Virus record (IMG/VR): IMGVR_UViG_3300036715_002535
Span: 32,001 to 96,000 of that record
Reading direction: 5' to 3' (one strand)
Source of the DNA: a virus
Length of the DNA: 64,000 bases
In this document: piece after piece, positions 1 to 64,000 of the stretch
Layout: each line of letters starts with the position of its first letter
Numbering within the stretch: position 1 is the stretch's first letter
The notes under the pieces: generated by a model
The model's input: only the letters and a program-made list of their open reading frames with translations
Told to the model about the DNA's origin: nothing
Database searches by the model: none
Made by a program: the position numbers and the translations under genes

Positions 1-207
1 CATCTCATCCAAGAAGGGAATCCGGACTTCAAACCAATCGACTGGGAATCTGAAGCGTTCGAACGGTTCCTCGAACCTGCCCTGGACGAAATCAATTCTC
101 CTCTTCAGCAGGCACTCCTCGAAGATCTACTCACGAAAATGACTGCAGCGCATCTGAAAGAGCTTCTTCGCGACCTCTAAAATAGAGCCTTCCAAATTCA
201 GAAACTG

Positions 208-238
208 CCCTTGACATTTAAATCGTCAGGGGTATATT
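208..238 (+). promoter_or_regulatory. Palindromic sigma70-like promoter (class I) copy
   Basis: CCCTTGAC-atttaaatc-GTCAGGGG-TATATT upstream of GGAGG RBS and ATG 257. Confidence 0.85.
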
Positions 239-256
239 TGTATCTGGAGGCCAACC

Positions 257-451
257 ATGACTCATACCAAGACCGTGACCGTGACAGTCCGAATTGAAGC
301 AGAAGATCTTCAGCAAGATATTACCCTCGATGTCCCCTTCCCAACCGCCTTCTCAGACCTGGAAATTCTGGTTCGCCAGAAGCTGGAGGCCACACTTCCG
401 AACTTCACCTTCGAAACCCCGGCTCAGATCGAGCTACTTTCCGTCTCATAA
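257..451 (+). CDS. hypothetical protein
   Basis: ORF with GGAGG RBS right after class I promoter. Confidence 0.7.
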   Translation: MTHTKTVTVTVRIEAEDLQQDITLDVPFPTAFSDLEILVRQKLEATLPNFTFETPAQIELLSVS

Positions 452-461
452 AGGAGATCCC

Positions 462-2072
462 ATGAAAAATCTGTTCCTCGCACTTTCCATCATCGCCCTC
501 ATCGCCTGCGGCGGAGGCGGTGGATCCACCCCTACCCCGACTCCCACGCCTACCCCGACCAAGGTTGGGGTGTTCCGCTTGCCCAAGGGAACCCCTTCGG
601 CTTCCGTGCAGGCCAAGGAAAACGCCTACGTCGCTGCGGCCTCGGGCAATACTTCCATCCAGATGACCTACCCTCGGAAGAACCACAAGTCGGCTCTGCT
701 CAAGCAGGGTCAGGTCCTTCTCCTGGGCGGCGAGTTCATCCTTCCTCCTGCTGGGTACGTGGGTGCCGGTCAGTACGAGGACAAGAGCTACGGAGACATC
801 TTCGACAGCAAGACCGAGCTGTTCCATCCTTCCGCGGCCACCTTCGCCCTGAAGTACGTGTACGATCACGATACCTCCTTCGCAATGATCCCCCTTCCGG
901 ATGGCCGGGTTGTCCTGGCGGGTGGTTCCAGCGTTCAGAATGGGGCCTACCAGAAAAATGGGTCCAACTCCATCGAGATCTACGATCCCTCGAGCGATAC
1001 TGCAACCGAGCTGACCAACGTGCTTCCGGATACAATCTGGAGTGTGGAGTCCGGCTACTACCTGAACGCTCACCAGGTGCTCCTGAATGGGTTGAAGAAG
1101 GCCAACTCGGATGAGTTCCTGACCTACTCCCTCCTGTTCGACCTCGACAGCCATAACGCAGTAACCAACGTCACCATGATCGACAATCCCTACACCTACG
1201 CGGATGGCATGAGCTTCCAGGATTCCAATGGGGATGTCTACTTCCTAGGCGGTCGGAAGTGGGATGCCTCAACCACCTACAGTGACATCGTGATGATCAG
1301 CGCTTCGGATGTCCATGCGGGTCGCGGCGCCTTCAATCGGGTCGGCAACCTCCTCACTCCCAAGTACGGCGCCGGCATTGTGGTCCTCAACAACAAGGAG
1401 GTAGGCATCTATGGTGGCTACCAGATTCAGTCTGGAACCGTCACGCGCTACGCTGAGGTTGAGGTCCTGAATACCAAGACCATGACTTCCACTTCCAAGA
1501 GTGCCCTCCTCTCCCAGGTGGGTTGGCTCACTTCCGTCCTGCTCCAGGGTGATGGCTATACCTTCCACGCTGGCGGTGTTGATGCTACCGGATTCACTGC
1601 CAACGCGGAATACGTCCACAATGCCGAGAAGAATATTTCTGGCTCGACTGGCACCATGGTGGAACCTCGCCGCTTCCATAACGTGGTCGCTCTGAACAAT
1701 GGTCAGGTGCTCATTACTGGTGGAGAAACCCAGCTGAACAACTCCAATGGGGTGGTCAGTCTGAAGAAGACCGCCGAGCTCTACGATCCCCAGTCCAAGC
1801 TCTACATCACCTTCCCCACCGACCAGATCCAGCAGAACACTACCACCCAGTTCCTTTGCGATGGTCAGCTGAACACCAATATCAACTGGTCAGTCGTTCG
1901 CGAGGATGGAGTCACCACTGGTAACGGTACGGGCACCATCGACACCAACGGCCTCTATACCGCTCCCTCGTCCGTGAGCCAGGACCGAGTGATTGTGGTG
2001 ACCGCCGCCCTCAAGGATGGTTCGTCTTCGGCTTCCATCCGCATCAAGCTGCTGGCCCCTGTCACCCTGTAA
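462..2072 (+). CDS. Lipoprotein with Kelch/galactose-oxidase-like repeats and C-terminal Ig-like domain
   Basis: Start at ATG 462 (AAGGAG RBS); signal peptide with lipobox LIAC-GGGGGS, PT linker, Kelch motifs (LPDGRVVLAGG, LNNGQVLITGG, AELYDP), C-terminal WSV..GTIDTNGLYTAP. Confidence 0.8.
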   Translation: MKNLFLALSIIALIACGGGGGSTPTPTPTPTPTKVGVFRLPKGTPSASVQAKENAYVAAASGNTSIQMTYPRKNHKSALLKQGQVLLLGGEFILPPAGYVGAGQYEDKSYGDIFDSKTELFHPSAATFALKYVYDHDTSFAMIPLPDGRVVLAGGSSVQNGAYQKNGSNSIEIYDPSSDTATELTNVLPDTIWSVESGYYLNAHQVLLNGLKKANSDEFLTYSLLFDLDSHNAVTNVTMIDNPYTYADGMSFQDSNGDVYFLGGRKWDASTTYSDIVMISASDVHAGRGAFNRVGNLLTPKYGAGIVVLNNKEVGIYGGYQIQSGTVTRYAEVEVLNTKTMTSTSKSALLSQVGWLTSVLLQGDGYTFHAGGVDATGFTANAEYVHNAEKNISGSTGTMVEPRRFHNVVALNNGQVLITGGETQLNNSNGVVSLKKTAELYDPQSKLYITFPTDQIQQNTTTQFLCDGQLNTNINWSVVREDGVTTGNGTGTIDTNGLYTAPSSVSQDRVIVVTAALKDGSSSASIRIKLLAPVTL

Positions 2073-2093
2073 GACCCAGTTCCACAAAATATG

Positions 2094-2124
2094 CCCTTGA
2101 CATTTAAACCGTCAAGGGCATATT
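2094..2124 (+). promoter_or_regulatory. Class I palindromic promoter copy (probably leaderless transcript)
   Basis: CCCTTGAC-atttaaacc-GTCAAGGG-CATATT; ATG 2130 follows after 5 nt with no RBS. Confidence 0.8.
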
Positions 2125-2129
2125 TAATT

Positions 2130-3530
2130 ATGGTGAAATTAGAGAACGTCCAACCAGTCCTTGAAGCCATCCGGAACGCGGGTGGCATTCCTATGATCGT
2201 TGGCGGATTCGTTCGCGACCACGTGCTTGGAATAGACTCCAAAGACATCGATATCGAGGTTTACAAAATGACCTCGGACCAGCTTGCCGCCGTTTTAAGC
2301 CGGCATGGGAAGTCGGAAACCGTTGGTGCCTCATATGGGGTCATGAAGCTTTGGATGGATGGGCAGGACTACGACTTCACCCTTCCTCGGCGCGACAACA
2401 AGTGTGGTAGGAACCACAAGGACTTCACGGTCGAGATCGATCCAAATATGACATTCGAGGAGGCAGCTTCTCGACGGGACTTTACCTTCAATTCAATCTC
2501 CATGTGCCCCTTTGCCATGCGGGTCGAAGATCCTTTCAATGGCCTGGAGGATTTGGAGAAGGGTCTCATCCGTCATACTTCCATGGCCTTCGTTGAGGAC
2601 CCTCTTCGGGTTCTTCGTGGCATGCAGTTTGCTGGTCGGTTCGATTTCGAGGTGACTTCTGAAACTTCGAAACTCTGCCAGTCCATGTTCGATACCTACG
2701 ACGCTCTTGCCAAGGAGCGGGTGTGGGTCGAATGGGAAAAGTGGGCGACCAAGTCCATCAAGCCTTCCGCTGGAATTCGCTTCCTTGATCAGACTGGCTG
2801 GTTGAAGCACTTCCCTCAGATCGAAGCGCTCAAGGGTATCCCGCAGGATCCCATCTGGCACCCTGAAGGCGATGTCTTTGTGCACACCATGCACGTTGTG
2901 GATGCTGCAGCTCAGATCGCAAAGGACTTCGTTCCGGAAGAGCGCCTCATCACAGTCATGGCGGCTCTCTGCCACGACTTTGGAAAGGTCACCAACACCG
3001 CCTACTTCGGCAAGTTCTCAACCCGCGCTGATGGCACCCAGTTTGAGGTCGAAGGACCTCGTTTCCGTAGTCATGGGCACGAAGCTGCCGGTGAGGATCC
3101 CACTAAGGTGTTCCTCGAAGGTATCGGCGCTCCTCAGCACCTCATCGCAAAGATCGTCCCCCTCGTTACCAACCATCTGGCTCACTGCACCTTCCAAGGT
3201 GAAGCGCCTACTCCTCGGTCTGTTCGCCGGTTGGCCGTTCGACTTCATCCGGCTACCATCGATCAGCTCATCCCTGTCATCCACGCGGATGCCGCTGGGC
3301 GTCCACCCCTTTCGCAGGAACTCCCTACTACGGCAGTCCAGCTCCAGGAGATGGCAAAGCATGTAAGGGTCGCAGATGGTCAGCCGAAGCCGATCGTGAT
3401 GGGACGAGATCTCATCAAGGCCGGTATCAGGCCTGGACCTGAAATGGGACAGATCCTCTCCAAGTTGTACGAGTTGCAGCTTGATGGTGCCTTCGATAAC
3501 GTAGAAGACGGACTGACCTACGTTAAATAA
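2130..3530 (+). CDS. cca: CCA-adding tRNA nucleotidyltransferase with HD domain
   Basis: VGGFVRD, DIDIEV, RRDFTFNSI, EDPLRVLRGMQF, ERVWVEWEK motifs; HPEGDVFVHT...CHDFGK HD domain; C-terminal GRDLI..G.RPGPEMG. Confidence 0.92.
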   Translation: MVKLENVQPVLEAIRNAGGIPMIVGGFVRDHVLGIDSKDIDIEVYKMTSDQLAAVLSRHGKSETVGASYGVMKLWMDGQDYDFTLPRRDNKCGRNHKDFTVEIDPNMTFEEAASRRDFTFNSISMCPFAMRVEDPFNGLEDLEKGLIRHTSMAFVEDPLRVLRGMQFAGRFDFEVTSETSKLCQSMFDTYDALAKERVWVEWEKWATKSIKPSAGIRFLDQTGWLKHFPQIEALKGIPQDPIWHPEGDVFVHTMHVVDAAAQIAKDFVPEERLITVMAALCHDFGKVTNTAYFGKFSTRADGTQFEVEGPRFRSHGHEAAGEDPTKVFLEGIGAPQHLIAKIVPLVTNHLAHCTFQGEAPTPRSVRRLAVRLHPATIDQLIPVIHADAAGRPPLSQELPTTAVQLQEMAKHVRVADGQPKPIVMGRDLIKAGIRPGPEMGQILSKLYELQLDGAFDNVEDGLTYVK

Positions 3531-3568
3531 TTTGAAGGTAACGTAGAATATGAAAGGGAGGTCCTCGA

Positions 3569-3901
3569 ATGGTAAGAACTGCTGAAGACTTCAAAAAAGC
3601 TTACAACAGATTTAAAGCTCTAAGGGACCAGAACGGATTCGAGTCCTGGTGGTCCATGTACGAAATTCCGGATATGAATTCTGTTGCATTTCCGGGAAAG
3701 TACAAAGTAGCCTACGTGGATCACTGGGGAGGAAGCCCTCCGGATTCTATCTTGGTTGAAAATCCAACTTGGATGGATCTCTGGAAGGCAGCGGATACGC
3801 TAATCAAAAAATCTGGAGATGCCCACCACATCTTCATAGAAGATTTTCGGCCCGAGGTGAAAGACAATGGTAACTTCCTCTTTCTAGTGACGGGGAGCTG
3901 A
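3569..3901 (+). CDS. hypothetical phage protein
   Basis: ORF with GGAGG RBS. Confidence 0.7.
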   Translation: MVRTAEDFKKAYNRFKALRDQNGFESWWSMYEIPDMNSVAFPGKYKVAYVDHWGGSPPDSILVENPTWMDLWKAADTLIKKSGDAHHIFIEDFRPEVKDNGNFLFLVTGS

Positions 3902-3902
3902 G

Positions 3903-4103
3903 GTGAAATTCAAAGTTGTAGGAACTCGGAAGGTTGGAACTTGGGTAGTTCACCATGGCCCCATGAACATCGACAAGTTCAAGTCTGCAATGGATTCTAT
4001 CTTCGAAGAGTTCAAGAAGGAACACGAAGACAAGGAACTCTCATTCGATGACTGGATGCTCCGGTTTGAGAAGTGGCTCCGCAAGGAGGGACTTCTCCAG
4101 TGA
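3903..4103 (+). CDS. hypothetical protein (N-terminus KFKVVG, weak match to KLRIxA)
   Basis: Coupled ORF in operon. Confidence 0.6.
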   Translation: MKFKVVGTRKVGTWVVHHGPMNIDKFKSAMDSIFEEFKKEHEDKELSFDDWMLRFEKWLRKEGLLQ

Positions 4104-4489
4104 AGCTTCGAATCGTCGCCAACCTCAAAAAGTCCACAGCGGAAATCCAATACGACTATATTGGTGGACCAAATGATGGCGACTGGATCTTCGATGTGGT
4201 TGATTCCCATCTCGAGGGTGGTTACGAAGTACCTGCCAGATTGCACGGTCACCCGGATTCCTGGGCACCTGCAGAAGGTAAAAATCCAACGGTTGATGCA
4301 ACTCTTCACCTTTGGGTGTGGCCTGAAGAGAAGCAGAACGTAGAGCCGGACCCCAACCGTCCAGATTACGTGATTGAAATCAAAGACGATCGAATCGTTC
4401 CAGATCGCGGTAAATATTACCCTAAAGGTGTGGAAGACTTTATCTACGAAACGATCATTCCAGGAATCATTCAAAAGGGTCTTCGATGA
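4100..4489 (+). CDS. hypothetical protein, KLRIxA N-terminal family
   Basis: GTG 4100 after AAGGAGG; begins MKLRIVANLKKS. Confidence 0.7.
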   Translation: MKLRIVANLKKSTAEIQYDYIGGPNDGDWIFDVVDSHLEGGYEVPARLHGHPDSWAPAEGKNPTVDATLHLWVWPEEKQNVEPDPNRPDYVIEIKDDRIVPDRGKYYPKGVEDFIYETIIPGIIQKGLR

Positions 4490-4836
4490 AACTCCACATC
4501 AAAGCCAAGTACGTAGCCAAGTCCCCTCGCAAGCCCAAGTGGGACCCTTCGATCAAGCACAAGAAGGAAACCAAGGTCATCCTACCTGACATCCAGATCA
4601 AGGGGATCTACCAGGACCTCGTGGCCGATGTGGTGCTGGATCCAACCTCCGGCGGTTACGATGCCGTGGTGGAGATCATGGGCACCAAGGTCAAGGGCTG
4701 GGGACTGAAGATCAAAGACGCGCAGAAGGCTCTGATCGAGAACGTTGAAGAGCTTTCGAAAGAGCTGGGTTGGGACAAGGCTCCCACGACTGCTGGAATG
4801 AAGGGCATCACCATCATCTTCCGCTACCACGAGTGA
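4486..4836 (+). CDS. hypothetical protein, KLRIxA N-terminal family
   Basis: ATGA overlap; begins MKLHIKAKY. Confidence 0.7.
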   Translation: MKLHIKAKYVAKSPRKPKWDPSIKHKKETKVILPDIQIKGIYQDLVADVVLDPTSGGYDAVVEIMGTKVKGWGLKIKDAQKALIENVEELSKELGWDKAPTTAGMKGITIIFRYHE

Positions 4837-5144
4837 TCCGCTGGTTCTGGCTTCTACTTGCAACGGCTCTTGAGGTCTTCGCAGATTATCTTTTGAAGCG
4901 TTGGTCTCTGGGAGCTGGAACCAAGTTTGCGATCTCTGGTTTCCTAATCTACGGAATCGGCGGTATCGGTTGGGGTTACTTGCTGCGGCATGAAACTCTT
5001 CAACGTGCCATTGTTCTGTTCGTTGCTGTAAACGTATTCGCGGTCATTGTAATGGGCCACTACGTCTTTGGCGAACGTATGTCGATCAAGGAGCTTGCTG
5101 CCGCCATTCTGGTAGTCCTAGCGGTAGCTTTGACAGAATATTAA
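4833..5144 (+). CDS. SMR/DMT family small membrane transporter
   Basis: GTG overlapping upstream stop; ~103 aa, four hydrophobic helices, membrane Glu in LLLATALEV at position 14 as in EmrE, FGE motif. Confidence 0.75.
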   Translation: MIRWFWLLLATALEVFADYLLKRWSLGAGTKFAISGFLIYGIGGIGWGYLLRHETLQRAIVLFVAVNVFAVIVMGHYVFGERMSIKELAAAILVVLAVALTEY

Positions 5145-5157
5145 TTCTTCGGAATTG

Positions 5158-5188
5158 CCCTTGACATTTTTATTGTCAAGGGTATATT
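5158..5188 (+). promoter_or_regulatory. Class I palindromic promoter copy
   Basis: CCCTTGAC-atttttatt-GTCAAGGG-TATATT. Confidence 0.9.
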
Positions 5189-5205
5189 TTTATCTGGAGG
5201 GTTTA

Positions 5206-5436
5206 ATGTTCCGAAACGTTCCCAGGAAGCAAGGACAGAAGACGCCCAAGCCGAATCGGGATCCTCTCCGCGCCATCGTTGGTCGGGAGATGAGGGAACT
5301 GAGCCCTGGTGGAACGAGCGTACCCCATGAGATCCTTGAGTGTGGGCATGCTCAGCTCCCTGTCGAGGACTTCATTGGTAAGACCAATGCCGTGCGGCGC
5401 CGTTGCTGGCAGTGTGGGAGAAACGATGGGAAGTAG
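5206..5436 (+). CDS. hypothetical zinc-binding protein
   Basis: ATG 5206 after GGAGG; LECGH...CWQC. Confidence 0.65.
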   Translation: MFRNVPRKQGQKTPKPNRDPLRAIVGREMRELSPGGTSVPHEILECGHAQLPVEDFIGKTNAVRRRCWQCGRNDGK

Positions 5437-5672
5437 GGTCATCGAACTCTCCGAAAAAGATAAGATCCGCATCTGCCGGGACCATCTCAGCAAGCTTGCA
5501 ATGATTCACCTGCGCCGTATGGAGAAGCAGTGCGGAATTGCTGACGATGAATTGCTTTCCAAGAAGTGCTATTTCTTTTACAAGGTCTCGGATCTGATCG
5601 AAACCAATTCGGAGCTTCGTAAGAGGGTTTTCAAGAAAGCCTTGGCGAAGCGCCTTTCCGATTCCTGTTACA

Positions 5673-6326
5673 TTGACTACTGAGGTCACCGTGAAACTTC
5701 TCGGCAACGGAATCTTCTCCTGGGGAGCGGAGGAGCGGAGGAGTAACCGCTATGGGTCATTCAACCTCTGTAGTGAGTCCTACAAGGGAGAGACCCCTGG
5801 CAAGGCGCCAGAGTTCACCTCGGATCTCCACCGCCTCGTCCACAAGCGGGTGAAGCTGATGGTTCGGGTCACCGAAACTCGGCAGAGCGGTCACGTTGGG
5901 GACCTGGCCCTGAGGATCAAGCCCACGACTCCTGAGGTCGGCCAAGAGTTCATCCTGGGCGTGGGCATTCTTCAGCTCGAGCCTTGCTCCTGGGATTCCC
6001 TTTCCAGTATCGCCCTGATTCCCAAGGACCGACGATCTGATCTGTGGATCGATCCCAGGATCCTCTACCAGATCCATGATCAAACTGTCGAGCTCTACGG
6101 GGAAGAGACCGAAGAGGATTTCCACGAAGCTCCTGGGATCGAATTTGAAGAGGGTGCTATCTCTCTTGGCGAGATCGGAATTCAGGCCAAGAAGATCTGT
6201 GCCATTTCAATTCCACCCAAGATCAAGGAAATGGGTCGGGGTATGCTTGCCGTCACCTATGAAGCACCTGCCGAAGGAACCAAGATGAGGAAGGCTTCAG
6301 ATGGCCGAATCACTTGGGAACCTTAG
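5673..6326 (+). CDS. hypothetical phage protein
   Basis: 217-aa ORF in operon. Confidence 0.65.
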   Translation: MTTEVTVKLLGNGIFSWGAEERRSNRYGSFNLCSESYKGETPGKAPEFTSDLHRLVHKRVKLMVRVTETRQSGHVGDLALRIKPTTPEVGQEFILGVGILQLEPCSWDSLSSIALIPKDRRSDLWIDPRILYQIHDQTVELYGEETEEDFHEAPGIEFEEGAISLGEIGIQAKKICAISIPPKIKEMGRGMLAVTYEAPAEGTKMRKASDGRITWEP

Positions 6327-6842
6327 TAAATTCTTCAACACCCGGTTATCTAAAGTGCCAGAAACTGGCAATTCTACTTACGAGGTCACAGTGAGACTTC
6401 TTTGCGTTCTACAAGGTCATCGGTTTGAGACCCTCCGAGAAGAATGGATCAAGCCAGAAGATCCCAAGGGATTTACCTCCCTCCTTCGGTTCGATGAGTG
6501 CCGCCATTGCCACGATGTGCGAGCGACCATCACCCACCCCGAAGATCACAAGTCACGCTGGAGCATCGCCAACCGCGTGGATCATCGCACCATGACCGAC
6601 GACGAGAAGGGAATGGCACCAGCATGACACGAGCAGAGAAGGTCGCGGAGCTCCTGGGTTTGGAGCACGGATTCCACTACTCCCACATCATTGGAGATGT
6701 CATCTGTGGTGTGAAGACTGATGGTGAACCCTTAGTCAAGGATCCCAAGATCTACGACTGGCTTGGAAAGAACAAGCTGAAGCTCCAGATTACCTGCCCA
6801 CGTATCGGCTTCGAGAACATTACGGTCGAAGACGATAAATAG

Positions 6843-6873
6843 CCCTTGACATTTTAATCGTCAAGGGTATATT
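6843..6873 (+). promoter_or_regulatory. Class I palindromic promoter copy
   Basis: CCCTTGAC-attttaatc-GTCAAGGG-TATATT. Confidence 0.9.
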
Positions 6874-6892
6874 AGTGGGAAGGAGGTAATCC

Positions 6893-7045
6893 ATGCGTTT
6901 CCTTTTCACTCTCTTGCTGATGGCAGCTTGCACAGTCGCCGGTTACCAGTACGGAGTCAATCCCAAGTTCAATCAGAAGGTTCGCGAGAACGCTTACAAG
7001 GCCAAGGTCGCAACCAAGGCCAGCATCGACAAGATCTTCTCATGA
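6893..7045 (+). CDS. Small membrane/lipoprotein-like protein (50 aa, not in ORF track)
   Basis: AAGGAGG RBS; MRFLFTLLLMAACTVAGYQYG...IDKIFS; stop overlaps next ATG. Confidence 0.7.
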   Translation: MRFLFTLLLMAACTVAGYQYGVNPKFNQKVRENAYKAKVATKASIDKIFS

Positions 7046-7284
7046 CCGCAAAAGAAGAATTCGCAAAGAAGTTCGGGATCACCCACCCATTCGTGCTGTC
7101 TCAGAAGAGCCGGTGCGATGAATGCAGTTTCTGGCGGGAGAACTACGAACCTGGCACTCAGTGCGCCGAAGGGCACCAACCCCGCTTCTACAAGCGTGGG
7201 ATGCTCAAGCCCGGTTGCATGAGGGTCTGCGAAGACTTCGATCCGATTAATCCGCCTGAAGGCGCCATCGTACATCCCATCTGA
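7042..7284 (+). CDS. hypothetical Cys-containing protein
   Basis: ATGA overlap start MTAKEEF. Confidence 0.6.
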   Translation: MTAKEEFAKKFGITHPFVLSQKSRCDECSFWRENYEPGTQCAEGHQPRFYKRGMLKPGCMRVCEDFDPINPPEGAIVHPI

Positions 7285-7291
7285 GGTTCCC

Positions 7292-7609
7292 ATGCGTCTT
7301 GCAAGTCCTTCCACCAAGTGGTTCCGCAAGTGGACAAAGAAGCATCTTTCCTGTGGTGGTGGGTTCCGCTCACGGCAGGAGAGACAGGATCTCATGTTCC
7401 GCGCTGCCGAACTCTATCGTTTGGGTTCGACTCCTGAGGCTGCAGGCAACGCGACTGCCAAAGAGCAGTTGCTAAGAGTGGCCTACGATGTCGCACAGCT
7501 TCGTGGAAGTCTCTACTTCGGCAAGAAGAACTGGTCGATGGCGAAGTGGAATGAGATCCCCTATCGTGGGGACATGATTCAGTCACAACTCCCGGGGTTG
7601 GAATGCTGA
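7292..7609 (+). CDS. hypothetical protein
   Basis: GAGG RBS, operon context. Confidence 0.6.
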   Translation: MRLASPSTKWFRKWTKKHLSCGGGFRSRQERQDLMFRAAELYRLGSTPEAAGNATAKEQLLRVAYDVAQLRGSLYFGKKNWSMAKWNEIPYRGDMIQSQLPGLEC

Positions 7610-8064
7610 AGAACGTAACATCTATCAATCCAGAAACCATGAACTTGCTGAATAAGCAAGTCCTGATCACAACGAATCGCAACTCGAAGTACATCGGGAA
7701 GTTGGTTCGCTTGGGGAAAGAGAAGTTCGTCCTCATGAAGGTCACTGGTCTTTCTAAGGCCGGCACCTACAAGTTCATGGAAAGCAATAACCGATCTGGG
7801 AAACGGGAATTCAACTATTCCAGCACCATCGGAATGGTAGATGCCACGAACTACAAGGAACCTGAGTACGAAATCTTAGGCCGTCCAGTCGATCGTGCCG
7901 ACGCCTGCAAGATTCTTCGAGTGCGAGATCCGGAATTGATCGTCTTCCGTCACCTTCTGGAATGCGATTCCCCTGAGCAGTTCTTCGAAGATAACAAAAA
8001 TCTGGAACCGCAAATCTGGTTCGATACCCTGCGGTTCGTATTCATTCCAGTCAAGAGGTCGTAA
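7603..8064 (+). CDS. hypothetical protein
   Basis: Coupled ORF. Confidence 0.6.
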   Translation: MLKNVTSINPETMNLLNKQVLITTNRNSKYIGKLVRLGKEKFVLMKVTGLSKAGTYKFMESNNRSGKREFNYSSTIGMVDATNYKEPEYEILGRPVDRADACKILRVRDPELIVFRHLLECDSPEQFFEDNKNLEPQIWFDTLRFVFIPVKRS

Positions 8065-8756
8065 TGCCCCTTCAGAAATTTTTCAATCTGGGTCTCCCCA
8101 AGTGGCCGTGCCTGGTCGTCGTGGGTTCGAAAGTCACCAAGGAACAGGCACAAGAGATCCTCGTTCGTACCGACAGCTGGCGCTTCATGTCAAACGACAA
8201 GGCGCTGGAGAAAGACCTTCATACTCTCGCAGGTCTTTCAGAGCCCTGGGAACCGGAACGGACACTCGCAGAGAGTCAAGCTGCCTGGGAAAAGGACGAA
8301 GAGGTCAAGAAGGTCCATGGAGTCCTGGAGCTCGAGTACCTGACCAACTCCCAGATCGTTTCCTGCTACGTGGGTGGTCCGCATGGCTGGTGCAACTGGG
8401 AAGGTGACATCTTCTGCAACAACTTCAACATTGGCAAGTGGCCTTCTACCGAAGAGGTCTACAACGAATGGTGCCTCATCGCCAAGACCTTCCCTTACCT
8501 GGATCTGCGTTGCCAGCTCATGAATGCGGAGTCCTGCGAAGAGGATCTTCGGCCGGTGATCGAGTACGTGGTGAAAGATGGCAAGGTCGAGATGCTGATT
8601 CCGACCAAGACAATCACAATTCCGGTTTCTCCAAACTTCGAAGAGCAGGCAATGAAGATTGCCTACATGTCCTCCAGAACGAGGGAGTTCGGTTGCACGA
8701 TGAGCGACTTCGCAACTGCCCTGGCTTTGACCCGTTTAAAGGTTTCGGAAGCCTAG
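8064..8756 (+). CDS. hypothetical phage protein
   Basis: 230-aa ORF, TAATG coupling. Confidence 0.7.
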   Translation: MPLQKFFNLGLPKWPCLVVVGSKVTKEQAQEILVRTDSWRFMSNDKALEKDLHTLAGLSEPWEPERTLAESQAAWEKDEEVKKVHGVLELEYLTNSQIVSCYVGGPHGWCNWEGDIFCNNFNIGKWPSTEEVYNEWCLIAKTFPYLDLRCQLMNAESCEEDLRPVIEYVVKDGKVEMLIPTKTITIPVSPNFEEQAMKIAYMSSRTREFGCTMSDFATALALTRLKVSEA

Positions 8757-9157
8757 GGTCTACCATGGTATGTTTCGCACTCAAAGCGGTCCCTACCGGC
8801 GAAAAACGTGGAGTATGGGCATGATTAGCGAACCCTTCTATGAAGCACTGAAGGTCGCCGCTGGTCCGGTCTCTACTCCACTTTTTTACGTGGATGGGAA
8901 TCCCCGAGCTATTTCCGAAACGATCCGGTAAGGTCGAAGCTCTTTTGAGCGTAGTTCGAGAGAAAAATTGGTCCACCCAGACCGCCCTTCATGGTGAGAG
9001 ATACTTCTTTCGACTGGAAAACGAAAGCCACCGCTTCACCGTTGTGATTGTTCAAGAAGATTTCGATCGAGCTCAGTACGATATCCTGGCCGAGGTTCTT
9101 TATCGTCTCTTACTCTCCTTGGACAATCTTCCGTTATAATTGATCAAAGGTGATCCC

Positions 9158-9484
9158 ATGAAGCTGATTGTCAAAGCGAACCTGAAGAAGTCCGAAGTGG
9201 CTTGCGACATCAACATCAAGAGAGGGGACAAGGTCAAGTCCTACGATTTCCCTGAAAATCTTGAGTTGGATCCAGAACGTGCTGAGCGAAACTACGTGGT
9301 AGGCACCGTCACAGACATCGTAGAGAAACATGATTGCCAGCACTACAAGATTCTGGTCGAATACCGCGTAGTCAGTGGGGAGAAGGAAGAGACCCCTACT
9401 GGTCAGCTTCTCTTCGTTTACCCACCGGTCAATGGAACACCGACTTGGACCGATAAGACAACTTGCGGAGTTGTGAAAGTCTAA
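9158..9484 (+). CDS. hypothetical protein, KLRIxA N-terminal family
   Basis: CGTTATAAT at 9132-9140, AAAGG RBS; begins MKLIVKANLKKS. Confidence 0.7.
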   Translation: MKLIVKANLKKSEVACDINIKRGDKVKSYDFPENLELDPERAERNYVVGTVTDIVEKHDCQHYKILVEYRVVSGEKEETPTGQLLFVYPPVNGTPTWTDKTTCGVVKV

Positions 9485-9852
9485 AGACCATCTCCAAAGT
9501 TCGTGGAGGAGGTCTTACTGATTGCTATGAGCATGTAATTCTTGCAATGGCTCAAGCCTACGAACTCGTTCTTGGGTGGATAGTACTCCAGAAGCTGTTG
9601 AGCTTTGCTCGGTACTCGATGTACTGGGACATGGCACGGATTCGATCATCCGTTGACATCTCATTGAGCATTTTGTTCAGCTCACGATCCGCTGGATCCA
9701 TGTTCCCACCTTCGGGAGGTATTGAGGTAGCAGAATGTATCCGGAGTAAAGTCCGAGGATTCCTAGAACTCCACTAAAAGTAACCGGAGACACAGCTTCA
9801 AATCCTAGCCGACGAACAATGAATCCAAGGAGCACGCAAACTAGAAAGATTT

Positions 9853-10203
9853 TCAATGGAAGAACCTCAGCATCTCTGGCTGGTTGGGGAGTAGCCTAAG
9901 ACTCTGAAGGTAGTTCAAGAATGCTAGGTAAACTATTGTTGCTTCATTGGGACCTTGATCGACTTTGGTTCCTCGAACGTAGAACCCTTCAGGTGTGATG
10001 CGAACGTACTCTATGTCTGCGATTGTAAAAGAAATAGTCCTCTTCTTCTCTTCATCGGTCAAGGCATCCTGAATTGGAGCTTGCTCGTAGCAAATCGGAA
10101 ACTGGCCCATCGGTTCAGGTTCTGGTTGCCACTCGAACCCATCCAAAGCTGGTTGCACGTAAATCGGTTTGGGCCGTTCCTGGACGTACAGGGTCTGTGT
10201 CAT
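9853..10203 (-). CDS. hypothetical protein
   Basis: Coupled to 10200..10484. Confidence 0.55.
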   Translation of the reverse strand: MTQTLYVQERPKPIYVQPALDGFEWQPEPEPMGQFPICYEQAPIQDALTDEEKKRTISFTIADIEYVRITPEGFYVRGTKVDQGPNEATIVYLAFLNYLQSLRLLPNQPEMLRFFH

Positions 10204-10484
10204 TTCAGAAAATCCTTCTTGTAGGCTTCCGCCGTAGCCGGATCAACAGGTTGAAACGGACTTTCAACTGGTGGTTCATTTGTGGTCAAATCCTTGGTCC
10301 ACACCTTAGGAGCTTCCAGATAGACTGGCTCTTTATCCTCGAGGAGGGATAAGGCAAAGATCATCCCATTCGCCATTCCATGGAAGTAGGGATCGAAGTC
10401 CCAAGTTCCTTTCATGCAGGAGATCTCAGTCATCTTGCGAAGTTCTTCGATTTTACTCTTTAGAGTGGGCTTCGCTTTGGTCAT
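10200..10484 (-). CDS. hypothetical phage protein
   Basis: ORF with WDFDPYFHGMANG motif, RBS present. Confidence 0.6.
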   Translation of the reverse strand: MTKAKPTLKSKIEELRKMTEISCMKGTWDFDPYFHGMANGMIFALSLLEDKEPVYLEAPKVWTKDLTTNEPPVESPFQPVDPATAEAYKKDFLK

Positions 10485-11031
10485 GACTTCCCCTTGTACA
10501 CGTAGTTGATCCGAACCTCTTCACCCTTTTGTAGAACTGGATCGATCGTTATCAACCCATAGTCGTCTAGTTCTATTTCAACGTTTTTGTAAAGGAATGG
10601 CAGGCGAAACCCTAGAAACTTTCTTGGGATCTGCGCCTGGACCTTCACAGAACGTCCGTGGTCTCTAGAGTGACCTTGACGGTAACGGGAGGCTGATCCG
10701 GATTCGGGAAGACCCCGCGTGGGAAATAGAGACTCAGTTTGGGTTCCCCATCGTTTTCATACACGTGGGTACCTTTCGTTGATTTACCCAGCTTGAGAGA
10801 AGTAGAAAGGATCTGCATCATGCCCTCTTGGTGATAGTGATTGCGTGTTCTCGAGCGAATTGATGGAGTTCTTGTTCAGAATCGAAAGGCCCGTACTCAT
10901 GCAACTTCTCTTTAGTGTTGCTGTTGTACCCCTTGAGAACGTAGTGATCGATGTAGTGAGGTTGAAGTAGATTGTTCTCGCTGTGCCAGTATATCGGTAC
11001 AATCACCCAAGTCTCATTCGGGCTGATTCTC

Positions 11032-11493
11032 TTAGCCAAGCATTTCTCCTTCTTTCATGTTTACCATTCCATCCAGAATTTCCGTGGAGGAGGGGCACCC
11101 TTTGAGATTGGGAAAGATTCCCATCATCTTCTCAATGTTACAAGTCAGATTTTGAGCGACTGCCATGGGATCTATCTGATCAAGATCCCATCCGTAGAGA
11201 TCGCTGCTCGACCAGGTTCCCTCTTCTACCTTCTTGTAGAGTTCCAGATGGAGTGGAGCACAAACCAGGATCGCCTTCACCAAGCAATCCCGAATATCCC
11301 TCATCGTTAGCCCTTCGACAAGAGTCTGCCCACGAAGACCATTGTCGGTCCAAGGTTGACCATCGTAAGGCCGTTCCCGATCATTCCTTCGAGCTGAAGG
11401 ACCCTCCGCAGCCCTCATCGCAAATTCTATGAAGGCGATGGGATCCTTCTGGAATTCTTCACCACCACTGTTCACTACCGGTAAGTTGTCCAT
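11032..11493 (-). CDS. hypothetical phage protein
   Basis: 153-aa ORF heading a minus-strand operon. Confidence 0.65.
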   Translation of the reverse strand: MDNLPVVNSGGEEFQKDPIAFIEFAMRAAEGPSARRNDRERPYDGQPWTDNGLRGQTLVEGLTMRDIRDCLVKAILVCAPLHLELYKKVEEGTWSSSDLYGWDLDQIDPMAVAQNLTCNIEKMMGIFPNLKGCPSSTEILDGMVNMKEGEMLG

Positions 11494-11646
11494 GGATTGT
11501 TAACCTACGAAGGCATCAATCCACATCTATTCTCGCGAGTAGCTTTCGAGCCTCGTTACAAATAGCACAATGACAAGCTTTTGATCCGACATCTTCACTG
11601 CCATTGTTAATTGTAGGTGATTTTACTATTCGTACAAATAATTCGG

Positions 11647-11676
11647 ATTGACATTTTTATTCGTCAATAGTATATT
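11647..11676 (+). promoter_or_regulatory. Class I palindromic promoter copy (variant)
   Basis: ATTGAC-N10-GTCAAT-AG-TATATT. Confidence 0.8.
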
Positions 11677-11692
11677 GGTCTGAGGAGAATTT

Positions 11693-11977
11693 ATGCAGAC
11701 CTACCAAGTCAAATACCTTTCGTTCCGAGAAGCGCTCGAACGGTATTGCAATCAGACGAAGGAGGATCTGAAGGAAGTCACAGAACGCTGTAAAACTTGG
11801 CAGCGAAGGTTCCACGCGGAAACCGATGGCCTAATCGTTTTGATGAACAAGAAGGAATTCGTTCACTACCTCTACCAGCTTGGTAGCCAATGGATGATCG
11901 AGAGGGATATTCACCTCTACCTCGAAGTCTACCTGAAAGAAAAAGACGTTACTTATATTTCACTGGATCTTCAATGA
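11693..11977 (+). CDS. hypothetical protein
   Basis: GAGGAG RBS after promoter. Confidence 0.65.
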   Translation: MQTYQVKYLSFREALERYCNQTKEDLKEVTERCKTWQRRFHAETDGLIVLMNKKEFVHYLYQLGSQWMIERDIHLYLEVYLKEKDVTYISLDLQ

Positions 11978-11990
11978 GAAAGGGTTTGAC

Positions 11991-12665
11991 ATGGAAATGA
12001 CCCCAACCATGAAGCATGAGGTCGAAGCAATCGAGGCGGCTTTCAACGATGGCTACATCTCTCGTTCGGAAGCAGATTCGGCAATCAAGAGGATTCGGAC
12101 CGAACCCTACCTTTTCATCTCGGTTGATGTGGAAGCGGATGGACCCATCCCTGGTCCCCATAATATGCTCTCCCTTGGAGCAGTCGCCTTCACCATCCAC
12201 AAGGGGAACTACAAGGAGCTGGACACCTTCGAGGTGAATCTAGAGCTCCTACCTGAATCCGAACCGATGGATCCTTCGACTGCAAAGTTCTGGAAGGACA
12301 ATCAGGCTGCGTATGATGCTACGCGAGTTAATCAGAAGTCACCCAAGCAATCGATGGAGGACTTCGTCAAGTGGATGGAGACCTTTGGCCGAAAGCCAAC
12401 CTTCATCGCATACCCAGCAGGGTTCGACTTCACCTTCGTGTACTGGTATTTGATGCGGTTCATGAAGAAGAGCCCCTTCAGCTTCAGCGCGCTGGATGTC
12501 AAGACCTTTGCGTGGGCAACCATGGGTGGTGCCTACCACTATGCCATCAAGCGAAACATGCCTAAGAAGTGGTTCGAGGGCTGTGGTGAGCATACCCACG
12601 TGGCAATCGAAGATGCCCGCGAGCAGGCAATCCTCTTCACCAACATCATGAAGGATTCCAAATAG
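11991..12665 (+). CDS. DEDDh 3'-5' exonuclease (Rv2179c-like)
   Basis: SVDVEADGPIPG, PAGFDF, LDVKT, HVAIEDA motifs. Confidence 0.85.
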   Translation: MEMTPTMKHEVEAIEAAFNDGYISRSEADSAIKRIRTEPYLFISVDVEADGPIPGPHNMLSLGAVAFTIHKGNYKELDTFEVNLELLPESEPMDPSTAKFWKDNQAAYDATRVNQKSPKQSMEDFVKWMETFGRKPTFIAYPAGFDFTFVYWYLMRFMKKSPFSFSALDVKTFAWATMGGAYHYAIKRNMPKKWFEGCGEHTHVAIEDAREQAILFTNIMKDSK

Positions 12666-12696
12666 CCCTTGACAATTAATTCGTCAAGGGTATATT
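12666..12696 (+). promoter_or_regulatory. Class I palindromic promoter copy
   Basis: CCCTTGAC-aattaattc-GTCAAGGG-TATATT. Confidence 0.9.
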
Positions 12697-12714
12697 TGTG
12701 GGGAAGAGGATAAC

Positions 12715-13239
12715 ATGAAGTATACCGAAGCAGCATTCAAAGCTCTCCGCGAAAAGGCAATCAAGCTCGCGATGGAGAAGCACTTTGGTCAGACGTATGG
12801 CAAGGACAAGCCCTACACCTGGCACCTTCGGCATGTAGCTGACAACGCAATGAAGTGGGCACCTTTTCTTCCCTACGGTGCTCCAGTCGAAGCCATCGTC
12901 ATTGCTGCCTGGCTTCATGACATCATCGAGGACGCAGGATTCACCCGCGAAGAGATCGAGTTCCACTTCGGAAGTGAGGTCGCAGAGATCGTCTGGCGCG
13001 TAACGGATGAGGAAGGTGCCAACAGGGCAGAACGGCACGAGAAGACTTACCCGAAGATTCGTGGCTCGGTCTTCTCAGTCTACCTGAAGCTGATGGACCG
13101 AATCTCCAACATCGAAGCCGGCGGCAAGGCTGGGATGTACATCAAGGAGTTCCCGGGCTTCAAGGCGGCTCTCTATAAGGCTGGGGAGTTCGATCCCATC
13201 TGGGAACATCTCGAAATCATCTTGAAGGATGCTGCATGA
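12715..13239 (+). CDS. HD-domain hydrolase, Mesh1/SpoT (small alarmone hydrolase)-like
   Basis: H.GQ..G.KPYTWHL..V, AAWLHDIIED, FGSEVAEIV.RVTD, KLMDRISN. Confidence 0.8.
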   Translation: MKYTEAAFKALREKAIKLAMEKHFGQTYGKDKPYTWHLRHVADNAMKWAPFLPYGAPVEAIVIAAWLHDIIEDAGFTREEIEFHFGSEVAEIVWRVTDEEGANRAERHEKTYPKIRGSVFSVYLKLMDRISNIEAGGKAGMYIKEFPGFKAALYKAGEFDPIWEHLEIILKDAA

Positions 13240-13607
13240 TCTTCGTATTCGGATCCAACCTCGCTGGTATGCACATGGCTGGCGCCGCTGCCTTCGCTGT
13301 TGAAAGGCACGGCGCCATCTTTGGTAAGAAGGATGGACGGCAGGGCAACTCCTACGCCATCCCAACCTGCGACAGCTTCATTGCTCCACTTACGCTGACG
13401 GAGATTCAGATGTACGTGGATGCGTTTATCAACTACACGGTCCAGATACCAGACGAAGAGTTCCAGATCACTCGAATTGGTTGCGGCATTGCCGGTTTCA
13501 CGGATGCTCAGATCGCACCACTATTCAAAGATGCGCCGGTGCTCAACTGCTTGATGCCTCCGGAGTGGGCATCCTACTACCCGAACCATCGTACCTGGAA
13601 GTTCTAG
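13236..13607 (+). CDS. A1S_2505-like phage protein (possibly macrodomain-like)
   Basis: IFVFGSNLAG.H..GAA, GNSYAIPT, TRIGCGIAG motifs. Confidence 0.75.
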   Translation: MIFVFGSNLAGMHMAGAAAFAVERHGAIFGKKDGRQGNSYAIPTCDSFIAPLTLTEIQMYVDAFINYTVQIPDEEFQITRIGCGIAGFTDAQIAPLFKDAPVLNCLMPPEWASYYPNHRTWKF

Positions 13608-13819
13608 CGCCTCCAGGCATCCTTCAATTGGTTCTTGTGGTACTCTTGTGCTAACGCCTTACCGATTGCATGTCTACGCCTTCGCTCTTCTTCGAAGACC
13701 TCACGTTGAGCATCCTTATCAAAGAATGGTTTGATAACTCCCTGTTGTTATGAAGAGTAGGAGAAATAGCGGTTGTAATAACATTACGAAGAAGGCTAGA
13801 AGTGACCAGGCCGCGATTC

Positions 13820-14140
13820 CTACAACGAGACCGTTCTGCATTCTTCCTCCAGGATCTTGTACTCGACCAAAACTTTTCTGATCCTCGCAGCAAGATCTGG
13901 ATATAGAGAATCGAAGTCCCAGCACGTTATGAGAAACATTTGTATACTAAAGGATGGGTAAGTATCCAGAACCTTGAGGAATTCTTGAAAAGGGACTGCC
14001 TTCTCATTGAGTACTGCAAAGTGCTGGGCAATATCTAAAGCACACATTCTCGATCGATATACAAGATCGATTCTCCGGAGCATGATAGTACAGAGAACCA
14101 TTCCGATCAGGCAAAGAAAGAGAATCTTCTCTGAACTCAT
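13820..14140 (-). CDS. hypothetical membrane-anchored protein
   Basis: N-terminal hydrophobic helix; coupled ORF. Confidence 0.55.
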   Translation of the reverse strand: MSSEKILFLCLIGMVLCTIMLRRIDLVYRSRMCALDIAQHFAVLNEKAVPFQEFLKVLDTYPSFSIQMFLITCWDFDSLYPDLAARIRKVLVEYKILEEECRTVSL

Positions 14141-14571
14141 TTCGCAGGCTCTGGGAAGATCAAACGCTGACCATCAGAGGTGATACCCGTCTCGTACCTT
14201 CTGGCCTGCAGCTTCTCGACCAGTTTCCGGTACCCTTCGTTGTCACCTTTTGCCATATCGCTAGCGGTATCGATGTCATCCAGCAGGCTGAAAAGAAATT
14301 CTGCCATCTCCTTGTGGGTCATCAAAGGGTTACCAGCAGGAGTGAAGAAGGTGACTCGAGCTGCCGAAGGTCTGGGAGGTGGTGGGCTTGGAAATTCCTT
14401 GATGAGAGCCTTGTTGAAGGATGGCCCGGCTTTTTCTTTACGTGCGAAAAGCAGTACGAATCCCTTTACTATGTTCGCGGACAAATCCACGCATGCAAGC
14501 GCTACCACGCAAGCAACGGGTGTTCCACAGAATGCGAACAGGTAAGGGTGTGCGAAAGCCCACGGAATCAT
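14137..14571 (-). CDS. hypothetical membrane-anchored protein
   Basis: GGAG RBS after the rSAM stop; hydrophobic N-terminus. Confidence 0.55.
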   Translation of the reverse strand: MIPWAFAHPYLFAFCGTPVACVVALACVDLSANIVKGFVLLFARKEKAGPSFNKALIKEFPSPPPPRPSAARVTFFTPAGNPLMTHKEMAEFLFSLLDDIDTASDMAKGDNEGYRKLVEKLQARRYETGITSDGQRLIFPEPAK

Positions 14572-14579
14572 CGAATCTC

Positions 14580-16391
14580 CTAAGTAGAAAAGGGATCTGA
14601 CATTGGTATTGCTAAGGAGATAACCCGGTCTTTCTCTCTAAACATTAGTCCTAGATTTTCCAGTTTACGTAAAATTCCATCTACATCTCGGTAAGTAAAT
14701 CCATTCGAAAGAAGAATGGGATCCTCCGAAAGGCGGTCAAGTGAAACGATGTCCAAGCAGAGATGGTAGATGCGGCTTTCGTTTTCGTCCAAGGAGTACC
14801 GCGCGGATCTACCCGGTCTCTCATCCTCGACTACTACCTTCTCCCCAAGTCTGTAGTATCTTAGGAGCTTCTGTCCCTTCTTTTGCCGGTAGTTCTGGAT
14901 CCATTCCCTCACCACGCGAGTGAGTTCTAAACTGTAGGGTGCAGAATCAATCCCATCATAGTTGAACTTTGTCGCAATTCTATAGAGCTGTTCTCTATCA
15001 AGCGGGTACAGGAACTGGAAGATTGGTTCTGGATCTCGAATCACAATTCCATATTTCTCCGGGAAGTCGAAGAGCTGGGATCCCCTGGATAGGTAGTATT
15101 CGATCACACCATTCGGAGGATAGAGATGCTGAAGTTTGTAAGCTAGCTCGGCCATTCGCAGGTACTCAGTAGGATCCTCGGAATGGAATCCACGAATGAT
15201 GTTCCAAGTCAAAGGAATGTCCAACCACTTGCAGAACTTCAAAAATCGAACGTTCTGGATTGCTGAAACACCCTTAGAGATAAGCTCGAGGATGGGGGTA
15301 CTAAGACTTTCAATCCCTGGCTGAAGTACCCGCGCTCCGGCCCTCTTTAAAAGTTTCAGATCTTCTAGACCAGTGTTACTCTTGAGTTCGAAGAAGAGCT
15401 CTAGGTTGTACTTCGACTCAATCAACGATTCGAGAATCTTAGTCCCGTCCTTGTAATCGAGGATACTGTCGACTGCGTAGAACTTGTACACCCCATGCTG
15501 ATCTGCAAGACGAAGAACATCGGCTACAACCTTCTCCCAGTTCTTCCTTCGGTAAGGAGTAGTGAAGACATCTTCCGCACAGAATGTGCAAGGGTGCTTG
15601 AAACCCCACCAGCAACCACGACCGGTCTCGTACTGAATGTATACGTCCCGCTTGACCTCATCCAGTTTCAACCTATCGATACGTTCAAAGAACTCCTCGT
15701 GATTGGGATCCTCGAATTGATCACCCTCGACCTTGTTCGACAGGTCTGCAAAGTAGATTCCAAGATCCGAACGAATGGACGCACAGGGATGAGAGGTCAA
15801 ACCTGCCTGCAACCCCTTTACGAACTCCGGTAGAGCTACCTCAGCATCACCATGCCAGATCGCATCCAACCATCCGAAGTTTTCAAGTAGGGCTTCTCCT
15901 ACACCATGGACAAGTCCCGGTCCACCAAAGATGACCTTGATACGAGGATTCAGCTCTTTGATTCTCTTCGCCAGAACCAGGGAAGCAACGAACTGAGCAA
16001 GCACTATTGTGAAGCCCACAATCTTAGGATTTGATTCTACGATCTCAAGAGCCAGCTTCTCCACGAATTCCGGGGTTGCCGCTTTGATGTCGAAGTACAG
16101 ATCAGGAAGAATCTGCTGAAGGGTCTCAGAGTCGTCTATCCCTTTGAAGGTGGGGTTAGTGAAGACCCACTCCGCGTACTCCATGCTCTGACTGATCTCT
16201 AGGTACTGTAGCCTACTGGTTACAAGCTTTCGTTCGTACAGGAAAGAGTAGTAATCCAGGTTCGCGGAAAGAGACCCAACCTTGAGACCCGCTTTACTTA
16301 GAACGGTATGAACGATTCCAAGTTGAATACTTGGGTCCAGAGTAACCCACGGCATCGAAACCGTTAGGAAATCTAGATCCTTTGGGATCAT
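14580..16391 (-). CDS. Cobalamin-binding radical SAM C-methyltransferase, RiPP-maturation type (TIGR03975-like)
   Basis: VSMPW...PSIQLG B12-binding N-domain, IFGGPG, ETGRGCWWGFKHPCTFC variant rSAM cysteine motif, VDSIL, QPGIESLS, WNII.GF. Confidence 0.85.
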   Translation of the reverse strand: MIPKDLDFLTVSMPWVTLDPSIQLGIVHTVLSKAGLKVGSLSANLDYYSFLYERKLVTSRLQYLEISQSMEYAEWVFTNPTFKGIDDSETLQQILPDLYFDIKAATPEFVEKLALEIVESNPKIVGFTIVLAQFVASLVLAKRIKELNPRIKVIFGGPGLVHGVGEALLENFGWLDAIWHGDAEVALPEFVKGLQAGLTSHPCASIRSDLGIYFADLSNKVEGDQFEDPNHEEFFERIDRLKLDEVKRDVYIQYETGRGCWWGFKHPCTFCAEDVFTTPYRRKNWEKVVADVLRLADQHGVYKFYAVDSILDYKDGTKILESLIESKYNLELFFELKSNTGLEDLKLLKRAGARVLQPGIESLSTPILELISKGVSAIQNVRFLKFCKWLDIPLTWNIIRGFHSEDPTEYLRMAELAYKLQHLYPPNGVIEYYLSRGSQLFDFPEKYGIVIRDPEPIFQFLYPLDREQLYRIATKFNYDGIDSAPYSLELTRVVREWIQNYRQKKGQKLLRYYRLGEKVVVEDERPGRSARYSLDENESRIYHLCLDIVSLDRLSEDPILLSNGFTYRDVDGILRKLENLGLMFREKDRVISLAIPMSDPFST

Positions 16392-16612
16392 TAGTAATCC
16401 TCGGATGGACCTATTGAAGGATGACCACCGAACTCAATAGTCGTTCCACCCTTTGGTTTGATGTCGGGGAACCGGTGTCGAAAGACTTCTGGAATTGCTA
16501 CAAGCCGTTCAATACACTCAAAGCAAAGAAGGGCATGGCGCTCCGCGTCTCCGATCAAAACGACCCGAGACTCCTGATGGCACTCACTGCACCAACCTTC
16601 AGTTACTCTCAA
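16391..16612 (-). CDS. small CxxC..CxxC protein
   Basis: CSEC...CFEC; stop overlaps rSAM start. Confidence 0.55.
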   Translation of the reverse strand: MRVTEGWCSECHQESRVVLIGDAERHALLCFECIERLVAIPEVFRHRFPDIKPKGGTTIEFGGHPSIGPSEDY

Positions 16613-16841
16613 TCAACAATCCTTCTACTGGAAGCAATCTCGTGATGAATGGACCTCCACGCATTACCAAAGTTTACGAGCAGTTCTTCAAGTCTACCTT
16701 GCCGAACCCACCACATTTTGAAGTCGTCTTCTGTGAGGGGTACATCGTTCTGAATGATTGTACGTTGATTGATTACCTCTGACTGAATAGGTTGGAAGCG
16801 ATCCTGAGAATCTTTCCCAGAGCGCCTCACGACCCTCGATC

Positions 16842-17135
16842 TTATATTCGGCCATTGTTGGGCTCGAGTTCTAAGTTGAGGACTCCAGTGACCGGAAGAC
16901 CCTTCCGAACCGCTTTACGATTGGCACGACGCTCTTCAGCACGCTGGCGCCTACGCTCCTGACGGTTGCCCTGATAGTGATCCAAGGGAACACGACGGGA
17001 CAGGACATGACCTTCGATCTTTAGTTCCTCAAGTCTTGCATCCATGGCTTCCCGAAGGGCGGTTTCGTTCGCAGCGTGAAAGACTTCCTGAAGGACCTTC
17101 TGTCCTTCAGTTGTGGTGTAGTGTGTCTCTTGCAT
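16842..17135 (-). CDS. hypothetical basic protein
   Basis: Coupled ORF, NRQERRR motif. Confidence 0.55.
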   Translation of the reverse strand: MQETHYTTTEGQKVLQEVFHAANETALREAMDARLEELKIEGHVLSRRVPLDHYQGNRQERRRQRAEERRANRKAVRKGLPVTGVLNLELEPNNGRI

Positions 17136-17470
17136 TACTGTGCCTTTCCAAGGAAGCTGAGGATGCCCTTACGTGGTTTCTCTTGTTCGATATCAATCGT
17201 CTGAACCAGAGATCCGATCGAATTGAACTTGTAGTTTGGCTCCACACCCAGACACTCCTGAATGAGTGAAGGCACCGCGCCCCGAATCTCCTTCGGCATG
17301 TCCGCGAAATTGATGCAGTGAAGTGGATTCAGAATCCGATAGGCTTCGTTCTTGGGGTTGATATCTAGCATCGTAGCTACGCTATCGATTGTGCAGATAC
17401 TGAAATGCCCCTTCGACATCATGTTGTTCAGTGCAGTTATTGCTACAAGTTTTTTGATGTCGTCTGCCAT
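17135..17470 (-). CDS. hypothetical phage protein
   Basis: GAGGGG RBS. Confidence 0.6.
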   Translation of the reverse strand: MADDIKKLVAITALNNMMSKGHFSICTIDSVATMLDINPKNEAYRILNPLHCINFADMPKEIRGAVPSLIQECLGVEPNYKFNSIGSLVQTIDIEQEKPRKGILSFLGKAQ

Positions 17471-17887
17471 GATCCCCTCTAATTAGGGTTGAAACCCGGA
17501 AATATTCCGAGGTCCTACCAAAGTGCCTTGCGCATCTCGGTAGTAAACGAACGGCTGACCAGAATTTACGTAGCAGATCTCAAGGTTCTTGAGAGTCGCA
17601 GGGTCTGTTCCGGTTGCTTTCCACGTGTAAGGTGCAAGATCGAACATGAGAACCTCCTATCTTTCTAACCCATGATACCCTTGAGAGGCTCCTGAGGATT
17701 CTCAATATCATTGAGAATGAAAGTCAAGCGCTCGATTTCCTTCAGGGGACTGAATTCTTCTAGGCTATCGTAGTCCACACCTTTCAAGGGAAGGGTGAAG
17801 ATGTAACGGACCTCACCCTGAACCATACGAGGTCCAGACCAGTGTTTGGGGTCTAAGAAAGGATTTTCCATACTGGAGTAACCAAAA

Positions 17888-18542
17888 TTACTTTCCTTTC
17901 AACCAAGAATCAAGAGGAAATTTCTGTCCTGTACGATGATCCAGGATAAGATTGTCCTGAAACCGGTAAGTTCGGATCTTGTCTCCCCTTTGCCCAGAGC
18001 CAATCTTGTCTTTTCGTTCTCGATTGATGTCTGCGTGAGCATTATTCTTTACCAGCTCCTGAAGTTTCATCTCCAACAGCTCCAATGCAACTACACGATT
18101 CCGGATCTGAGACCTGCCATCGATCCGGACTTGAAGACCGGTCGGCTTGTGGGTCGCAATAACACAGGATTCTACCTTGTTGCGGTGCTGCCCTCCAGGA
18201 CCACTGCCCCGGGTAGTTCTAACGTCTATATCCCGCAAATTTAAAGATGCCGCGCGGTTCTGGAGCTCATAACAGGCCACGGTTATGGTAGAGGTGTGAA
18301 CTCTACCCTTCTTCTCTGTAGGTGGAATACGCTGGAAGCGATGTCCTCCACTCCCTTGAAGAAATTCACCGGCGCTATCACCCTTGATGAGAAGGGAAGC
18401 GAAGCCAGGCGCCTCTTCTAAGAGTTCGGTCTCAAAGTCCCCTCCGCTCCGTCCGACGTAAATAGGCTTTCAGTTGATCCCTGACGAGTAGGACTGCATC
18501 GTCCCCACCCTCAGCAGCTCGAATCTCAAGAATGAGTTCCAT
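17888..18542 (-). CDS. Class-1 peptide chain release factor-like protein (RF1-type PxT, lacks N-terminal domain), programmed +1 frameshift at 18437-18432
   Basis: ATG 18542 (GGAGG RBS) MELILEIRAAEGGDDA...RRGL then TGA; +1 frame gives GGHRFQRIPPTEKKGRVHTST, GSGPGGQHRNK, KIRTY..DHRTG; about 217 aa joined. Confidence 0.88.
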
Positions 18543-18560
18543 GCTGCACCTCCTTGAGCA

Positions 18561-18571
18561 ATTATAACCCC
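18561..18571 (-). promoter_or_regulatory. Class II promoter (GGGGTTATAAT)
   Basis: Upstream of the release-factor RBS; same core as other class II sites. Confidence 0.65.
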
Positions 18572-18586
18572 AAGATCTAAGAATCC

Positions 18587-18617
18587 GCCTTGACAATTAA
18601 ATCGTCAAGGGTATATT
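18587..18617 (+). promoter_or_regulatory. Class I palindromic promoter copy
   Basis: GCCTTGAC-aattaaatc-GTCAAGGG-TATATT. Confidence 0.9.
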
Positions 18618-18635
18618 TGATAGTGGGAGGAACGA

Positions 18636-19184
18636 ATGCTGACCATAGTGAGCTCCATCATCTGCAGCGAATTCCGGAAGGAGTTTCAATCTCCGGAGCG
18701 TCAGAAGAATGAGGGTTTCTTGTCCGAGCCCAACAAGGCCATGATGGTTCGCTTCAAGCTGACTCCGGATTTCGAAGTCGAGGAAGGCTACCGCAATCTG
18801 AGCATCCTGATCTTCGGCGCCGGCAGAAACTACATCACCGTGATGGCGAAGCTGGACTGGACCGTGATCCAGAACGAAGACATCAACGATGATGGTGAGG
18901 GGCTCAAGAAGGGCAAGGAATACACCGAGGGTGAAACCCCTTGGGTGCACTTCAGTTGCCATGACTCCTGCTGGACCTCGGACGGCGTGGAATCCATCAT
19001 CCAGATGTTCCGCAACCGGATCAACTGCATGGATTCGCGCTTCGATCGTTGGTACGAAACGATGACCCTGACTCCCGAACAGATCAAGGATTTCAATCAG
19101 ATCACTCGCGACACTCGCGAAGGCAAGCTCACCCATTCCCGCAAGTTCGAAACCCTCGAGTTCAAGTTCCCGGTGAAGAAATGA
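18636..19184 (+). CDS. hypothetical protein
   Basis: GGGAGG RBS after promoter. Confidence 0.7.
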   Translation: MLTIVSSIICSEFRKEFQSPERQKNEGFLSEPNKAMMVRFKLTPDFEVEEGYRNLSILIFGAGRNYITVMAKLDWTVIQNEDINDDGEGLKKGKEYTEGETPWVHFSCHDSCWTSDGVESIIQMFRNRINCMDSRFDRWYETMTLTPEQIKDFNQITRDTREGKLTHSRKFETLEFKFPVKK

Positions 19185-19347
19185 AGGCAGTCACCCGAGA
19201 AGCGGTCCACGCCTACCAAGAGAAGTATGGTTGTGGAATCGAAACCGCCAAGCGTGGGGTTGCACACCAGAATGCCATGGAAGCAATCGAATCCGCCACA
19301 ACCGTAGAAGATCTGAAGGGTGTTCTACTTTTCCTTCTGGAGACGAA

Positions 19348-19659
19348 ATGACCGCTCCCAAGTCGAACGAGCAGATCAGAACCAGGATCAAGAAGGTCTT
19401 CGAGAAAGTATGCCGGAACAATGGATGTACCATGGACGGACTCAGATTTTACTCTCCCAAACAGTGGAAGGAGAGGGGTGAGCGATACGGGCAGAACTCC
19501 GTCATGTCCACCATTTTCGAAGAGCATCAGGGGATGTACTACACGATGAACGCTATCGGATCCTTCAAGCTTCAGAATGAACTGGTGGAAGAGCTCGCAA
19601 AAATTGGTTACTGGTTTGAGCTGGGAAATTCCTGGTACCTGAGCATCTACGAACTGTAG
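19348..19659 (+). CDS. hypothetical protein
   Basis: ATGA overlap, GGAG RBS. Confidence 0.6.
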   Translation: MTAPKSNEQIRTRIKKVFEKVCRNNGCTMDGLRFYSPKQWKERGERYGQNSVMSTIFEEHQGMYYTMNAIGSFKLQNELVEELAKIGYWFELGNSWYLSIYEL

Positions 19660-19949
19660 GAGCGTTGTGGCAATCTTACCTCAGAGCGCCCCTTGGTTGG
19701 AGCAGTACTTTACGAATGGTCTTAAGGTGATTCGTCTGTACGCTCGTGCTTGGAAGACCGGGGAAGATCCTTACAAGGATGGTCTCTGGAGAGTCATTCT
19801 TCAACCGGTCAGCTCAAGTGGAGTGGTGCTTGCTGAACAGGCACAAGACTTCGAGTGGACCAAGAAGGACGACGCGATTCCCTGGGCTCAGAGCCAACTA
19901 GGTCCCTCCTTCAGACCCACCCATCAAAGAGTTCTCGGAAGGGCAGATC

Positions 19950-20441
19950 ATGGTAACCGTCACCGATAAAGAAAAAGCACTGGATCACTTCGATGAGTCG
20001 GATCTTTTCATTTCGATTCTCGATCCTGGTTTCAAGAAGTTTCCTCTCAAAGGATCTAAGGAGAAGCACTTTATTGCTCGATTCGAGGATACAGAACATC
20101 CCTCCGAACTAGAATGGATGAAGATGAACCGAGAGGTTCGATCAATTCTCTCATGGGTTCAACATAAGAAACCTTCTGTCGATACGAAAATTCTTGTACA
20201 TTGTCACGCTGGGGTTTCAAGATCATCCGCAATTGCGTGGCTAATCCTTATCATGCAGGGAAGAGAACCTCTTGAAGCCTTCCAATCTCTTTTCAAATCG
20301 AGATCTCAAATTTGGCCGAACTTAGTTGTGCTGGGTATAGGTTCCAAATTCCTGAACCTCGATCCCGGTTTCATGAAGCTCGCAATTCAGATCGATGAAG
20401 AAATTCGTGAAGGACGTGGTCAACTATTTGGATACTGCTGA
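19950..20441 (+). CDS. Tyrosine/dual-specificity phosphatase-like protein
   Basis: ILVHCHAGVSRSSA (CX5R), FED loop, WPN motif. Confidence 0.85.
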   Translation: MVTVTDKEKALDHFDESDLFISILDPGFKKFPLKGSKEKHFIARFEDTEHPSELEWMKMNREVRSILSWVQHKKPSVDTKILVHCHAGVSRSSAIAWLILIMQGREPLEAFQSLFKSRSQIWPNLVVLGIGSKFLNLDPGFMKLAIQIDEEIREGRGQLFGYC

Positions 20442-20469
20442 AGATTTCGGTTCAAAAATTTGGTAAACC

Positions 20470-20500
20470 ACCTTGACAATTTAATTGTCAAGGGTATATT
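20470..20500 (+). promoter_or_regulatory. Class I palindromic promoter copy
   Basis: ACCTTGAC-aatttaatt-GTCAAGGG-TATATT. Confidence 0.9.
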
Positions 20501-20520
20501 TTAAAGCCTGGAGGTAATCC

Positions 20521-20763
20521 ATGGCGCTACCAGTTGTTACCCGCCCTCGTCAGTCCGTTGCCTTACCGGACAACAGCCAGTACACCAACCGTTTCGAGAT
20601 CCGCTCTGAGACTTCGAACCGGGTGTACCTCGTGGCGCAGCACAAAACCTCCCGTTGGTGGAGCTGCTCCTGCCCCGGTTGGATCCGGTTCCGCAAGTGC
20701 AAGCACCTCGCCGCCATTGGTCTTCCCGCCCAGCAGCGCCCCTACGAAGTGACGATGCGATGA
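20521..20763 (+). CDS. SWIM zinc-finger protein
   Basis: WSCSCPGW....CKHL. Confidence 0.8.
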   Translation: MALPVVTRPRQSVALPDNSQYTNRFEIRSETSNRVYLVAQHKTSRWWSCSCPGWIRFRKCKHLAAIGLPAQQRPYEVTMR

Positions 20764-20807
20764 ACTTTCTTCACTCCCCAATCCGCAGTTCAACAAGAGG
20801 AAGTAAC

Positions 20808-21143
20808 ATGAAAATCCCCGACGCCATCCGAACCCAGCACGATGCCATCATGAGCGTGAAACCCATCAGCTACCGCGGCTTCACCCTCAAGCCCCTGAGC
20901 CACATCAATCAGCCGCACTGGATCGAAGGCAAGTTCGTCTACTGGGGCTGGAACGTCTGCGATGCTTCCGGCTTCGTCAACATGGGACCTGGCTGTACCT
21001 GGGGTCGGACCATCGAGCAGGCCATGGAGATCGCTGACTGCATCCTGGAAGCCGGCACCCATCCCACCGCGTACGAAGAACTGGATTCCTGGAACCGTCG
21101 TTTCTGGACCCTCATGCGCAACCCTTCTCTTCGGGCAGTCTAA
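20808..21143 (+). CDS. hypothetical protein
   Basis: GAGGA RBS, ATG 20808. Confidence 0.6.
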   Translation: MKIPDAIRTQHDAIMSVKPISYRGFTLKPLSHINQPHWIEGKFVYWGWNVCDASGFVNMGPGCTWGRTIEQAMEIADCILEAGTHPTAYEELDSWNRRFWTLMRNPSLRAV

Positions 21144-21490
21144 TGGCTACCAAGAGCTGCTTCGCCGATCTGTTCGCCCAGTACAAGACCTACGATCCCA
21201 AGACGGAGGGTTACGGTAACGCCTCTGAGTGGTCCGAGACCTTTTATGAGCGGATGGGGTTCGAAGAGGCGGAAGAGATCCTGTTCCAGAACGATGGCAC
21301 TCCTCGCGGTATCCTGGGTGTGGGTCCGAAAGCGACCTGGCCTGAGATCAAGAAGGCTTTCCGCGCTCGGGTGATGGAAGTCCACCCTGACCGCTGCGCC
21401 ATCACCGGCCTGGATCCCAAGAAGGCATCTGATGAGTTCAAGAAGGTCACCGCGGCATTCACCATTCTCCAGAGGGAGTTCAAGAAATGA
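21143..21490 (+). CDS. DnaJ-domain protein
   Basis: ILGV...A...EIKKAFR.....HPDR...EFKKVTAAF. Confidence 0.85.
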   Translation: MATKSCFADLFAQYKTYDPKTEGYGNASEWSETFYERMGFEEAEEILFQNDGTPRGILGVGPKATWPEIKKAFRARVMEVHPDRCAITGLDPKKASDEFKKVTAAFTILQREFKK

Positions 21491-21926
21491 CGCACCCAAG
21501 CCATGACAGTACTTCCCAATACCCTCTGGAAAGACAAAGTGACCGGACGAATTGTCAGGGTTACTAAAGTCTACGTTCATACGTGGAACCGCTCTTCCTA
21601 CGTACAGATGTTCAACCTCACCTCCAAACGTTCCAGTGCAAAACGGTACGATTGGTTCATCAAGGAATTCGAGGAGTACCATGATCGACCCACAGACGAT
21701 GTCAGTGCAGGACTATCCTCAAGTCAAGGCTGAGCCCAAGAAGCACTTCCTGAACTTCTGCTTCTTGTTATACCATCCCTGGACTAAATGGACTTCACCC
21801 ATTCCGCGTACCTGGGGACACGACGATCCGTTCACCGGCCAGAAGGCATCAAGTGCTGTGTATCCCACCCAATTCCGGATGTGCCCTAATTGTGGCAAGC
21901 AACAAGCTCGGAAGGTTCGCTAACCA

Positions 21927-21957
21927 TCCTTGACATTTTAATTGTCAAGGGTATATT
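21927..21957 (+). promoter_or_regulatory. Class I palindromic promoter copy
   Basis: TCCTTGAC-attttaatt-GTCAAGGG-TATATT. Confidence 0.9.
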
Positions 21958-21962
21958 GGTAA

Positions 21963-22340
21963 GTGGGAGTTATCTTGAGCGAGCAAACGAGAACGAAGAT
22001 TCTTCATACCCACGACCAACGGTTCGGCGGCTATCCAACCTACTGGAAGATCTACTTCAAGCTATGGGGAAAGATCTTCGACATCCCTTGGGAGACCCCT
22101 TGGAAGATGGCGAGGGTCCATTCCATCGTCGGTACGATCCTGAAGACTCCCTGGTGGCTGCTTATCAAGCCGCTGGGATGTCTATTCAAGCAACGAACGG
22201 TTCGTGATGGTGAGCACCTGAAGCTCGATGGCAAGCTCACCTCGTGGGACATTCGCAAGACCATTACCTGGTTCCTGGTAGGAATACCAGTAATGTGGTA
22301 TCGCTCGAAGATGACCGAGAAGGAGCTTGCGGAGCTATGA
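21963..22340 (+). CDS. hypothetical protein
   Basis: After promoter; start may be TTG 21975. Confidence 0.55.
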   Translation: MGVILSEQTRTKILHTHDQRFGGYPTYWKIYFKLWGKIFDIPWETPWKMARVHSIVGTILKTPWWLLIKPLGCLFKQRTVRDGEHLKLDGKLTSWDIRKTITWFLVGIPVMWYRSKMTEKELAEL

Positions 22341-22591
22341 AATGGTTCGTGTACTTGGCTCGATGTGCTGATGGAAGCATCTACTGCGGCATCTCGAATG
22401 ATGTACCAGCCAGGATTGAAACGCACAATAAGGGTAAGGGAGCAAAATACACAAGAGCCCGGCTCCCCATTGAGTTAGTGTGGACGGAAGAACATCCGGA
22501 TAAGATTGCAGCGATGCAAAGGGAATACGTAGTTAAGAATCTCACAAGAATCAAGAAATTAGAGATGATTAATGAAAAAGCCCTTTCCTAG
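22337..22591 (+). CDS. GIY-YIG nuclease (YhbQ/UPF0213-like)
   Basis: WFVYLARCADGSIYCG...R...HN.GKGAKYTR.R.P...E. Confidence 0.88.
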   Translation: MKWFVYLARCADGSIYCGISNDVPARIETHNKGKGAKYTRARLPIELVWTEEHPDKIAAMQREYVVKNLTRIKKLEMINEKALS

Positions 22592-22863
22592 AACCGTGAG
22601 TAGAGAAAATGAAAGAAGGTGAGAAATGATCACAATGAACCTGAACGACACCATCTGGGTCAAGCCCACCAAGCATGGTCTGGAAGTCTACGTGAAGTAT
22701 TGGGAGAATCAGGGTGTCAAAAATCCTTGTCCTCTTAAAGTGGACTTCGAAGGTTGGGCGAAGATGCAGCTTTGGGAAGTGATGCAGACCTTCGGCCATG
22801 CAATGTACAATGGCGGTAAGGTTCCAATCGAAACCGAAATTCGTCTTACGAATGTGTACTGAC

Positions 22864-23237
22864 ATGCTAGACATCGGAAGACTCCTCGATGAAGTTCCTA
22901 CCCGGAATATGCCTGCAAGTACTGTGGACGTATTCGTAAAGATCGAACTACGAACTGCCTTTCATGTGGCGGACACCTAGCAGAGCTCTCAGAACCCTTC
23001 ATCAAGTCCCCGGAACCCTTTTCCGTCTACAAGTACACGACGGTCTTTGGTGGGGATGGCAAGAAGGACTACCAGCTCTTTCACAATCTCAATACCTTCA
23101 ATCTCCATTGGCAGATGAACTGTGAAGATGGTTCGATCGCAATCGTGGATCATTCCATGGACAAAGTCGATATGAATTCAGTCAGCCTCCACTTTGCCGA
23201 GCCACCTCCCAGACTGAAGATTCTTCTGTTCGGCTAA
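22864..23237 (+). pseudogene. Frameshifted zinc-ribbon gene
   Basis: ATG 22864 MLDIGRLLDEVPT needs one extra base near 22901 to join open frame PEYACKYCG...CLSCGG...LLFG ending TAA 23237. Confidence 0.45.
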
Positions 23238-23697
23238 AAAAACGGGTTGGATCTGGATGGAGGACTGATGGCCTGTGATAAGAGATGTTTGCAATTGCAA
23301 ATCTCACCTCCAGGACTTCCACCATTGCACAACAGTAGAAGGAAGAAAACCTTCCGAATGCTTTTGCGCGGATCCCAGAGGGTGGATCTGTACAACGGAT
23401 GGTTCCAGAGCACACTCCGGTTGGAGTGAACATGGTGAATGCGAACTCCACGATTGGAAGGGGAAGGTATGAGCTCTCGCAAGGATCTTCAGAAGACCAA
23501 GAACCGTCGTAAACGTGGAACTTCTTGGTTCCGTAAGCACTACATAGTCGTCAAGAATCTCACGACACTGTCCTACGAAATCTCACGAAAAGATAATATT
23601 TTCACCCTCAAAAACCAGATGGGTGAAGTGACCTACACCACCACCGGACGAGCTCCTAGTCATCCGGAACTCCAGAATATCAAACCAGGAGAGTAAC

Positions 23698-24366
23698 TTG
23701 GCAAAGGCAGTCGTTATCCTATCCGGCGGAATGGACTCAGTCGTTCTAGCCTACTTCCTCAAGAACCAAGGCTACGAACTCAGTTGCCTGTCGTTCAACT
23801 ACGGTCAGCGCCACGCGAAGGAACTCGGGTTCGCGGAGCAGTGCGCGAAGGATGTCCGGTCCCCTTGGCACCTGGTCGATCTCAGCACCATCCAGGGTCT
23901 TCTGCCTGGTTCATCTCTCACTGACAGCTCGATCGAGGTTCCCGAAGGGCACTTCGAAGCGGAGATCATGAAGGCCACGGTAGTGCCCAATCGGAATGCG
24001 ATCATGCTTTCGATTGCGTGGGGCCACGCAGTTGCCATCGGAGCGGATGTGGTAGCCTTTGGCGCTCACGCGGGTGACCATGCTATCTACCCTGATTGCC
24101 GTCCAGAGTTCTGGGAGAAGATCGAAGCCGGGTTCAAGTCTGGCAACGAGGGCTTTGGCAATCCAGAACTTCGACTGTACCCACCTTTCATCAAGATCAC
24201 CAAGGCGGATATCACCAAGCGTGGGTACGATCTGGGTGTCAACTACGCGTACACCTGGAGCTGCTACAAGGGTGGGGAGAAGCACTGTGGCAAGTGTGGA
24301 ACTTGCGTGGAGCGGAAGGAAGCCTTCGAGCTGGCAGGTGTTCCTGACCCAACGGTGTACGAATGA
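23698..24366 (+). CDS. queC: 7-cyano-7-deazaguanine synthase
   Basis: LSGGMDS, YGQRH, VPNRNAI, YPDCR, TWSCY...HCGKCGTC.ER. Confidence 0.95.
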   Translation: MAKAVVILSGGMDSVVLAYFLKNQGYELSCLSFNYGQRHAKELGFAEQCAKDVRSPWHLVDLSTIQGLLPGSSLTDSSIEVPEGHFEAEIMKATVVPNRNAIMLSIAWGHAVAIGADVVAFGAHAGDHAIYPDCRPEFWEKIEAGFKSGNEGFGNPELRLYPPFIKITKADITKRGYDLGVNYAYTWSCYKGGEKHCGKCGTCVERKEAFELAGVPDPTVYE

Positions 24367-24722
24367 TCCTGAAGATCCTGGTCGCAACAGATCTGATCTT
24401 GGTTCTATTGTTCCTTCTCTTCATGGTGGTGGCTTCCCTTTCACCTAAGATGCGTGCTGAGCAAGCGGACTTCAGCCTCAAAGGTCGTAAGGACTATCGA
24501 CTAGCAAGACAGTTGCTGACTGCGTTCCTCCCTTGGGTTATGATCGGTACCCTGATCAGGGTCGCTGGAATTGCTCAAGCCAAACACCCAAGGTTCGTAG
24601 TTCCTCTCTATATTGCAGATGTTCTGATATCCATCTTGGTTCTATGCTGCTTGCTCTGGTCAATCTACTGCATCTACTACAACGCCAACCTTCGGATGAA
24701 GCATGCCACCGGTCCTAGTTAA
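24363..24722 (+). CDS. hypothetical membrane protein
   Basis: Three hydrophobic segments; ATGA overlap with queC. Confidence 0.6.
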   Translation: MILKILVATDLILVLLFLLFMVVASLSPKMRAEQADFSLKGRKDYRLARQLLTAFLPWVMIGTLIRVAGIAQAKHPRFVVPLYIADVLISILVLCCLLWSIYCIYYNANLRMKHATGPS

Positions 24723-25168
24723 GTACATCGCAGTAGAAGACTATCAGGACGACATTGGTAACGGGGACTACCTCGATGCGGCAGAGTTCGATGAACTTGC
24801 CGCAGCAAAGGCTTACGCGAATGCAAATTCAAAGGTCACTCACCTCGATGCGATCAAAGTAGATGGTTGTCGCATCTACTACTGGAAGATCATCTGATGG
24901 GTAGAATGTACATGTGCGAGACCCACTCCTACGGTGGAAACCTTCCGTGCCCACTGTGCGCCCAACCCGTACACGTACCGTACATTCCCTACCAGCAGAA
25001 CATTCTCCCAGATCCACGTATCAGTGAGTTCGAGGATCTGTTCAATCAGATTAAGGATCGTCACAAACCCTACTGCTACATCTGCAAACGTTATGTGGAA
25101 GATGTCGAAAATGGTAAAGTAATTTACCCTGGAATGTCCCACGCGGAAGATTGCCTACTCAAGAAGTG

Positions 25169-25192
25169 CCCTTGACATTTTAATTGTATATT
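25169..25192 (+). promoter_or_regulatory. Class I promoter copy with internal 7-nt deletion
   Basis: CCCTTGAC-attttaatt-G-TATATT; TCAAGGG missing. Confidence 0.6.
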
Positions 25193-25200
25193 GGACTTCT

Positions 25201-25941
25201 ATGAAACTTGGTTACTGCAGCGATGTTCACCTTGAACATCTGGACTCCATCAAACAGGTCCAGGAATATCTTCTTGCCTTGAAGCCAGAAGAGAAGCTGG
25301 ACGTGATGGTGTTCGCTGGTGACATCTGTAACATGATGGAGAAGCGTACCCTCTCTGCCATCATCAAGATCATCAAGATCTTCGCAACAACGGTCATCTA
25401 TGTAGATGGGAATCACGAATGGTATGGAACCAGTTCGGACTTGGATCGTTCAGTACATCTTCGACACCTCCAGAACCTTGGAGTTGTAGTTCTTTCTCGT
25501 TTCACGCAACCCGAGGTTACAATCTGTGGCCAGCATTTCTGTGGCACGATGTTCTGGTATCCCTGCAACGACCGGACACGGCTCGCGGTAGAAACCTGGT
25601 CCGACAATCGTGCTATCGACAGTTTCAAGAAATGGTGGCCGGGTGAGTACGAGATCGAACTGAAGATCTTGAACCGGATCGTCACAGACCAAAGTATTGT
25701 GGTGACCCACTGTCTTCCCTGCTGGGAAGCGATCCACCCAACCAAGGTTGCGAAACCTGACAACCACTTCTTCGTATCCCCTGCAATTGACATCATCCAG
25801 TGGAACGAACCCAAGGCGTGGATCTATGGGCACGCTCATACTCCCAACGAACAGACCGTCTTCAAAACGAATCTCCTGAGCAATCCCTTGGGGTACCCGA
25901 GCGAAGGGCAGGAAAGAAAGATCAAGGTGATTGAGCTATGA
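25201..25941 (+). CDS. Calcineurin-like metallophosphoesterase
   Basis: SDVHLE, AGDI, GNHE, VVTH, GHAH, NPLGYP motifs. Confidence 0.88.
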   Translation: MKLGYCSDVHLEHLDSIKQVQEYLLALKPEEKLDVMVFAGDICNMMEKRTLSAIIKIIKIFATTVIYVDGNHEWYGTSSDLDRSVHLRHLQNLGVVVLSRFTQPEVTICGQHFCGTMFWYPCNDRTRLAVETWSDNRAIDSFKKWWPGEYEIELKILNRIVTDQSIVVTHCLPCWEAIHPTKVAKPDNHFFVSPAIDIIQWNEPKAWIYGHAHTPNEQTVFKTNLLSNPLGYPSEGQERKIKVIEL

Positions 25942-26140
25942 AGAAGTTCAAGACCTTCGAACGATGGAGAGTATTCTCATTCAGGCCCTGAAGAATTCCG
26001 GTTGCCAAGGATCGACCGCGTCAAGAGTCTTTCGTGATGGATCTCAAATACTCCCCTCTGGATGCGAAGTATACCTTCATGTCCATGTCAGTAGTCCACA
26101 ATCCGAAAAATCTCAAGTAGAATTAAAGCTGGGGGTATTC

Positions 26141-26530
26141 ATGGCTTTTATAGATTGGAATGACCGTTTTAGTGTAGGTCATGCTGAGATCGACAAACAG
26201 CACAAGAAACTCTTTAAGCTGGTCAACAACGTAGCTGACCTGGTGAAGATGGGAATTACTCCGGAACTGAAGAAAATTATCGCGGATCTTACCTCGTACA
26301 CCCTGGAGCACTTTCGTTTCGAAGAAAAGGTCATGCGGGATTCCGGCTACAAGGATCTCGCATCGCACATAAAGAAGCATGAAGATCTTGTCAAGGAAGT
26401 CTCGGCCCTACAGCTCAAACTCAAAGCCGGTGAGCGTGTGAGCATGATGTCCGTAACAAGATTCCTAGCGGATTGGCTGACGAACCACATCATGAAAGAA
26501 GATATGGAGTACAAGCCTTTCCTGAAATAG
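26141..26530 (+). CDS. Bacteriohemerythrin
   Basis: W...F.VGH.EID.QH, HF.FEE, H...H, WL.NHI..ED; true start ATG 26141. Confidence 0.9.
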   Translation: MAFIDWNDRFSVGHAEIDKQHKKLFKLVNNVADLVKMGITPELKKIIADLTSYTLEHFRFEEKVMRDSGYKDLASHIKKHEDLVKEVSALQLKLKAGERVSMMSVTRFLADWLTNHIMKEDMEYKPFLK

Positions 26531-26558
26531 CCTCAGAAATCCAGGATTTCCAAATCTA

Positions 26559-26589
26559 CCCTTGACATTTTAATGGTCAAGGGTATATT
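26559..26589 (+). promoter_or_regulatory. Class I palindromic promoter copy
   Basis: CCCTTGAC-attttaatg-GTCAAGGG-TATATT. Confidence 0.9.
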
Positions 26590-26814
26590 TTTAATCCTGG
26601 GAGTTAGTAATGAAAGCACTGAAGATCGAAAACGAAAAGTATTTCTTTGAGGTGGATGACTACGGTCTATTTTGCATGGATTCTAAAGGTGTAGTGTGCC
26701 CTGAGGAATCTGGCTTCCACGGTAGCATCCATAATCAATCAGATCGAATTGAACTGGCCCGCTTCCTCGCGGATGTTTCGTGTGCCTTGGCAACTCCTAA
26801 GAAGGGGAAATTAA

Positions 26815-27495
26815 ATGTCTAACGATCGCGTTTTCGAATCGCACCCCTCGTACGGGATGATGGGTTTCTTTCGTACTCAGTCAAGCGGTCGTGGACCTCG
26901 GCTGTTCCAGTCGCATACCGACAACAGCACCTTCATTCACCTGGTCATCAAGCAAGCCGAGGTGAGCCACTATCTCGGTCGAGACCGGGTCCACGGCAAG
27001 GAAGTGGTCGTGGACGTGGCTCTGTCGGCTTCTCAGTTCGCAGAGCTGCTCACCACCATGAACATGGGTGATGGAGTTCCCTGCACTATCACGAATATTG
27101 GTGGGAAGTCCATTCCGAATCCCCCGACCAGCGCTTCAGTGGCTGCGAAGGTTCGTTCCAACTTCCGTAAGGAAGTGCGGACCCAGATGGAAGGTCTGGA
27201 AAGTCTTCAGACCGAGATCGCTTCGATCTTGAGCAAGCCCAACATCCTGAAGACCGACAAGGAAAAGATCTCTTCGAAGATGACGGAGTTGATAAACCTG
27301 TTCAGCTCTCACGCTCCCTTCATGCTGGATTCGTTCGAGGAGGCTACGGAGAAGGTTGTCTCTTCTGGCAAGGCAGAGTTTGATGCCTTCCTGACTCACG
27401 CCATCAACAAGGCCGGTTTGGAAGCCTTCAAGAACAATGCTCCTTCCCTGGCCATGGATGTGGAACCCATTCAGACCCTCGAGGAGAAGAAGTGA
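26815..27495 (+). CDS. hypothetical phage protein
   Basis: 226-aa ORF, HPSYG...S.SQFAELLT.MN.GDGVPCTI. Confidence 0.7.
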   Translation: MSNDRVFESHPSYGMMGFFRTQSSGRGPRLFQSHTDNSTFIHLVIKQAEVSHYLGRDRVHGKEVVVDVALSASQFAELLTTMNMGDGVPCTITNIGGKSIPNPPTSASVAAKVRSNFRKEVRTQMEGLESLQTEIASILSKPNILKTDKEKISSKMTELINLFSSHAPFMLDSFEEATEKVVSSGKAEFDAFLTHAINKAGLEAFKNNAPSLAMDVEPIQTLEEKK

Positions 27496-27973
27496 AGTGG
27501 TCTGTCTACTACCGAACACCAATTTCTTGGGGTTACATAGATGTCGTGGCCAGCTCGAAAGAAGCTGCCGAGGCTGAAGCCCTCAAGAAGAATCCCATGA
27601 TCATCTACTCCAAGGCGTCTGAAGTATGAGGTTTCCAGTTGGGTGATCTATTCAATGCCGAACGAGGAGAAGGTCTCCTCATGAAAGTGGTTCGAAGCTT
27701 GATTGCGCTTTGCATCGCGATTTCTTTTGCAGGGGTGATGTCCTGCGTCCATTCTACTTTGGGGTTTCAATAATGCTTATCGAATCTCGCTTCGAACACA
27801 ACCTTCCGGTAGGTCAGTGGAAGATGCTTCGCAAACAGTTCTGTCACAATAATCCCAGGGTGACCGTTCGTATTGGGAGACGGTACGTCAATGTCTACGC
27901 GGACAACTTCGAAGCCTGCGAGGTTATGACCAATCTGATTCTGACTGCGCTTGCAGACTACACGAGGTAACAA

Positions 27974-28309
27974 ATGAGAGATCTGGAATTCGAACTGAAC
28001 ATGGACCTCGTACGGCAGCGCGGGCTGACGGAGAAGGAGGTTCTTCATCTCTACGATCTGCACGAGGTTCGCGAGGAGCTATTCGAGCGCTTCGAGGCCA
28101 CAGCCGATCGGGAAGAGCTACGGGAGTTGGTCAACAAGCTGGAGACCCTCGAGTTCGAGATGCAGGTCGCGTGGAGGTTCCCAGTGGACCGCAACTTCCA
28201 CACCTGGTGGTACCGAGCGCCCAAGTGCCAGTGCCCTCAGATGGACAACATCGACGCCTTCGGCTCTGAACGCATCATCAACAAGCAGTGCCCTCTTCAC
28301 GGGGATTGA
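27974..28309 (+). CDS. hypothetical phage protein (C-terminal CxC...CPLH)
   Basis: GAGG RBS; WWY..PKCQCP..DN...CPLHG. Confidence 0.65.
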   Translation: MRDLEFELNMDLVRQRGLTEKEVLHLYDLHEVREELFERFEATADREELRELVNKLETLEFEMQVAWRFPVDRNFHTWWYRAPKCQCPQMDNIDAFGSERIINKQCPLHGD

Positions 28310-29041
28310 AATGGAAATCGTTCGACCCACATCTGACGACATCCAACGCGGTTGGGTCACCATGCCAGATGGCATCCACGCCTTCATTACCAGCGCCAGG
28401 GTGAAGTTCGATCGTTCGCAGAACACCTTCTGCAAGGAATGTGACTGCTACACCCTCCCGATCACTGCCATCTTCGAGAATGCTGACGGTACTGTGAATC
28501 CTCTCAACGGACGGTGAAGGTATGACCAAGAAACTTAACAACGATGTCATCGTCTACGTGAATGGAGTCATCTACAAACCCAGCGAGAACTACGCCTACC
28601 AGCTAATCTGTACGAAGACTAGTGGGTGGGAGCTATTCACCCTGAAGGAGCTCAAGCACCTCGTGCGGCTCCTCGAACCCCTGGAAGAAGCTGGCACACT
28701 CAACGTCCCCGGCCTCGCGACCCTGAACGGCGCACGGAAGGCCATCACCGAGGCGGAGGCCAAGTAACTATGGCAAAATTGAAGTACATCAACTTCGAAC
28801 ACATCGGTCTGGTCATTTTCGAGACGGCCATCGGCCACGATACCATGAAGCAGCTCGTTGGTCATACTGCCATCTCCGCGGGTTTCTGCCAGTTCCCTCA
28901 TAAGGATGAATGCGGAAACGAAGCCTCGTGCTTTGGAGAATCTGTTTCCCTGAAACTCAAAGCAACAGACGAGGATACCAAGCTCCTCCAAAGGCGCCTC
29001 AACCCTTACGGTTGGTAGGAATTTCGGGTTTCCATTAAGAG

Positions 29042-29626
29042 GTGTTTATGGTCTGGCTGGAGCACGCATTCGATCTCGAAGATGCGAAGAAGAAGTTCTT
29101 CGAAGCTCGGGAAGCATACATCAAGGCCAAGGACTCTCCGGTCAACAAGCCCAACTACGTGCTGGATCTTCAGGAAACCGAAGAGAAGATGAAGCTGCAG
29201 TACGAAGAACTGCAGAAGTGGAAGAACAAGAAACCCCTGACCTTTGATGTCCTGGGTCAGCTTCGACAGAATGCCCTTTCGCACCCAGATCCCAAGGTTC
29301 GAGCCAACTGTCAGATGGCAATGGCAAGTGTGGCACAAGAAATTCTGAAGTCCAAGCCTCAGAGCTTCCAGGACGCAATCAAGATCCGAACCGACATCGG
29401 AATGCTTCACCTGATGAACCTGGGCAAGACCTGGGAAGAGATCGAAGCCAGTGCAACCGAACCGAAAGACAAGATCCTCATATTCATACGTAACTTCATC
29501 GTGAAATGTTCGGAGGAGTTCAAGAAGGACGATCCGAACTTCGAACTGACACCTCCCCTTGAAATTGCAATCATCGAACGTATGGCAGCGGATCCAGAAC
29601 TACTTCAAATCACCCTCAATCGCTAA
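29042..29626 (+). CDS. hypothetical protein
   Basis: 194-aa ORF. Confidence 0.6.
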   Translation: MFMVWLEHAFDLEDAKKKFFEAREAYIKAKDSPVNKPNYVLDLQETEEKMKLQYEELQKWKNKKPLTFDVLGQLRQNALSHPDPKVRANCQMAMASVAQEILKSKPQSFQDAIKIRTDIGMLHLMNLGKTWEEIEASATEPKDKILIFIRNFIVKCSEEFKKDDPNFELTPPLEIAIIERMAADPELLQITLNR

Positions 29627-29637
29627 AGGAGCGGATC

Positions 29638-30015
29638 ATGAAGGTCTTTCTCATCATCCTCGGAGTGCTGGTTGCCCTCGTGGGTCTGCCCTGGCTGATC
29701 CAGGGAAACGACTTCTACCTCACCAAGATGTTCGCACCCAAGATGGAACAGGTCCGGTACGACACCTTCAAGCAGAGCAAGAGCCACATCGAAGGCAACA
29801 TAGATGATCTGCGCCAGGACTACCGCATCTGGATCAAGGGTGATGCCGAACAGCGTTCCATGATCCGGACCGGAGTGATCCAGAAGATGGACAAGATCGA
29901 CGAGAAGACCCTTCCGTCTGATCTGTACGAGTGGGTCCAGAAGCTCCGTCAGGAACCCACCGGTCTCGGCCAGATCAAGCCGAACCCGGTCAAGCCTCTT
30001 CAGAAGGTGCAGTAA
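29638..30015 (+). CDS. membrane-anchored hypothetical protein
   Basis: AAGGAG RBS; N-terminal TM helix. Confidence 0.7.
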   Translation: MKVFLIILGVLVALVGLPWLIQGNDFYLTKMFAPKMEQVRYDTFKQSKSHIEGNIDDLRQDYRIWIKGDAEQRSMIRTGVIQKMDKIDEKTLPSDLYEWVQKLRQEPTGLGQIKPNPVKPLQKVQ

Positions 30016-30527
30016 TGCGTAAGGCCATTCCCCTTCGTTGCCTCACCTTCCTCCTGATCTATGGACTGGGTGTTCTGACCATCGGCTGTACCCAAACGGC
30101 AGATTCAAAAGAGCGGGACATTCAAGAAGACATCCAGGCCCAGCTCTCAGCCAAGATGGGTCTCCCCTCGGTCAAGAATGGCGCCGAGATGCGTCTGATG
30201 AATCGCATCATCGAACAGCGGGATCAGAACAAGGCCACCTACACCTACGTGTGGTGCACCATGCAGGGCAAGTTCCGCTTCGTGGGCAATACGGTCGGCT
30301 TCCCAGTCCCCTATGCCACGCAGAGAACCAACCCCATGAAAGCCAGTAGCAATGGGTATGCGCTCCCTCAAGCCGACCCCAGTGGCCTGTTTTACCCGGC
30401 TAGCGCCGAAGGAACCTGGATTCTGATGAAGGATCCCAACGGTAAAGATGTTGATCCTCAGTACTTCGAGGAACGGATGAACACCCTCACCTTCAAACTG
30501 CCTCCCCGGCTTGTCATTCAGGACTGA
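30015..30527 (+). CDS. putative lipoprotein
   Basis: TAATG coupling; signal peptide ending LTIGC. Confidence 0.65.
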   Translation: MRKAIPLRCLTFLLIYGLGVLTIGCTQTADSKERDIQEDIQAQLSAKMGLPSVKNGAEMRLMNRIIEQRDQNKATYTYVWCTMQGKFRFVGNTVGFPVPYATQRTNPMKASSNGYALPQADPSGLFYPASAEGTWILMKDPNGKDVDPQYFEERMNTLTFKLPPRLVIQD

Positions 30528-30731
30528 TCCTGATGTCAAGAAGGTTCTGGACTTCAATCTGAATACCCCTGTCGAGCTAACTGAGGAAACGAAGTTGGTG
30601 GATCTGCAGATGGATAGTCTGGACGACTTGGAAATGGTCATGGCCCTCGAAGAGAGGTTCGACATTCAGGTAGACGATCGGGATATAGAGAAGTTCGGGA
30701 CGTAGTGAACTGTCTTGCAAAACTCACTTGA
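30511..30731 (+). pseudogene. Acyl carrier protein-like, apparently damaged
   Basis: DLQMDSLDDLEMVMALEERFDIQV (phosphopantetheine DSL motif); stops at FGT, last helix DVVNCLAKLT lies in another frame; weak start. Confidence 0.6.
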
Positions 30732-30745
30732 CAATTAAATTGTCA
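30725..30745 (+). promoter_or_regulatory. Truncated class I promoter copy
   Basis: CACTTGAC-aattaaatt-GTCA, then AGGGTATATT part missing. Confidence 0.5.
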
Positions 30746-31218
30746 TCCGTGGAGGATCCAATCATGGTATCCAGCAACAAGCGTGGTGTGATCGTACTGA
30801 ATGAGAAGTACGGCACACGTTACATCGAAGCGGATACTCCGGAACAGAAAGGTGAGGCAGCTTGCCGAATCATTCGTGAACGCATCACCAACAAGTGGTA
30901 CGATGAGCACGAAGTTGAAATGGCGAAGATGGTTCTTGACCTGGTCGATGTCGAGAAGCGCTATGCCCGTGCCTGGTCCTTCCTGAGCAAGCGAAATGGG
31001 TACGAGTACGAGGGAATCGAAATTGTTTTTCTCGAAACGGCATCGGGGGAATGATGTATCCCATGACCAGATTCCAGCAACGGTTGCTCAAGCGCATCTG
31101 TCGGAGACTGGTCGTACAAGGACCGGACCATCAGAAGAACATCATCATCAGATCATGGACCAAGCTGCCAAAGAGCAGTTCACAGAAGACAATGTCCCCA
31201 CCCTGAGAGGGTTCCTAC

Positions 31219-31665
31219 ATGAGTGTTTCATCCATACGTGAGAAGGTCCTCGAAGTTCTGAAGGATGGTCGTTATCGAACCACCGCTGGAGTGTGGTACG
31301 ATGGTAGGTTTCTCCCGCTCTTCCAACCAGCAGACATTCGCATTGAATTAAATCTGATGGTTGATGAGGGACTAATCTCAAAGGTTCGGGATAACTTCAT
31401 CGCCTACTTCTACATTCCCCAACCAGAGAAGCCCAAGAAAGTTCAGATCACCATCGCTGGCCTCACTGGATCCGGCAAGACCATCGTGGGGGCGATCATC
31501 GAGAAAGCACTCCGTGAAGCTGGGATCCAGGTTCAACCTTTCGTTTCCAAGGATGGAGATCAGGACTTCAAGAGGGATCTCCTCGAGGATGAGAGGATGA
31601 AAGAAGTCCTCCCCACTATCTCTGTGGTTATCGAAGAGAATCAGCTTCATAAGGGTCCTCAGTGA
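31219..31665 (+). CDS. hypothetical protein with P-loop motif
   Basis: IAGLTGSGKT. Confidence 0.55.
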   Translation: MSVSSIREKVLEVLKDGRYRTTAGVWYDGRFLPLFQPADIRIELNLMVDEGLISKVRDNFIAYFYIPQPEKPKKVQITIAGLTGSGKTIVGAIIEKALREAGIQVQPFVSKDGDQDFKRDLLEDERMKEVLPTISVVIEENQLHKGPQ

Positions 31666-32142
31666 ACAAGCACCTTTCCGCAGATGTAGTCTGGTGGCTA
31701 CACGGAAAACCCATCTACGTTGATGGGGTTCAGATCGCGGAAGTGATTCGTAGTGCGGGTCACTTTACAATCCGTAACCTTCGTCCGAATGGTACAACTG
31801 GTGTCTGCTATACATCCAACACCAAGGAGGAGCTTCGTGGTTGGCTCGACAGCAACTATCCTGGTTGGAGTCAAGAGAAATGACCTTCGCAGAGTTAGTT
31901 ACCACTCAAACCTGTTGTGGTTCCGCTCTCGAGGCCTAAGCGCTCTTCGACAACAGAGATCACTTTAGAACGAGATTCGTAAGGTCCAATCATCTTATCC
32001 TTCACGACCCCGAACCAGTTCCCATTCTTGAAGTTGATCATCGCAACGGTATAGTTCTTGGTCATATCGACCAAGAATGAAATCGGTGCCCCGATGGAGT
32101 CGTTCCAACGATACCTCATAAATTCATTATAGCGGCATTTCA

Positions 32143-32173
32143 TCCTTGACGATTAAATTGTCAAGGGTATATT
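32143..32173 (+). promoter_or_regulatory. Class I palindromic promoter copy
   Basis: TCCTTGAC-gattaaatt-GTCAAGGG-TATATT. Confidence 0.88.
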
Positions 32174-32193
32174 GGTAGGTGGGAGGTTCTACT

Positions 32194-32553
32194 TTGGATA
32201 CCACAACAGATCTTGAAGTCATCCGCAAGAACGAGAACGCTTTCACGTGGGGATACGTTCTGGAAATCTGGGACATGGGTCCCTACACGATCGTGAAGTA
32301 TCGGGACCAGAAGAACGTTGCTGGCACCACGCCAAAGCTCGTTGCGAAATCCGTTAAGCATCAGCATCAGATCCTGTACGCACCTTACTTCGATGGCAAG
32401 CGGATTCCTTCTTCGTACGCCTGCCTCGAGGATGCAATGATCGGTGCGATCTCCCACGTGCAGGGCTACGAGAGAACCTCGAACAGCGCCCAGCACTTCA
32501 TTTCCAACATGCTTCAGCTCGACGAGAGACCTGTCGAATACGAGACCTGGTGA
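32194..32553 (+). CDS. hypothetical protein
   Basis: GGGAGG RBS, TTG start. Confidence 0.6.
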   Translation: MDTTTDLEVIRKNENAFTWGYVLEIWDMGPYTIVKYRDQKNVAGTTPKLVAKSVKHQHQILYAPYFDGKRIPSSYACLEDAMIGAISHVQGYERTSNSAQHFISNMLQLDERPVEYETW

Positions 32554-32587
32554 TGTTGACCTTCCGCTTCCTTTACAAGGACTACAA

Positions 32588-32791
32588 ATGAGCAACCCTA
32601 TCGTCACAGCAGATTCCCGTCGTCGTATCACCCTCGGCAACCTGGAGCCCAACAGCTTCGTGGAGATGGAGATTCTGGAAAACGGCCAGATCCACCTTAC
32701 ACCAGTTGAACTGATCCCCAAGCATCTGATTCAGAAGGGCCAGATGATCGAGGACGGCACTCCTTGCAGAATCATCCACGAGAAGTCTTGA
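32588..32791 (+). CDS. AbrB/MazE-like DNA-binding protein
   Basis: AAGGA RBS; VTADSRRRITL...ENGQIHLTP pattern. Confidence 0.6.
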   Translation: MSNPIVTADSRRRITLGNLEPNSFVEMEILENGQIHLTPVELIPKHLIQKGQMIEDGTPCRIIHEKS

Positions 32792-33972
32792 GGTATCTTC
32801 TGGCCTTTGGTCCTTTACAATTGAGGTTCCTATGCGGGTTAATACAACTACTTTGATGTTCGAAGACATAACTGCCCAGGAAGCCCTGTCGCTTCGTGAA
32901 GCGATTGTACCACTGATTCTGAATGGTACGATCTCAGAACAGGCCAGAATCTACTTTGAACATTGGCGAACCGAGCTTGGATACGATGATCGGCAGGGAC
33001 TGCTCTTGATGTCCACCGCTTTTCCTCAGAGGGTCCTTCTCTCTCTTCTGCAATACCACGAGGGGATATGAACTACGCTTTTCGCATCAAGCTCAAAGGT
33101 AGTGATCAGTTCTCCTACCTTATGATTCCTTCTTTCTGCGATCGAGGAGTCAGTCCAGAACCTGGGGTGTTTATCGAAGCGGATCAAATCGAAGCGATCC
33201 AGTATCAAGATCTAGAAGTGCCCACGATCATGCGTAGAAAAATGGGAGAGTTGGCTTGGTCCGATATCTCCCTCGGAGAAATTGGAACGCTGTTCGAACA
33301 GCAAGCGGAACAAAGGAGACTTACTTCATGACCACAACCAAGGACCCACAAGAGCAGTATCTCAAGCTCATTGGCATCATCGACCAGGCTCGGTACCCTG
33401 GAGAGTCTTCCATTGATTGCCTGAATCGAATCATCGTGGGTGATGGTTACAACATCAACGTTCGAATGAACAACAACATCTCCCAGGGGGAACTCCGTAC
33501 AATGAAGGGGTGGCTGTGGCAGGCAATCGAGAAGGCGGATGCCCCTCAGGTTCCACCTCCAGTCCCGAACCCTCTCCGCGAGTCCCTCATCCTGGCTTAC
33601 AAGCTTGGTTCAGATGGGATTCTTCCAACGGAAGAGATTCTTCAGCGCTGGCTCAATCTCGTCAACCCCTGAGGTCCCAATGAACAAAGAAGCGATTGAT
33701 GCCTTGGATGAATGCCACCAGTGCCGTCATAACCCCTTTGGCCTCTGCCCTCAAGGTGCTAAGCTGATCTTAGCCACGCAGAAAGAACCGGAGAAGAGGA
33801 AATGACCGCGGAACTTCTGAGCGACAAGGACTAAGACGCCCTTCAAGTAATCGACATCGAGAACGCTGGCGCCCTAGCACAAATCTTCAATCGTAATGGA
33901 ATGGCGATGGACCGTCTGCCCTCTGTGTCACGTGGATGACTTTACTCACGTAGAAGGTTGCAAGCTCTACCG

Positions 33973-34356
33973 CTAGAATTTCTGGTTGTGAAGATACAAA
34001 GCGAAAGCTTTGTCTTCTTGATCAATGTGTTCAACCAACCACTCGATCAACCATTCAATCGTTTTCTCTTCTAGATTCTCTGTATGAATCAACGCGAGTT
34101 TTGCTTTCATTCCCTGATGCAGAAGAACATGTTTCGTTAAGTCCGGGAACTTAGCACGTTTCATCATTTCTTCTTCAAGAAGGAAATGTTCTTTTGTGTA
34201 GTCATTCAGAAATTTTAACAGTCCAGGAATATCCGTATTTGCGTGAATATGGACTGCGTTGAATAATCTCTCGACATGACCAAATAATTCTCTATGTTGA
34301 GTATCGATATCCTCAATAAAAGTATCCCACTCTGGTCGCCAGGAGAGTTCAATCAT
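33973..34356 (-). CDS. Bacteriohemerythrin (second copy)
   Basis: W.PEW....EDID.QH, HF.LEE, H...H, WL.EHI.QED. Confidence 0.88.
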   Translation of the reverse strand: MIELSWRPEWDTFIEDIDTQHRELFGHVERLFNAVHIHANTDIPGLLKFLNDYTKEHFLLEEEMMKRAKFPDLTKHVLLHQGMKAKLALIHTENLEEKTIEWLIEWLVEHIDQEDKAFALYLHNQKF

Positions 34357-34754
34357 ACCTTAAAGATCTTTCTGACAGCCTTTTGAACTGCCGTGGAAAG
34401 TTCCTTGGGAACCTTCAAGTCAATGAGGGCATCCAGGATCAGGGTATCCCACTCGTCCGGGCTACCATCAGTATCCCCGATGTGCTTCTCTACGCGCTCC
34501 ACCACTTTCTTTGCCCAGACATCCGCAGGAGTAACCTTTGGAGTCTTGGGAGTGACTACGCGGAGGGTACCAGAGGGCATAGTGAACTCACCCAGTCCAC
34601 CCTCAATAGGCTTCAATCGAAGCTTGCCATCTGGCTTGACTTCGAGAACCTCGTATTGTACTTTCGTACCTGGCTGGGAAACAATGTCACCCACCTCGAA
34701 AACTTCGGGACCGCGCTTCTTGGCGGCTACTTTTGCGATGACATGAATCTTCAT
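34353..34754 (-). CDS. hypothetical protein, KLRIxA N-terminal family
   Basis: GGGGTTAAGAAAT upstream (34769-34781); begins MKIHVIAKVAAKK. Confidence 0.65.
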   Translation of the reverse strand: MKIHVIAKVAAKKRGPEVFEVGDIVSQPGTKVQYEVLEVKPDGKLRLKPIEGGLGEFTMPSGTLRVVTPKTPKVTPADVWAKKVVERVEKHIGDTDGSPDEWDTLILDALIDLKVPKELSTAVQKAVRKIFKV

Positions 34755-35252
34755 TCGAACTACCCCTTATTTCTTAACCCCGTGGACCCTCAGATTTGAT
34801 AGTCGTACCGTAGATGTTGAACTTCTCGCTCAACACTGGAATCGTAGTTTTTCTTCGAAGCCTCATCTTATTCCCCGAAAGAAGGTCGTTGGTCTTTCCA
34901 GTAAGATTCCGGGATAGCATCAGGATCGCAATCACGACCATTTCGAACCGCCGGCTCACCACAACCCTCCTCTTTACAAATAGAACTCGAGATCCGGAAT
35001 TTCATAGTTCACCTTAGAAAATTATAAGGTCAACTCTTCTTTCTTATTTCGGTCCATCAACCACTTAATCACTCCAAAAAGAGCTGCCCAACCACCATAC
35101 TCCTTCACCAAACGGGTGATTGAGATCTTCCTTGCAGAAGATCTCAGTTCCAATCACTACAGGGGTGATGGGTCGATCACGTTCAATGATTCGATGGGTG
35201 GCAAAAACTTGACCCAACGAACTCACTGCCACGTAGTCCCTTCGATGCTTGA

Positions 35253-35864
35253 TCACTTGCACCCTTCATCCGTCATGTCGCTAGACATGAAGTCGGAAAG
35301 AGTTCCATCATGTTCGATTGCTCGATTGACCAGGTAAGGACCTTCCAGTTCACGAATGGTGTTACGAAGGATGGTTTCGAGCTGACCGCCGATCTTAAAT
35401 CTGGGTACGTGGACATCCAAACTCTTTCGGATGTCTCCATCTTTGTAACGCTTGGTAGAAGCCATCCAATCGCACATCATCTCGATCAGATCAATGAGGG
35501 ACATCCCATCAATTCCATCCGTATAGTGTTCCGGATGGTGAAGATTGCAGCGGTAGTGGTGATCTATGGCCGGCTTCATGGCGTCTAGGAACGCTTGATA
35601 CTCTGGGGATCCGTATGACACACCGGAAGCCAGATGCGTGTATTTTGCGAAGTATGGGAGCTCTGGGTCGTAGAGTTTGGACCTGTCATGGGTCTGGGCA
35701 CGAAAGTTCAGGCGCTCGGTCACATTGGCGATGAGACCCTTTACCAGCTCGATGTGCTCGAGGGTAGCGCGGTTGGTGATCTTCTCCTCATGGATCAATT
35801 CGCGACCAACCGAAGATCTTGGAATGGTCTGAAAGTCCGGTCCGGTGCTATGAAGCTTCGCCAT
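35253..35864 (-). CDS. HD-like protein (DUF5662-like)
   Basis: HD.SKL, HHY..N.HHPEHY, DLIEMMCDW; start ATG 35864 uncertain. Confidence 0.7.
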   Translation of the reverse strand: MAKLHSTGPDFQTIPRSSVGRELIHEEKITNRATLEHIELVKGLIANVTERLNFRAQTHDRSKLYDPELPYFAKYTHLASGVSYGSPEYQAFLDAMKPAIDHHYRCNLHHPEHYTDGIDGMSLIDLIEMMCDWMASTKRYKDGDIRKSLDVHVPRFKIGGQLETILRNTIRELEGPYLVNRAIEHDGTLSDFMSSDMTDEGCK

Positions 35865-36965
35865 CACTGATCCTTCCAGAAGTAGTAGGTCATCGCGGAA
35901 CCAAACCCCCAGAAGATCGTTGTGACCCACTGACGGAAGGTCCAGGCTCGATCCGTATAGGTACGACCGATCCAGTTTTCCAGATGGCGGAAGACCGGAA
36001 AGATCTTCCACATAAGCCATCCGAAGAGAAACCCAAGGAGTAACGCGATGATCTCGCGCTGGTAGCGCTTCAAGAAATTACTCCGCACAGACCCTCCACT
36101 TCTTCTCGAAGGTCTTCCAGGTAACCCAACCGGTCCAGAAGCCATAGTCCATGACCTTGACCTTGGTTCCCTTGACCTCGAGAACCTTACAGAGCCGACC
36201 ATTCGGATTTCTCTGTACGTACTTACCCACCAGGTTTTTCATCTATTCCACTTGGCTTTCCAGTCACCTTTGAATTCCTCGACTTCCATCCTGGCGCCTT
36301 CGACCGCTCCATAAAAGAAGCGGAAGAAGATCACTGGTAAGTACCAGATGAGGAGCCAGACCAGATGGTGGACTTGAGAAAGTCTCCTCGAAGGATGTCA
36401 CCCTTCTTGGGAATTTGTTCCTTCCAACCAGTCACGTGGAACTTGGTCTTGTCCGTGAGGTTGGCGAAGATTGTTTCATCGTTCCACTGGATTCGGTCAC
36501 CCCAACCGCCACCGATTGTGAAAGGGTTTTCCATGGTTCCGAACATCAGAAGCCTCCAGTGATTATTTCTTCCGCCTGCTGATCTCCATGTTGCAATCGA
36601 ACGGATGCGATTGCCTCAACCCATCTGGAAGGGTACCTTTCTGGAACATCGTCGCACCGGGAGACCTTCTTCTCCGCTTCTTTTCGACCCATTTCATATT
36701 CGTCGATGCAGAGAAGTATGGCTTCTTCCTCGGTCATTTCGAAGTGAGTGAAGTGATCCACAACTTCCGAAAATCTCGCGATCTTTCTGTTGGGTTGACG
36801 AACGAATCTCCAACCCATCAGAACCTCTTATCTTTCTTTTTGTCTTTCTTCTCTTTCTCTTTGTCCTTGAGGGCTTCTTGAATTGCAGCAGGACCAACGA
36901 TGGTGGTGACCGCAGTCAACCCTTCAGCAACTGCGTAGAAAAGAGAAAGTAAGGGAAACGCCATG

Positions 36966-37424
36966 TTACTCCTCCACGATCATGAAGTAGGGCATACCAC
37001 CAGGTAACGCAGACCACATCTCACGAGGCATGAGAATCCTGGCTTGTCCAGAAGCAACTCCCAGACATAGGAGCTCATCCACATTGACATGCTCACCCCA
37101 CTGCTCCTCGAACCGATCCACGCACGCCTGAAGGAAAGACCACCCACCACCGGACTTCTGGCGGAAGGTCTCAGGGAGCTCCATCAGTAGAGCTTTGATC
37201 TTGCCAGAGTTCTCCTTGAGACGGCCCGGATGAAAACCCACGTGAGCCATCACCCCATGAGCTTCCACGAATCCTTCTGGTGGTTGACCATCGGTCAACT
37301 CCTCGTCACGGAACAGGCAGTCCATGAAAACGCTGTGAACGGCTTTAGCGGTTAGCTTTGGCATCGTTGGATTCTTCGATTGAGCATCTGCGAGGATCTG
37401 GGATTCAGTCAGTTCGTCGCTCAT
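36966..37424 (-). CDS. hypothetical phage protein
   Basis: GGGWSFL..C.D....QW...LPGGMPY motif. Confidence 0.65.
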   Translation of the reverse strand: MSDELTESQILADAQSKNPTMPKLTAKAVHSVFMDCLFRDEELTDGQPPEGFVEAHGVMAHVGFHPGRLKENSGKIKALLMELPETFRQKSGGGWSFLQACVDRFEEQWGEHVNVDELLCLGVASGQARILMPREMWSALPGGMPYFMIVEE

Positions 37425-38241
37425 TTGACCTTCTCCAGAAACTCATCGACTATGACCATTAGCACGAGGGTGATGCCCACCCCGATCCAGCCATTGGCAT
37501 CACTTCCGGTGTTGTGTCCAATGGCACAACTGATGAAGAGACCACCGAAGAAAAAGAGAAACTTGTTAAGGTCTGTCATTTCGCCTCCGAGACTTCGATA
37601 GAATCAACATACCAGGAATTCTTCTGCACTTCTGGGTGGAACTTCTCGAACAGGTCCGCAGCGCAATGCCGAGCGAAGTAGGTCTCAGAAGACTCCACTT
37701 CGTACTCAGCAAGGGTCTTCTTGGTCTCGCGATCAATGACCACGCACAGGAACTTGATCACTTCTTCACCCGCAGATACTTGAACTCAGGATGCTGATCT
37801 TTCGCCTTCTGCACTAGAGGAAGACCGTTGGCCACCCGCAGGACCTCGTTCCGATCTTCCTCGGACATGGATTCCGGAAAACCGGGATCCCAGGAACCAT
37901 CCGGGCGGGAAGAAGGCCACTCAGGGATTTGGTCGTACCCACGCCTCTTGCATTCATCGCGGAAGCGCTTACGTGCATCCTTGTCCGGCATATCGATGTA
38001 AATGGTGCTCACTTGAGACTCCAACCGTAACCAGGTTCCTCGGGACGAAGGATGGTCAGACCATCCGAAGTTGTTTCCACTGCAGAGCCAGGAGATGAAG
38101 AAGGTCCTGTTCGTAGTGAATCTTGCACAGGAGATCGCAGAACTTATGCTCGCCTACCATCGAGCCACTTGCCGGGCATTCCTTGCCGCAGTAGGCGCAT
38201 GGTCGACGGTCAGCTTGGCATCCCGCAGCACCTGTTCCATG

Positions 38242-38550
38242 TTAGTTCCACACTTTCTGGATGGTACGACGAACGATTTCGGTCTGGCTCTGAGCGACGG
38301 CCAACTCCCTGCCATCCCAGAGGGAACGAGCGACCCAGCGGCAACGACCTTCGTGGTGAATGACCGCAGCGGTCCCATTGCTCGGAAGGGACAGACCTTT
38401 GTGGTTGTCAGGGTTCAGCCAGAGATTGAACGTGTTGGCGTCCCGGCTCGGCTTGAGCTTGTAGTTGACCTGCCTCTGGTGCATCACAAGGCGCAGAGTG
38501 ATCTCCTCCTGCTCCGTGTTGCGGTTGTGAGGTCGACTGGTTCCAAGCAT
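38242..38550 (-). CDS. hypothetical protein
   Basis: GGAGG RBS after class I promoter. Confidence 0.6.
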   Translation of the reverse strand: MLGTSRPHNRNTEQEEITLRLVMHQRQVNYKLKPSRDANTFNLWLNPDNHKGLSLPSNGTAAVIHHEGRCRWVARSLWDGRELAVAQSQTEIVRRTIQKVWN

Positions 38551-38567
38551 AGTTCCCTCCACCTACC

Positions 38568-38597
38568 AATATACCCTTGACAATTAAATCGTCAAGG
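38568..38597 (-). promoter_or_regulatory. Class I palindromic promoter copy
   Basis: Minus strand CCTTGAC-gatttaatt-GTCAAGGG-TATATT. Confidence 0.88.
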
Positions 38598-38772
38598 TGG
38601 AATTCCGGATTACTTCCGATACCACCTAAGAAATTCTTCCTTCAGGCGACGCGGTATGATCCGAATGTGGGTGGCCGAAAGCCTCTTCCACCAGCTGAAG
38701 TGTCTTCGACGCTCTCTTCCAGAACGACGGTTCCAGATATCGCAACGTTGAAGATGATCTTTCCCTTCGATA

Positions 38773-39033
38773 TCATGGATGGATCTGAGTGTGGGTGAAA
38801 ATACAAGTACCAGGTTTCAGCAAACTGGAGTCCTCATTGTTCATCACATATAGGATGGTGACCGGTCCGCAGGAACGTCCTGTTAGCTTGCCGCCTGGAT
38901 CGCACTCATGGAAGGTGACCTGATCCCCCGCGGTAAACGCTCGGTCCGCAGTAGAGCGAAGCTCCCACGGCTTGAGGTCCGTCGCCTTCATATCGTACCA
39001 CTTGGGATGAACTCTCAGTTGATGGTGAAGCAT
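38773..39033 (-). CDS. ASCH/PUA-like (DUF3850-like) protein
   Basis: H.L...P.WY......K.WELR...DR.F.AGD...F.E. Confidence 0.7.
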   Translation of the reverse strand: MLHHQLRVHPKWYDMKATDLKPWELRSTADRAFTAGDQVTFHECDPGGKLTGRSCGPVTILYVMNNEDSSLLKPGTCIFTHTQIHP

Positions 39034-40063
39034 TTCAACTCCTGCGCAGGATCGTCTTCGTAGGCTACACGACAGACTGCTTTCTGAGCGATGGATCTGG
39101 GATCTGTTAAAGGATCCTGATAGATTTGAAGTAGTGCTTCTTGGTAGATAACACGGTGTCTCGAAGCCTCACTCCACTCATGTCTGGCACGAAGGGTATC
39201 GTACACCAGAAAGATGATAACGAGAATCAGTAATGCGTAGATCATTTCTTTCGATCCTTGAGGAACTGGATCAGCTCTGCGCAACCATTGAGATGATCGA
39301 CCAGGGATTCCGCGATTTGATCTTGGCTCTTTTTGGTATTCAGACCTTTGTGATAGAGGGATACCTTCTTGCACTCCGCACGAAGCGTTTCACTAAGAGG
39401 TCCTCCAAAAGCAATCTTCGAGGGAGCTGGTGTGATGTGAATTGTGGAGAAGGGTTCAAAGTCCAATTCAGGAATGATAGTGATTACTCCATCTTGGTAG
39501 GAGAAGATAGAAAAATCTGGGTCAGTGATGTAAGACTTCTTCCAGGGCATCAGGACCTCCCGAGGAGTTCTAACGGCATGTACTTGTTCGTGGTGAGGTC
39601 CGCCGCCAGCTCATCTCTCGTGGAACCTTTACCATTGGAGATCAGACCATCGCTAAGGGAGATGGAGAAGTAGGCTTGGGGACGAAGAGGGTCGTACCCA
39701 ATGATCCACACCTCGTTCAGACCATCCTTAGAATATCGACGGCCAGCTCGAATGTCGTTTGCCTCCCAGAGAACTTTCATACCCTCACCTCCCTTTCGAG
39801 TGCCGTCAGAAATAACTGATGCATATCCTCCAGCCAGCGGAGGGTGACAGTATTCTGATCAAAGTTGACCCCTTTACTGCAGGTCCAGAATAGATCCATC
39901 GTCTTGTAGACTAGAGCGCCCAAGAGAGGATCCACTTCCTCTACAGCACGAATGGTGTCGTAGGTGCCCTCAGTCAGAGCCCCCTCCGGAAGTGGGAAGT
40001 TAGAACGAAGATTGTCCAAACTATCCTTGAAGATATTCAAGACCTTCTGAGTGTTGGATCGGT

Positions 40064-40555
40064 TCATGCTTCCTCCAGTTCATCTTCCCAATGGGACTGA
40101 ATGTCCCGTTCGAGTCCATCGTTGCTTGCCTGCTTGAGGATTTCTAACCACTTGAGAAAGGCAGCGGCATTCGATCGTGAAGCTTTCCTTGGAAATTCCT
40201 TACGACGAGTGTCAGTCAAGAACCGAATCCGACCCAGCTCATGAACCGCAGCTCGAACTGCAAGGTTTTCCTTCGAGTGAAGCCAGTTGTCCCGGATCAG
40301 TCGTAGAAAGATCTTCTCGTAAATGACCAGGGCGGTGAGGAGCGGGTAACTATAAGAGTCCTTTAAGAAGTTCCGCTGATCCGAATTGAGTCCACGACGA
40401 AACTTCCCCCAGTTCTTCCGCTTTTCCAACTTGTAGGTGTAAATCGCACAAGCCTTCGCAGCACGGGCCTGGACGGTTACGTAGTGCTCATCGGTGACAT
40501 AATGAATCATAGAGCATCCACAGCTTTTTACCCTTGCTCTCGCACCAAGGTTCAT
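40064..40555 (-). CDS. hypothetical protein
   Basis: Coupled ORF. Confidence 0.55.
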   Translation of the reverse strand: MNLGARARVKSCGCSMIHYVTDEHYVTVQARAAKACAIYTYKLEKRKNWGKFRRGLNSDQRNFLKDSYSYPLLTALVIYEKIFLRLIRDNWLHSKENLAVRAAVHELGRIRFLTDTRRKEFPRKASRSNAAAFLKWLEILKQASNDGLERDIQSHWEDELEEA

Positions 40556-41187
40556 TTGGACCTCAAAAGTTCTGCGAGTTGGCGACCCATGTTTGACTGG
40601 GCTCGGGAATCCATTTCTGGATCGTGGTTGAAGATCTTGGGAAGGGAAAGCATCCTCACGAGGAAGTCCCTGCGACCCTCGATCATCTGGGATTCGAGGA
40701 ACCTGCTGCTATACTCTTCGAACAAGAGCTTTCCATGGTAGGTGTATTCGTCGTAGGGCAATGCGAGTGTAGCCAGATCCAGGTCACCCAGATCGTTTAC
40801 AGAACCCTGGGTTTCGTAGTAGGCGGTGGAGAGGATCATTTCACTGATTAGGGCGGCGGATCCTACAAGAGGATCAACATCCAACGCCTTGCAGTCCTCC
40901 TCGAAAAAGATCTTGCTCTGCATCTCATTGTCCGAAGCACCTGGACTGTAGATGTAATCATGATAGAAGATAGCAAGCTGAAGGTTCGACTTTCGCACCT
41001 TGGAAAGAGTGAGTTCTTCCAAATCCTGAAGCATCCGCTGAATGTGGAACAGATTGTGGTAGTGCCGACCCAACTTGCTATATTGATGAATCAGCGCCAG
41101 ATACTTTCTGCGAGTCACTTCTTTGTCCGCAGAACCTTGGGAAACGACTGTCCATGCGCTATAAAAAAGATCCCACATGTCCATCAC
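40552..41187 (-). CDS. HD-superfamily metal-dependent phosphohydrolase (COG4339-like)
   Basis: RHYHNLFHI, AIFYHD.IY, DNE..S, DLDLA.LA. Confidence 0.82.
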   Translation of the reverse strand: MMDMWDLFYSAWTVVSQGSADKEVTRRKYLALIHQYSKLGRHYHNLFHIQRMLQDLEELTLSKVRKSNLQLAIFYHDYIYSPGASDNEMQSKIFFEEDCKALDVDPLVGSAALISEMILSTAYYETQGSVNDLGDLDLATLALPYDEYTYHGKLLFEEYSSRFLESQMIEGRRDFLVRMLSLPKIFNHDPEMDSRAQSNMGRQLAELLRSK

Positions 41188-41549
41188 AGAACTCCTATCG
41201 GTACGGATGAAGCGTAGCTTTACTACTTCATACGGGGTTGTATTCTTCTTCGTATTTGAAGGTATCAGGATCCATCGCAGCTAAGGCCATTGTTCCAGCC
41301 CATCTTCGGAACTTGTCATCAGTTCCTTTGAATGTAGCACTCAAGACTTGGATGCTCTCTAAGGCTTTCGTGTATCTAGTGGCTAGGTTGGTGTTGTTGT
41401 AGACGGCTTGAATGAGTGTAGTGCATTCTGCTTGTTGTATAGGATCATCTGACCACATATAGGCTCCTACATTACTTACTTGATCCCGAAAGTGATGGCG
41501 TCTGTGTTTGGGTGAGTATAAGATCTACGGTCAATTTGCACCTCAGACT

Positions 41550-41580
41550 AATATACCCTTAATAATTAAAAAATCAAGAG
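41550..41580 (-). promoter_or_regulatory. Degenerate class I promoter copy
   Basis: Minus strand CTCTTGAT-N9-ATTAAGGG-TATATT. Confidence 0.6.
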
Positions 41581-42758
41581 CGGTTTTGCTTGTGTAGCTG
41601 ATCCAGTTCGCGTCGTTCAAGGCCTCGCTTCATTGTACCGTTTGAAAAGATTTGCCCACTCCCGCTTGGCGAATTCGTACAGCTCCGAAGGAGTCATACC
41701 CTTCGTTCGAAGATTGACATTGCAGAACCGCATATCCCTACGACGGTCCTCGAGTGTGAAAGTTCGATCGTTAAAGGTCACGGAGACCATATCGAATACG
41801 CGGGTTTGAGTCATTTCGCACCAAAGGCTTCAAGGACTGGATGGAGGAGCTGCCACTTATTACCATCCGAGATGGCCTGAACGGTGGAGTCGATGAAGGC
41901 AGTTTCTGGATCCCCTTCAATCCACACCGCCACGATCTGATCCCCAGTCTGCTCAGCTGCGAGCTTGAAAGCCTGAACAGCCTTCTGGCGATCGGAAAGA
42001 TCCATTTCACCCTTGAAGGCCAGCTTGTAGGTCTTGCGAGCAGCGAGCCGCTTGGAAGATTCGAAGACATCGAAGGCGTGCATCATCGAATCCATCTGCT
42101 TGGACCCAGAGATCACGTGGATGGTTACGGGACTGGGAATCTTCATGCTACCTCCGTGGGTCCTTCTTGGAAAGTTTTCTTGCAGACAGCATCCAGGGTT
42201 CGGGTATTGTACACCGCTACCCAAACATCCCCGATTGCTTTCTCCCAGCAACCATTGGTGGAACGGCGGTAGAGGAACATGTCGTTTCCCTCGAAGAACT
42301 GGTAGGTGCCATCTCCTCTGTAGTGATCGAACTCGAAAGCAACCTTCGACTTGGTCATCACCTTGGGAAGCTGTTCGCAGTAGAAGCAACCCTCCCGAAA
42401 ATCCAGATGCGCGGAACACGCACCAGCAACTTCTGTTTGGGGATCCAGGTCATTTCAACCCCTTTCGGGTAAGGTCTTCCAGAATAGTGGCACGCTGACG
42501 AACGAGCTCTTCCAGGATGCTTCCCTGCAAAGGACGGGAAGTTGTATTGAATTCCGTTTTGAAATTGTCGATGGCAAGCTCGATACGGAACAGCTTGAGC
42601 AGATCCTTGATCGTGGCATCTGCGGTCTTGCACTCTTCCAAGAGACGATCCCGTTCGTCGACCACATGGTCTAGCTCGTTATTCAAACGATCGATCTCTG
42701 ACATTTCTACCTCAGGGTTTTAGCGAATCTTTCCACGCGGAAAAACCACTTCATTACA

Positions 42759-42790
42759 AATATACGGTTGACGAATTAAAATGTCAAGGG
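42759..42790 (-). promoter_or_regulatory. Class I palindromic promoter copy (variant)
   Basis: Minus strand CCCTTGAC-N10-GTCAACCG-TATATT. Confidence 0.8.
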
Positions 42791-42993
42791 TGATAGTAGT
42801 ATTTCCCCACGAGGGCAATTCCACCCACGACAAGGGGAACTCCCAGTCCTAGGTGGAGCCAGATCGTATTCCGTGTACGACCTGCCTTGAGTCCGAAGTA
42901 CCATCCCCAGACCCACATTAAGATGTAGAGCCAATCGAAGTAGAAAACTCCAAACTTGTGCAGGTATGTCGCCATGGATCCTCTAACCGAAAA

Positions 42994-43386
42994 TTAAGCG
43001 AGCTTCAGCTCGTTGCGGGTCTTACCATGGAACTGAGCTTCCCCGCGCTCGGCATTGAAGGTGGTGAAGGGCAAGTTCACCCCACGTTCCTTCAACAGCT
43101 CGCAGAACTCGAAGTCGCAGGCTTCCGGGTACAGGCGCTTGTCTGGCACGTACTCGGTATTCTGTCGAACGTACTGCTCATCCTCGAAAGAAAGGATGTC
43201 ATCTCCGAAGCCGTACATCACCTTGTAGATGATGCCATCTTCGAGGTACACGTGCCATGAATGACGCTCGCATGTGTAACCCCACAGGAGGGTCCGGTCG
43301 GACTGGTTCTTCAGGTCTTCACCCTTGAGAACCACTTCCGGGATACGACGAACCTGCTGAAGTTCCTTGTACTGATCGAGCTGCAT
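42994..43386 (-). CDS. hypothetical phage protein
   Basis: GGAGG RBS; DRTLLWGY, PDKRLYPEACD. Confidence 0.65.
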   Translation of the reverse strand: MQLDQYKELQQVRRIPEVVLKGEDLKNQSDRTLLWGYTCERHSWHVYLEDGIIYKVMYGFGDDILSFEDEQYVRQNTEYVPDKRLYPEACDFEFCELLKERGVNLPFTTFNAERGEAQFHGKTRNELKLA

Positions 43387-43511
43387 TACTTCCTCCAGGG
43401 AGCAGAGATGGGTGCTTGCACATTGATCTTGGCGATGGTGACCTCACGACCACTCTTCAAACGGATCACAAAATCCACTTGAGTGTTCTTCATAAGATCC
43501 TCCACCTAACC

Positions 43512-43542
43512 AATATACTGTTGACAATTAAATCGTCAAGGC
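43512..43542 (-). promoter_or_regulatory. Class I palindromic promoter copy
   Basis: Minus strand GCCTTGAC-N9-GTCAACAG-TATATT. Confidence 0.82.
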
Positions 43543-43572
43543 ACAATTTCTAAAATCGGTGGTTAAATATTC

Positions 43573-43941
43573 ATGTTCGAAAAACTGAAAGCCTATAAAC
43601 GTGAGAAGAAAATCCTGAAAGCCTGTGGCTGCGTTTGCTACTGCCCAAGCTGCAAGGAGCCCTTAAATGATGCATCCGAATGGGCAGGGGACAAAGAAGG
43701 TCTCGGAACCTATATTTGCCAGGTGTGCCGCTTTAAGAGTACATGGCACTTTGGGATTGCTCCGGTCCCCATCTGCCTGAGTGAGCCTGGGAGTGAAGAA
43801 ACCGTTCGCAGATGTCCACATTGCCACAAGCCTTGGGATCGGTTGGACATTCCGGTTTCATCCTGGTGGCTGAAAATGACATTCCGACCGCACATGGCAA
43901 TCATCTGCCGTTCGTGTAAAGAAATTGTAGGGTACGAGTAA
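43573..43941 (+). CDS. multi-CxxC zinc-binding protein
   Basis: CPSC, CQVC, CPHC, CRSC. Confidence 0.6.
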   Translation: MFEKLKAYKREKKILKACGCVCYCPSCKEPLNDASEWAGDKEGLGTYICQVCRFKSTWHFGIAPVPICLSEPGSEETVRRCPHCHKPWDRLDIPVSSWWLKMTFRPHMAIICRSCKEIVGYE

Positions 43942-43943
43942 CC

Positions 43944-43974
43944 GCCTTGACAATTAAATTGTCAATCGTATATT
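43944..43974 (+). promoter_or_regulatory. Class I palindromic promoter copy
   Basis: GCCTTGAC-aattaaatt-GTCAATCG-TATATT. Confidence 0.82.
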
Positions 43975-44728
43975 GGTAATCCGAGGTCCTTATGTGCATT
44001 GAATGCGCTCACATCGCTCAGCTCACAGTTGCAGCCGCTCCAGTGGGAATCTACTGGTGCTTGAAGAAGTTCAAGATCAAACTGCCCAGTAAGAAGAAGC
44101 AGGAGGCAAAGTGAAGTTCGTACATCGCAAGTCCAGTTGGACTGACATCAACTGGTGCCACTGTGGAACTGATCTCTCAGTGCCAGGTCGAACATGGGCG
44201 GTTTGAGTGGACGGAAACGATCCATAGCTTCCCAGTTCGAGTACTTCGTGCCATGGTTGGGCTCTCTCGTCCTTCGACTCCAAAGATCTGGGTCAAGTGG
44301 AAGGAGTGCTCTAATCCCTCGGGGCACCAATGAGTGTAGATGTTGAGAAATTACAATTGTTGATTATCGCTGTTGCCGAAGGTCGTGCAACAGTTCCCTT
44401 GGATGAAGAGACTCCAGGGTGCCTGCGAGCTGTTCAGAAGCTACGGCAGGTCGCAGATCAAGCCAGGATGGATCTAGCTAATCTTCTTCGGTAAAGACGT
44501 GGGGGGAAACCTTCATCCACCCATCGTAAGACCCACCGAAGTTTTCACCTTGTGGATCATCTGAATCATTGACAAGCATCTTACGTAGCTTGTCCTCGAA
44601 CTGTTCGAGTGAAAGCTTCTTCTGATTGTAGATCACCACTGTCCAACCAGTAGAGCTTTCATCCGTGTAACCGGACATATCGCATTCGCAACCACAAAGT
44701 TTCTCTACCGCCTGCTTGAGCTGCTTCC

Positions 44729-45061
44729 TCAACCCTGGAGCATATCTACACGGATGTACTGAGGTGCCTTGGGCTTGGCAGCTTTCTTAGAAGTTTCCTT
44801 CAACCTAGCTTGCTTCGCTTTCTTGTCGTGCTGTATTGCCATCTTGGTGTGGTGAGACATTTCTGAATCTTTACCAATTTTCTCGTAAAGGGTTGCTGCA
44901 ATTCTATGTAGGTGGGCAGCTTTGACATGGTCCTCAAACGAATTCTCTTTATCGGCTTTAGTTGTAGCTTCATTCGCTTTGATGGTAGCAGCCGCAGCTT
45001 TGTCCTTGTAGGTACCAGAGGTCAATTTTTCCGGCACGGTTGCTTTGACATGGAGCTTCAT
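44729..45061 (-). CDS. Lys/Ala/His-rich protein, KLRIxA N-terminal family
   Basis: GGTTAGAAT upstream (45078-45086), GAGGT RBS; begins MKLHVKAT. Confidence 0.65.
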   Translation of the reverse strand: MKLHVKATVPEKLTSGTYKDKAAAATIKANEATTKADKENSFEDHVKAAHLHRIAATLYEKIGKDSEMSHHTKMAIQHDKKAKQARLKETSKKAAKPKAPQYIRVDMLQG

Positions 45062-45711
45062 CTGCCACCTCTATTCTATTCTAACCGACATTCGTGAGGT
45101 TAAATCTTTGAGGGCAAAATGAAGCGTGTAATCATAGTTGCACTTCAGCAATACCTGAACAATGGACACGAACCTCGCCAGTCTGGAGCCCTCTGCAAGA
45201 ACTGGCGCCAGGTACGAGAGATCCTGAGGAATGAATACAAAGACTGCAAGGTAACCATCTTCCGCCAGAAGTGGGCTCTACCTTACAAAGACTTCTGGGT
45301 CAAATCTGCGAGGAAGGAAGTTACCATCTATCTCAAAGGATTCAAGAAGTGAGAGCATGGTTTCGTAGACTCGGATGTTCTTTGGGATTTCATTCTTATT
45401 GTTTCCACATGGAATACTATCCTTATGAAGAGGGTGGAATCCAAGGAACATGTGCTTGGTGGATCCACTCTTGTTGCGACACTCCCCTAGAACCTGTTGA
45501 GTACAAGGTGACCAATGATTCTGACGCCTGAAGTAAAAGCTGAAATCGATAAGCTATCCATCTACCAGCTACTCCAAAGGAACCGCTTCGCACCTGCAGG
45601 AGACGAAATCTTCGAAGGTGAATCTGGTACCTACTTTCTGAAACGTATGTGCGAACTGCGTGATGCAAACCCTGCAGCGTACTCTCGTGCATCCCGAGAC
45701 TTGGGTTGGGG

Positions 45712-46131
45712 ATGAAACCACTTCCAATGATGATAATCTGGATTCTGTGCGGTCTAGGCATTGCCGCGATGAGCATGGCCATCCTTATGCTGCATCGAAA
45801 TCGCCTGGTGTATCAATGGAGAACTAGAGCAAATTGTTCGTGGGCAGCTCGTTCCCAACTTGTAAGTGATCTCCTGAAACAGAACCCCTACATGTGGGCT
45901 CACTTCCCGGAAGACTTTAACTGGATCCTGCAAACAAGTAGTAAGTTCTGTTGTGAGATCTATGGTACACTTCCTTCGCACTCAGCCATGATAAATAATC
46001 TCCGTGCCTGGAACTACGAACAAGCGACTGGAGACTACGAAGTTCAACTTGAACTCACTCTCCAAACGATTCTTGATCGAGTTCACGAGGTCGAGGACAA
46101 GTACGAGTTCCTAAAACAGAGATATCTATGA
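45712..46131 (+). CDS. membrane-anchored hypothetical protein
   Basis: N-terminal TM; RNRLVYQWR resembles RIDLVYRSR of 13820..14140. Confidence 0.55.
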   Translation: MKPLPMMIIWILCGLGIAAMSMAILMLHRNRLVYQWRTRANCSWAARSQLVSDLLKQNPYMWAHFPEDFNWILQTSSKFCCEIYGTLPSHSAMINNLRAWNYEQATGDYEVQLELTLQTILDRVHEVEDKYEFLKQRYL

Positions 46132-46468
46132 GTTCCTATGAATGTCCGGTTTGCGAGTCCAAGGGATTCGAACCCAGTCGAACTGGTTATGGTTGCGCCT
46201 TCTGTGATGGAACTGAAGGCGGCAACCCACCTAGAAACTCCCGCGAGGAACTGGAAGCCCTACTCCAAGAAGCCAAGATCAAACTCCACCGCTGTCAGCA
46301 CGAACTGAACAATCTAGTTCAGGGAGTGAAAATGATCGAGGAACTCCTTGAAGTTGGTTATGGCGTGAAACAGAATTTACCGGAGTTTCCTGCCCCTTGG
46401 ACTTGTACGGACTGCCAACAACTGGTCCCTTCTGGTCAGTACCATGATTGTAAAGGTGGAACACTGTA

Positions 46469-46669
46469 ATGCCCCTGTACGTGTATACCTGCGATCATTG
46501 CCATGCTAGTCACGAACTCCTAGAATCCCTCTCAGCTCCAGTACGACACGACTGCCCTTTCTGCAACTCCCAGGATTCTATGACACGTACTATCTCCCTC
46601 CCATCTTTTACATTGAATGGTGAAGGATGGTACAAGGATGGCTACTCGAAAGGTAAGGTGAAGGAATGA
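46469..46669 (+). CDS. FmdB-family zinc ribbon protein
   Basis: MPLYVYTC..C....E...CP.C...IS...F.L.G.GWY.DGY. Confidence 0.85.
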   Translation: MPLYVYTCDHCHASHELLESLSAPVRHDCPFCNSQDSMTRTISLPSFTLNGEGWYKDGYSKGKVKE

Positions 46670-48728
46670 GTCTGACCTACATCCTCATGCCTAGTATCTT
46701 AGCCTTTGGAACCTACAGCACATTTCCTATTCCGCTTCCGAGCAGGCGCTGAAGTGACATCGAAACAAGATCGCAAACGCTTGACCAAGTCTTCACGAAG
46801 ATTCTTTCGTAGAATGATCCGCAAGGGTGTTTTGATCAAGGTTAATTCCTTGAAGCTTGGATCCGTACGGGGAGTGAACTTCGCATGAGCAACGATCAAA
46901 AAGAGTTTCTCCTCAAGCTAAATATTCTGCTTCGTGAGTACAATGTCACACTCGCCACGTGTAGAGATACTGACGGCATCTCCATCATTATGGGTGGAGA
47001 AGAGTTTGCTTGCCCCATGGAACTTCCCACTGAATTCGAATCACCTGTGAAGGGTCATCTGTGAAAGAGCTACGGAAGTCCGTTTTCATCAAATTTGATC
47101 CACTTGCACCGGACCCCACCCGAACCTTCGAGAAGATGGAAACTGAGCACCCTGAGGTTGCCTTGAAGTGGATCGAGGAGATGGCAAGGGAAGAGGATGA
47201 ACGCATCATCCAACACTGGGTACGCAAGTGTGATCGTAAATTCCGCAAGCAGGACTATCGCACTTGGAAGTCCCTCCAGAACCTACCCATCAAAGCACGT
47301 GTTATCAAGATGTCCACGGAGAAAGGATCCTAATGGTTTTTGATTCCACTATCCACAAGGACTCTCGTACCCACGAGATCGATATCCTCTTCAATGAAGA
47401 AGATACCGTGAATGTACCTGAGCTGATCAATCAGTTCCACCTTATTGCACTTCTCCTCAAACCAAATACGAAGAAATCTATTAAGTATCAAAATCAATTC
47501 GTACTGACCGTCCGCGCCAAGAAGAACTTCACCCCAGCAGCCTTTCTGTCCGAACATAAATCCTTCTTAGACGAACTTGCAGTACGTGGTCACATAAGGG
47601 AAAACTGATGAGAACCCTTCGTGAGGTTTCGATTGAACTCTATGAACTCCTGACAGAGGGAATAGATGATCCACTCAACTGGGAATCTTACGAAGATCCC
47701 AAGATGGGACCTCTCCTCCAGGAACTGCGTGCTAATCTTTCCACCGCTTCCACGAACACCCTTGCCATTGAAGATGTGGAAGCCCTCCAAGAACAAAGAT
47801 GCCGAATCAATGCGCTCCCCCTGGAATCCATCACTTGGACTGAGAAGGGATGCATCATACCAGTCACCCAACAGCAAATCGAAGATTTCAAATTCACTGG
47901 CCTGAGCAACCTGGACTTCGTTAAACTTCGATGGTGGACGGTGACCCTATGATCGAACTCATCCAAAGATTACTCATTGGTCATGCCCACCAGTATACCA
48001 CAATCAAAGAGGTGGAGTACAAAGCCTCCACGATCTATCCCACGAGGTTCGTGTACGTGATGCAATGCACCCATTGTGGCAAGATCAAATCCAAGACGGT
48101 GACACCATGAGCGGCGGTCACTACGATTATGCCTACAGCAGGATCAATCAGCTCGCAACTGATATCCGAGCGGATGTCATCAAGCGCTCCCAACCTTACA
48201 AAGAAGGTTACGGCGAGTACATCGTCGAACCCCTCCCTCCGGATATCCTCGCCCACATGACCCACCTTGCCCAGTTCCTTGATCAAGCTGGAGAATCCGC
48301 AAGGGACCTCGAATGGTTCCTGTCCGGAGATTATGGCGAAGATACCCTACGCGACTGCCCCTCCTGGAAATTGAGCGAAGCCCAAAGAAAGGTGGATGTC
48401 TAGTCTACCCTTCGACTTCCTTCCTGAACTGATTCCAAACGAGTACTATGACCGATTATAAAGTCCTATTCTCCCAAACCGTAGAGGATCTCCAAGAACA
48501 AGTCAAGACCCACCTGAACGATGGCTACCAGCTCGTGGGCGGCCTGAGTGTGGATGGCTCCGGTCAGCCAAACATGTTCTATCTATACCAAGCAGTTGCC
48601 AAGCTAGCCTGAAGCGCGCGGTCCTATCTACCTTTTGATTGTTATTCGTGCCGGGCGAAAAATGCCTTTTCCCCTCTACTAGCAATACGAACAAGTTGGC
48701 CCTTCCCCCTACTTCAGTCGAGGTTCCC

Positions 48729-49190
48729 ATGAATGACTTCTGCCCCACCAAGATCGTATCCCTCGAAGTCCAAGAAAATGGAATCATACGCACGCTGGAT
48801 GGCAATATCTGTGCACGCCTCGTAGATGACTTTGAATATGCACAACTCCCTCTACCCTCTAAGATAAACTATCCTGGCACCGTCATTAATGAGAAGCTGA
48901 CACCCCCGCAGGGAACCCCCACTACTGCGCATGAACTTGCCGCCCTACTCCTCCAATGCCCCGAGGGTACCCTAGTCAATGTCATTGCGAATAACTATGC
49001 CTACCCCTTCACTATCACTTATGGAGGAGGAGGAGATAGTGAAGGCCGCTCTACCTACACCACAATCAGTTTGTACGTGGATGCCCTGAATGGCTTTGAA
49101 AAGTTGCAAAAGGTGATCGAAGAAGTAAAATCCTCTCGTACCGAGAGATTACATCTCCTGGGAGATCATCCCAGAGATCTCAAAGAGTAA
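48729..49190 (+). CDS. hypothetical protein
   Basis: GAGG RBS, ATG 48729. Confidence 0.55.
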   Translation: MNDFCPTKIVSLEVQENGIIRTLDGNICARLVDDFEYAQLPLPSKINYPGTVINEKLTPPQGTPTTAHELAALLLQCPEGTLVNVIANNYAYPFTITYGGGGDSEGRSTYTTISLYVDALNGFEKLQKVIEEVKSSRTERLHLLGDHPRDLKE

Positions 49191-49627
49191 CACTTCGTGC
49201 TTGGGTTACCAAGCACCCCGGAGAATCCACGTGAAAAAAGAGACATCTTCTCGTAGCTGGGGCAGGTAATGGTGATCCGCTTAGGTGGTATCAAACCCTA
49301 CGAGTGTCCCTGCTGTGGGGTCAAAACCCATACTACCACGAATAGTGAGGGCGCCATGGTAACCTATCATGGAGATCCGCGCTGCCCCTTTTATAGTAAG
49401 AAGGAGAGGACCGATGAGGGATTGCTGCCTACGCAACCATTGCCCCCTCTGTAGAGGGGAGACCCATATTGATAGTTACGTTTGTCCCTGCCATAAGCAA
49501 ATTACTGATGATAATTTGCCGTTAATTGAAAGTGCGCATGAGGGTAAAAATTCGGTGTCGGCGAAAAACGGCATGAGGGCAATTATACGACCTGCGCAGG
49601 ATTTTCGCCGGTAGACGATATTTAGAA

Positions 49628-49810
49628 ACACGGGGGTGGCGAAGTTTTTATAGGGTTCAACGGGGCACCCCCGTGTAGGGAACTAGGGGGTGGGCAGTCT
49701 CTAGGGCACCCCCGTCCGGAGAGCCTAGTCTCCTCGTGCCCCACTAGTCTCCTAGCTCTACTCTCTAGTCTCTCTAGTCTCCTAGCTCTAGTCTCCTAGC
49801 TCTAGTCTCT
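49628..49810. repeat. Two G/C inverted repeats followed by CTAG-based short tandem repeats
   Basis: ACACGGGGGTG (49628-38)/CACCCCCGTGT (49666-76); GGGGGTG (49686-92)/CACCCCC (49707-13); CTAGTCT/CTAGCT units 49725-49810. Confidence 0.8.
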
Positions 49811-50188
49811 GCCCAGTGAGCCAGGTGGGGAAGCAGGGAGCTCCCTGGTCCTCGTGGAGTTTGATACAGGTAGGACAGTAGGGACCCTCGCCACAGTAGT
49901 GGCACAAGGCTAAGAGACTGGAGGGGCAGGAGCACTTACAGCCAGGGCACTCTACTGTGAGAGGTACCTCAGGTCCACGCAGAGGGGTACTAGTCATACT
50001 CATACTCCCCAGGAGGGAAGGGAGGGTGCCACGTGCTGGAGGTCATCGTCCATCTCCCAGGGTCAGGGAACCATAGGCACGCTGACGGAGCTCAAGGATC
50101 CTCTCTAGGTCCTCTGGCTTGTAGTCGAGGGACTCGAGGTGGGTACGGAACTGTAGGTCCTGAGGATCATCTAGAGGGATAGGGTTGG

Positions 50189-50686
50189 TCATACTTCCAC
50201 TTCTTCGATGGTGAACTCGTTGTAGGTGAACGCCACGATGTCCCAAAAGAACTGCTCGTGCTCGTGAACGCGGGAGATAGATTTGGACCCCCACTCGGAG
50301 GAGTTACGGGCTTCCTGGGTGGCGAACTTCAGGTCGAACACCGTGGAGCAGAGATCCTTGCTGTCGTAAACCTCCGACACACGGCGCTTGGTGGCGGGCA
50401 AGTCCACAGTACTTGGGCGACCCTTGAAGGCGTCGGCAGGAAGTTTCCACTTCTCGACCCACCAGTTGATGTCCTCCTGGGCAGGGTCGATCATGCTGAG
50501 ACGCTGGATCTCCGCGACCTGCTCGTCGTAGCCGGCGGTGAACCCCAGCAGGTTCTTGAAGCGTGCCCACTTGGAGGGTTCCTGCTTCGTGGCAGGGAAC
50601 TCTTCCCACTTGGGACAGATGTGGTTCTGACAGAAGATGGCGTATCCCATGTCGTCAGGCTCCTGGACAGGATCAGGCGGGTTCAT
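50189..50686 (-). CDS. hypothetical protein
   Basis: Coding-like codon use; start uncertain. Confidence 0.55.
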   Translation of the reverse strand: MNPPDPVQEPDDMGYAIFCQNHICPKWEEFPATKQEPSKWARFKNLLGFTAGYDEQVAEIQRLSMIDPAQEDINWWVEKWKLPADAFKGRPSTVDLPATKRRVSEVYDSKDLCSTVFDLKFATQEARNSSEWGSKSISRVHEHEQFFWDIVAFTYNEFTIEEVEV

Positions 50687-50903
50687 AGGTGGCGGCGAAG
50701 ATGTCGGGTTTGATCGGATAGAAATGCACTCCATCCGGTTCTGGCACAATCCAATCCCCTGCCTGGATGTAGCAGCGTTGCCCATGGATCGTGACAACAT
50801 AGGGGGCGAGGTCTTCTTCCCTACGCCACACACCTGCGGGGTCGTTCATACCGTCAAACTGAACCGCTTCGATCTCAACAGGGATCTTTCGGAATCTCGG
50901 CAT
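50673..50903 (-). CDS. conserved phage protein (EAVQF...GDWIV...YP.KPDIF..TYE type)
   Basis: Widespread phage motif; AAAGG RBS. Confidence 0.7.
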   Translation of the reverse strand: MPRFRKIPVEIEAVQFDGMNDPAGVWRREEDLAPYVVTIHGQRCYIQAGDWIVPEPDGVHFYPIKPDIFAATYEPA

Positions 50904-50908
50904 GGCGT

Positions 50909-51184
50909 CCTTTCGAGGGTCGTGCAGCTGGATATTAGCAATCATCCATGTATGCCTTGCAGCAGACTCACGCCTGGGGTTTCGAGAGGATGTAGACATC
51001 AATTTGCTCGGGCGTCAGATTGTCGTGATCCCACAGTTCCTTCGATGCCCTGTTCCGGCGCTCCTCACAGGTGCACAGGTAGGCGCGGCTAGGGTGCGCC
51101 CCAAGGTAGGGGCAGTTGGCGAGATGAGTGTAGGGCTGTTGGTCGAGGTTCATTGAAAGCCCTTTCGAGGGTCGTGCAGCTGGA
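50909..51184 (-). repeat. 24-bp perfect direct repeat pair upstream of consecutive genes
   Basis: CCTTTCGAGGGTCGTGCAGCTGGA (plus strand) at 50909-50932 and 51161-51184. Confidence 0.85.
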
Positions 51185-51190
51185 CAGGTG

Positions 51191-51415
51191 CTATATGTTG
51201 AGGAAGACGATGCGTCGTGACAGGATTTTCTCGTATTGCTCCATGACCAGTTCCTGTTTGCACAGGAGGGATTTGTTCTCTCTGTCCAGCGAGTCGAACT
51301 CCTTGGTGTCAATGAAACTCCTGAGTTTCTCCAAGCGCTCACGCAGCTCTGTGCGCTCATTGAGGAGTCGGGCCTTCACATCCTCTTCCATCTTGTTTCC
51401 TTGAGGGTTGGTCAT
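51191..51415 (-). CDS. crAss001_48-related coiled-coil protein
   Basis: RL..E..EL.ERLEKL..F....F..L......LL..Q...M..Y..IL..RI. Confidence 0.65.
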   Translation of the reverse strand: MTNPQGNKMEEDVKARLLNERTELRERLEKLRSFIDTKEFDSLDRENKSLLCKQELVMEQYEKILSRRIVFLNI

Positions 51416-51791
51416 TTGGTTTTCTCCTGTACGGTCTTGTAGGAGTAGTGGACTGGTGTGAGCATGACTTGTACCTTGAGGGCGCCCACCTTGAAGGTGA
51501 AGCCAAAGGGGCGCTTGATCATTTTGAGGAAGGTGCCACCAGAGGCTTCCACGACTGGCTTGAGCTGCGCACTGAAGGTCTGAACATCCTGGGAAGGATC
51601 CTTATCCCAGGACTTGAGGGCATTGTTGATGTGCCAGCGTGCATCCTGATAGACCTTGTTGGCTACCTCTCTTTGTTCCAGCGTGGGTGCTTCCATAGTG
51701 GCTCTCTCCTGTTAGGGATAACCCTAAGGATGGTTCTTCGTGATAGGTATATCTCCCAACCCCTTGAGAATCCTCCCAGATCCTATTATTG

Positions 51792-51822
51792 CCCTTGACA
51801 ATTAATATGTCAAGGGTATATT
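51792..51822 (+). promoter_or_regulatory. Class I palindromic promoter copy (possibly bidirectional)
   Basis: CCCTTGAC-aattaatat-GTCAAGGG-TATATT between divergent genes. Confidence 0.88.
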
Positions 51823-51838
51823 TATAGCTGGGACAACC

Positions 51839-52084
51839 ATGGCACGCACGCTACCGCCTATCCCGAGGAGGAACAAAGTGCTAAAGAGTAACTTCAATAA
51901 GCTCAAGCCTGGAATCTATTCAGTTTACTGGAGAGGTCTTCTTGGAACGATGAGAGAACAAGATTGCTTGGCTGCCGTTGGAATCTCTGAGGATGGTACC
52001 CGCTGGATCGCTCCTACAGATAGCACTCGGCCAATGGTAGATGGAGCTCATAAAAAGATCGAAAAGATCACTAGGATCTTATAG
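51839..52084 (+). CDS. hypothetical protein
   Basis: After promoter; MARTLPP start shared with 52919 gene. Confidence 0.55.
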   Translation: MARTLPPIPRRNKVLKSNFNKLKPGIYSVYWRGLLGTMREQDCLAAVGISEDGTRWIAPTDSTRPMVDGAHKKIEKITRIL

Positions 52085-52381
52085 TCCACGAGTACGATTG
52101 GGATTGCACAGGAATCGTTCTCATACAATCACCGCCTTCACTATGGCACTCTGACCTTCAGCTCGGTCGGTATGGGTGATAGAAGTCACCTTAGCAAACT
52201 TAGCTCCACCCAACTTAGCTGAATCCTCTTTGGTCAAACGAATCATCTCTCCAGCGATAGGGACTCGTGATAATTTAATAAAGGTGGTTAATGTCTTCGT
52301 GTCGATCTTATTCTTCGCCATGGTATTTCCTTTGAGGGTGTAGGGTGTGAGGTCGGGATCCAGCAGTGGTTCGAACATGTC

Positions 52382-52741
52382 TTAATGTTCGTAGTCCTTC
52401 TCGATCCGTTGGAGGGTATCGTTTTTGAATTTGCAACCTTTCAACGTGAGGAAGGCACGGATATGTTGTTTGTAGTGTTCAGGAACTTGGGGATCGATGA
52501 GGTACAAGCGTGCTCGCATTGTTTCCATCTCATCGTCCGGATCAACTTCCTTCTTCACCTGGCTGAGGGTGTAGGCTTCATTCTCCTCGCGATACTCATC
52601 TGGGAAGGGATTGGTTACCATACCCAGGTCAGCAAGATCATCTGTCACGCAGGAGGCTTCGAATCCATCGATGGCGAGGAACTGCATGGTGCGTTTGTAG
52701 TTGGCTTCGAGGGTGGATCTTGTCTGTAGGTTCATTACCAT
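52382..52741 (-). CDS. hypothetical protein
   Basis: 119-aa ORF. Confidence 0.55.
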   Translation of the reverse strand: MVMNLQTRSTLEANYKRTMQFLAIDGFEASCVTDDLADLGMVTNPFPDEYREENEAYTLSQVKKEVDPDDEMETMRARLYLIDPQVPEHYKQHIRAFLTLKGCKFKNDTLQRIEKDYEH

Positions 52742-52869
52742 AGCCTAGTCCACCACAAGGAGATGTGCGTGTACCAAGGGATAACCGGTTTAAGATCCTC
52801 TTTCCGGATAGCTTTACGAGGTTGTCGAACAACTGGGCTCTGCACGAGTGCCTCCACATACCAATATTG

Positions 52870-52900
52870 CCCTTGACGAATTAAATGTCAAGGGTATATT
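52870..52900 (+). promoter_or_regulatory. Class I palindromic promoter copy (possibly bidirectional)
   Basis: CCCTTGAC-gaattaaat-GTCAAGGG-TATATT; CAATATT on the opposite side. Confidence 0.88.
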
Positions 52901-52918
52901 TATAGCTAAGAGGTAACT

Positions 52919-53119
52919 ATGGCACGCAAGCTACCGCCTACAAGATACTCCAAGGTATCGGATGCAGGGTTGGAGTACATCATCAAGGATGCAACTGAGG
53001 CGCTGCGTGCCATCGAATCCTTCGAGGATCCCAAGCATCCCAGTCTGGCAAAGTACACAGATCAGGTGAACGATGCTTGTACTGAGAAGTATAGGAGAAG
53101 CCAACGTCCAAAAGTCTGA
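52919..53119 (+). CDS. hypothetical protein
   Basis: GAGGT RBS after promoter. Confidence 0.65.
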   Translation: MARKLPPTRYSKVSDAGLEYIIKDATEALRAIESFEDPKHPSLAKYTDQVNDACTEKYRRSQRPKV

Positions 53120-53721
53120 AAGCTTAATGGTGGGAGGCAGATTTGGAAACCTACACGGATCGGCTTGCAGGGCATCGTTCGAAGTTAGCGCTCTTTCAGA
53201 AGCAGATGTCCAATCCAGCTACCAAGCCGGAGAGGTTAGAGAAATTGAAAGTGTGGTGTAGGAAGCATGAACGTAGCATCCGCATCATTGAAATCCTTTT
53301 GGATATCAAACCCTAGGAGGAACGATGTACGATTATGATCTGAAGTTCAAGGACGCTCAGGGGAAGGTGGTCAAGTCCATCTCCTACCAAAGTCTCATCA
53401 CCCTCCTGATGGTAAGGGATGAAATGGTACAGGGTAGACCCCTCTCCGAAGGCGGTACCCCTCAGGTGGCTATGATCTCCGAAATGGTACGCAACAAGCT
53501 AGGCGCTTCGTCCGTGGATGTCTTCTTCAATGGCAACCAGATTCTGTAAAGGGAGAATTTATGAATGGCTGGAAACTCTATATTGAAGATTCATTGAATA
53601 ATGAAAAGGTGGTTCAGAATCCAGATGGGCAGTCCCTCAGAGCTTAGACTCTAGAAAGAAAGGAATCTGTCATGGCTAAGCTTGAAGATCAATTTGAACT
53701 TAATTTGTAAGAGGCACAACC

Positions 53722-53925
53722 ATGCATCACAACACCAAATCCTTCTTAGCTCCCGGCTTCGTACCGGCAGGAACTCCCATCCTCACATCTACTGGCTATA
53801 TCCCAGTCGAACTCCTGAAGGTTGGAGATGTTGCTATTGGACTCGACGAGCATACCCTCGAACCCATCCTTGTGACCATCACTGCAATGAGTGAAGAAAT
53901 GACGCACAAGCCCGAAATCGAATAA
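53722..53925 (+). CDS. Stand-alone Hint/intein N-terminal-like fragment
   Basis: GFVPAGTPILTSTGYIPVELLKVGDVAIGLD resembles the Hint N-terminal region; no Cys1. Confidence 0.55.
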   Translation: MHHNTKSFLAPGFVPAGTPILTSTGYIPVELLKVGDVAIGLDEHTLEPILVTITAMSEEMTHKPEIE

Positions 53926-54047
53926 GGACTAGTGCCTCCAAGAAGTTCATCCACGCGCAGCATGCCATCGACCTGAAGAAAGATGGCCTCTACTACCTCT
54001 ACCATCGCAACGAGCGCTAATTATCCTAACTATCCACATCACACCCA

Positions 54048-54080
54048 GTGATATACTTCCTAACCTGGGAAGTATATCAC
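54048..54080. other. Perfect 13-bp inverted repeat (hairpin or terminator-like)
   Basis: GTGATATACTTCC-taacctg-GGAAGTATATCAC between convergent genes. Confidence 0.75.
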
Positions 54081-54256
54081 GGATTAAGATTTATTTTAGT
54101 ATCCGAAATACGTAAATTTTCCCAAGATTTCCACACCACCCCGTGAGGTAATCCCTTGCCGAATGAAGAAGCCTGGGAAGTATATCACGGATTAAGATTT
54201 ATTTTAGTATCCGAAATACGTAAATTTTCCCAAGATTTCCACACCACTCCGTGAGG
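54064..54256. repeat. 85-bp direct repeat, 2 copies, 108-bp period
   Basis: 54064-54148 vs 54172-54256, one mismatch, AT-rich core. Confidence 0.9.
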
Positions 54257-54541
54257 CGCTACAGTGCGCAGACAAACTGTACGGTCAAAGCCTAAGACCA
54301 AGCTGCCCAGAGAATGATCTCGAACTACTATGCCGTTTTCCTTAGGGGTTTCTTTCGAACTATTCCTTGATGAGATAGGCGAAATCTTATTCTGCGTACT
54401 AAGATCTAACTTCTTTTTGGTATTACGTGAAGTTGATTCTAAATCATTTAACTGAGAAGGGGAATTCACCAGGGTAGTATCCTCAGATGAGTCCGAGGAG
54501 TAGGATGGGCTTTTTCCAGGGGTTTTGATAGAAGGAACTGC

Positions 54542-57367
54542 TTACAGTGCGCAGATAAACTCCAATCCCTCCGGTACAAGATCGAAGCCCAAGATCAAGC
54601 GCTGCCCAGAGGGATTGACACAGAAGTTCGAAGCACCCAAGCTGAATACTGATCCATCCAACCTAGCACGCTGCTTGATATCCGTGACCTTCCCGCCTAC
54701 ATAGAGAAAGCCCTTGTGTGCCCGGTAAATCGTCTTGATGCCTACCTTGTGACCCAAGAGCCTGTCCTTCCAACCTACCGCTACCCTAACCGTACTCTTC
54801 TTAAGCAATTCCTCGTAGGTATGCACGAGGATCCTACCATTGTCGAATTGTACCACTAACTTATCCGTGGGCTCCACGCAAACTGCCGTTTTAAGTGGCA
54901 CCCTACTGAAAGCCCTCCTACCATTAGGACCTTCATCCTGCAACCGGCATATCAGCGTGCCATCGCTCCCCAACCCCACCACCACCTGATCCCTATCTGG
55001 CACAACTAATAAACACTCCTGCTGCTCCCGCTCATACCCTAACCGCTTACCTGGCGCATATACCGATACCGCTTCCATATACCCACCAGAGTCCACGAAT
55101 GAAAAATAATCCTTACATTCCCCTACTAACTTACCCGTGAACCCTCTTCCTCGTATAGGCTGATCCTGAGATAACTCCCATCCCTTATCTGTCACCACTA
55201 CCCAATTACTCCTGGACTCTAACTTCTTGAATTGTGGCAAATCACTCTTATCGCAATACTTGGTTGTACGTGGTAGGTCCGCTGCCTTATAAAACTCTAC
55301 TAACTCATCCACCTGCTTCTTCAATTCAAATAGAGGAGAGGTCCCTTTCCAATAGATATACTTCTCCCTACTGCTTGCGTACTTGAGCTTCAACTGCTCC
55401 TCGTTCAATTTCAAGATCTGCGATACCTTCAATGACAAAGCATAATCTACCATCCGCGGCACGATGAACTTCGCTAATTCTTTTTTCACCAACTCCAAGG
55501 TTTCAGAACTAAGCGCCTTCAAGAACTTGGCGTGGTTCTGAATGATCTTGATCTGCGTATCCAACTCTAACGACTCTTGTTCATAGGTGGCTACGAGATC
55601 CGTAATACGTAGATCCCATAGTCCCAACCTATGCTGTGTCCAATAAGAGAGAATGTCTACCAGCGAGCACATCTTGATTTCGAATGAGCTTTCTTCACCA
55701 CTCCGTGAGGCATCCTCGTTCGATGCGCCTTTTCGTAAGGGTTTCTTAGACTCGGAGGGCACTACCACGTGGAACTGATAGCTCTCACGCTTGATCAGAG
55801 CAGGTAGGATCCTCGTGCTGAACAAACGTGGATCTTTCATCACTACCTGCACGCTGACCGCTTCCGTCGAAAAGTCCGCGAGCTCGATCATCTCTTTCTC
55901 TACGAGATCAGCCCACGCAGAGCTCAGAGTCGAATAGGTGACTAGGGGTGCGAACCCAGTGATGGTCACCTTAGACTGCTTGAGATCGAGCTCATATGCG
56001 CAGCAGTACGCTAGAGAGCCGACCCCAGTGCGGTATATCTCGGCTATCTCGTCGTGCCCACTCAAGCAATAACACTTATTTTCGAGCTGAGGCCCCTCCA
56101 TCAACGCAAAATAACTTTTTTCAGTTTTACTTATCTCACGGGAGTGGTTCGGGGAAACTTCTAAATTCCCTGGAACCCCATCTTCCACATCAACAACACC
56201 GGAAACCGGTGTGGAGGGATCATTATCGGGGGTAGGGTTACCCTTAGTCTTCTTACCACCAATAGGGGACTTAGAGTCATCCAGGGTGCTAATGCGTTCC
56301 TTTGCGAGGATCTTTTCGTACTGATCATTGATATAGGCTTGGGATGTTTTGGCTACGGACAGGATATGATGGGAGGGGATACTTCCAGAGAAGCCCATGG
56401 AGATGCCAGAGTAGCCATTGACAAGGATCAGGGGGAGGAGGGAGGAGAGGACTTCAGGTTCCTTTTCTTTGCCATCAAAGTTGGGTACAAAGTGGAGATA
56501 TTTTTTATCCAGGAAGTGGGAGAAGCCCAGGTCAGTGATGCCGGATTCGGTATAGCGATAGGCAGCTGGGGGGTGGCCTTTGATAGATCCATAGTTGCCC
56601 ACGCTTTGGATAAGGGGGTATTTGATAGTCCAGGGGGTGGCAAGGGCAACGAGGGCTTCGTATGCGGAGGAGTTATGGGTTACGAGGAGTTGGTCACCGC
56701 TTACGATGAGGGCATTTTCATAGTCATTGACGGTAAAGTCATACATAGGTTCAGGGGAGGGGAGTTCTTCAATTTGGATTGACTTGATATAGAGGGGATG
56801 GGGGAGGGAGGATTTATCTAGGACAAGTTTATCGGATTGAAGGAGGGAGGGGTAGTGTTGGATAACTTGGTAGGGTTTCAGGTCTTCAGCTTTTATCCAG
56901 CGTTGATTTACAAAGAAGGGGTGATTAGAGGTGCAGCGTACAGTTTGCCCATTACTTAGGTGCAGGTTGTAGATTTTGGTTGAGTATTGACCAATGCGGA
57001 AGGAGTGGGCAATAGAGGGAACTAAGCGACCTTCTTTGTTGAGGGATAGGACTTCAAGTTGGGGGGTATGGGATTCGATGAGTTGGGGGATAGTTTTGGG
57101 GATTCCATCCAGGCTGAACAGTTTGGTGTTACCCTCGAGGCAATCTCCATGGGGATTGTAGCTTCCGATTACATGTCCAATGATCTTCGCGCACTTGAGG
57201 GAGCCACGATCTGGTTTGAGGCCCATTTCGTAGGCGGACCAGAGGATGCGTCGTTGTACAGGTTTGAGGCCATCACGGATATCGGGGAAGGCGCGATTGA
57301 GGGAGATATAGTGGCCATACTCCAGGAGGTTGGTTTTGATCAGTTGTTCAGCGACTACGTGGGACAT
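54542..57367 (-). CDS. gyrA: Type IIA topoisomerase subunit A (GyrA/ParC-like) with mini-intein
   Basis: RAFPDIRDGLKPVQRRIL, YNPHGD/SSAY, GNYGS, AAYRYTE (active Tyr), NFDGKEKEP, LVNG..GI.MG. Confidence 0.88.
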   Translation of the reverse strand: MSHVVAEQLIKTNLLEYGHYISLNRAFPDIRDGLKPVQRRILWSAYEMGLKPDRGSLKCAKIIGHVIGSYNPHGDCLEGNTKLFSLDGIPKTIPQLIESHTPQLEVLSLNKEGRLVPSIAHSFRIGQYSTKIYNLHLSNGQTVRCTSNHPFFVNQRWIKAEDLKPYQVIQHYPSLLQSDKLVLDKSSLPHPLYIKSIQIEELPSPEPMYDFTVNDYENALIVSGDQLLVTHNSSAYEALVALATPWTIKYPLIQSVGNYGSIKGHPPAAYRYTESGITDLGFSHFLDKKYLHFVPNFDGKEKEPEVLSSLLPLILVNGYSGISMGFSGSIPSHHILSVAKTSQAYINDQYEKILAKERISTLDDSKSPIGGKKTKGNPTPDNDPSTPVSGVVDVEDGVPGNLEVSPNHSREISKTEKSYFALMEGPQLENKCYCLSGHDEIAEIYRTGVGSLAYCCAYELDLKQSKVTITGFAPLVTYSTLSSAWADLVEKEMIELADFSTEAVSVQVVMKDPRLFSTRILPALIKRESYQFHVVVPSESKKPLRKGASNEDASRSGEESSFEIKMCSLVDILSYWTQHRLGLWDLRITDLVATYEQESLELDTQIKIIQNHAKFLKALSSETLELVKKELAKFIVPRMVDYALSLKVSQILKLNEEQLKLKYASSREKYIYWKGTSPLFELKKQVDELVEFYKAADLPRTTKYCDKSDLPQFKKLESRSNWVVVTDKGWELSQDQPIRGRGFTGKLVGECKDYFSFVDSGGYMEAVSVYAPGKRLGYEREQQECLLVVPDRDQVVVGLGSDGTLICRLQDEGPNGRRAFSRVPLKTAVCVEPTDKLVVQFDNGRILVHTYEELLKKSTVRVAVGWKDRLLGHKVGIKTIYRAHKGFLYVGGKVTDIKQRARLDGSVFSLGASNFCVNPSGQRLILGFDLVPEGLEFICAL
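56672..57142 (-). mobile_element. Mini-intein (157 aa, no homing endonuclease)
   Basis: Begins CLEGNT after HGD; block B CTSNHPF; block F MYDFTV; ends VTHN followed by Ser. Confidence 0.9.
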
Positions 57368-57453
57368 GGGGGGACCTCAGGGGTATAACCGGAGTGGAGA
57401 GGGTTTTCGCCTTGAACGAATAAAGAGAGGAGAAGGTAGACCTTGGATCGTTT

Positions 57454-57492
57454 GGAGTAACCCCTTTGAAAGTGGGGATGCCTGGTTATAAT
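57454..57492. promoter_or_regulatory. Divergent class II promoter element
   Basis: GGAGTAACCCCTTTGAAAGTGGGG...GGTTATAAT between gyrA and the 57510 gene. Confidence 0.65.
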
Positions 57493-57509
57493 ATGGGATG
57501 GAGGGTTCG

Positions 57510-57995
57510 ATGACCAAGATGCGTATTCAGGCAGCAGTAGTCAAGACCAAAACATTCAACTACAAGGATGAGGAACAGGAGGCAAAGGCTTGGGCTACGA
57601 AGATGAAGGAAAAGGGTAACGTTGTCTTCGAGGATGACAAGGGTTCCGATACCTACTGCTTGTACGCTGCACCTTCCAAGAAGGATATTCAGGATTGGTG
57701 CGAGGAGCAGGAGCAGGAGGTCAAGTTAGTTTCTTTCACGGCTAGGGTCCAGGTTGCCTCCAACACCTCCATCTGGGCAATCTTACGGCAGGATGCTTTC
57801 GGGCAGGGGGATGCCATTACTCTAGTAACTGCGTTGAACGAGCAGGAAGCATTTTCAATCTACGCTATTGAGAGTGCAGGAAGCATAGCGCCCTCAAACG
57901 TTTCTGAGGAACAAAACAGGGCGGTGCTGGAAGAATTTTATGGGGACTACAAGGATGGTTACTACAAAGTTCTACCAACGGAAATGATTGGGTAG
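57510..57995 (+). CDS. hypothetical protein, KLRIxA N-terminal family
   Basis: GGAGG RBS; MTKMRIQAA; internal ARVQVAS. Confidence 0.65.
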   Translation: MTKMRIQAAVVKTKTFNYKDEEQEAKAWATKMKEKGNVVFEDDKGSDTYCLYAAPSKKDIQDWCEEQEQEVKLVSFTARVQVASNTSIWAILRQDAFGQGDAITLVTALNEQEAFSIYAIESAGSIAPSNVSEEQNRAVLEEFYGDYKDGYYKVLPTEMIG

Positions 57996-58374
57996 TCGGC
58001 TCGTTTGGAGTATATGCTAGAGGGTTTCGCCCAAGAAGAACCTACCTTCATCGCGGGAGAGGTTCAGGAAGAACTTCTGGCCATCTTTTCGTTGGAAGCC
58101 AAGGAGGTAGCGTGCTTCGCCGGGGGTTGGTCAGTAGGGACCTGGAGTAGCTTCCGATCAAGGGATACGTGGATCAGTTCGAAGGGTCCGCCGTTCATGT
58201 TTAGTTCCTTTGTTCAGGGTGCGATCAGTTGGGTCCTAGGCTTTCAGTGCCCTTGCCAGGTTTGACGACGAGCTTGGATTCCAGCCACGCATCAAACTTT
58301 GGGAATCGTTCGCATAACTTCTCAAGAATCCAGATGAGGGGTGTTGCGAAGTTCTCTTCCATGGGGACCTCGTG

Positions 58375-58428
58375 GGGAGTAACCCTTTTGAAAGTGGGGT
58401 TACAATTACTTATGGTGAAGCTACGTAT
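58375..58428 (+). repeat. 54-bp promoter-plus-start repeat, copy 1
   Basis: GGGAGTAACCCTTTTGAAAGTGGGGTTACAATTACTTATGGTGAAGCTACGTAT, identical at 59576-59629, partial at 58913-58953. Confidence 0.92.
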
Positions 58429-58864
58429 TGCATCCCAAGGTGAGATTAATAGGATCATGTGGACCCTCGGTCATCTGCGGAAGGCAGTGAGGGGGCTTCA
58501 CAAGTACGAGTCGTCTGTCAATGTGGAGGGGAAGGTAGCTCTCAAGGCAGCGATGGGAGTTTTGTTGGAAGTAATCAAGCAGGAAGAGGGTAAGATCGAG
58601 AAATTAAAGTTCGAGGGTGAAGAACATCCTCGAACCTGGAGCATTCGGAAAACGGTAAAGAGTCTGAGTTGGACCCTTCGGAAGTTGAAGTTTGCTTCCA
58701 ACGATCTACAGATCTATCTGGGTCCACACCTTCTGGGTAAGACCACGATAGGTAAGGATGCCATTCTGCGTGCGAAGGCCATCATAGATCAAGCTGTGAA
58801 TGAGATGCAGGAGAAGGTTAAGGCTCTCGAGGGTGAGCTGTGGAGAGAAGTCTTTCCTGATTAG
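58412..58864 (+). CDS. helical hypothetical protein, KLRIxA family (leaderless)
   Basis: ATG 5 nt after TACAAT; MVKLRIASQ; internal duplication (WTL..L...GK.A...A....Q). Confidence 0.65.
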   Translation: MVKLRIASQGEINRIMWTLGHLRKAVRGLHKYESSVNVEGKVALKAAMGVLLEVIKQEEGKIEKLKFEGEEHPRTWSIRKTVKSLSWTLRKLKFASNDLQIYLGPHLLGKTTIGKDAILRAKAIIDQAVNEMQEKVKALEGELWREVFPD

Positions 58865-58935
58865 TAGGTGCAGGTGTAGCACGAGAACAGTTGGTAATCG
58901 TTCTTCAGTAGCTGAAAGTGGGGTTACTATTACTT

Positions 58936-59502
58936 ATGGTGAAGCTACGTATTCAAGCAAGTGTCAAGGCGAACATGTGGGATGATGCTTATCACCCAAG
59001 TAAGCTTGGTCCCTCTTTGACCATCAACCCTTGGCAGGAAGATCAGTTCTGGGTGGCGCCAAAGGATCCAGGTATTCCCGAGGAAACGAAGCAGCATCTG
59101 AGGGAGTGGTTGCAATACAACAACAAGAGTTTGACAGGCGAGGATCTCAATTTCTTGATGCGTAAGTACTCTTACTCCGGGACGATGTTTCGAGGGGTGG
59201 GGTTTCAGACCATGGAAGAGATGGAGGAGTTTCTATCCACGTTAGGGAATGAGAGGCATCCTACCTCGTGGTCCAAGTCTTTTGAGGTAGCCAAGGAGTT
59301 CGCTTCGGAGGGGCAGACTCAATCCTCCCTTCCCAATCATTGGTTGGTTCTGAAGTATAAGGGCAAGGCATTCGACTTGCACAAAATGCATTTGAAGCTC
59401 TCTCCACCCAGTCAGAAGAAGAAAGATCGTGGGGTGGTGAGGGAGCAGGAACTAGTGATCCCTGCAGGATCCTACAGCTTCGAAGTAGTGGATAAGGGTT
59501 AG
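58936..59502 (+). CDS. Putative R-S-E type ADP-ribosyltransferase, KLRIxA family
   Basis: MVKLRIQAS; MFRG, PTSWSKSFEVAKEFA, REQELVI. Confidence 0.65.
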   Translation: MVKLRIQASVKANMWDDAYHPSKLGPSLTINPWQEDQFWVAPKDPGIPEETKQHLREWLQYNNKSLTGEDLNFLMRKYSYSGTMFRGVGFQTMEEMEEFLSTLGNERHPTSWSKSFEVAKEFASEGQTQSSLPNHWLVLKYKGKAFDLHKMHLKLSPPSQKKKDRGVVREQELVIPAGSYSFEVVDKG

Positions 59503-59575
59503 TCCTGCGTGCAGGTAGGGCAATATATTGCAGCCAGGGGTGGAGCCGCATGTGGTGCAGGCGCCTTGGAGGGTT

Positions 59576-59629
59576 GGGAGTAACCCTTTTGAAAGTGGGG
59601 TTACAATTACTTATGGTGAAGCTACGTAT
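59576..59629 (+). repeat. 54-bp promoter-plus-start repeat, copy 2
   Basis: Identical to 58375-58428. Confidence 0.92.
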
Positions 59630-60203
59630 CAAAGCCGGTCTATCTAATAGGGTCTACCATTTCACAACTCTTTCCTCGAAAGCATCTCAATTAGTTGTGG
59701 TGGATGTTCAGCCAGTACATCGTGGGTTCATTCACTTTGATGTTCCTAGTTTGATGAAGAAGTTCGAGGACTATGGACGGGTGCTCATTGTCTATAATGG
59801 GGCAGAGTTAGGTTACGAGGATAGTCCAAATACCATTCAAGAGTGGTATTTGGAGGAGGGTATGAACGAAGAGGTTCATTTAGAGTTTAAAGATAAGGCT
59901 TACGGTTTTCTTCGTGGGGCAATGGATACTGGAGTTGCTGACGAGAACATCGTTGGAGCAATCAAGGTAATGCTCGAAGAAGACTTATCAGATAGCAGGG
60001 AATTATCTACCGAGATGCAAGAGCAGTTTGGTTTGAGTGAAGATACAGCTATCAGCATTCCGGATGATCTGATAGATGCCTTGAAGGATTTCAATGGGGC
60101 AGATATTTGCGGTGGTGGAGATAACGATTGTTTAAGAGAAGTGGAGTTGCTAGCTGAAGGTGCTGGCTTAAGATTCAATCGTTTGTATCGATTTGTTTAT
60201 TAA
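59613..60203 (+). CDS. Cysteine-hydrolase/isochorismatase-like protein, KLRIxA family
   Basis: MVKLRIKAG; LVVVDVQP, DK.YG, GG...DCL.E pattern. Confidence 0.45.
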   Translation: MVKLRIKAGLSNRVYHFTTLSSKASQLVVVDVQPVHRGFIHFDVPSLMKKFEDYGRVLIVYNGAELGYEDSPNTIQEWYLEEGMNEEVHLEFKDKAYGFLRGAMDTGVADENIVGAIKVMLEEDLSDSRELSTEMQEQFGLSEDTAISIPDDLIDALKDFNGADICGGGDNDCLREVELLAEGAGLRFNRLYRFVY

Positions 60204-60494
60204 ATACGCGGTTCCTCGTGCCCTTTACGATTGGGGTGGTACGAATCCCACCGAGCCAGCTTCTTGATATGCATCTGCGAGCATAGCAACAGCTTTTTCA
60301 ATTTTCTCTTTGAGTGAAGGGATTGCTTCTACAAGAGGGTGGCTAGTTACATGTTCCTCAATCGTGCAAATGATAACGTGTAGACGATCCACAACCTCGT
60401 GGACATGACCGTCATCTAGACCTTCAGGCAGGGGAGGGAAGGGTGGCATCATCTGAGTCCTACAATAACTGCGTATAAGTATCGGGGTTCTGGA

Positions 60495-60860
60495 TCATAG
60501 TAGGTCGTGCTCTTGGCAATACTCTAGAGCAGCGAATACGGGGCCAGTGATCCACGCTTGTTCAATTTCCTGGGAGGTCCATACTCTTCCAGCATTGTCT
60601 GGTTTGTCTCCCAGGTTCTTCATGGCTTCGCAGATAGGGCAATAGTCTCCAGTCAGGAGATAGGGTCCACCCAGTTCCACAGCTCGATTGGTGATCATCC
60701 AATGGCAAGACATCAGGGGATCGTAGGGTGCCTCACCTCCTTTCAGTTCTGTCTGTAGGCGTGCTGCAGCTTCGCTACCACCTTGGGCTACGAGGTGTGA
60801 CATACCGGTGGTTTCGATTGACTGGCGTAGGGCGGTCCAATGATATTCACAGATCTTCAT
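60495..60860 (-). CDS. hypothetical protein
   Basis: AAGGA RBS; YDPLM...CPIC. Confidence 0.6.
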   Translation of the reverse strand: MKICEYHWTALRQSIETTGMSHLVAQGGSEAAARLQTELKGGEAPYDPLMSCHWMITNRAVELGGPYLLTGDYCPICEAMKNLGDKPDNAGRVWTSQEIEQAWITGPVFAALEYCQEHDLL

Positions 60861-60901
60861 GTGTTGATCCTTTAATCGTTGCTGGAGGACGATGATCGCG
60901 A

Positions 60902-61501
60902 CTAGAGCTTCTCGATAGCATCACGAAGATCAGTTACAGGATTCGAAATTTCAGTATTCTTGATCCCCTCGGTTTCAATCTTCATGCCAATGCTGATGGC
61001 CAGAGCCGCAAGTCCAAACCACCCTTCAGGGGATGTGGGTTGAACTGGGTAAATGCGTTGTTGCCAGAAGTCTGGTGTTCCACTATCAAGGATATGCAGT
61101 GGAACGTATTTTTCTAGGCTTCGAATGCAGTCTTGCAAGCCAAGGGTTACATCCTCAGTTTGATAGTCTCCAAAGAAGATATTGTAGGTACTTCCAAAGC
61201 CTATCTTTCGACCATCGAAGATCTGTCGGTACAACCTCGTCCAAGAATCGTGGGAGTACTGATTGTCCGGCATGCCTGGAATGATCAACTGTTCTACCAA
61301 GTTCGCAGGGAAACCCAGTCCCAGAAGAATCGTTTTGGCTAGCAGGTCCGGGTACTGGGTTACCAGAACGCATTCATCGCGTTCGAACCTTACTTCGTAC
61401 CCATTGCCTACCTTCTTGATGTGAACGAATCGAAACACTTCATCGTTTGGTAGTCCGTGGATTCCACATTTTGGCGGAACCCAGCTTTCGCTGCGCTTCA
61501 T
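60902..61501 (-). CDS. hypothetical protein
   Basis: GGAG RBS; 199 aa. Confidence 0.6.
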   Translation of the reverse strand: MKRSESWVPPKCGIHGLPNDEVFRFVHIKKVGNGYEVRFERDECVLVTQYPDLLAKTILLGLGFPANLVEQLIIPGMPDNQYSHDSWTRLYRQIFDGRKIGFGSTYNIFFGDYQTEDVTLGLQDCIRSLEKYVPLHILDSGTPDFWQQRIYPVQPTSPEGWFGLAALAISIGMKIETEGIKNTEISNPVTDLRDAIEKL

Positions 61502-61659
61502 AGTAACTCCATACGATAGTTTAAGGGTCCGTCGTGTCAGACCTGAATAGTTAACCCTACGTTCCTTGTTCTAGCAGGAGGGTTCTAATGGGTACCTCAC
61601 GGTTGTAGGGATTAACCTTGAAAGAGGGGTTACAATAGATAGATAGATGGAGGATTCCA

Positions 61660-62250
61660 ATGGGTAAGCTCAATTGTAGCAGGGAAGAAGGACCGGGTGT
61701 AAAGAAGCTTCGTATCCGTGCTGGTGTGCCTAAGAAGGCGGCACTCGTGGGCATGCCAGTCCCAGGCTGGTTCATCTTCTACAATCTGGGAAGCGGTAAC
61801 TGGGAGGTCGAGGCAGCGCCCAATCCAAATACTGCGAGCCGGGAAGAACTGCAGAAGGTGATGGAAGACTTCAAGGAGTTTGGGTACAATGACAATATCA
61901 AACGGCACGGTCATAGCCGTACCTTCTATGTAGAGATTACACCAGAGATGGTTCAGGATTGGGCTTCGGAAGGTGTGGAGAGCTGGGAAGATGATATGGT
62001 CACAGATGCCATTCAAGGACTTCCAAACACGGATATTCGAAGAATTTTAAAGCAGAAGGGCTCCAAGAAGGCATCTGAGCTCAGGATTGTATCTGGGAAG
62101 AAGGACCAGCCCAAGAAGCGTGAAACCTTTGAGGAAGCAGTCGAGCGCGGGTACAAGGAATCCAAAGAGGTATTCGAGAAGCTTCAAAAGAAGCCGGTCC
62201 TGGTATCCGATGGGTCTACTACTTCGGACTTGGGATCTCAGCAATCCTAA
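61660..62250 (+). CDS. hypothetical protein with KLRIRA motif near N-terminus
   Basis: GGGGTTACAAT at 61626-61636, GGAGG RBS; VKKLRIRAG, internal ELRIVSG. Confidence 0.6.
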   Translation: MGKLNCSREEGPGVKKLRIRAGVPKKAALVGMPVPGWFIFYNLGSGNWEVEAAPNPNTASREELQKVMEDFKEFGYNDNIKRHGHSRTFYVEITPEMVQDWASEGVESWEDDMVTDAIQGLPNTDIRRILKQKGSKKASELRIVSGKKDQPKKRETFEEAVERGYKESKEVFEKLQKKPVLVSDGSTTSDLGSQQS

Positions 62251-64000
62251 AGAATGCGCAAATAAGACTTGCCACGGAAAGAGGTGGAATCCTGTAGCCA
62301 GGAAGGTCCTACGATGATCAGGTCTGTGCGGTTCAGGGTCTTGGCTAGTTGCTTGGGGTACTCGAGGTCATGGTTGGGCCACACATAGATGGCACGTTGT
62401 GGGGCTTTAAGCATTTGTTTTGTGGTACGGCCTGTTTGGTTCATGGTGGATCTGCGTAGAAGATCTTGCGTATGGTGCAGTTACCAAAGTCGAGGGTGCC
62501 TTCGATGAAGGTGGGTTGTCCTTCGAGGGCCACGATCAAGCAGATCTTGCCTTCACGGTAGGTGGTCCACTGTTGCAGCCTCAGGAATCGTTTAGGGTGT
62601 AGGAGATAGAAATGGCAATGGATCTGAGCCTTGAGGATGTGGAGTAGTCTTCTCATCTTACCATTCATTTTAGTGATTTCGTGATGAAAGTCTGGGTTCG
62701 AGATCATGATTCGCTCCGAGGGAAGTAACCCACTAAAGATCCTGAAAGAGACTTCTATCCCTCACATCGCTAAGGGGGCTTCGCGTGGTGGGTTCGTTGT
62801 AGCTGGGTTCCTTCTGATCCGTGATGGTCAGATGGGCAGGGTTGTCGCCTGTTATACCCCAAGGGCCTTCTTTCAGGACAGCGAACGCAGGCCACGTGCT
62901 ATTTGAGCCAGATCGAATCCAGATCGCAGTATCTCCAGGGAGAGGGGAGTTCTGAAGTAATTCGATCAAACGGTCTTTGGTCAGTACAGGGCGGTCACTC
63001 ATTCGTCCAGCTTCCTTTTTAAGGGTGTCCCAGTTCTTCACTAGATTCACCAGATGGTTGGCTTTCGCCTTTTGCTGTTCGGGACTACCATAGGTTGCGC
63101 AGCACATGCATCCACCTGACAGGAGGGCGTTACGGCAGGTGCAGTTCTAGTGGCAGGGCTGGTCAGCGAGGAGGCAGGGACAGGTCATATTTTTCCTCCC
63201 TTCGGGATCACTGCAGAGCAGGGTATTGGGCGCTCTCCATGACTCGATCAAACACTTTCCAGGCTAGACCAGGGTTCTTCTCACCTTCGAGATAGCGCTT
63301 GGCGTAGCCCAGGGCAGTACCTTTGTCTATTCTGCGTGAGGACCATCTGACTAGGGCTTCTGCGAGGGTATCTGCTGCGAGGTTCTCTGCTGGGGTCATA
63401 GTTTCACCGGAGCAGCCTTTTGATCCTCTTCGGATCCCCAAGCGGTACGCTTTACCGTTACTTCCCAGGAGCCAGCACGAGGTCCCAGCTCTAATGGAAA
63501 GACTGAGAGGGTAGCTTCGGGGTTGAGGTTCTTCACGAAGGAAACCAGAAAGTCCTTCCACTTCTGGGCGCACTCCGCGTCCATTTCAGCAACTCGTTTC
63601 AGGAAGAACTCTGGTAGCTGAGTGTTCATGTTGGCTCCTAGTAATGATAGAGGTTCCCTTGCTGGGGGGATTCTGCCTACGTGTTTGGGTTCACTTGCTT
63701 CGAAGTTCATTTTCTAGCTTCTCGACACGTTCATGGCACTGGCGAGGGACATATCGATGAACGTCAGTGCCAGAGTGGTTCCTCAATCATCCTGCCAGTT
63801 CTTCTGGAAGGCATCGAGCTCCTCCTTGGACTTGGCTACATATTCCTGAATTGTCATGTTAGTTCCAATACACTAATTGAGGTGAATTCTTGACACCACA
63901 GTAAGGGCATCGAGGTTTTCCAAAGAAAGCGAATCGATGGAAGTCTTTGTCACATCTTCCGCAACGAAGACCCCAGGTTCGGAACCATGAGATGGTCACG

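What the first reader, a model, noticed from the sequence alone, without database searches (positions are those of the whole stretch)
4100..62250. Shared N-terminal K-L-R-I-x-A peptide on about 10 unrelated proteins: candidate virion-targeting signal
Seen: MKLRIVANLKKS (4100), MKLHIKA (4486), MKLIVKANLKKS (9158), MKIHVIA (34754-), MKLHVKA (45061-), MTKMRIQA (57510), MVKLRIAS (58412), MVKLRIQA (58936), MVKLRIKA (59613), VKKLRIRA (61660). The protein bodies are unrelated. Eight sit directly behind a GGTTA(T/C/G)AAT-like site and none directly follows a TTGAC promoter. Known: T4 internal proteins carry a short N-terminal capsid-targeting sequence removed by the prohead protease, and the ADP-ribosyltransferase Alt is packaged in the head. 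One member here is an ART. Inference: a modular tag that loads diverse effector cargo into the head for injection, possibly cleaved after the Ala. Internal copies (ARVQVAS, ELRIVSG) might be further processing sites.
Basis: partly seen in the sequence, partly recalled or inferred. Interest (0 to 1): 0.87.

Follow-up and report, generated by a model that had tools for sequence, protein, structure and literature searches.

The report
Shared N-terminal tag on phage proteins
About one protein in twelve of this uncultivated large phage, otherwise unrelated to each other, starts with the same seven-residue peptide (Lys-Leu-Arg/His-Ile/Val-x-Ala); it is a real, selected address-like tag, most plausibly for loading cargo into the virus head, but what reads it has not been shown.

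Summary
Observation: confirmed and larger than reported. All ten N-termini are in the window. The whole 111.8-kb contig (an IMG/VR record judged 56% complete) has 18 clean members and 3-5 degenerate ones.

Enrichment: 14 strict N-terminal matches were found where 0.18 were expected. About 450 kb of other phage and metagenome DNA gave one.

Nature of the tag:
- Selection acts on the peptide, because synonymous codons vary freely.
- The tag is a disordered appendage in front of the fold (AlphaFold2, GNAT-like member).
- It is absent from distant homologues of that member.
- It sits one residue from the mature N-terminus in 17 of 18 members.
- The protein bodies are unrelated by BLASTP and hhalign.

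Promoters: tagged genes are tied to a -10-only promoter class (GTTAnAAT: 8/17 against 2/202). That class also precedes virion-module genes. None directly follows a palindromic TTGACA promoter.

Interpretation: head targeting in the manner of the T4 capsid targeting sequence is the best reading, at about 0.4. In its favour are ART-like and GNAT-like cargo, a gp21-type prohead protease, and a borderline tag-like insert in the portal-adjacent protein. It is unproven: the tag lacks the Glu that such proteases cut after, and there are no proteomics.

Rivals: an N-terminal degron, docking onto another partner, or a substrate site for an orphan RiPP-type B12 radical SAM methyltransferase found in the window.

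This scan has noted analogous tags with different sequences in other huge phages.

The parts
4100..4489 (+). tagged gene, 129 aa, (GTG)MKLRIVANLKKS; body has no family
   Evidence: PSSM 29.8
4486..4836 (+). tagged gene, 116 aa, MKLHIKAKYVAK; basic, low-complexity start
   Evidence: PSSM 30.6
3903..4103 (+). degenerate tag, 66 aa, MKFKVVGTRK (Phe for Leu, Gly for Ala)
9158..9484 (+). tagged gene, 108 aa, MKLIVKANLKKS; CGTTATAAT at 9132-9140
   Evidence: (PSSM 24.4)
34353..34754 (-). tagged gene, 133 aa, MKIHVIAKVAAKK
   Evidence: PSSM 22.9
44729..45061 (-). tagged gene, 110 aa, MKLHVKATVPEK; GGTTAGAAT at 45078-45086 on the minus strand
   Evidence: PSSM 26.5
57510..57995 (+). tagged gene, 161 aa, MTKMRIQAAVVK; GGTTATAAT at 57484-57492
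   Evidence: PSSM 26.0
58412..58864 (+). tagged gene, 150 aa, MVKLRIASQGE. No Shine-Dalgarno; the ATG lies 5 nt after GGTTACAAT (58398-58406), so the mRNA is probably leaderless
   Evidence: PSSM 17.8
58936..59502 (+). tagged gene, 188 aa, MVKLRIQASVKA; ART-like body (phrog_832, Alt-type); GGTTACTAT at 58922-58930
   Evidence: PSSM 34.3
59613..60203 (+). tagged gene, 196 aa, MVKLRIKAGLSN; same promoter-plus-start cassette as 58412 (GGTTACAAT at 59599-59607)
   Evidence: PSSM 28.4
61660..62250 (+). tagged gene, 196 aa; tag displaced: MGKL-NCSREEGPGVKKL-RIRAGVPKK; GGTTACAAT at 61628-61636
   Evidence: PSSM 29.2

Best explanation
The peptide (M or a small residue)-K-L-[R/H]-[I/V]-x-A, often followed by x-[L/V]-K-K, is a portable, unstructured N-terminal address tag. 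It marks a set of small, fast-evolving accessory proteins, including an Alt-like ADP-ribosyltransferase and a GNAT-like acetyltransferase.

Proposed mechanism (inferred, not shown):
1. The tagged proteins are made from -10-only promoters, together with virion proteins.
2. The extended amphipathic, basic tag docks by its free N-terminus onto a component of the assembling prohead, such as a core or scaffold protein or the shell interior. A classical-clade AAA ATPase encoded on the contig may help.
3. The cargo is enclosed in the head and delivered with the DNA, as in the T4 capsid-targeting-sequence / internal-protein system.

Whether the tag is later trimmed (after the Ala, or at a downstream Glu) is open. 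New cargo genes appear to acquire tag and promoter together through a repeated promoter-plus-first-codons cassette.
For: Shown:
- Enrichment of about 80-fold at N-termini and a sharp family boundary.
- Peptide-level selection, with free synonymous variation: Leu CTC/CTT/CTA/CTG, Arg CGT/CGA/AGA, Ala GCC/GCA/GCG/GCT.
- In the GNAT-like member, residues 1-11 have pLDDT below 50 and no secondary structure, while the fold is confident.
- Homologues of that member at 81-96% identity keep the tag, and 14 homologues at 27-43% identity lack it.
- Bodies are unrelated.
- K is at residue 2, or at residue 3 after V/T/G/A, which Met-aminopeptidase would expose. The mature offset is therefore one residue in 17 of 18 (MAP rule as in PMC10052503).
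- Promoter link: TAnAAT within 50 nt upstream of 10/17 tagged genes against 16/202 others (p 1e-6); GTTAnAAT 8/17 against 2/202 (p 9e-9); class A TTGACA promoters 0/17.
- The same -10-only class precedes 7/27 virion-module genes against 9/175 other untagged genes (p 0.002), and a GGTTATCAAT precedes the terminase gene.
- Cargo types: the ART-like hit and the GNAT relatives. Both domains are reported in proteins injected with phage DNA (PMC7824862).
- A gp21-type prohead protease is present.
- The protein just after the portal gene carries a tandem KNVRASLKKKA, matching tag positions 4-11. It is a lineage-specific insert, absent from homologues at 45% identity. Its score is borderline (8 of 200 shuffles).
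- Degenerate tags head three genes of the head module.

Precedent: the 10-residue T4 CTS loads diverse internal proteins (PMC3012670, PMC9026906), and the first 30 residues of P1 DarB do the same (PMC9024508).
Against: - There are no virion proteomics, no transcript timing and no binding data.
- The contig is about 56% of the genome. It lacks a recognisable major capsid protein, so capsid and scaffold propeptides could not be checked.
- T4, phiKZ and SPN3US proteases of this family cut after Glu, and the tag holds no Glu or Asp.
- The -10-only promoters also drive non-virion genes, including the release-factor / radical-SAM operon and probably the topoisomerase gene. 'Late' timing is therefore an inference.
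- Tagged genes are scattered among non-structural genes.
- Two tagged genes (4100, 4486) lie in an operon behind a TTGACA promoter.
- The portal and scaffold motif matches are not individually significant.
- Comparable head-loading readings of other tags in this scan were later priced low.
Confidence: 0.4

Rival explanations
1. The tag docks onto, or is the substrate of, a non-capsid partner. The main candidate is the phage's own orphan RiPP-type B12 radical SAM C-methyltransferase (window 14580-16391, minus strand), which would modify the tag, for example at the conserved Ile/Val or Arg. Another shared enzyme or hub is also possible, such as the AAA ATPase, the deoxyhypusine-synthase-like enzyme, or host RNA polymerase, ribosome or clamp.
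For: - The 603-aa enzyme matches TIGR03975 at 431 bits (cut-off 282), with Radical_SAM and B12-binding domains.
- No NHLP or Nif11 leader is on the contig and no obvious precursor lies beside the enzyme.
- The enzyme lies in an operon that begins at a class B promoter, so it would be made along with the tagged genes.
- The tag is an accessible disordered terminus with near-invariant K, L, I/V and A.
- An earlier finding of this scan tied another phage N-terminal tag to a radical SAM enzyme (e1-127136).
Against: - The nearest tagged gene is about 5 kb away, so there is no gene adjacency.
- The substrates would be folded proteins of 61-247 aa, not short precursors.
- Known members of this enzyme family use long NHLP or Nif11 leaders.
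- No co-occurrence test was possible, because no relatives with context could be fetched.
- The enzyme may act on something else; the phage also has QueC.
Confidence: 0.2
2. The tag is an N-terminal degron. It hands these proteins to an AAA+ protease (host ClpXP-type, or one using the phage AAA ATPase), so that potentially toxic takeover enzymes act only briefly.
For: - The peptide is unstructured, terminal, basic-hydrophobic and at a fixed distance from the free N-terminus.
- ClpX recognises three classes of short N-terminal degrons, including the lambda O tag (PMC12723719). From memory, N-motif-1 is polar-T/hydrophobic-hydrophobic-basic-hydrophobic, which L-R-I resembles.
- A classical-clade AAA ATPase is encoded at genome 101113-102090.
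Against: - No protease partner for the AAA ATPase was identified.
- The host is unknown.
- Many tagged genes have their own strong promoters, which fits abundance rather than instability.
- The association with the virion-type promoter class is not explained.
Confidence: 0.12
3. The shared start has no peptide function. It is a by-product of copying a promoter-plus-start cassette, or of a requirement of translation initiation, including on leaderless mRNAs.
For: - Three genes (58412, 58936, 59613) share an almost identical promoter / ATGGTGAAGCTACGTAT unit without a Shine-Dalgarno sequence.
- A relative shows recombination at this cassette (P0021).
Against: - Most members share no upstream DNA and use different codons for the same residues.
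- Several lie inside operons behind ordinary Shine-Dalgarno sites.
- Conservation follows amino-acid classes (R/H, I/V) and not bases.
- The pattern is absent from control DNA.
Confidence: 0.06

Closest known systems
Phage T4 capsid targeting sequence (CTS, MKTYQEFIAE) of internal proteins IPI-III, with Alt (PMC3012670, PMC9026906)
   Same: - A short N-terminal peptide (about 7-12 aa) shared by otherwise unrelated small proteins.
- The set includes an ADP-ribosyltransferase.
- A gp21-type prohead protease is encoded.
- Cargo genes are variable and carry their own promoters.
   Different: - The sequence is unrelated: basic, with no Glu, and without the L/I-x-E cleavage motif.
- There are at least 18 carriers on 56% of a genome, against a handful in T4.
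- Packaging and processing are untested here.
Phage P1 DarB N-terminal packaging signal (PMC9024508)
   Same: An N-terminal signal sufficient to send a protein into the head, used for anti-defence cargo.
   Different: In P1 the signal is about 30 residues on one very large protein and is not a short motif repeated on many proteins.
Polyvalent proteins injected with phage DNA (PMC5512222, PMC7824862)
   Same: The same kinds of effector domains occur (ART, GNAT, and the KMPT-N domain in the genome 109103 protein).
   Different: There the domains are fused in one giant polypeptide. Here each is a separate small protein with its own tag.
Encapsulin cargo-loading peptides, and assemblin-type (V/L)-x-A|S scaffold cleavage sites (from memory, not tested)
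   Same: An extended peptide with alternating hydrophobic residues. [I/V]-x-A followed by S, N, T or G resembles the herpesvirus protease site.
   Different: Encapsulin tags are usually C-terminal. No cleavage or shell binding is shown here.
ClpX N-terminal degrons (PMC12723719)
   Same: A short, unstructured, terminal, basic-hydrophobic peptide.
   Different: No evidence of degradation. The tag is restricted to one phage lineage.
RiPP precursors recognised by radical SAM maturases (TIGR03975 family)
   Same: A maturase without a canonical precursor sits in the same genome as an unexplained shared peptide.
   Different: The carriers are full-size proteins. There is no adjacency and no long leader.

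Membership tests
T4-type CTS / internal-protein system | Short N-terminal peptide shared by otherwise unrelated small proteins | tested here: met
T4-type CTS / internal-protein system | Tag ends in the prohead protease motif (L/I-x-E; Glu at P1 in T4, phiKZ and SPN3US) | tested here: not met
   There is no Glu or Asp in tag positions 1-9. The first downstream Glu has no consistent P3 residue or position (read). Motifs are from PMC9026906 and PMC10052503.
T4-type CTS / internal-protein system | gp21-type prohead (core) protease encoded | tested here: met
   phrog_18299, E 2e-40; 36% identity to the Dickeya jumbo-phage 'prohead core protease'
T4-type CTS / internal-protein system | Carriers made with head proteins (late) | tested here: inconclusive
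   The promoter class is shared with virion-module genes, but it is also used by non-virion genes. No expression data.
T4-type CTS / internal-protein system | Carriers present in virions and ejected | not testable with these tools
   needs proteomics
ClpX-type N-terminal degron | Unstructured peptide at the free N-terminus | tested here: met
   pLDDT below 50 for residues 1-11; fixed offset from the N-terminus
ClpX-type N-terminal degron | Confers AAA+ protease-dependent instability | not testable with these tools
   needs degradation assays
RiPP precursor / radical SAM maturase pair | Maturase present | tested here: met
   TIGR03975 at 431 bits, above the cut-off (confirmed)
RiPP precursor / radical SAM maturase pair | Precursor genes adjacent to the maturase, short, with an NHLP or Nif11-type leader | tested here: not met
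   No leader family on the contig. Tagged genes are at least 5 kb away and encode 61-247 aa proteins.
R-S-E ADP-ribosyltransferase (Alt/ModA/ModB type), for the 58936 protein | Profile match and catalytic R / S-x-S / E-x-E motifs | tested here: inconclusive
   phrog_832 E 1e-5 over residues 64-184. The motifs FRG, SWS and EQE were read by eye. No Pfam, PDB or tblastn hit. The AlphaFold2 single-sequence model was useless, pLDDT 35.

The most novel reading that the evidence does not exclude
The tag is the recognition and modification site of the phage's orphan RiPP-type B12 radical SAM C-methyltransferase. This phage would then post-translationally C-methylate a shared N-terminal peptide on about 8% of its proteins, including enzymes: a RiPP-like chemistry applied proteome-wide to full-size viral proteins.
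Probability: 0.08. Interest if true: 0.9.

Novelty: new variant of a known kind. Interest (0 to 1): 0.62.

Why it matters
If the tag loads cargo into the head, this phage shows that the T4 device of a short address peptide on interchangeable payloads has arisen with a completely different sequence. It would also be used on a much larger scale, with at least 18 payloads on half a genome. It comes with a ready-made promoter-plus-tag cassette for capturing new genes.

That would give:
- a simple sequence rule for finding injected effectors and anti-defence proteins in uncultivated phages;
- a second, very short (7-12 aa) tag for engineering protein delivery by phages.

If the tag is instead read by the radical SAM enzyme or by a protease, it would reveal an unknown layer of post-translational control in phage infection. 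In either case the family of tagged ORFans is a defined, testable set.

Tried and rejected
Searches and predictions that led nowhere:
- Megablast of two 10-kb pieces against INPHARED: no match.
- IMG/VR scans with the terminase, the ART-like protein, the portal-adjacent protein and the radical SAM enzyme: no relatives.
- A genome-contig scan with the radical SAM enzyme: none.
The 19-kb and 44-kb contigs of close relatives (P0003, P0025) could therefore not be read. This blocked the test of tag conservation and enzyme co-occurrence in sister phages.
- Degenerate DNA patterns for the tag in IMG/VR: 0 hits with the strict pattern. The loose pattern gave 53 hits, consistent with chance: only 6 lie at ORF starts and no locus has several. 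The five records checked lack the portal.
- AlphaFold2 of the ART-like member without an alignment failed (pLDDT 35), so no fold search was run.
- PDB sequence searches of the protease, the ART-like protein and a 358-aa candidate capsid protein: nothing.
- ESM Atlas for the portal-adjacent protein: nothing.
- The 230-aa tagged protein at genome 96994 is an orphan in 1.8 billion representatives.
- The major capsid protein was not found on the contig.

Explanations rejected:
- An RNA-level signal, rejected on codon variation.
- A Sec, Tat or lipoprotein signal: the tag has no hydrophobic core, no RR and no Cys.
- A shared N-terminal domain: conservation ends by residue 12 or so.
- A distinct pI for tagged proteins: none found.
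- The first Glu after the tag as a cleavage site: no consistent motif.


Full report
**1. What is there.** The window is bases 32001-96000 of a single 111,836-bp contig. IMG/VR classes the contig as linear and CheckV as 56% complete. It is a phage. It encodes a terminase about 30% identical to those of Erwinia and Dickeya jumbo phages, a portal, tail fibres and a head maturation protease. It has no close relative in INPHARED or IMG/VR.

There are three corrections: 4100 uses GTG, 9158 has Ile where the others have Arg/His, and in 61660 the tag core starts at residue 16 behind MGKLNCSREEGPGVK. That last case looks like a 13-codon insertion inside an MGKLRIRA tag. An intact MGKLRIRAT heads the gene at genome 96809.

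**2. It is far beyond chance and larger than reported.** I called genes on the whole contig (264 calls). K[LIM][RHK][IV]x[AS] lies within the first 12 residues of 14 proteins. Its internal rate (3 in 30,882 residues) predicts 0.18. A 14-column PSSM built from the members separates 18 proteins (scores 17.8-34.3) from every other position in the proteome; the next best score is 7.6. Eight members lie outside the window. Three to five further N-termini are degenerate versions: MKFKVV at window 3903 and genome 12357, MKFHVA at 14098, MKIFVK at 2178 and MTKLTIRIAA at 11652. One of these (12357) is a true paralogue of a clean member (109103). The same scan on about 450 kb of unrelated phage and metagenome loci gave a single match. 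Those loci hold no other shared N-termini.

**3. Anatomy of the tag.**
- Consensus: (M or M+small)-K-L-[R/H]-[I/V]-x-A-x-[L/V/Y/F]-[K/A]-[K/S]. Information is concentrated in K, L, R/H, I/V and A.
- Hydrophobic residues alternate (L, I/V, A, L/V) with basic ones, the pattern of an extended amphipathic strand. This is inference.
- Synonymous codons vary freely (Leu CTC 5, CTT 4, CTA 5, CTG 1; Arg CGT, CGA, AGA; Ala GCC, GCA, GCG, GCT). Selection is therefore on the peptide and not on RNA.
- The invariant Lys is residue 2, or residue 3 after V, T, G or A. Met-aminopeptidase exposes these residues (rule quoted in PMC10052503). The mature proteins would thus all have exactly one residue before the Lys, in 17 of 18 cases. 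Four of the seven M-x-K cases are MVKLRI and may share ancestry, so this is suggestive and not proven.
- Conservation ends by about residue 12 (alignment A3).
- After trimming, the bodies share nothing by BLASTP or hhalign. All pairs are below 5% probability, except 57510 against 61660 at 22%.

**4. The tag is an appendage, and it is lineage-specific.** The 247-aa member at genome 30973 belongs to a GNAT-related family. Homologues at 96% and 81% identity keep MKLRIVARY-AKK. Fourteen homologues at 27-43% identity start differently and are shorter at the N-terminus (A1). AlphaFold2 with that alignment gives a confident fold (mean pLDDT 81.5), but residues 1-11 have pLDDT below 50 and no secondary structure.

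Other bodies:
- 58936-59502 hits the Alt-type ADP-ribosyltransferase PHROG (E 1e-5). It has R, S-x-S and E-x-E motifs by eye, but no Pfam, PDB or tblastn support.
- 109103 and 12357 carry a KMPT-N domain just below the Pfam threshold.
- The rest are ORFans.

**5. Promoters.** Two classes stand out.

Class A is a palindromic, near-consensus element, CCCTTGACA-N8-TGTCAAGGGTATATT. It has about 20 copies between 29.6 and 85 kb, in front of small genes and nucleotide-metabolism genes.

Class B is a -10-only element, (G)GTTAnAAT or TAnAAT, often mirrored by an upstream TAACC.

| Upstream element | Tagged genes | Other genes | p |
|---|---|---|---|
| TAnAAT within 50 nt | 10/17 | 16/202 | 1e-6 |
| GTTAnAAT | 8/17 | 2/202 | 9e-9 |
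| Class A | 0/17 | 16/202 | - |

Class B elements are also enriched before genes of the terminase-to-tail block: 7/27 against 9/175 other untagged genes (p 0.002), with a random-window rate of 2.7%. A GGTTATCAAT precedes the terminase gene, back to back with the promoter of the tagged gene at 3037(-). I infer that tagged genes are co-regulated with virion genes. However, class B also heads the release-factor / radical-SAM operon, so the timing is not established.

Three tagged genes (58412, 58936, 59613) share a nearly identical unit: promoter, no Shine-Dalgarno site, and ATGGTGAAGCTACGTAT. A metagenomic relative shows a recombinant at this unit (P0021).

**6. Links to the head.** The gene order is portal, then a 289-aa helical acidic protein, then two small proteins, then a homing endonuclease, then the protease, then a 234-aa acidic protein. 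This parallels T4 gp20 / gp67-68 / gp21 / gp22 (order from PMC9026906); the parallel is inference.

The 289-aa protein contains a tandem KNVRASLKKKA, which matches tag positions 4-11; compare RIVANLKKS and HIKASLKRA. Relatives at 83-92% identity have one copy, and relatives at about 45% identity have none (A2). The score is only borderline: 8 of 200 shuffled proteomes reach it, and an unrelated protein scores the same.

With the full PSSM, the best non-member hit is residue 32 of the portal, and the third-best is the N-terminus of the gene after the protease. Neither is significant alone.

The protease is 36% identical to the 'prohead core protease' of Dickeya jumbo phages. In T4, phiKZ and SPN3US this family cuts after Glu (PMC9026906, PMC10052503), and the tag has no acidic residue. 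Cleavage 'after the Ala' is therefore unsupported. [I/V]-x-A followed by a small residue does resemble the herpesvirus assemblin site, but that is from memory.

**7. A rival found in the window.** Window 14580-16391 (minus strand) encodes a 603-aa B12-binding radical SAM enzyme. It matches NCBIfam TIGR03975, 'RiPP maturation radical SAM C-methyltransferase', at 431 bits against a cut-off of 282. The contig has no NHLP or Nif11 leader, and no obvious precursor lies next to the enzyme. The enzyme has no tblastn hit in INPHARED. It lies in a class B-driven operon. An orphan maturase and an unexplained shared peptide in one genome invite the idea that the tag is its substrate. Against this, there is no adjacency, the carriers are full-size proteins, and I could not test co-occurrence. 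An N-terminal degron (ClpX N-motifs, PMC12723719) is also compatible with a disordered terminal tag at a fixed offset. A classical-clade AAA ATPase is encoded at genome 101113-102090. Iyer et al. proposed that BCS1-type AAA proteins of jumbo phages move proteins into heads (PMC7824862).

**8. Comparison with what is known.** The nearest system is the T4 capsid targeting sequence. It is 10 N-terminal residues, sufficient for packaging, shared by otherwise diverse internal proteins, and removed by gp21 (PMC3012670, PMC9026906). P1 DarB has a 30-residue N-terminal packaging signal (PMC9024508).

Same here: a short N-terminal tag on unrelated small proteins, an Alt-like member, a gp21-type protease, and variable cargo genes with their own promoters.

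Different here: an unrelated basic sequence without the Glu motif, a much larger number of carriers, and nothing shown experimentally.

This scan has recorded analogous tags with other sequences in several huge phages, and later checks priced the head-loading reading of some of them low. I therefore hold head loading at about 0.4.

**9. Verdict.** The finding is a new variant of a known kind if the T4 analogy holds.

The most informative single experiment is virion and infected-cell mass spectrometry with N-terminal and mass-shift analysis. It discriminates head loading, trimming, modification and degradation at once.

Noticed in passing
window 14580-16391 (-): An intact 603-aa B12-binding radical SAM enzyme of the RiPP C-methyltransferase family (TIGR03975, 431 bits). 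There is no canonical precursor on the contig and no tblastn hit among 50,697 phage records.
   Followed up: partly
about 20 sites, e.g. window 208-238, 5158-5188, 6843-6873, 12666-12696, 18587-18617: A palindromic near-consensus sigma-70 promoter, CCCTTGACA-N8-TGTCAAGGGTATATT, repeated about 20 times. The palindrome spans the -35 element and the spacer, so it could double as an operator.
   Followed up: partly
window 58375-58428, 58913-58950, 59576-59629: A repeated cassette: an inverted repeat GTAACCC...GGGTTAC, then a -10 element, no Shine-Dalgarno site, and ATGGTGAAGCTACGTAT. The mRNAs are probably leaderless. A metagenomic relative (P0021) is recombinant at this unit.
   Followed up: partly
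L003:3939-5069 (-) and L003:5113-6090 (-) (genome 99939-102090): A deoxyhypusine-synthase / homospermidine-synthase-like gene (PF01916, 2e-25) lies next to a classical-clade AAA ATPase.
   Followed up: no
window 23698-24366 (+): QueC (PF06508, 9e-63), which suggests 7-deazaguanine chemistry in this phage.
   Followed up: no
L001:8540-9409 (+) (genome 8540-9409): The portal-adjacent helical protein has a tandem duplication of KNVRASLKKKA. It is single-copy in relatives at 83-92% identity and absent in relatives at 45% identity.
   Followed up: yes
window 2130-3530 (+); window ~17888-18566 (-): Translation-related genes: a tRNA nucleotidyltransferase (phrog_2244, 9e-75), and a release-factor gene that other first-stage notes describe as frameshift-gated. 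The latter heads the operon that contains the radical SAM gene.
   Followed up: no
L002:8356-9393 (-) ; L001:10274-10939 (+): A transposase (phrog_506, 4e-112), plus a homing endonuclease inserted between the head genes just upstream of the protease.
   Followed up: no

Follow-up and report, generated by a model that had tools for sequence, protein, structure and literature searches.

A predicted prfB-like +1 frameshift gate at UGA in an RF1-type release factor gene of a large phage family

Programmed frameshifting in class-I release factor genes is best known from bacterial prfB, the gene for RF2, in which a short zero-frame ORF ends at CUU UGA, an SD-like stimulator precedes this site with a 3-nt spacing, and the main body of the protein follows in the +1 frame (Craigen and Caskey, 1986, cited in PMC3711429; reviewed in PMC5009743). 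The prfB site lies at codon 26, within domain 1, and the product reads its own gate codon. Programmed frameshifting has been attributed to RF2 genes, with no case known among RF1 genes (PMC12421855; PMC5009743; reviewer remark in PMC1586002): in a survey covering more than 12,000 bacterial genomes, a programmed frameshift was detected in none of the prfA genes, and TAG was not found in the prfB motif (PMC12421855), and a 2016 review of recoding called the RF1/UAG counterpart of the prfB frameshift unknown and noted that readthrough gates had never been seen in release factor genes (PMC5009743). In our own full-text literature search, no report emerged of a frameshift in release factor genes of phages or of the RF1 type. 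Among viral release factors, Borges et al. reported RF1 in TGA-recoded Jade phages and RF2 in TAG-recoded Lak and Agate phages; these are likewise phage-encoded class-I factors, often located near tRNA genes, and the passages searched in that report mention no frameshift gate (10.1101/2021.08.26.457843). The release factor gene of Mimivirus and Megavirus is also viral and needs both readthrough and frameshifting (PMC3521657, cited in PMC5009743) but is of the eukaryote type, belongs to viruses of amoebae and uses signals different from those described below. Finally, the PrfH family (RF-H, TIGR03072), which is paired with RtcB, lacks domain 1 and retains the GGQ motif in a protein of a length similar to that of the phage factor analyzed here.

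The window, a 64-kb stretch of a 111.8-kb linear IMG/VR virus record (approximately 56% complete by CheckV), carries on its minus strand, at positions 17888-18542, a release factor (RF) gene that is interrupted in the manner of prfB. A ribosome-binding site, AAGGAGG (18549-18555, read from the sequence), lies 6 nt upstream of the ATG (18542-18540) that opens a zero-frame ORF of 36 codons plus TGA (18432-18542); this ORF accounts for the beginning of RF domain 2, including residues G12 G13 D14 D15 (codons at 18509-18498), which align with G116-E119 of RF1, the U1-reading tip of helix alpha5. The shift site itself consists of CTT as codon 36 (18435-18437) and TGA as codon 37 (18432-18434), followed by G at 18431, and an internal Shine-Dalgarno-like GGAGG (18441-18445) is separated from the slip codon by the 3-nt spacer GGA (18440-18438), the SD-like run being made of the Arg-Arg-Gly codons directly upstream of the gate. 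The +1-frame ORF extends from GAG at 18433 to TAA at 17890-17888 (181 codons plus TAA; 17888-18433) and encodes the rest of domain 2 together with domains 3 and 4. In this part of the protein, alignment and family conservation place the tripeptide P73-P74-T75, equivalent to P184-x-T186 of RF1 (codons at 18317-18325), and the catalytic GGQ (G116 G117 Q118, codons at 18188-18196), which is invariant in 80 of 80 relatives. Thus, the phage gene shares with prfB the class-I release factor gene, the short zero-frame ORF preceding the main body, the CUU UGA site, the SD-like stimulator with its 3-nt spacing and the direction of the shift. The base after the UGA is C in prfB and G in the window gene, so that slipping may be less efficient in the latter.

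When CTTT is read as a single step, the two ORFs yield a joined product of 217 aa, in which the junction RRGL-ETELLEE aligns with EMGF-ETEVLD of RF1 without a gap and without an extra residue (Thermus thermophilus RF1 residues 107-319, E 2e-42). The RF homology continues only in the +1 frame, whose translation contains both QRIPPTE and GGQ; beyond the gate TGA, the zero frame reaches TGA-TAG after 17 codons and is devoid of homology. In the 64-kb window, there is a single copy of the complete cassette GGAGGNNNCTTTGA, compared to 0.07 expected, and this copy lies exactly at the frame change of the homology; the bare hexamer CTTTGA is present in 59 copies and is uninformative alone. The decoding elements are divided between the two pieces, one in the zero-frame part and the others in the +1 part, so that a stop codon could be decoded by neither of them separately.

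A profile scan of IMG/VR returned 369 matching stretches, from which 80 were taken, many of them on contigs of 200-600 kb; the loci were sorted by comparing the reading frames of the N-terminal motif and the tripeptide and clustered at 90% identity, resulting in 80 clusters. A +1 shift is needed in 55 of these: at the codon of the window gene, the site is CTT-TGA in 41 clusters, CTT-TAG in seven, CTT-TAA in two and TTT-TAG in one, and displaced sites were found ten codons downstream (CTT-TGA, two clusters) and sixteen codons downstream (CTT-TAG, two clusters). Another 22 clusters contain one or two in-frame stops, bringing the stop-gated genes to 77 of 80, and three genes are uninterrupted. 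L001-L004 and L008 had already shown CTT-TGA at this codon in an initial scan of viral contigs. CTT serves as the slip codon in 54 of the 55 shifted genes, although it accounts for only 16% of their other Leu codons. A five-out-of-five SD-like match is present in 39 of the 55, and 35 of these 39 have it exactly 3 nt upstream of the slip codon. The base 3' of the gate stop in the same genes is C (41), G (11) or A (3), never T; a T in this position has been reported to lower stop-codon readthrough and thus to make termination stronger (PMC5289835). The genes that share these features are highly diverged: pairwise identity among the 41 CTT-TGA genes is 38-86% (median 51%), and the window protein is 41-56% identical to its shifted relatives. 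The original prediction had claimed a frameshift at CTT-TGA, had proposed conservation of GGAGG-NNN-CTT-TGA as one check, and had named in-frame homologues devoid of CTTTGA as one sign against it; the gapless junction, the 41 clusters with the same hexamer at the same codon and the dominant 3-nt spacing all bear it out, and uninterrupted homologues are limited to three of 80 next to the 22 with in-frame stops. It is very probable that the gene is expressed via a programmed +1 frameshift.

The gate is also reflected in the protein databases. A search produced 2,909 matches at E < 1e-10; 118 of the 120 best among these are +1-frame ORF calls devoid of the N-terminal motif, and many of the best 120 start with G-G-x-F-[ED], the +1-frame translation of the cassette. 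Some protein calls extend upstream beyond the gate; in these, the residues following the Phe reveal the stop, namely TGA in 70 cases, TAG in nine and TAA in two. Since gene callers split or truncate nearly all members of the family, these genes are systematically mis-annotated in phage genomes. A scan of cellular genome contigs with single-protein patterns retrieved mostly generic GGQ-domain matches and only one member of the family, L095; this contig, from an Acidobacteriota MAG, is rich in tRNA genes and probably belongs to a phage, and its RF gene has the same gate.

A phylogenetic tree with cellular RF1 as the root unites the short phage factors in a single clade (SH-aLRT 99), within which the 77 gated genes comprise one clade (SH-aLRT 98), with the three uninterrupted genes in basal positions. 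The window gene belongs to a well-supported group of 14, in 13 of which the gate is UGA. At the point where gated genes read GGT-CTT-T-GAG, the uninterrupted genes read GGT-TTT-GAG (Gly-Phe-Glu), so that one inserted base before TTT-GAR gave rise to both the slip codon and the stop. The prfB site is located in domain 1, whereas the phage site, at codon 36, lies in domain 2, at approximately RF1 residue 140; hence the phage site arose independently of the prfB site, by this 1-nt insertion. The UAG gates at the codon of the window gene (seven CTT-TAG and one TTT-TAG) are scattered as single tips within UGA clades, with eight changes for eight rows. Furthermore, such UAG gates are never found in prfB (PMC12421855). 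Among the phage of the window and 14 related phages, a small sample, the gate codon is unrelated to stop-codon usage or GC content of the phage.

The in-frame stops show a diversity of their own. In five clusters, an in-frame UGA occupies the Trp/Phe/Leu position itself, and Trp is the residue usually inserted by UGA readthrough. In-frame GGY-TGA at the frameshift-site position (Trp/Phe/Leu) is present in L059-L063, L084, L085, L092 and L093, as a candidate readthrough gate. In L052, L053 and L078, two in-frame stops, TGA and TAG, occur within one RF gene (codons 38 and 46, respectively, counted from the motif start); the 318-kb phage of this lineage nevertheless appears to use the standard code, with table 11 ORFs covering 95% of the stretch sampled away from the RF gene and 76% of the RF-gene stretch. 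Recoding was considered and rejected for four phages with in-frame-stop RF genes: in samples of 20 kb, the coverage by table 11 is 79-95%, translation of TGA or TAG as sense brings no gain in distant stretches, and TGA ends 23-67% of the ORFs. Given that these genes reside in phages that, as sampled, employ the standard code, readthrough is probably needed. The same holds for the code of the window's phage, for which reading of TGA as Trp was rejected: table 11 ORFs cover 86%, TGA ends 92 of 194 greedy ORFs and is the commonest stop, and numerous gene pairs have ATGA start-stop overlaps. In this respect, the phage differs from the recoded phages that are known to encode release factors.

RF1 is the family that the phage protein matches best. 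Against the NCBIfam profiles, the 217-aa product scores approximately 193-194 bits for RF1 (TIGR00019), 116.8 for RF2, 82.9 for PrfH and 28.6 for ArfB. The RF1 match spans profile positions 113-338 only and does not reach the equivalog cut-off of 423.25 bits; no NCBIfam score reaches its cut-off, as the product has nothing that corresponds to domain 1, which occupies the initial 105-110 positions of the RF1 and RF2 profiles. The Pfam domains are detected above their cut-offs, namely RF-1 (PF00472, 84.5 bits against 35) and PCRF (PF03462, 67.7 bits against 24), the latter only over its second half (profile positions 101-194), with positions 101-134 contributed by the zero-frame part; a search of the entire 111.8-kb record yielded no domain-1 match. 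The predicted fold is set by alignment to solved RF1 structures (E 2e-42), in which Q70, T83 and G12-D15 of the product correspond to Gln181, Thr194 and G116-E119 of RF1. The PxT motif, Gln181, Thr194 and GGQ are thus held in common with bacterial RF1 (prfA), the best-scoring family, and domains 2-4 align end to end; the differences are that prfA encodes domain 1, has Glu119 and lacks a programmed frameshift (PMC12421855; PMC5009743), whereas the phage factor has no domain 1, Asp at the position of Glu119 and Pro in the middle of the tripeptide. The decoding residues are largely kept among the relatives (Gln181 in 77 of 80, Pro184 in 76, Thr186 in 71, and Thr194 and GGQ in all 80), as are the two departures from RF1, i.e., Asp for Glu119 (79/80) and the middle Pro (80/80). 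The remaining variation in the tripeptide involves Asn for Thr186 in nine relatives and Ser for Pro184 in four. Pro-Pro-Asn was observed in nine clusters, and Ser-Pro-Thr, a mix of the SPF of RF2 and the PxT of RF1, in P0008, P0012, P0013, P0029 and P0030 and in L024, L028 and L086; the stop-codon specificity of relatives with either tripeptide may be altered.

We conclude from these sequence features that the window product is, by prediction, a class-I release factor of the RF1 type without domain 1, one that should read UAA and UAG and not UGA. In all these points the original prediction holds: it had assigned the gene to RF1 and noted the missing domain 1, had pointed out that the shift occurs at a position unlike codon 26 of prfB, and had considered autoregulation improbable, as would be expected if a factor of the PxT/Gln181 type does not read UGA. 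Its suggestion of a ribosome-rescue switch, on the other hand, is unsupported, given the full stop-decoding set, the absence of an RtcB partner and the dissimilarity to ArfB. Two other family assignments were rejected. PrfH is only the third-best family, with 82.9 bits against a cut-off of 166.65, and the canonical PxT set is retained in the phage factor, with neither RtcB nor a conserved neighbor; a conserved partner gene beside the RF gene was sought across the 80 loci, and RtcB in the record of the window, with negative results. The ArfB match covers residues 97-127 only and scores 28.6 bits against a cut-off of 100, and the product possesses a complete decoding domain 2/4. Domain 1 has been reported to be dispensable for codon-specific release and required for the action of RF3, and a truncated RF1 to be functional in vivo (PMC1586002); the absence of domain 1 therefore leads to the prediction that the phage factor is, plausibly, active without RF3.

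Since the anatomy of the phage gate matches that of prfB feature for feature, we take the mechanism over from prfB. The ribosome would pause with CUU in the P site and the slowly decoded UGA in the A site, while the internal GGAGG 3 nt upstream would pair with 16S rRNA; the peptidyl-tRNA-Leu would then move from CUU to UUU, and decoding would restart at GAG. Because the slip would compete with termination at UGA, the yield of the phage factor should go up when the host RF2 is slow and down when it is fast. In a bacterium with the standard code, UGA is read by RF2. In prfB, the product reads the gate codon; given that the phage product is predicted to be unable to do so, the loop would be cross-regulatory, with RF2 activity setting the supply of an RF1-type factor, rather than direct self-regulation. 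Taken as a whole, such a cross-regulatory gate of the prfB type is, to judge from the sequence, probably the best explanation of the locus, and it is likely that synthesis of the factor is inversely coupled to RF2-dependent termination at UGA. Whereas the anatomy of the locus, the conservation of its signal throughout the family and the RF1-type residues are direct observations, we infer that the slip takes place and responds to RF2, which codons the factor reads and how the phage benefits. With respect to this benefit, the phage could gain from load sharing, whereby the RF1-type factor would take over UAA stops and free RF2 for UGA; UGA and UAA, both of which are served by RF2, end about three quarters of the ORFs of the phage. 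The freed RF2 would in turn close the gate, resulting in an indirect negative feedback loop. Conceivably, the gate could also function as a sensor of translation stress, as suggested in the original prediction. Relatives with the same decoding motifs are gated by UAG, UAA or in-frame stops, which implies that sensing of RF2 is not the general selected function; the trait that is conserved across the family is stop-codon gating with a preference for UGA, not RF2 sensing as such.

The diversity of gates also bears on the possibility that the gate is a fixed attenuator that caps the dose of a potentially harmful, RF3-independent factor at a low, constant share of translation starts, with the response to release factors as a by-product, a reading that we consider unlikely. 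It would accommodate the subfamily in which frameshift gates and in-frame gates interchange at codon 41/42 (L037 and L060 versus L026, L031 and L068), the variation of the stop codon and the dominance of UGA followed by C, which is a leaky context; moreover, overexpression of RF1 and RF2 has been found to lower the fitness of Bacillus subtilis (PMC12421855). A weak ribosome-binding site would suffice for this purpose, yet the RF gene has the strong AAGGAGG; that a signal of this complexity persists in 77 of 80 genes despite identities of 38-86% suggests an output that is regulated rather than constant; and any stop-codon gate must, by its mechanism, respond to release factor activity.

Direct self-regulation, in which a factor of broadened specificity reads UGA along with UAA and UAG and thereby exerts prfB-like negative feedback through its own product, is in our assessment quite improbable. 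Family members with nearly identical decoding motifs are gated by UGA, UAG and UAA, as would be expected of such a factor, but this mixture is equally compatible with a looser constraint. The non-standard features that are fixed in the family (Asp for Glu119 and the middle Pro) and the tripeptide variants (Asn for Thr186 in nine relatives, Ser for Pro184 in four) could likewise hint at a changed specificity, an alternative that the original prediction had also raised. Nevertheless, the specificity residues of RF1 are kept (the Thr of PxT, Gln181 and Thr194), the RF1 score is far above that for RF2, and prfB, which is self-regulated, never uses TAG (PMC12421855).

The cross-regulatory gate departs from prfB in its gene family, in where the site lies and how it originated, in a predicted product specificity that does not match the gate codon, and in tolerating UAG. 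A prfB-like signal that arose independently at another position, in a gene of the RF1 type, has been kept across a large phage family. Owing to the mismatch between the UGA gate and the predicted UAA/UAG specificity, the family amounts to a natural experiment on the signal to which gates of this kind respond, in which frameshift, UAG, UAA and in-frame readthrough gates can be compared side by side. More tentatively, the family might be an RF3-independent, RF1-derived clade in which nearly universal stop-codon gates act as a meter of termination capacity, either with a cross-circuit to RF2 in the UGA-gated majority, the window gene included, or with an omnipotent release factor. If true, the cross-circuit or the omnipotent factor would represent a new mode of control over translation termination in infected cells.

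The frame change is not a sequencing error. Although single-base frame changes are a frequent type of error in metagenomic contigs, the same hexamer, at the same codon and with the same change of frame, recurs in 41 diverged relatives from independent samples, with constrained codon choice and full conservation of catalytic and decoding residues on both sides of the shift, so that an assembly artefact or a decaying pseudogene is extremely improbable. There is similarly little to commend separate translation of the downstream ORF with GGAGG as its ribosome-binding site: despite the SD-like sequence directly upstream of the +1 ORF, no ATG, GTG or TTG is available from 18433 until the GTG at 18280, the first start codon in this frame, which is past the PPT loop, so that the product would be devoid of this decoding element, and the U1-recognizing helix tip is encoded in the zero-frame part. 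Transcriptional slippage at the gate was rejected on general grounds, the run of three T being too short.

With respect to the genomic setting, the RF gene is the first of a run of minus-strand genes, at a divergent intergenic region. The sequence GGTTABAAT occurs seven times in the window, compared to 0.8 copies expected, in each case directly upstream of a gene start: at 18561-18569 (-), 25515, 45078 (-), 57484, 58398, 59599 and 61628. The first of these, the promoter-like motif GGTTATAAT at 18561-18569 on the minus strand, ends 18 nt upstream of the ATG of the RF gene, and GGTTABAAT is thus a candidate phage promoter class that includes this gene. A near-consensus promoter, TTGACA-16-TATATT, lies at 18590-18617 (+), within the palindrome TTGAC...GTCAA, between the RF gene and a plus-strand gene at 18636. 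Nearby genes with phage-family matches encode a tRNA nucleotidyltransferase, topoisomerase II, a QueC-like enzyme, an exonuclease and a phosphoesterase, whereas the genes directly flanking the RF gene have no functional assignment; the RNA- and translation-related cargo of the window includes the CCA-adding tRNA nucleotidyltransferase (2091-3530, +), the QueC-like enzyme of the 7-deazaguanine pathway (23698-24366, +) and a dual-specificity-phosphatase-like protein (19950-20441, +). A search of the window's record for tRNA genes gave none. Among the other loci, about 35 of 60 contain tRNA genes in the 1.5-3 kb flanks of the RF gene, and in many the RF gene is located inside a tRNA array, for example with 19 tRNA genes in L095 (1181-4091) and 11 in L008 (475-5600). 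Genes for tmRNA adjoin the RF gene in L005 (281-647) and L057 (597-955). Genes for tRNAs with the amber-suppressor anticodon CUA, which ARAGORN labels tRNA-Pyl, are present in L045 (3024-3096), L073 (2978-3050) and L079 (3113-3189), 1-1.5 kb downstream of the RF gene; the gate of L079 is TTT-TAG. In the window itself, the GC skew rises to +0.25 at 56001-60000, compared to about -0.05 elsewhere.

Follow-up and report, generated by a model that had tools for sequence, protein, structure and literature searches.

The sharpest change in strand composition on this virus contig, a switch of the plus strand from C-rich to G-rich, lies within a single gene for a type IIA topoisomerase subunit, and it is best read as a property of that open reading frame (ORF) rather than of the chromosome. 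The two ends of the gene have opposite and extreme compositions at synonymous sites, and the explanation that we favor, with a probability of about 0.38, is that the gene is a recombinational mosaic whose formation is linked to intein homing. The analysis covered a window of 64,000 nt (positions 32,001 to 96,000 of the IMG/VR record IMGVR_UViG_3300036715_002535) and, where stated, the whole 111,836-bp contig. Coordinates are those of the window.

The gene occupies positions 54542–57367 of the minus strand and encodes a GyrA/ParC-like subunit A of 941 aa (PF00521, E = 2.7e-62). GyrA structures in the PDB match this protein at 1e-40, in an alignment that crosses the catalytic tyrosine (RY(272)TE), and the breakage-reunion domain containing this tyrosine is present. 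The protein has no match to the GyrA-type C-terminal beta-pinwheel (PF03989), and no subunit B partner (PF00204) is matched anywhere on the contig, a fragment estimated to be 56% complete; in the related Vibrio phage GR11A, the topoisomerase large subunit adjoins. The public gene call (P0003) is only 618 aa long, having lost the first 323 residues together with an intein, and gene calls in relatives begin at internal methionines, failures that we attribute to the extreme composition of the gene. Two antisense ORFs (56339–56782 and 57059–57388) were rejected as genes: they match no family and are shadow frames.

Over the whole contig, the cumulative GC skew reaches its minimum at genome position 88,200, or window position 56,200; because the contig is linear and estimated to be 56% complete, this is the minimum of a fragment. 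The first-pass annotation, made from the letters alone, had predicted a minimum near 56.2 kb from three hand counts, which proved exact on recount (23 C and 10 G in 54901–54960, 25 G and 8 C in 56401–56460, and 20 G and 4 C in 58561–58620). The switch that it had reported is real and, when all positions are used, exceeds every other skew step of the contig (56,208). With window sizes of 500–3000 nt, the difference between left and right skew is greatest at 56,105–56,322 (delta 0.44–0.61, z = 4.5–6.4), compared with 0.27 for the runner-up step anywhere on the contig. Maximum-likelihood segmentation of the whole contig yields five segments only, two of which are 54634–56207 (skew -0.26) and 56208–60166 (skew +0.28). 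Third positions of the topoisomerase ORF place the cut between codons 361 and 362 (nt 56284/5), with a log-likelihood gain of 69.8. The whole dipole is contained in the topoisomerase gene, in which third-position skew has a range of 1.53; in every other long gene this range is at most 0.50. A general 5′-to-3′ gradient of long genes was looked for and is absent.

The first-pass annotation had interpreted the switch as a candidate bidirectional replication origin, and a broader form of this idea is a tentative alternative: DNA synthesis may start repeatedly within 55.5–56.3 kb and run outward in an origin-like manner, and the displaced, outward-running strands would gather a strand-specific mutation bias. 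Such synthesis could begin at a genuine phage origin, located in frame in a topoisomerase loop; alternatively, a recurrent, homing-linked break could give rise to recombination-dependent or break-induced replication. G-rich strands do run outward from the skew minimum, so that the polarity is correct to the left as well as to the right, irrespective of which strand is the sense strand, and this is the strongest and sole major switch on the contig. However, the arms of the asymmetry are just 1.6 kb and 4 kb long, and skew at the scale of replichores is absent. In addition, G replaces C while A and T show no skew, which is not the signature of deamination.

Two blocks of opposite composition were delimited within the gene. 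Codons 1–361 (56285–57367, minus strand), which comprise the N-extein, the intein and its C-terminal flank, avoid G on the sense strand. Their third positions contain 29 G versus 178 C, the frequencies of C and G at four-fold sites are 0.60 and 0.07, only 14% of purine-ending two-fold codons end in G, and overall G is 0.15; all of these values are extreme among 106–130 genes. Avoidance of C, seen over residues of about 600–880, marks a second sense block (residues about 620–910; 54634–55500, minus strand), whose segmentation edge at 54634 lies 90 nt from the stop codon and whose values are likewise extreme among the genes of the contig. In residues 601–840, G and C are 0.42 and 0.09 at four-fold sites and 0.32 and 0.15 overall, and TTR codons account for 79% of Leu. 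Between the blocks, about 0.8 kb of near-normal composition is flanked by two clade-specific inserts. In a strand-symmetrised dinucleotide signature, a measure inflated by skew itself, the blocks fall at the 95th–97th percentile.

The bias is mostly gene-bound, with plateaus ending near the start and the end of the ORF. After correction for orientation, the plus-strand G excess at four-fold sites is +0.33 to +0.35 in all three bins of 56208–57400 and is down to +0.07 just beyond the ORF start; the left-hand values, -0.20 to -0.37 over 54600–55500, fade by the stop codon. Plateaus that stop at the ORF ends without decay with distance, and a left arm that is weakest beside the center, argue against outward-running synthesis. 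The same is true of the rightward small-gene array (57454–60203, plus strand), which lies behind repeated GGTTAYAAT promoter units (motif sites at 57484, 58398 and 59599) and makes up the right, weaker arm of the skew. The cassette genes, of which the first lies about 140 bp from the start of the ORF, are near-balanced on the plus strand at four-fold sites (84 G to 70 C, versus 106 to 13 in the N-terminal part of the topoisomerase gene; Fisher P = 2e-10). The coding strand of the array is C-poor chiefly through first positions and through AAG, GAG and CAG codons, and the arm stops at 60166, where genes turn. The first-pass annotation had held the switch to be independent of gene direction, which is borne out only weakly to the right of the gene: once the topoisomerase gene is left out, four-fold sites have an orientation-independent skew close to zero across the contig (-0.15 to +0.09), except for a G excess of +0.04 to +0.21 at 58–63.6 kb (z up to 3.6). 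This weak excess and the similarly G-rich intergenic region 57368–57500 speak against the mosaic explanation, and the excess also favors an origin-like start.

Codon choice is biased in every degenerate class, including Leu (CTN versus TTR) and Arg, which points to nucleotide avoidance and not to tRNA adaptation. A codon class related to tRNA adaptation or expression level was rejected, as other genes prefer C at four-fold sites and none shares the avoidance of G in purine-ending codons. The involvement of every class, and the restriction of the bias to the ORF and its leader, would also be compatible with selection on the gene's own nucleic acid, which we find quite improbable. Such selection could act on the G-poor 5′ and C-poor 3′ halves of the mRNA, with effects on structure, translation or stability, or on a G-rich antisense transcript, which would start in the insert and enter the cassette array. 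In the N-terminal half, the choice within two-fold pyrimidine codons is unaffected and GGA and GGAGG words abound on the plus strand, as such selection would allow. However, complementarity between the C-rich 5′ and G-rich 3′ parts is no stronger than composition gives (best duplex -424.9 kcal/mol versus -426.8 ± 10.5 for shuffles; z = 0.18), and pairing within the mRNA was rejected. No canonical G-quadruplex motif occurs in either block, so that G-quadruplexes or R-loops are not supported; G-runs of at least four number 21 versus 11.6 expected, an excess for which CCC and TCC codons can account. In addition, no known RNA family was matched in Rfam, and near 56.2 kb there is neither a rightward sigma-70-like promoter nor either phage promoter type. 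To our knowledge, there is no precedent for nucleic-acid selection of this kind over 360 codons.

The G-avoiding block contains a mini-intein (residues 76–232; 56672–57142, minus strand), which is inserted after YNPHGD and was detected above the cut-off with PF14890 (E = 1.3e-12; 48–50 bits versus a cut-off of 35.8). Its motifs (C76 ... TSNH ... THN232, with S233 as the nucleophile at +1) are those of class 1, and the +1 Ser corresponds to Ser83 of E. coli GyrA. The close homologue P0002 lacks exactly the intein residues, and P0005 has an HNH-bearing intein (HNH_3) at the identical insertion site; no endonuclease domain was found in the resident intein. The block consists of the intein with flanks of 225 nt and 387 nt, the latter amounting to about 130 codons behind the intein. 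Intein and exteins have the bias in common, which, given the mobility of the intein, favors an origin-like start. The distance of 390–460 bp between the switch and the insertion site counts against such a start. The first-pass annotation had overlooked both the mini-intein, 390 bp away, and the apparent recombination patchwork of the gene. The GyrA inteins of mycobacteria are likewise class 1 inteins in a gene for subunit A of a type IIA topoisomerase. The Mxe GyrA intein adjoins the catalytic tyrosine. Compared with the mycobacterial inteins, the one described here has a different insertion site, after PHGD, and interrupts a phage enzyme.

Residues 349–361, at the composition cut, form a hypervariable junction (56285–56323, minus strand) in which P0001 and P0002 are 31% identical, versus 85–94% elsewhere; P0002 has a 15-residue indel there, exactly at the cut. 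Insert 1, a low-complexity stretch, comprises residues 363–417 (DDSKSPIGG...SKTEK; 56117–56281, minus strand) and is clade-specific in the homologue alignment. The first-pass annotation had suspected an insertion, and this is indeed a true one relative to M. tuberculosis GyrA and more distant phage homologues: the stretch is missing in GyrA structures and in P0005–P0008, and is found in P0002, P0123 and P0124. Most of it evolves fast among close relatives, with about 25% of residues differing between P0001 and P0124. Insert 2, also of low complexity (residues about 538–561; 55685–55756, minus strand), occurs in the alignment only in P0001, P0002, P0004 and their close relatives. Both inserts are probably disordered; insert 1 is predicted to be coil with pLDDT <50, as are residues 539–564 by pLDDT (<50), in an AlphaFold model that is too weak to weigh (7 sequences, mean pLDDT 50).

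Protein comparisons show that the topoisomerase genes of close relatives are patchy and recombined. Informative sites that unite P0001 with P0124, versus P0001 with P0002, number 10 versus 3 in residues 1–348, 11 versus 17 in residues 362–626, and 14 versus 1 in residues 638–683, and at the protein level their allegiance changes in runs (Fisher P = 0.04 and 0.0009). No nucleotide sequences of relatives were found in viral, metagenome or genome contigs or by blastn against phages. Relative proximity to P0005 is greater in the N-terminal part than in the middle, which supports the mosaic explanation. A point against it is that P0005 is equidistant from P0001 and from P0002, which has no intein (84.0 versus 82.7%; 81.7 versus 80.9%); any import would therefore be older than the split between these two.

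We favor a mosaic gene on several grounds. The bias is plateau-like and gene-bound, and the dipole is unique among the long genes of the contig, which has no chromosome-scale strand asymmetry. The abrupt cut at codon 361/362 coincides with the sole hypervariable spot between close relatives, and informative sites switch in runs among P0001, P0124 and P0002. The link to homing is favored because the G-avoiding block is the intein plus its flanks, with an HNH version in P0005 and none in P0002. Segments may have been exchanged among related phages through homologous recombination, with a probable contribution from intein homing and co-conversion of its flanks, and would have brought with them differing histories of strand composition. 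The fast-evolving insert would then be the heterologous joint, borne by the protein as a surface loop, and the G-richness further right would mainly reflect the ordinary coding-strand bias of the small-gene array. Against this explanation, it would have to be chance that the blocks mirror each other in polarity, and, since both exceed any gene on the contig, the question of how the bias arose is merely shifted to the donors.

Flank co-conversion during homing is established in phages, and homing in T4 uses recombination-dependent replication, which would also suit an origin-like start (PMC2988022). The occurrence of nuclease genes where exchanged phage segments meet is likewise established (PMC10448857). 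As in these systems, the gene that houses the intein is a conserved one for replication, the allele of a relative bears an endonuclease at the identical site, exchange in relatives is patchy, and the anomalous block comprises the intein and, to either side, a few hundred bp. In contrast, the resident intein has lost its endonuclease, the C-avoiding block has no known mobile element, and co-conversion tracts have not been described as anomalous in strand composition. Skew steps at three other free-standing nuclease genes of the contig are at most 0.25, and the flip is absent from the topoisomerase genes of distant relatives (Vibrio phage GR11A and gut phage MT835476; maximum step 0.15–0.19), which argues against origin-like synthesis.

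Local elements at the switch were also considered. Within insert 1, the skew flips near a hairpin, from -0.32 (56100–56199) to +0.19 (56200–56299), and a point source in this low-constraint sequence fits such a flip better than a joint at codon 361. The hairpin itself (ACACCGG-AAA-CCGGTGT) is located at 56196–56212, as the first-pass annotation had stated, at the all-position cut (56207/8), and is present in a single copy in the contig. However, it was rejected as a special element: the window contains 45 equivalent 7-bp hairpins where 23 are expected, its local fold is not significant (z = -0.84), and it encodes TPVSGV, the best-conserved portion of insert 1. An AT-rich 30-mer (80% A+T; 56107–56136) lies 60–100 bp from the cut, a proximity with a chance of about 0.06. 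It belongs to the 0.07% most AT-rich windows of 30 nt, and the 112 kb contain about 22 such regions; at the 60-nt scale A+T reaches 62%, under the contig's 99th percentile, and the enrichment is not significant. Four of the six TTATCCA 7-mers of the contig, two per strand, cluster at 56505–56899, inside the G-avoiding block and 300–700 bp to the right (P = 8.5e-4 by synonymous-codon shuffling). As origin features, the AT tract and this cluster are weak hints. No repeat family that could serve as iterons occurs in 55.4–57.0 kb (a repeat array lies elsewhere, at 49.7 kb), strict DnaA boxes (TTWTNCACA; 0 matches) were rejected, and near-matches to TTATCCACA with at most one mismatch are not enriched (9 versus 12.6 expected). 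At the switch center, neither a sigma-70 promoter nor one of the GGTTANAAT or CCCTTGAC palindrome types is present. Thus, the origin proposed by the first-pass annotation retains its skew minimum, its insert that does not align with ordinary topoisomerases and its outward polarity, and is opposed by the gene-bound bias and the lack of iterons, strict DnaA boxes and promoter. The minimum and the non-aligning insert were the two observations on which that annotation had staked its proposal, yet they are insufficient to establish an origin. That DNA synthesis starts in frame in the disordered loop of the topoisomerase, whether at a true origin or at a fixed recombination-dependent site, leaving a kilobase-scale, mirror-image mutational footprint, is in our estimation unlikely.

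Bidirectional origins defined by skew, such as bacterial oriC and that of phage ICP1, whose theta origin is marked by a coverage peak (PMC7145576), likewise have a V-shaped cumulative skew and G-rich outward strands. In contrast to these, the asymmetry described here covers 1.6 kb and 4 kb, largely in one ORF, without an A/T component or initiator sites. Origins within coding sequences include lambda ori, which is inside gene O and sits in a linker between domains, and T4 ori(34) and ori(uvsY). A further example is P1 oriL inside repL (PMC9948254). These show that an ORF can tolerate a cis-acting replication element; however, they contain iterons, or a promoter plus an unwinding element, and are mostly in the initiator's own gene, none of which is evident here, and most of the insert here evolves fast. 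Transcription-associated asymmetry enriches the non-template strand in G and T. It resembles the present case in the C-poor coding strands of the C-terminal part of the gene and of the cassette array, and in arms that stop at the ends of transcription units, whereas codons 1–361 have a polarity opposite to their own transcription and no excess of T over A.

More generally, a cumulative-skew minimum is by itself insufficient to call an origin, as the signal here comes mostly from one gene. Large uncultured phages hardly ever have a known origin, and a sharp intragenic dipole would be a cheap means of finding them, if the replication explanation is true; intragenic skew dipoles would then provide a sequence-readable map of phage replication starts. 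If, instead, recombination and homing are responsible, such dipoles would show where essential phage genes have their exchange hot spots.

The change from C-rich to G-rich on the plus strand at about 56.2 kb lies within the gene for a GyrA/ParC-like protein of 941 aa (54542-57367, minus strand; PF00521, 2.7e-62). The three hand base counts and the hairpin reported in the first-pass annotation were exact on recount, and the cumulative GC skew minimum that it predicted is present at window position 56,200 when the whole contig is computed. The skew switch is confirmed: the left/right skew difference is the contig maximum whichever window size was used (delta 0.44-0.61, z 4.5-6.4, at 56,105-56,322), the runner-up step being 0.27. 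Likelihood segmentation divides the whole contig into only five segments, including the strongly skewed 54634-56207 (skew -0.26) and 56208-60166 (skew +0.28).

The bias is extreme and sits at silent sites. On the sense strand, third-position skew is -0.6 to -0.9 over residues 1-360, near 0 over residues 390-600 and +0.4 to +0.78 over residues 600-840, with an abrupt cut at codon 361/362. The first block shuns G wherever codon choice allows: 4-fold sites in its first 355 codons comprise 106 C, 13 G, 26 A and 31 T, GAA, AAA and CAA (n = 47) outnumber their G-ending partners (n = 8), and TTG is never used. The last block shuns C (38 G to 8 C at the 4-fold sites of residues 601-840), with TTA or TTG for 22 of 28 Leu codons and AGG and CGG for Arg. 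A and T show no bias in these blocks, which are the extremes among 106-130 genes; the within-gene range of third-position skew is 1.53, compared with at most 0.50 in every other long gene. Selection acting on the topoisomerase gene's own RNA or DNA, ranked third among the explanations, is improbable.

The first-pass annotation had proposed a replication origin in the low-complexity insert of this gene. That proposal is partly supported. A start of synthesis that is origin-like or break-induced ranks second and is rather unlikely; in its favor are a polarity as expected of outward DNA synthesis and the uniqueness of the locus on the contig, and T4 homing proceeds via recombination-dependent replication (PMC2988022). 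However, the ORF limits the plateaus, strength does not change monotonically along the left arm, and A/T skew is absent. When 4-fold sites outside the topoisomerase gene were split, in 4-kb bins, into a coding-strand and an orientation-independent term, in most bins the former lay between about -0.04 and -0.29, a mild preference for C-ending codons, and the latter was near zero contig-wide except at 60-64 kb (+0.16). A finer orientation-corrected profile is flat at +0.33 to +0.35 over 56208-57400 and then drops to +0.07, with an excess of +0.04 to +0.21 from there to 63.6 kb; outward from the supposed centre, the left arm reads -0.05, -0.15, -0.37, -0.20 and -0.12, and is lowest in strength next to that centre. 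The skew takes the form of plateaus ending near ORF ends, without decay from a point.

Rightward genes start ~140 bp past the ORF start and carry the GGTTAYAAT motif in their array; at plus-strand 4-fold sites their G:C is 84:70 and that of the N-terminal block 106:13 (P = 2e-10), and first codon positions and the codons AAG, GAG and CAG account for most of their G-richness. The right arm stops at 60166, the point at which the genes change direction. The bias is a property of the topoisomerase gene, not of the chromosome. The topoisomerase leader (CATGGGGGGACCTCAGGGG..., 57365-57390) is similar to the left part of the cassette repeat unit (CATGGGGACCTCGTGGGG..., 58361-58386); duplication of the divergent topoisomerase promoter region may have given rise to the cassette promoters.

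Other hallmarks of an origin were also sought. No repeat families were found at 55.4-57.0 kb, no promoters of three types at the centre, no strict DnaA boxes (near-matches are not enriched) and no match in Rfam. Forty-five equivalent hairpins occur in the window, among them the one at 56196-56212, whose local fold is unremarkable. An 80% A+T 30-mer (56107-56136; one of ~22 such regions) and a cluster of TTATCCA (four of six contig copies within 56505-56899; P = 8.5e-4 by synonymous shuffling, spotted post hoc) are weak origin signs. Elsewhere, an intergenic array at 49630-49810, with 4.6 tandem 14-nt units (CTAGTCTCCTAGCT) preceded by GGGGCACCCCCG-type palindromes, resembles iterons or operators more closely than anything at the topoisomerase insert does; ~0.5 kb from it is the contig's second largest skew step.

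The gene also contains a mini-intein, overlooked in the first-pass annotation, at residues 76-232 (56672-57142, minus strand). It follows YNPHGD, every splicing residue is intact, and its +1 Ser is the equivalent of E. coli GyrA Ser83. Among homologues, it is present in P0124 (93% identity), precisely absent from P0002 (86-89% identity) and represented in P0005 by a longer, HNH-domain version at the same site. The low-complexity stretch (residues 363-417; 56117-56281, minus strand) is, as first proposed, a true insertion when set against GyrA structures and P0005-P0008. It is found in P0002, P0123 and P0124. A second small insert (residues ~538-561) follows the same pattern of presence and absence. 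Between the window protein and P0124, about one quarter of the residues of the first insert differ (flanks, ~5%), and the hairpin-encoding TPVSGVVDVED is conserved. The predicted structure of the protein is too weak a model to serve as evidence.

Public gene calls begin at internal methionines, giving 618 aa for the window gene (P0003), 518 aa for P0004 and 733 aa for P0123, with starts immediately beyond the anomalous block (M423 in P0004, M208 in P0123, and likewise in the window call). The truncation probably arises because gene callers score the G-avoiding block as non-coding, and the intein and catalytic N-terminus are therefore absent from annotations. These calls weakly suggest that the anomaly is common to relatives.

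Just downstream of the gene is an ~84-bp tandem duplication (~54050-54250), and the end of ORF 54185-54469 (...HGVVWKSWENLRISDTKINLNP) occurs once more past its stop codon. At a secondary skew cut (53715) 0.6 kb downstream of the gene lies a 67-aa ORF (53722-53925, plus strand) with a sub-threshold likeness (PF13403, E = 2.6e-4) to the N-terminal part of a Hint domain.

The contig is single, 111,836 bp long (G+C 49.5%) and classed by its source as linear and ~56% complete. It encodes a portal protein, tail fibres and a terminase ~30% identical to those of ~200-270-kb phages of Dickeya, Erwinia and Vibrio; tRNA genes were sought on it and not found. QueC (23698-24366, plus), a radical-SAM/B12-binding protein (14580-16391, minus), a CCA-adding enzyme (2091-3530, plus) and a deoxyhypusine-synthase-like protein (L003:5939-7159, minus) point to 7-deazaguanine or other nucleic-acid modification. 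In Vibrio phage GR11A, a lysine 2,3-aminomutase and two queC genes adjoin the topoisomerase genes. A GyrB/ParE-like partner (PF00204) had no match on the whole contig, itself ~56% complete. In the related Vibrio phage the large subunit gene is directly upstream of that for subunit A.

The best reading, given tentatively at a probability of about 0.38 and ahead of an origin-like start, takes the intein-bearing gene to be a recombinational mosaic. It fits better because the plateaus are ORF-bounded and the left arm non-monotonic, because G and C are close to equal at the 4-fold sites of neighbouring genes and A/T skew is absent, and because a hypervariable junction and an indel fall at the inner edge of the N-terminal block. 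The window protein and P0002 are 85-94% identical in all segments except residues 349-361 (31%), where P0002 has a 15-residue indel at the exact site of the composition cut. A mosaic gives no reason for the strong bias of the donors, and under it the mirror polarity would be chance. The GIY-YIG (genome 1918-2178 and 54340-54552) and HNH (genome 21436-21573) nuclease genes have skew steps of at most 0.25, so a general "homing scar" is not replicated within the contig. A 300-aa GIY-YIG gene adjoining the terminase gene (genome 1279-2181, minus; window -30721 to -29819) is unusually rich in G on its coding strand (third-position skew +0.33) and lies at the fourth largest skew step of the contig (0.25).

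Scans of contig collections and blastn found no DNA of the relatives, and distant relatives with DNA have no skew flip in their topoisomerase gene. Compared with the middle part of the protein, the N-terminal part is relatively closer to the HNH-intein allele P0005; the window protein and P0002 are equidistant from P0005, so any import is old. Informative sites grouping the window protein with P0124 versus P0002 number 10 and 3 in residues 1-348, 11 and 17 in residues 362-626, and 14 and 1 in residues 638-683. This allegiance switches in runs (Fisher P = 0.04 and 0.0009), so in this clade the topoisomerase gene is a patchwork of recombination. On the mosaic reading, segments with separate histories would have been joined at a loop that the protein tolerates.
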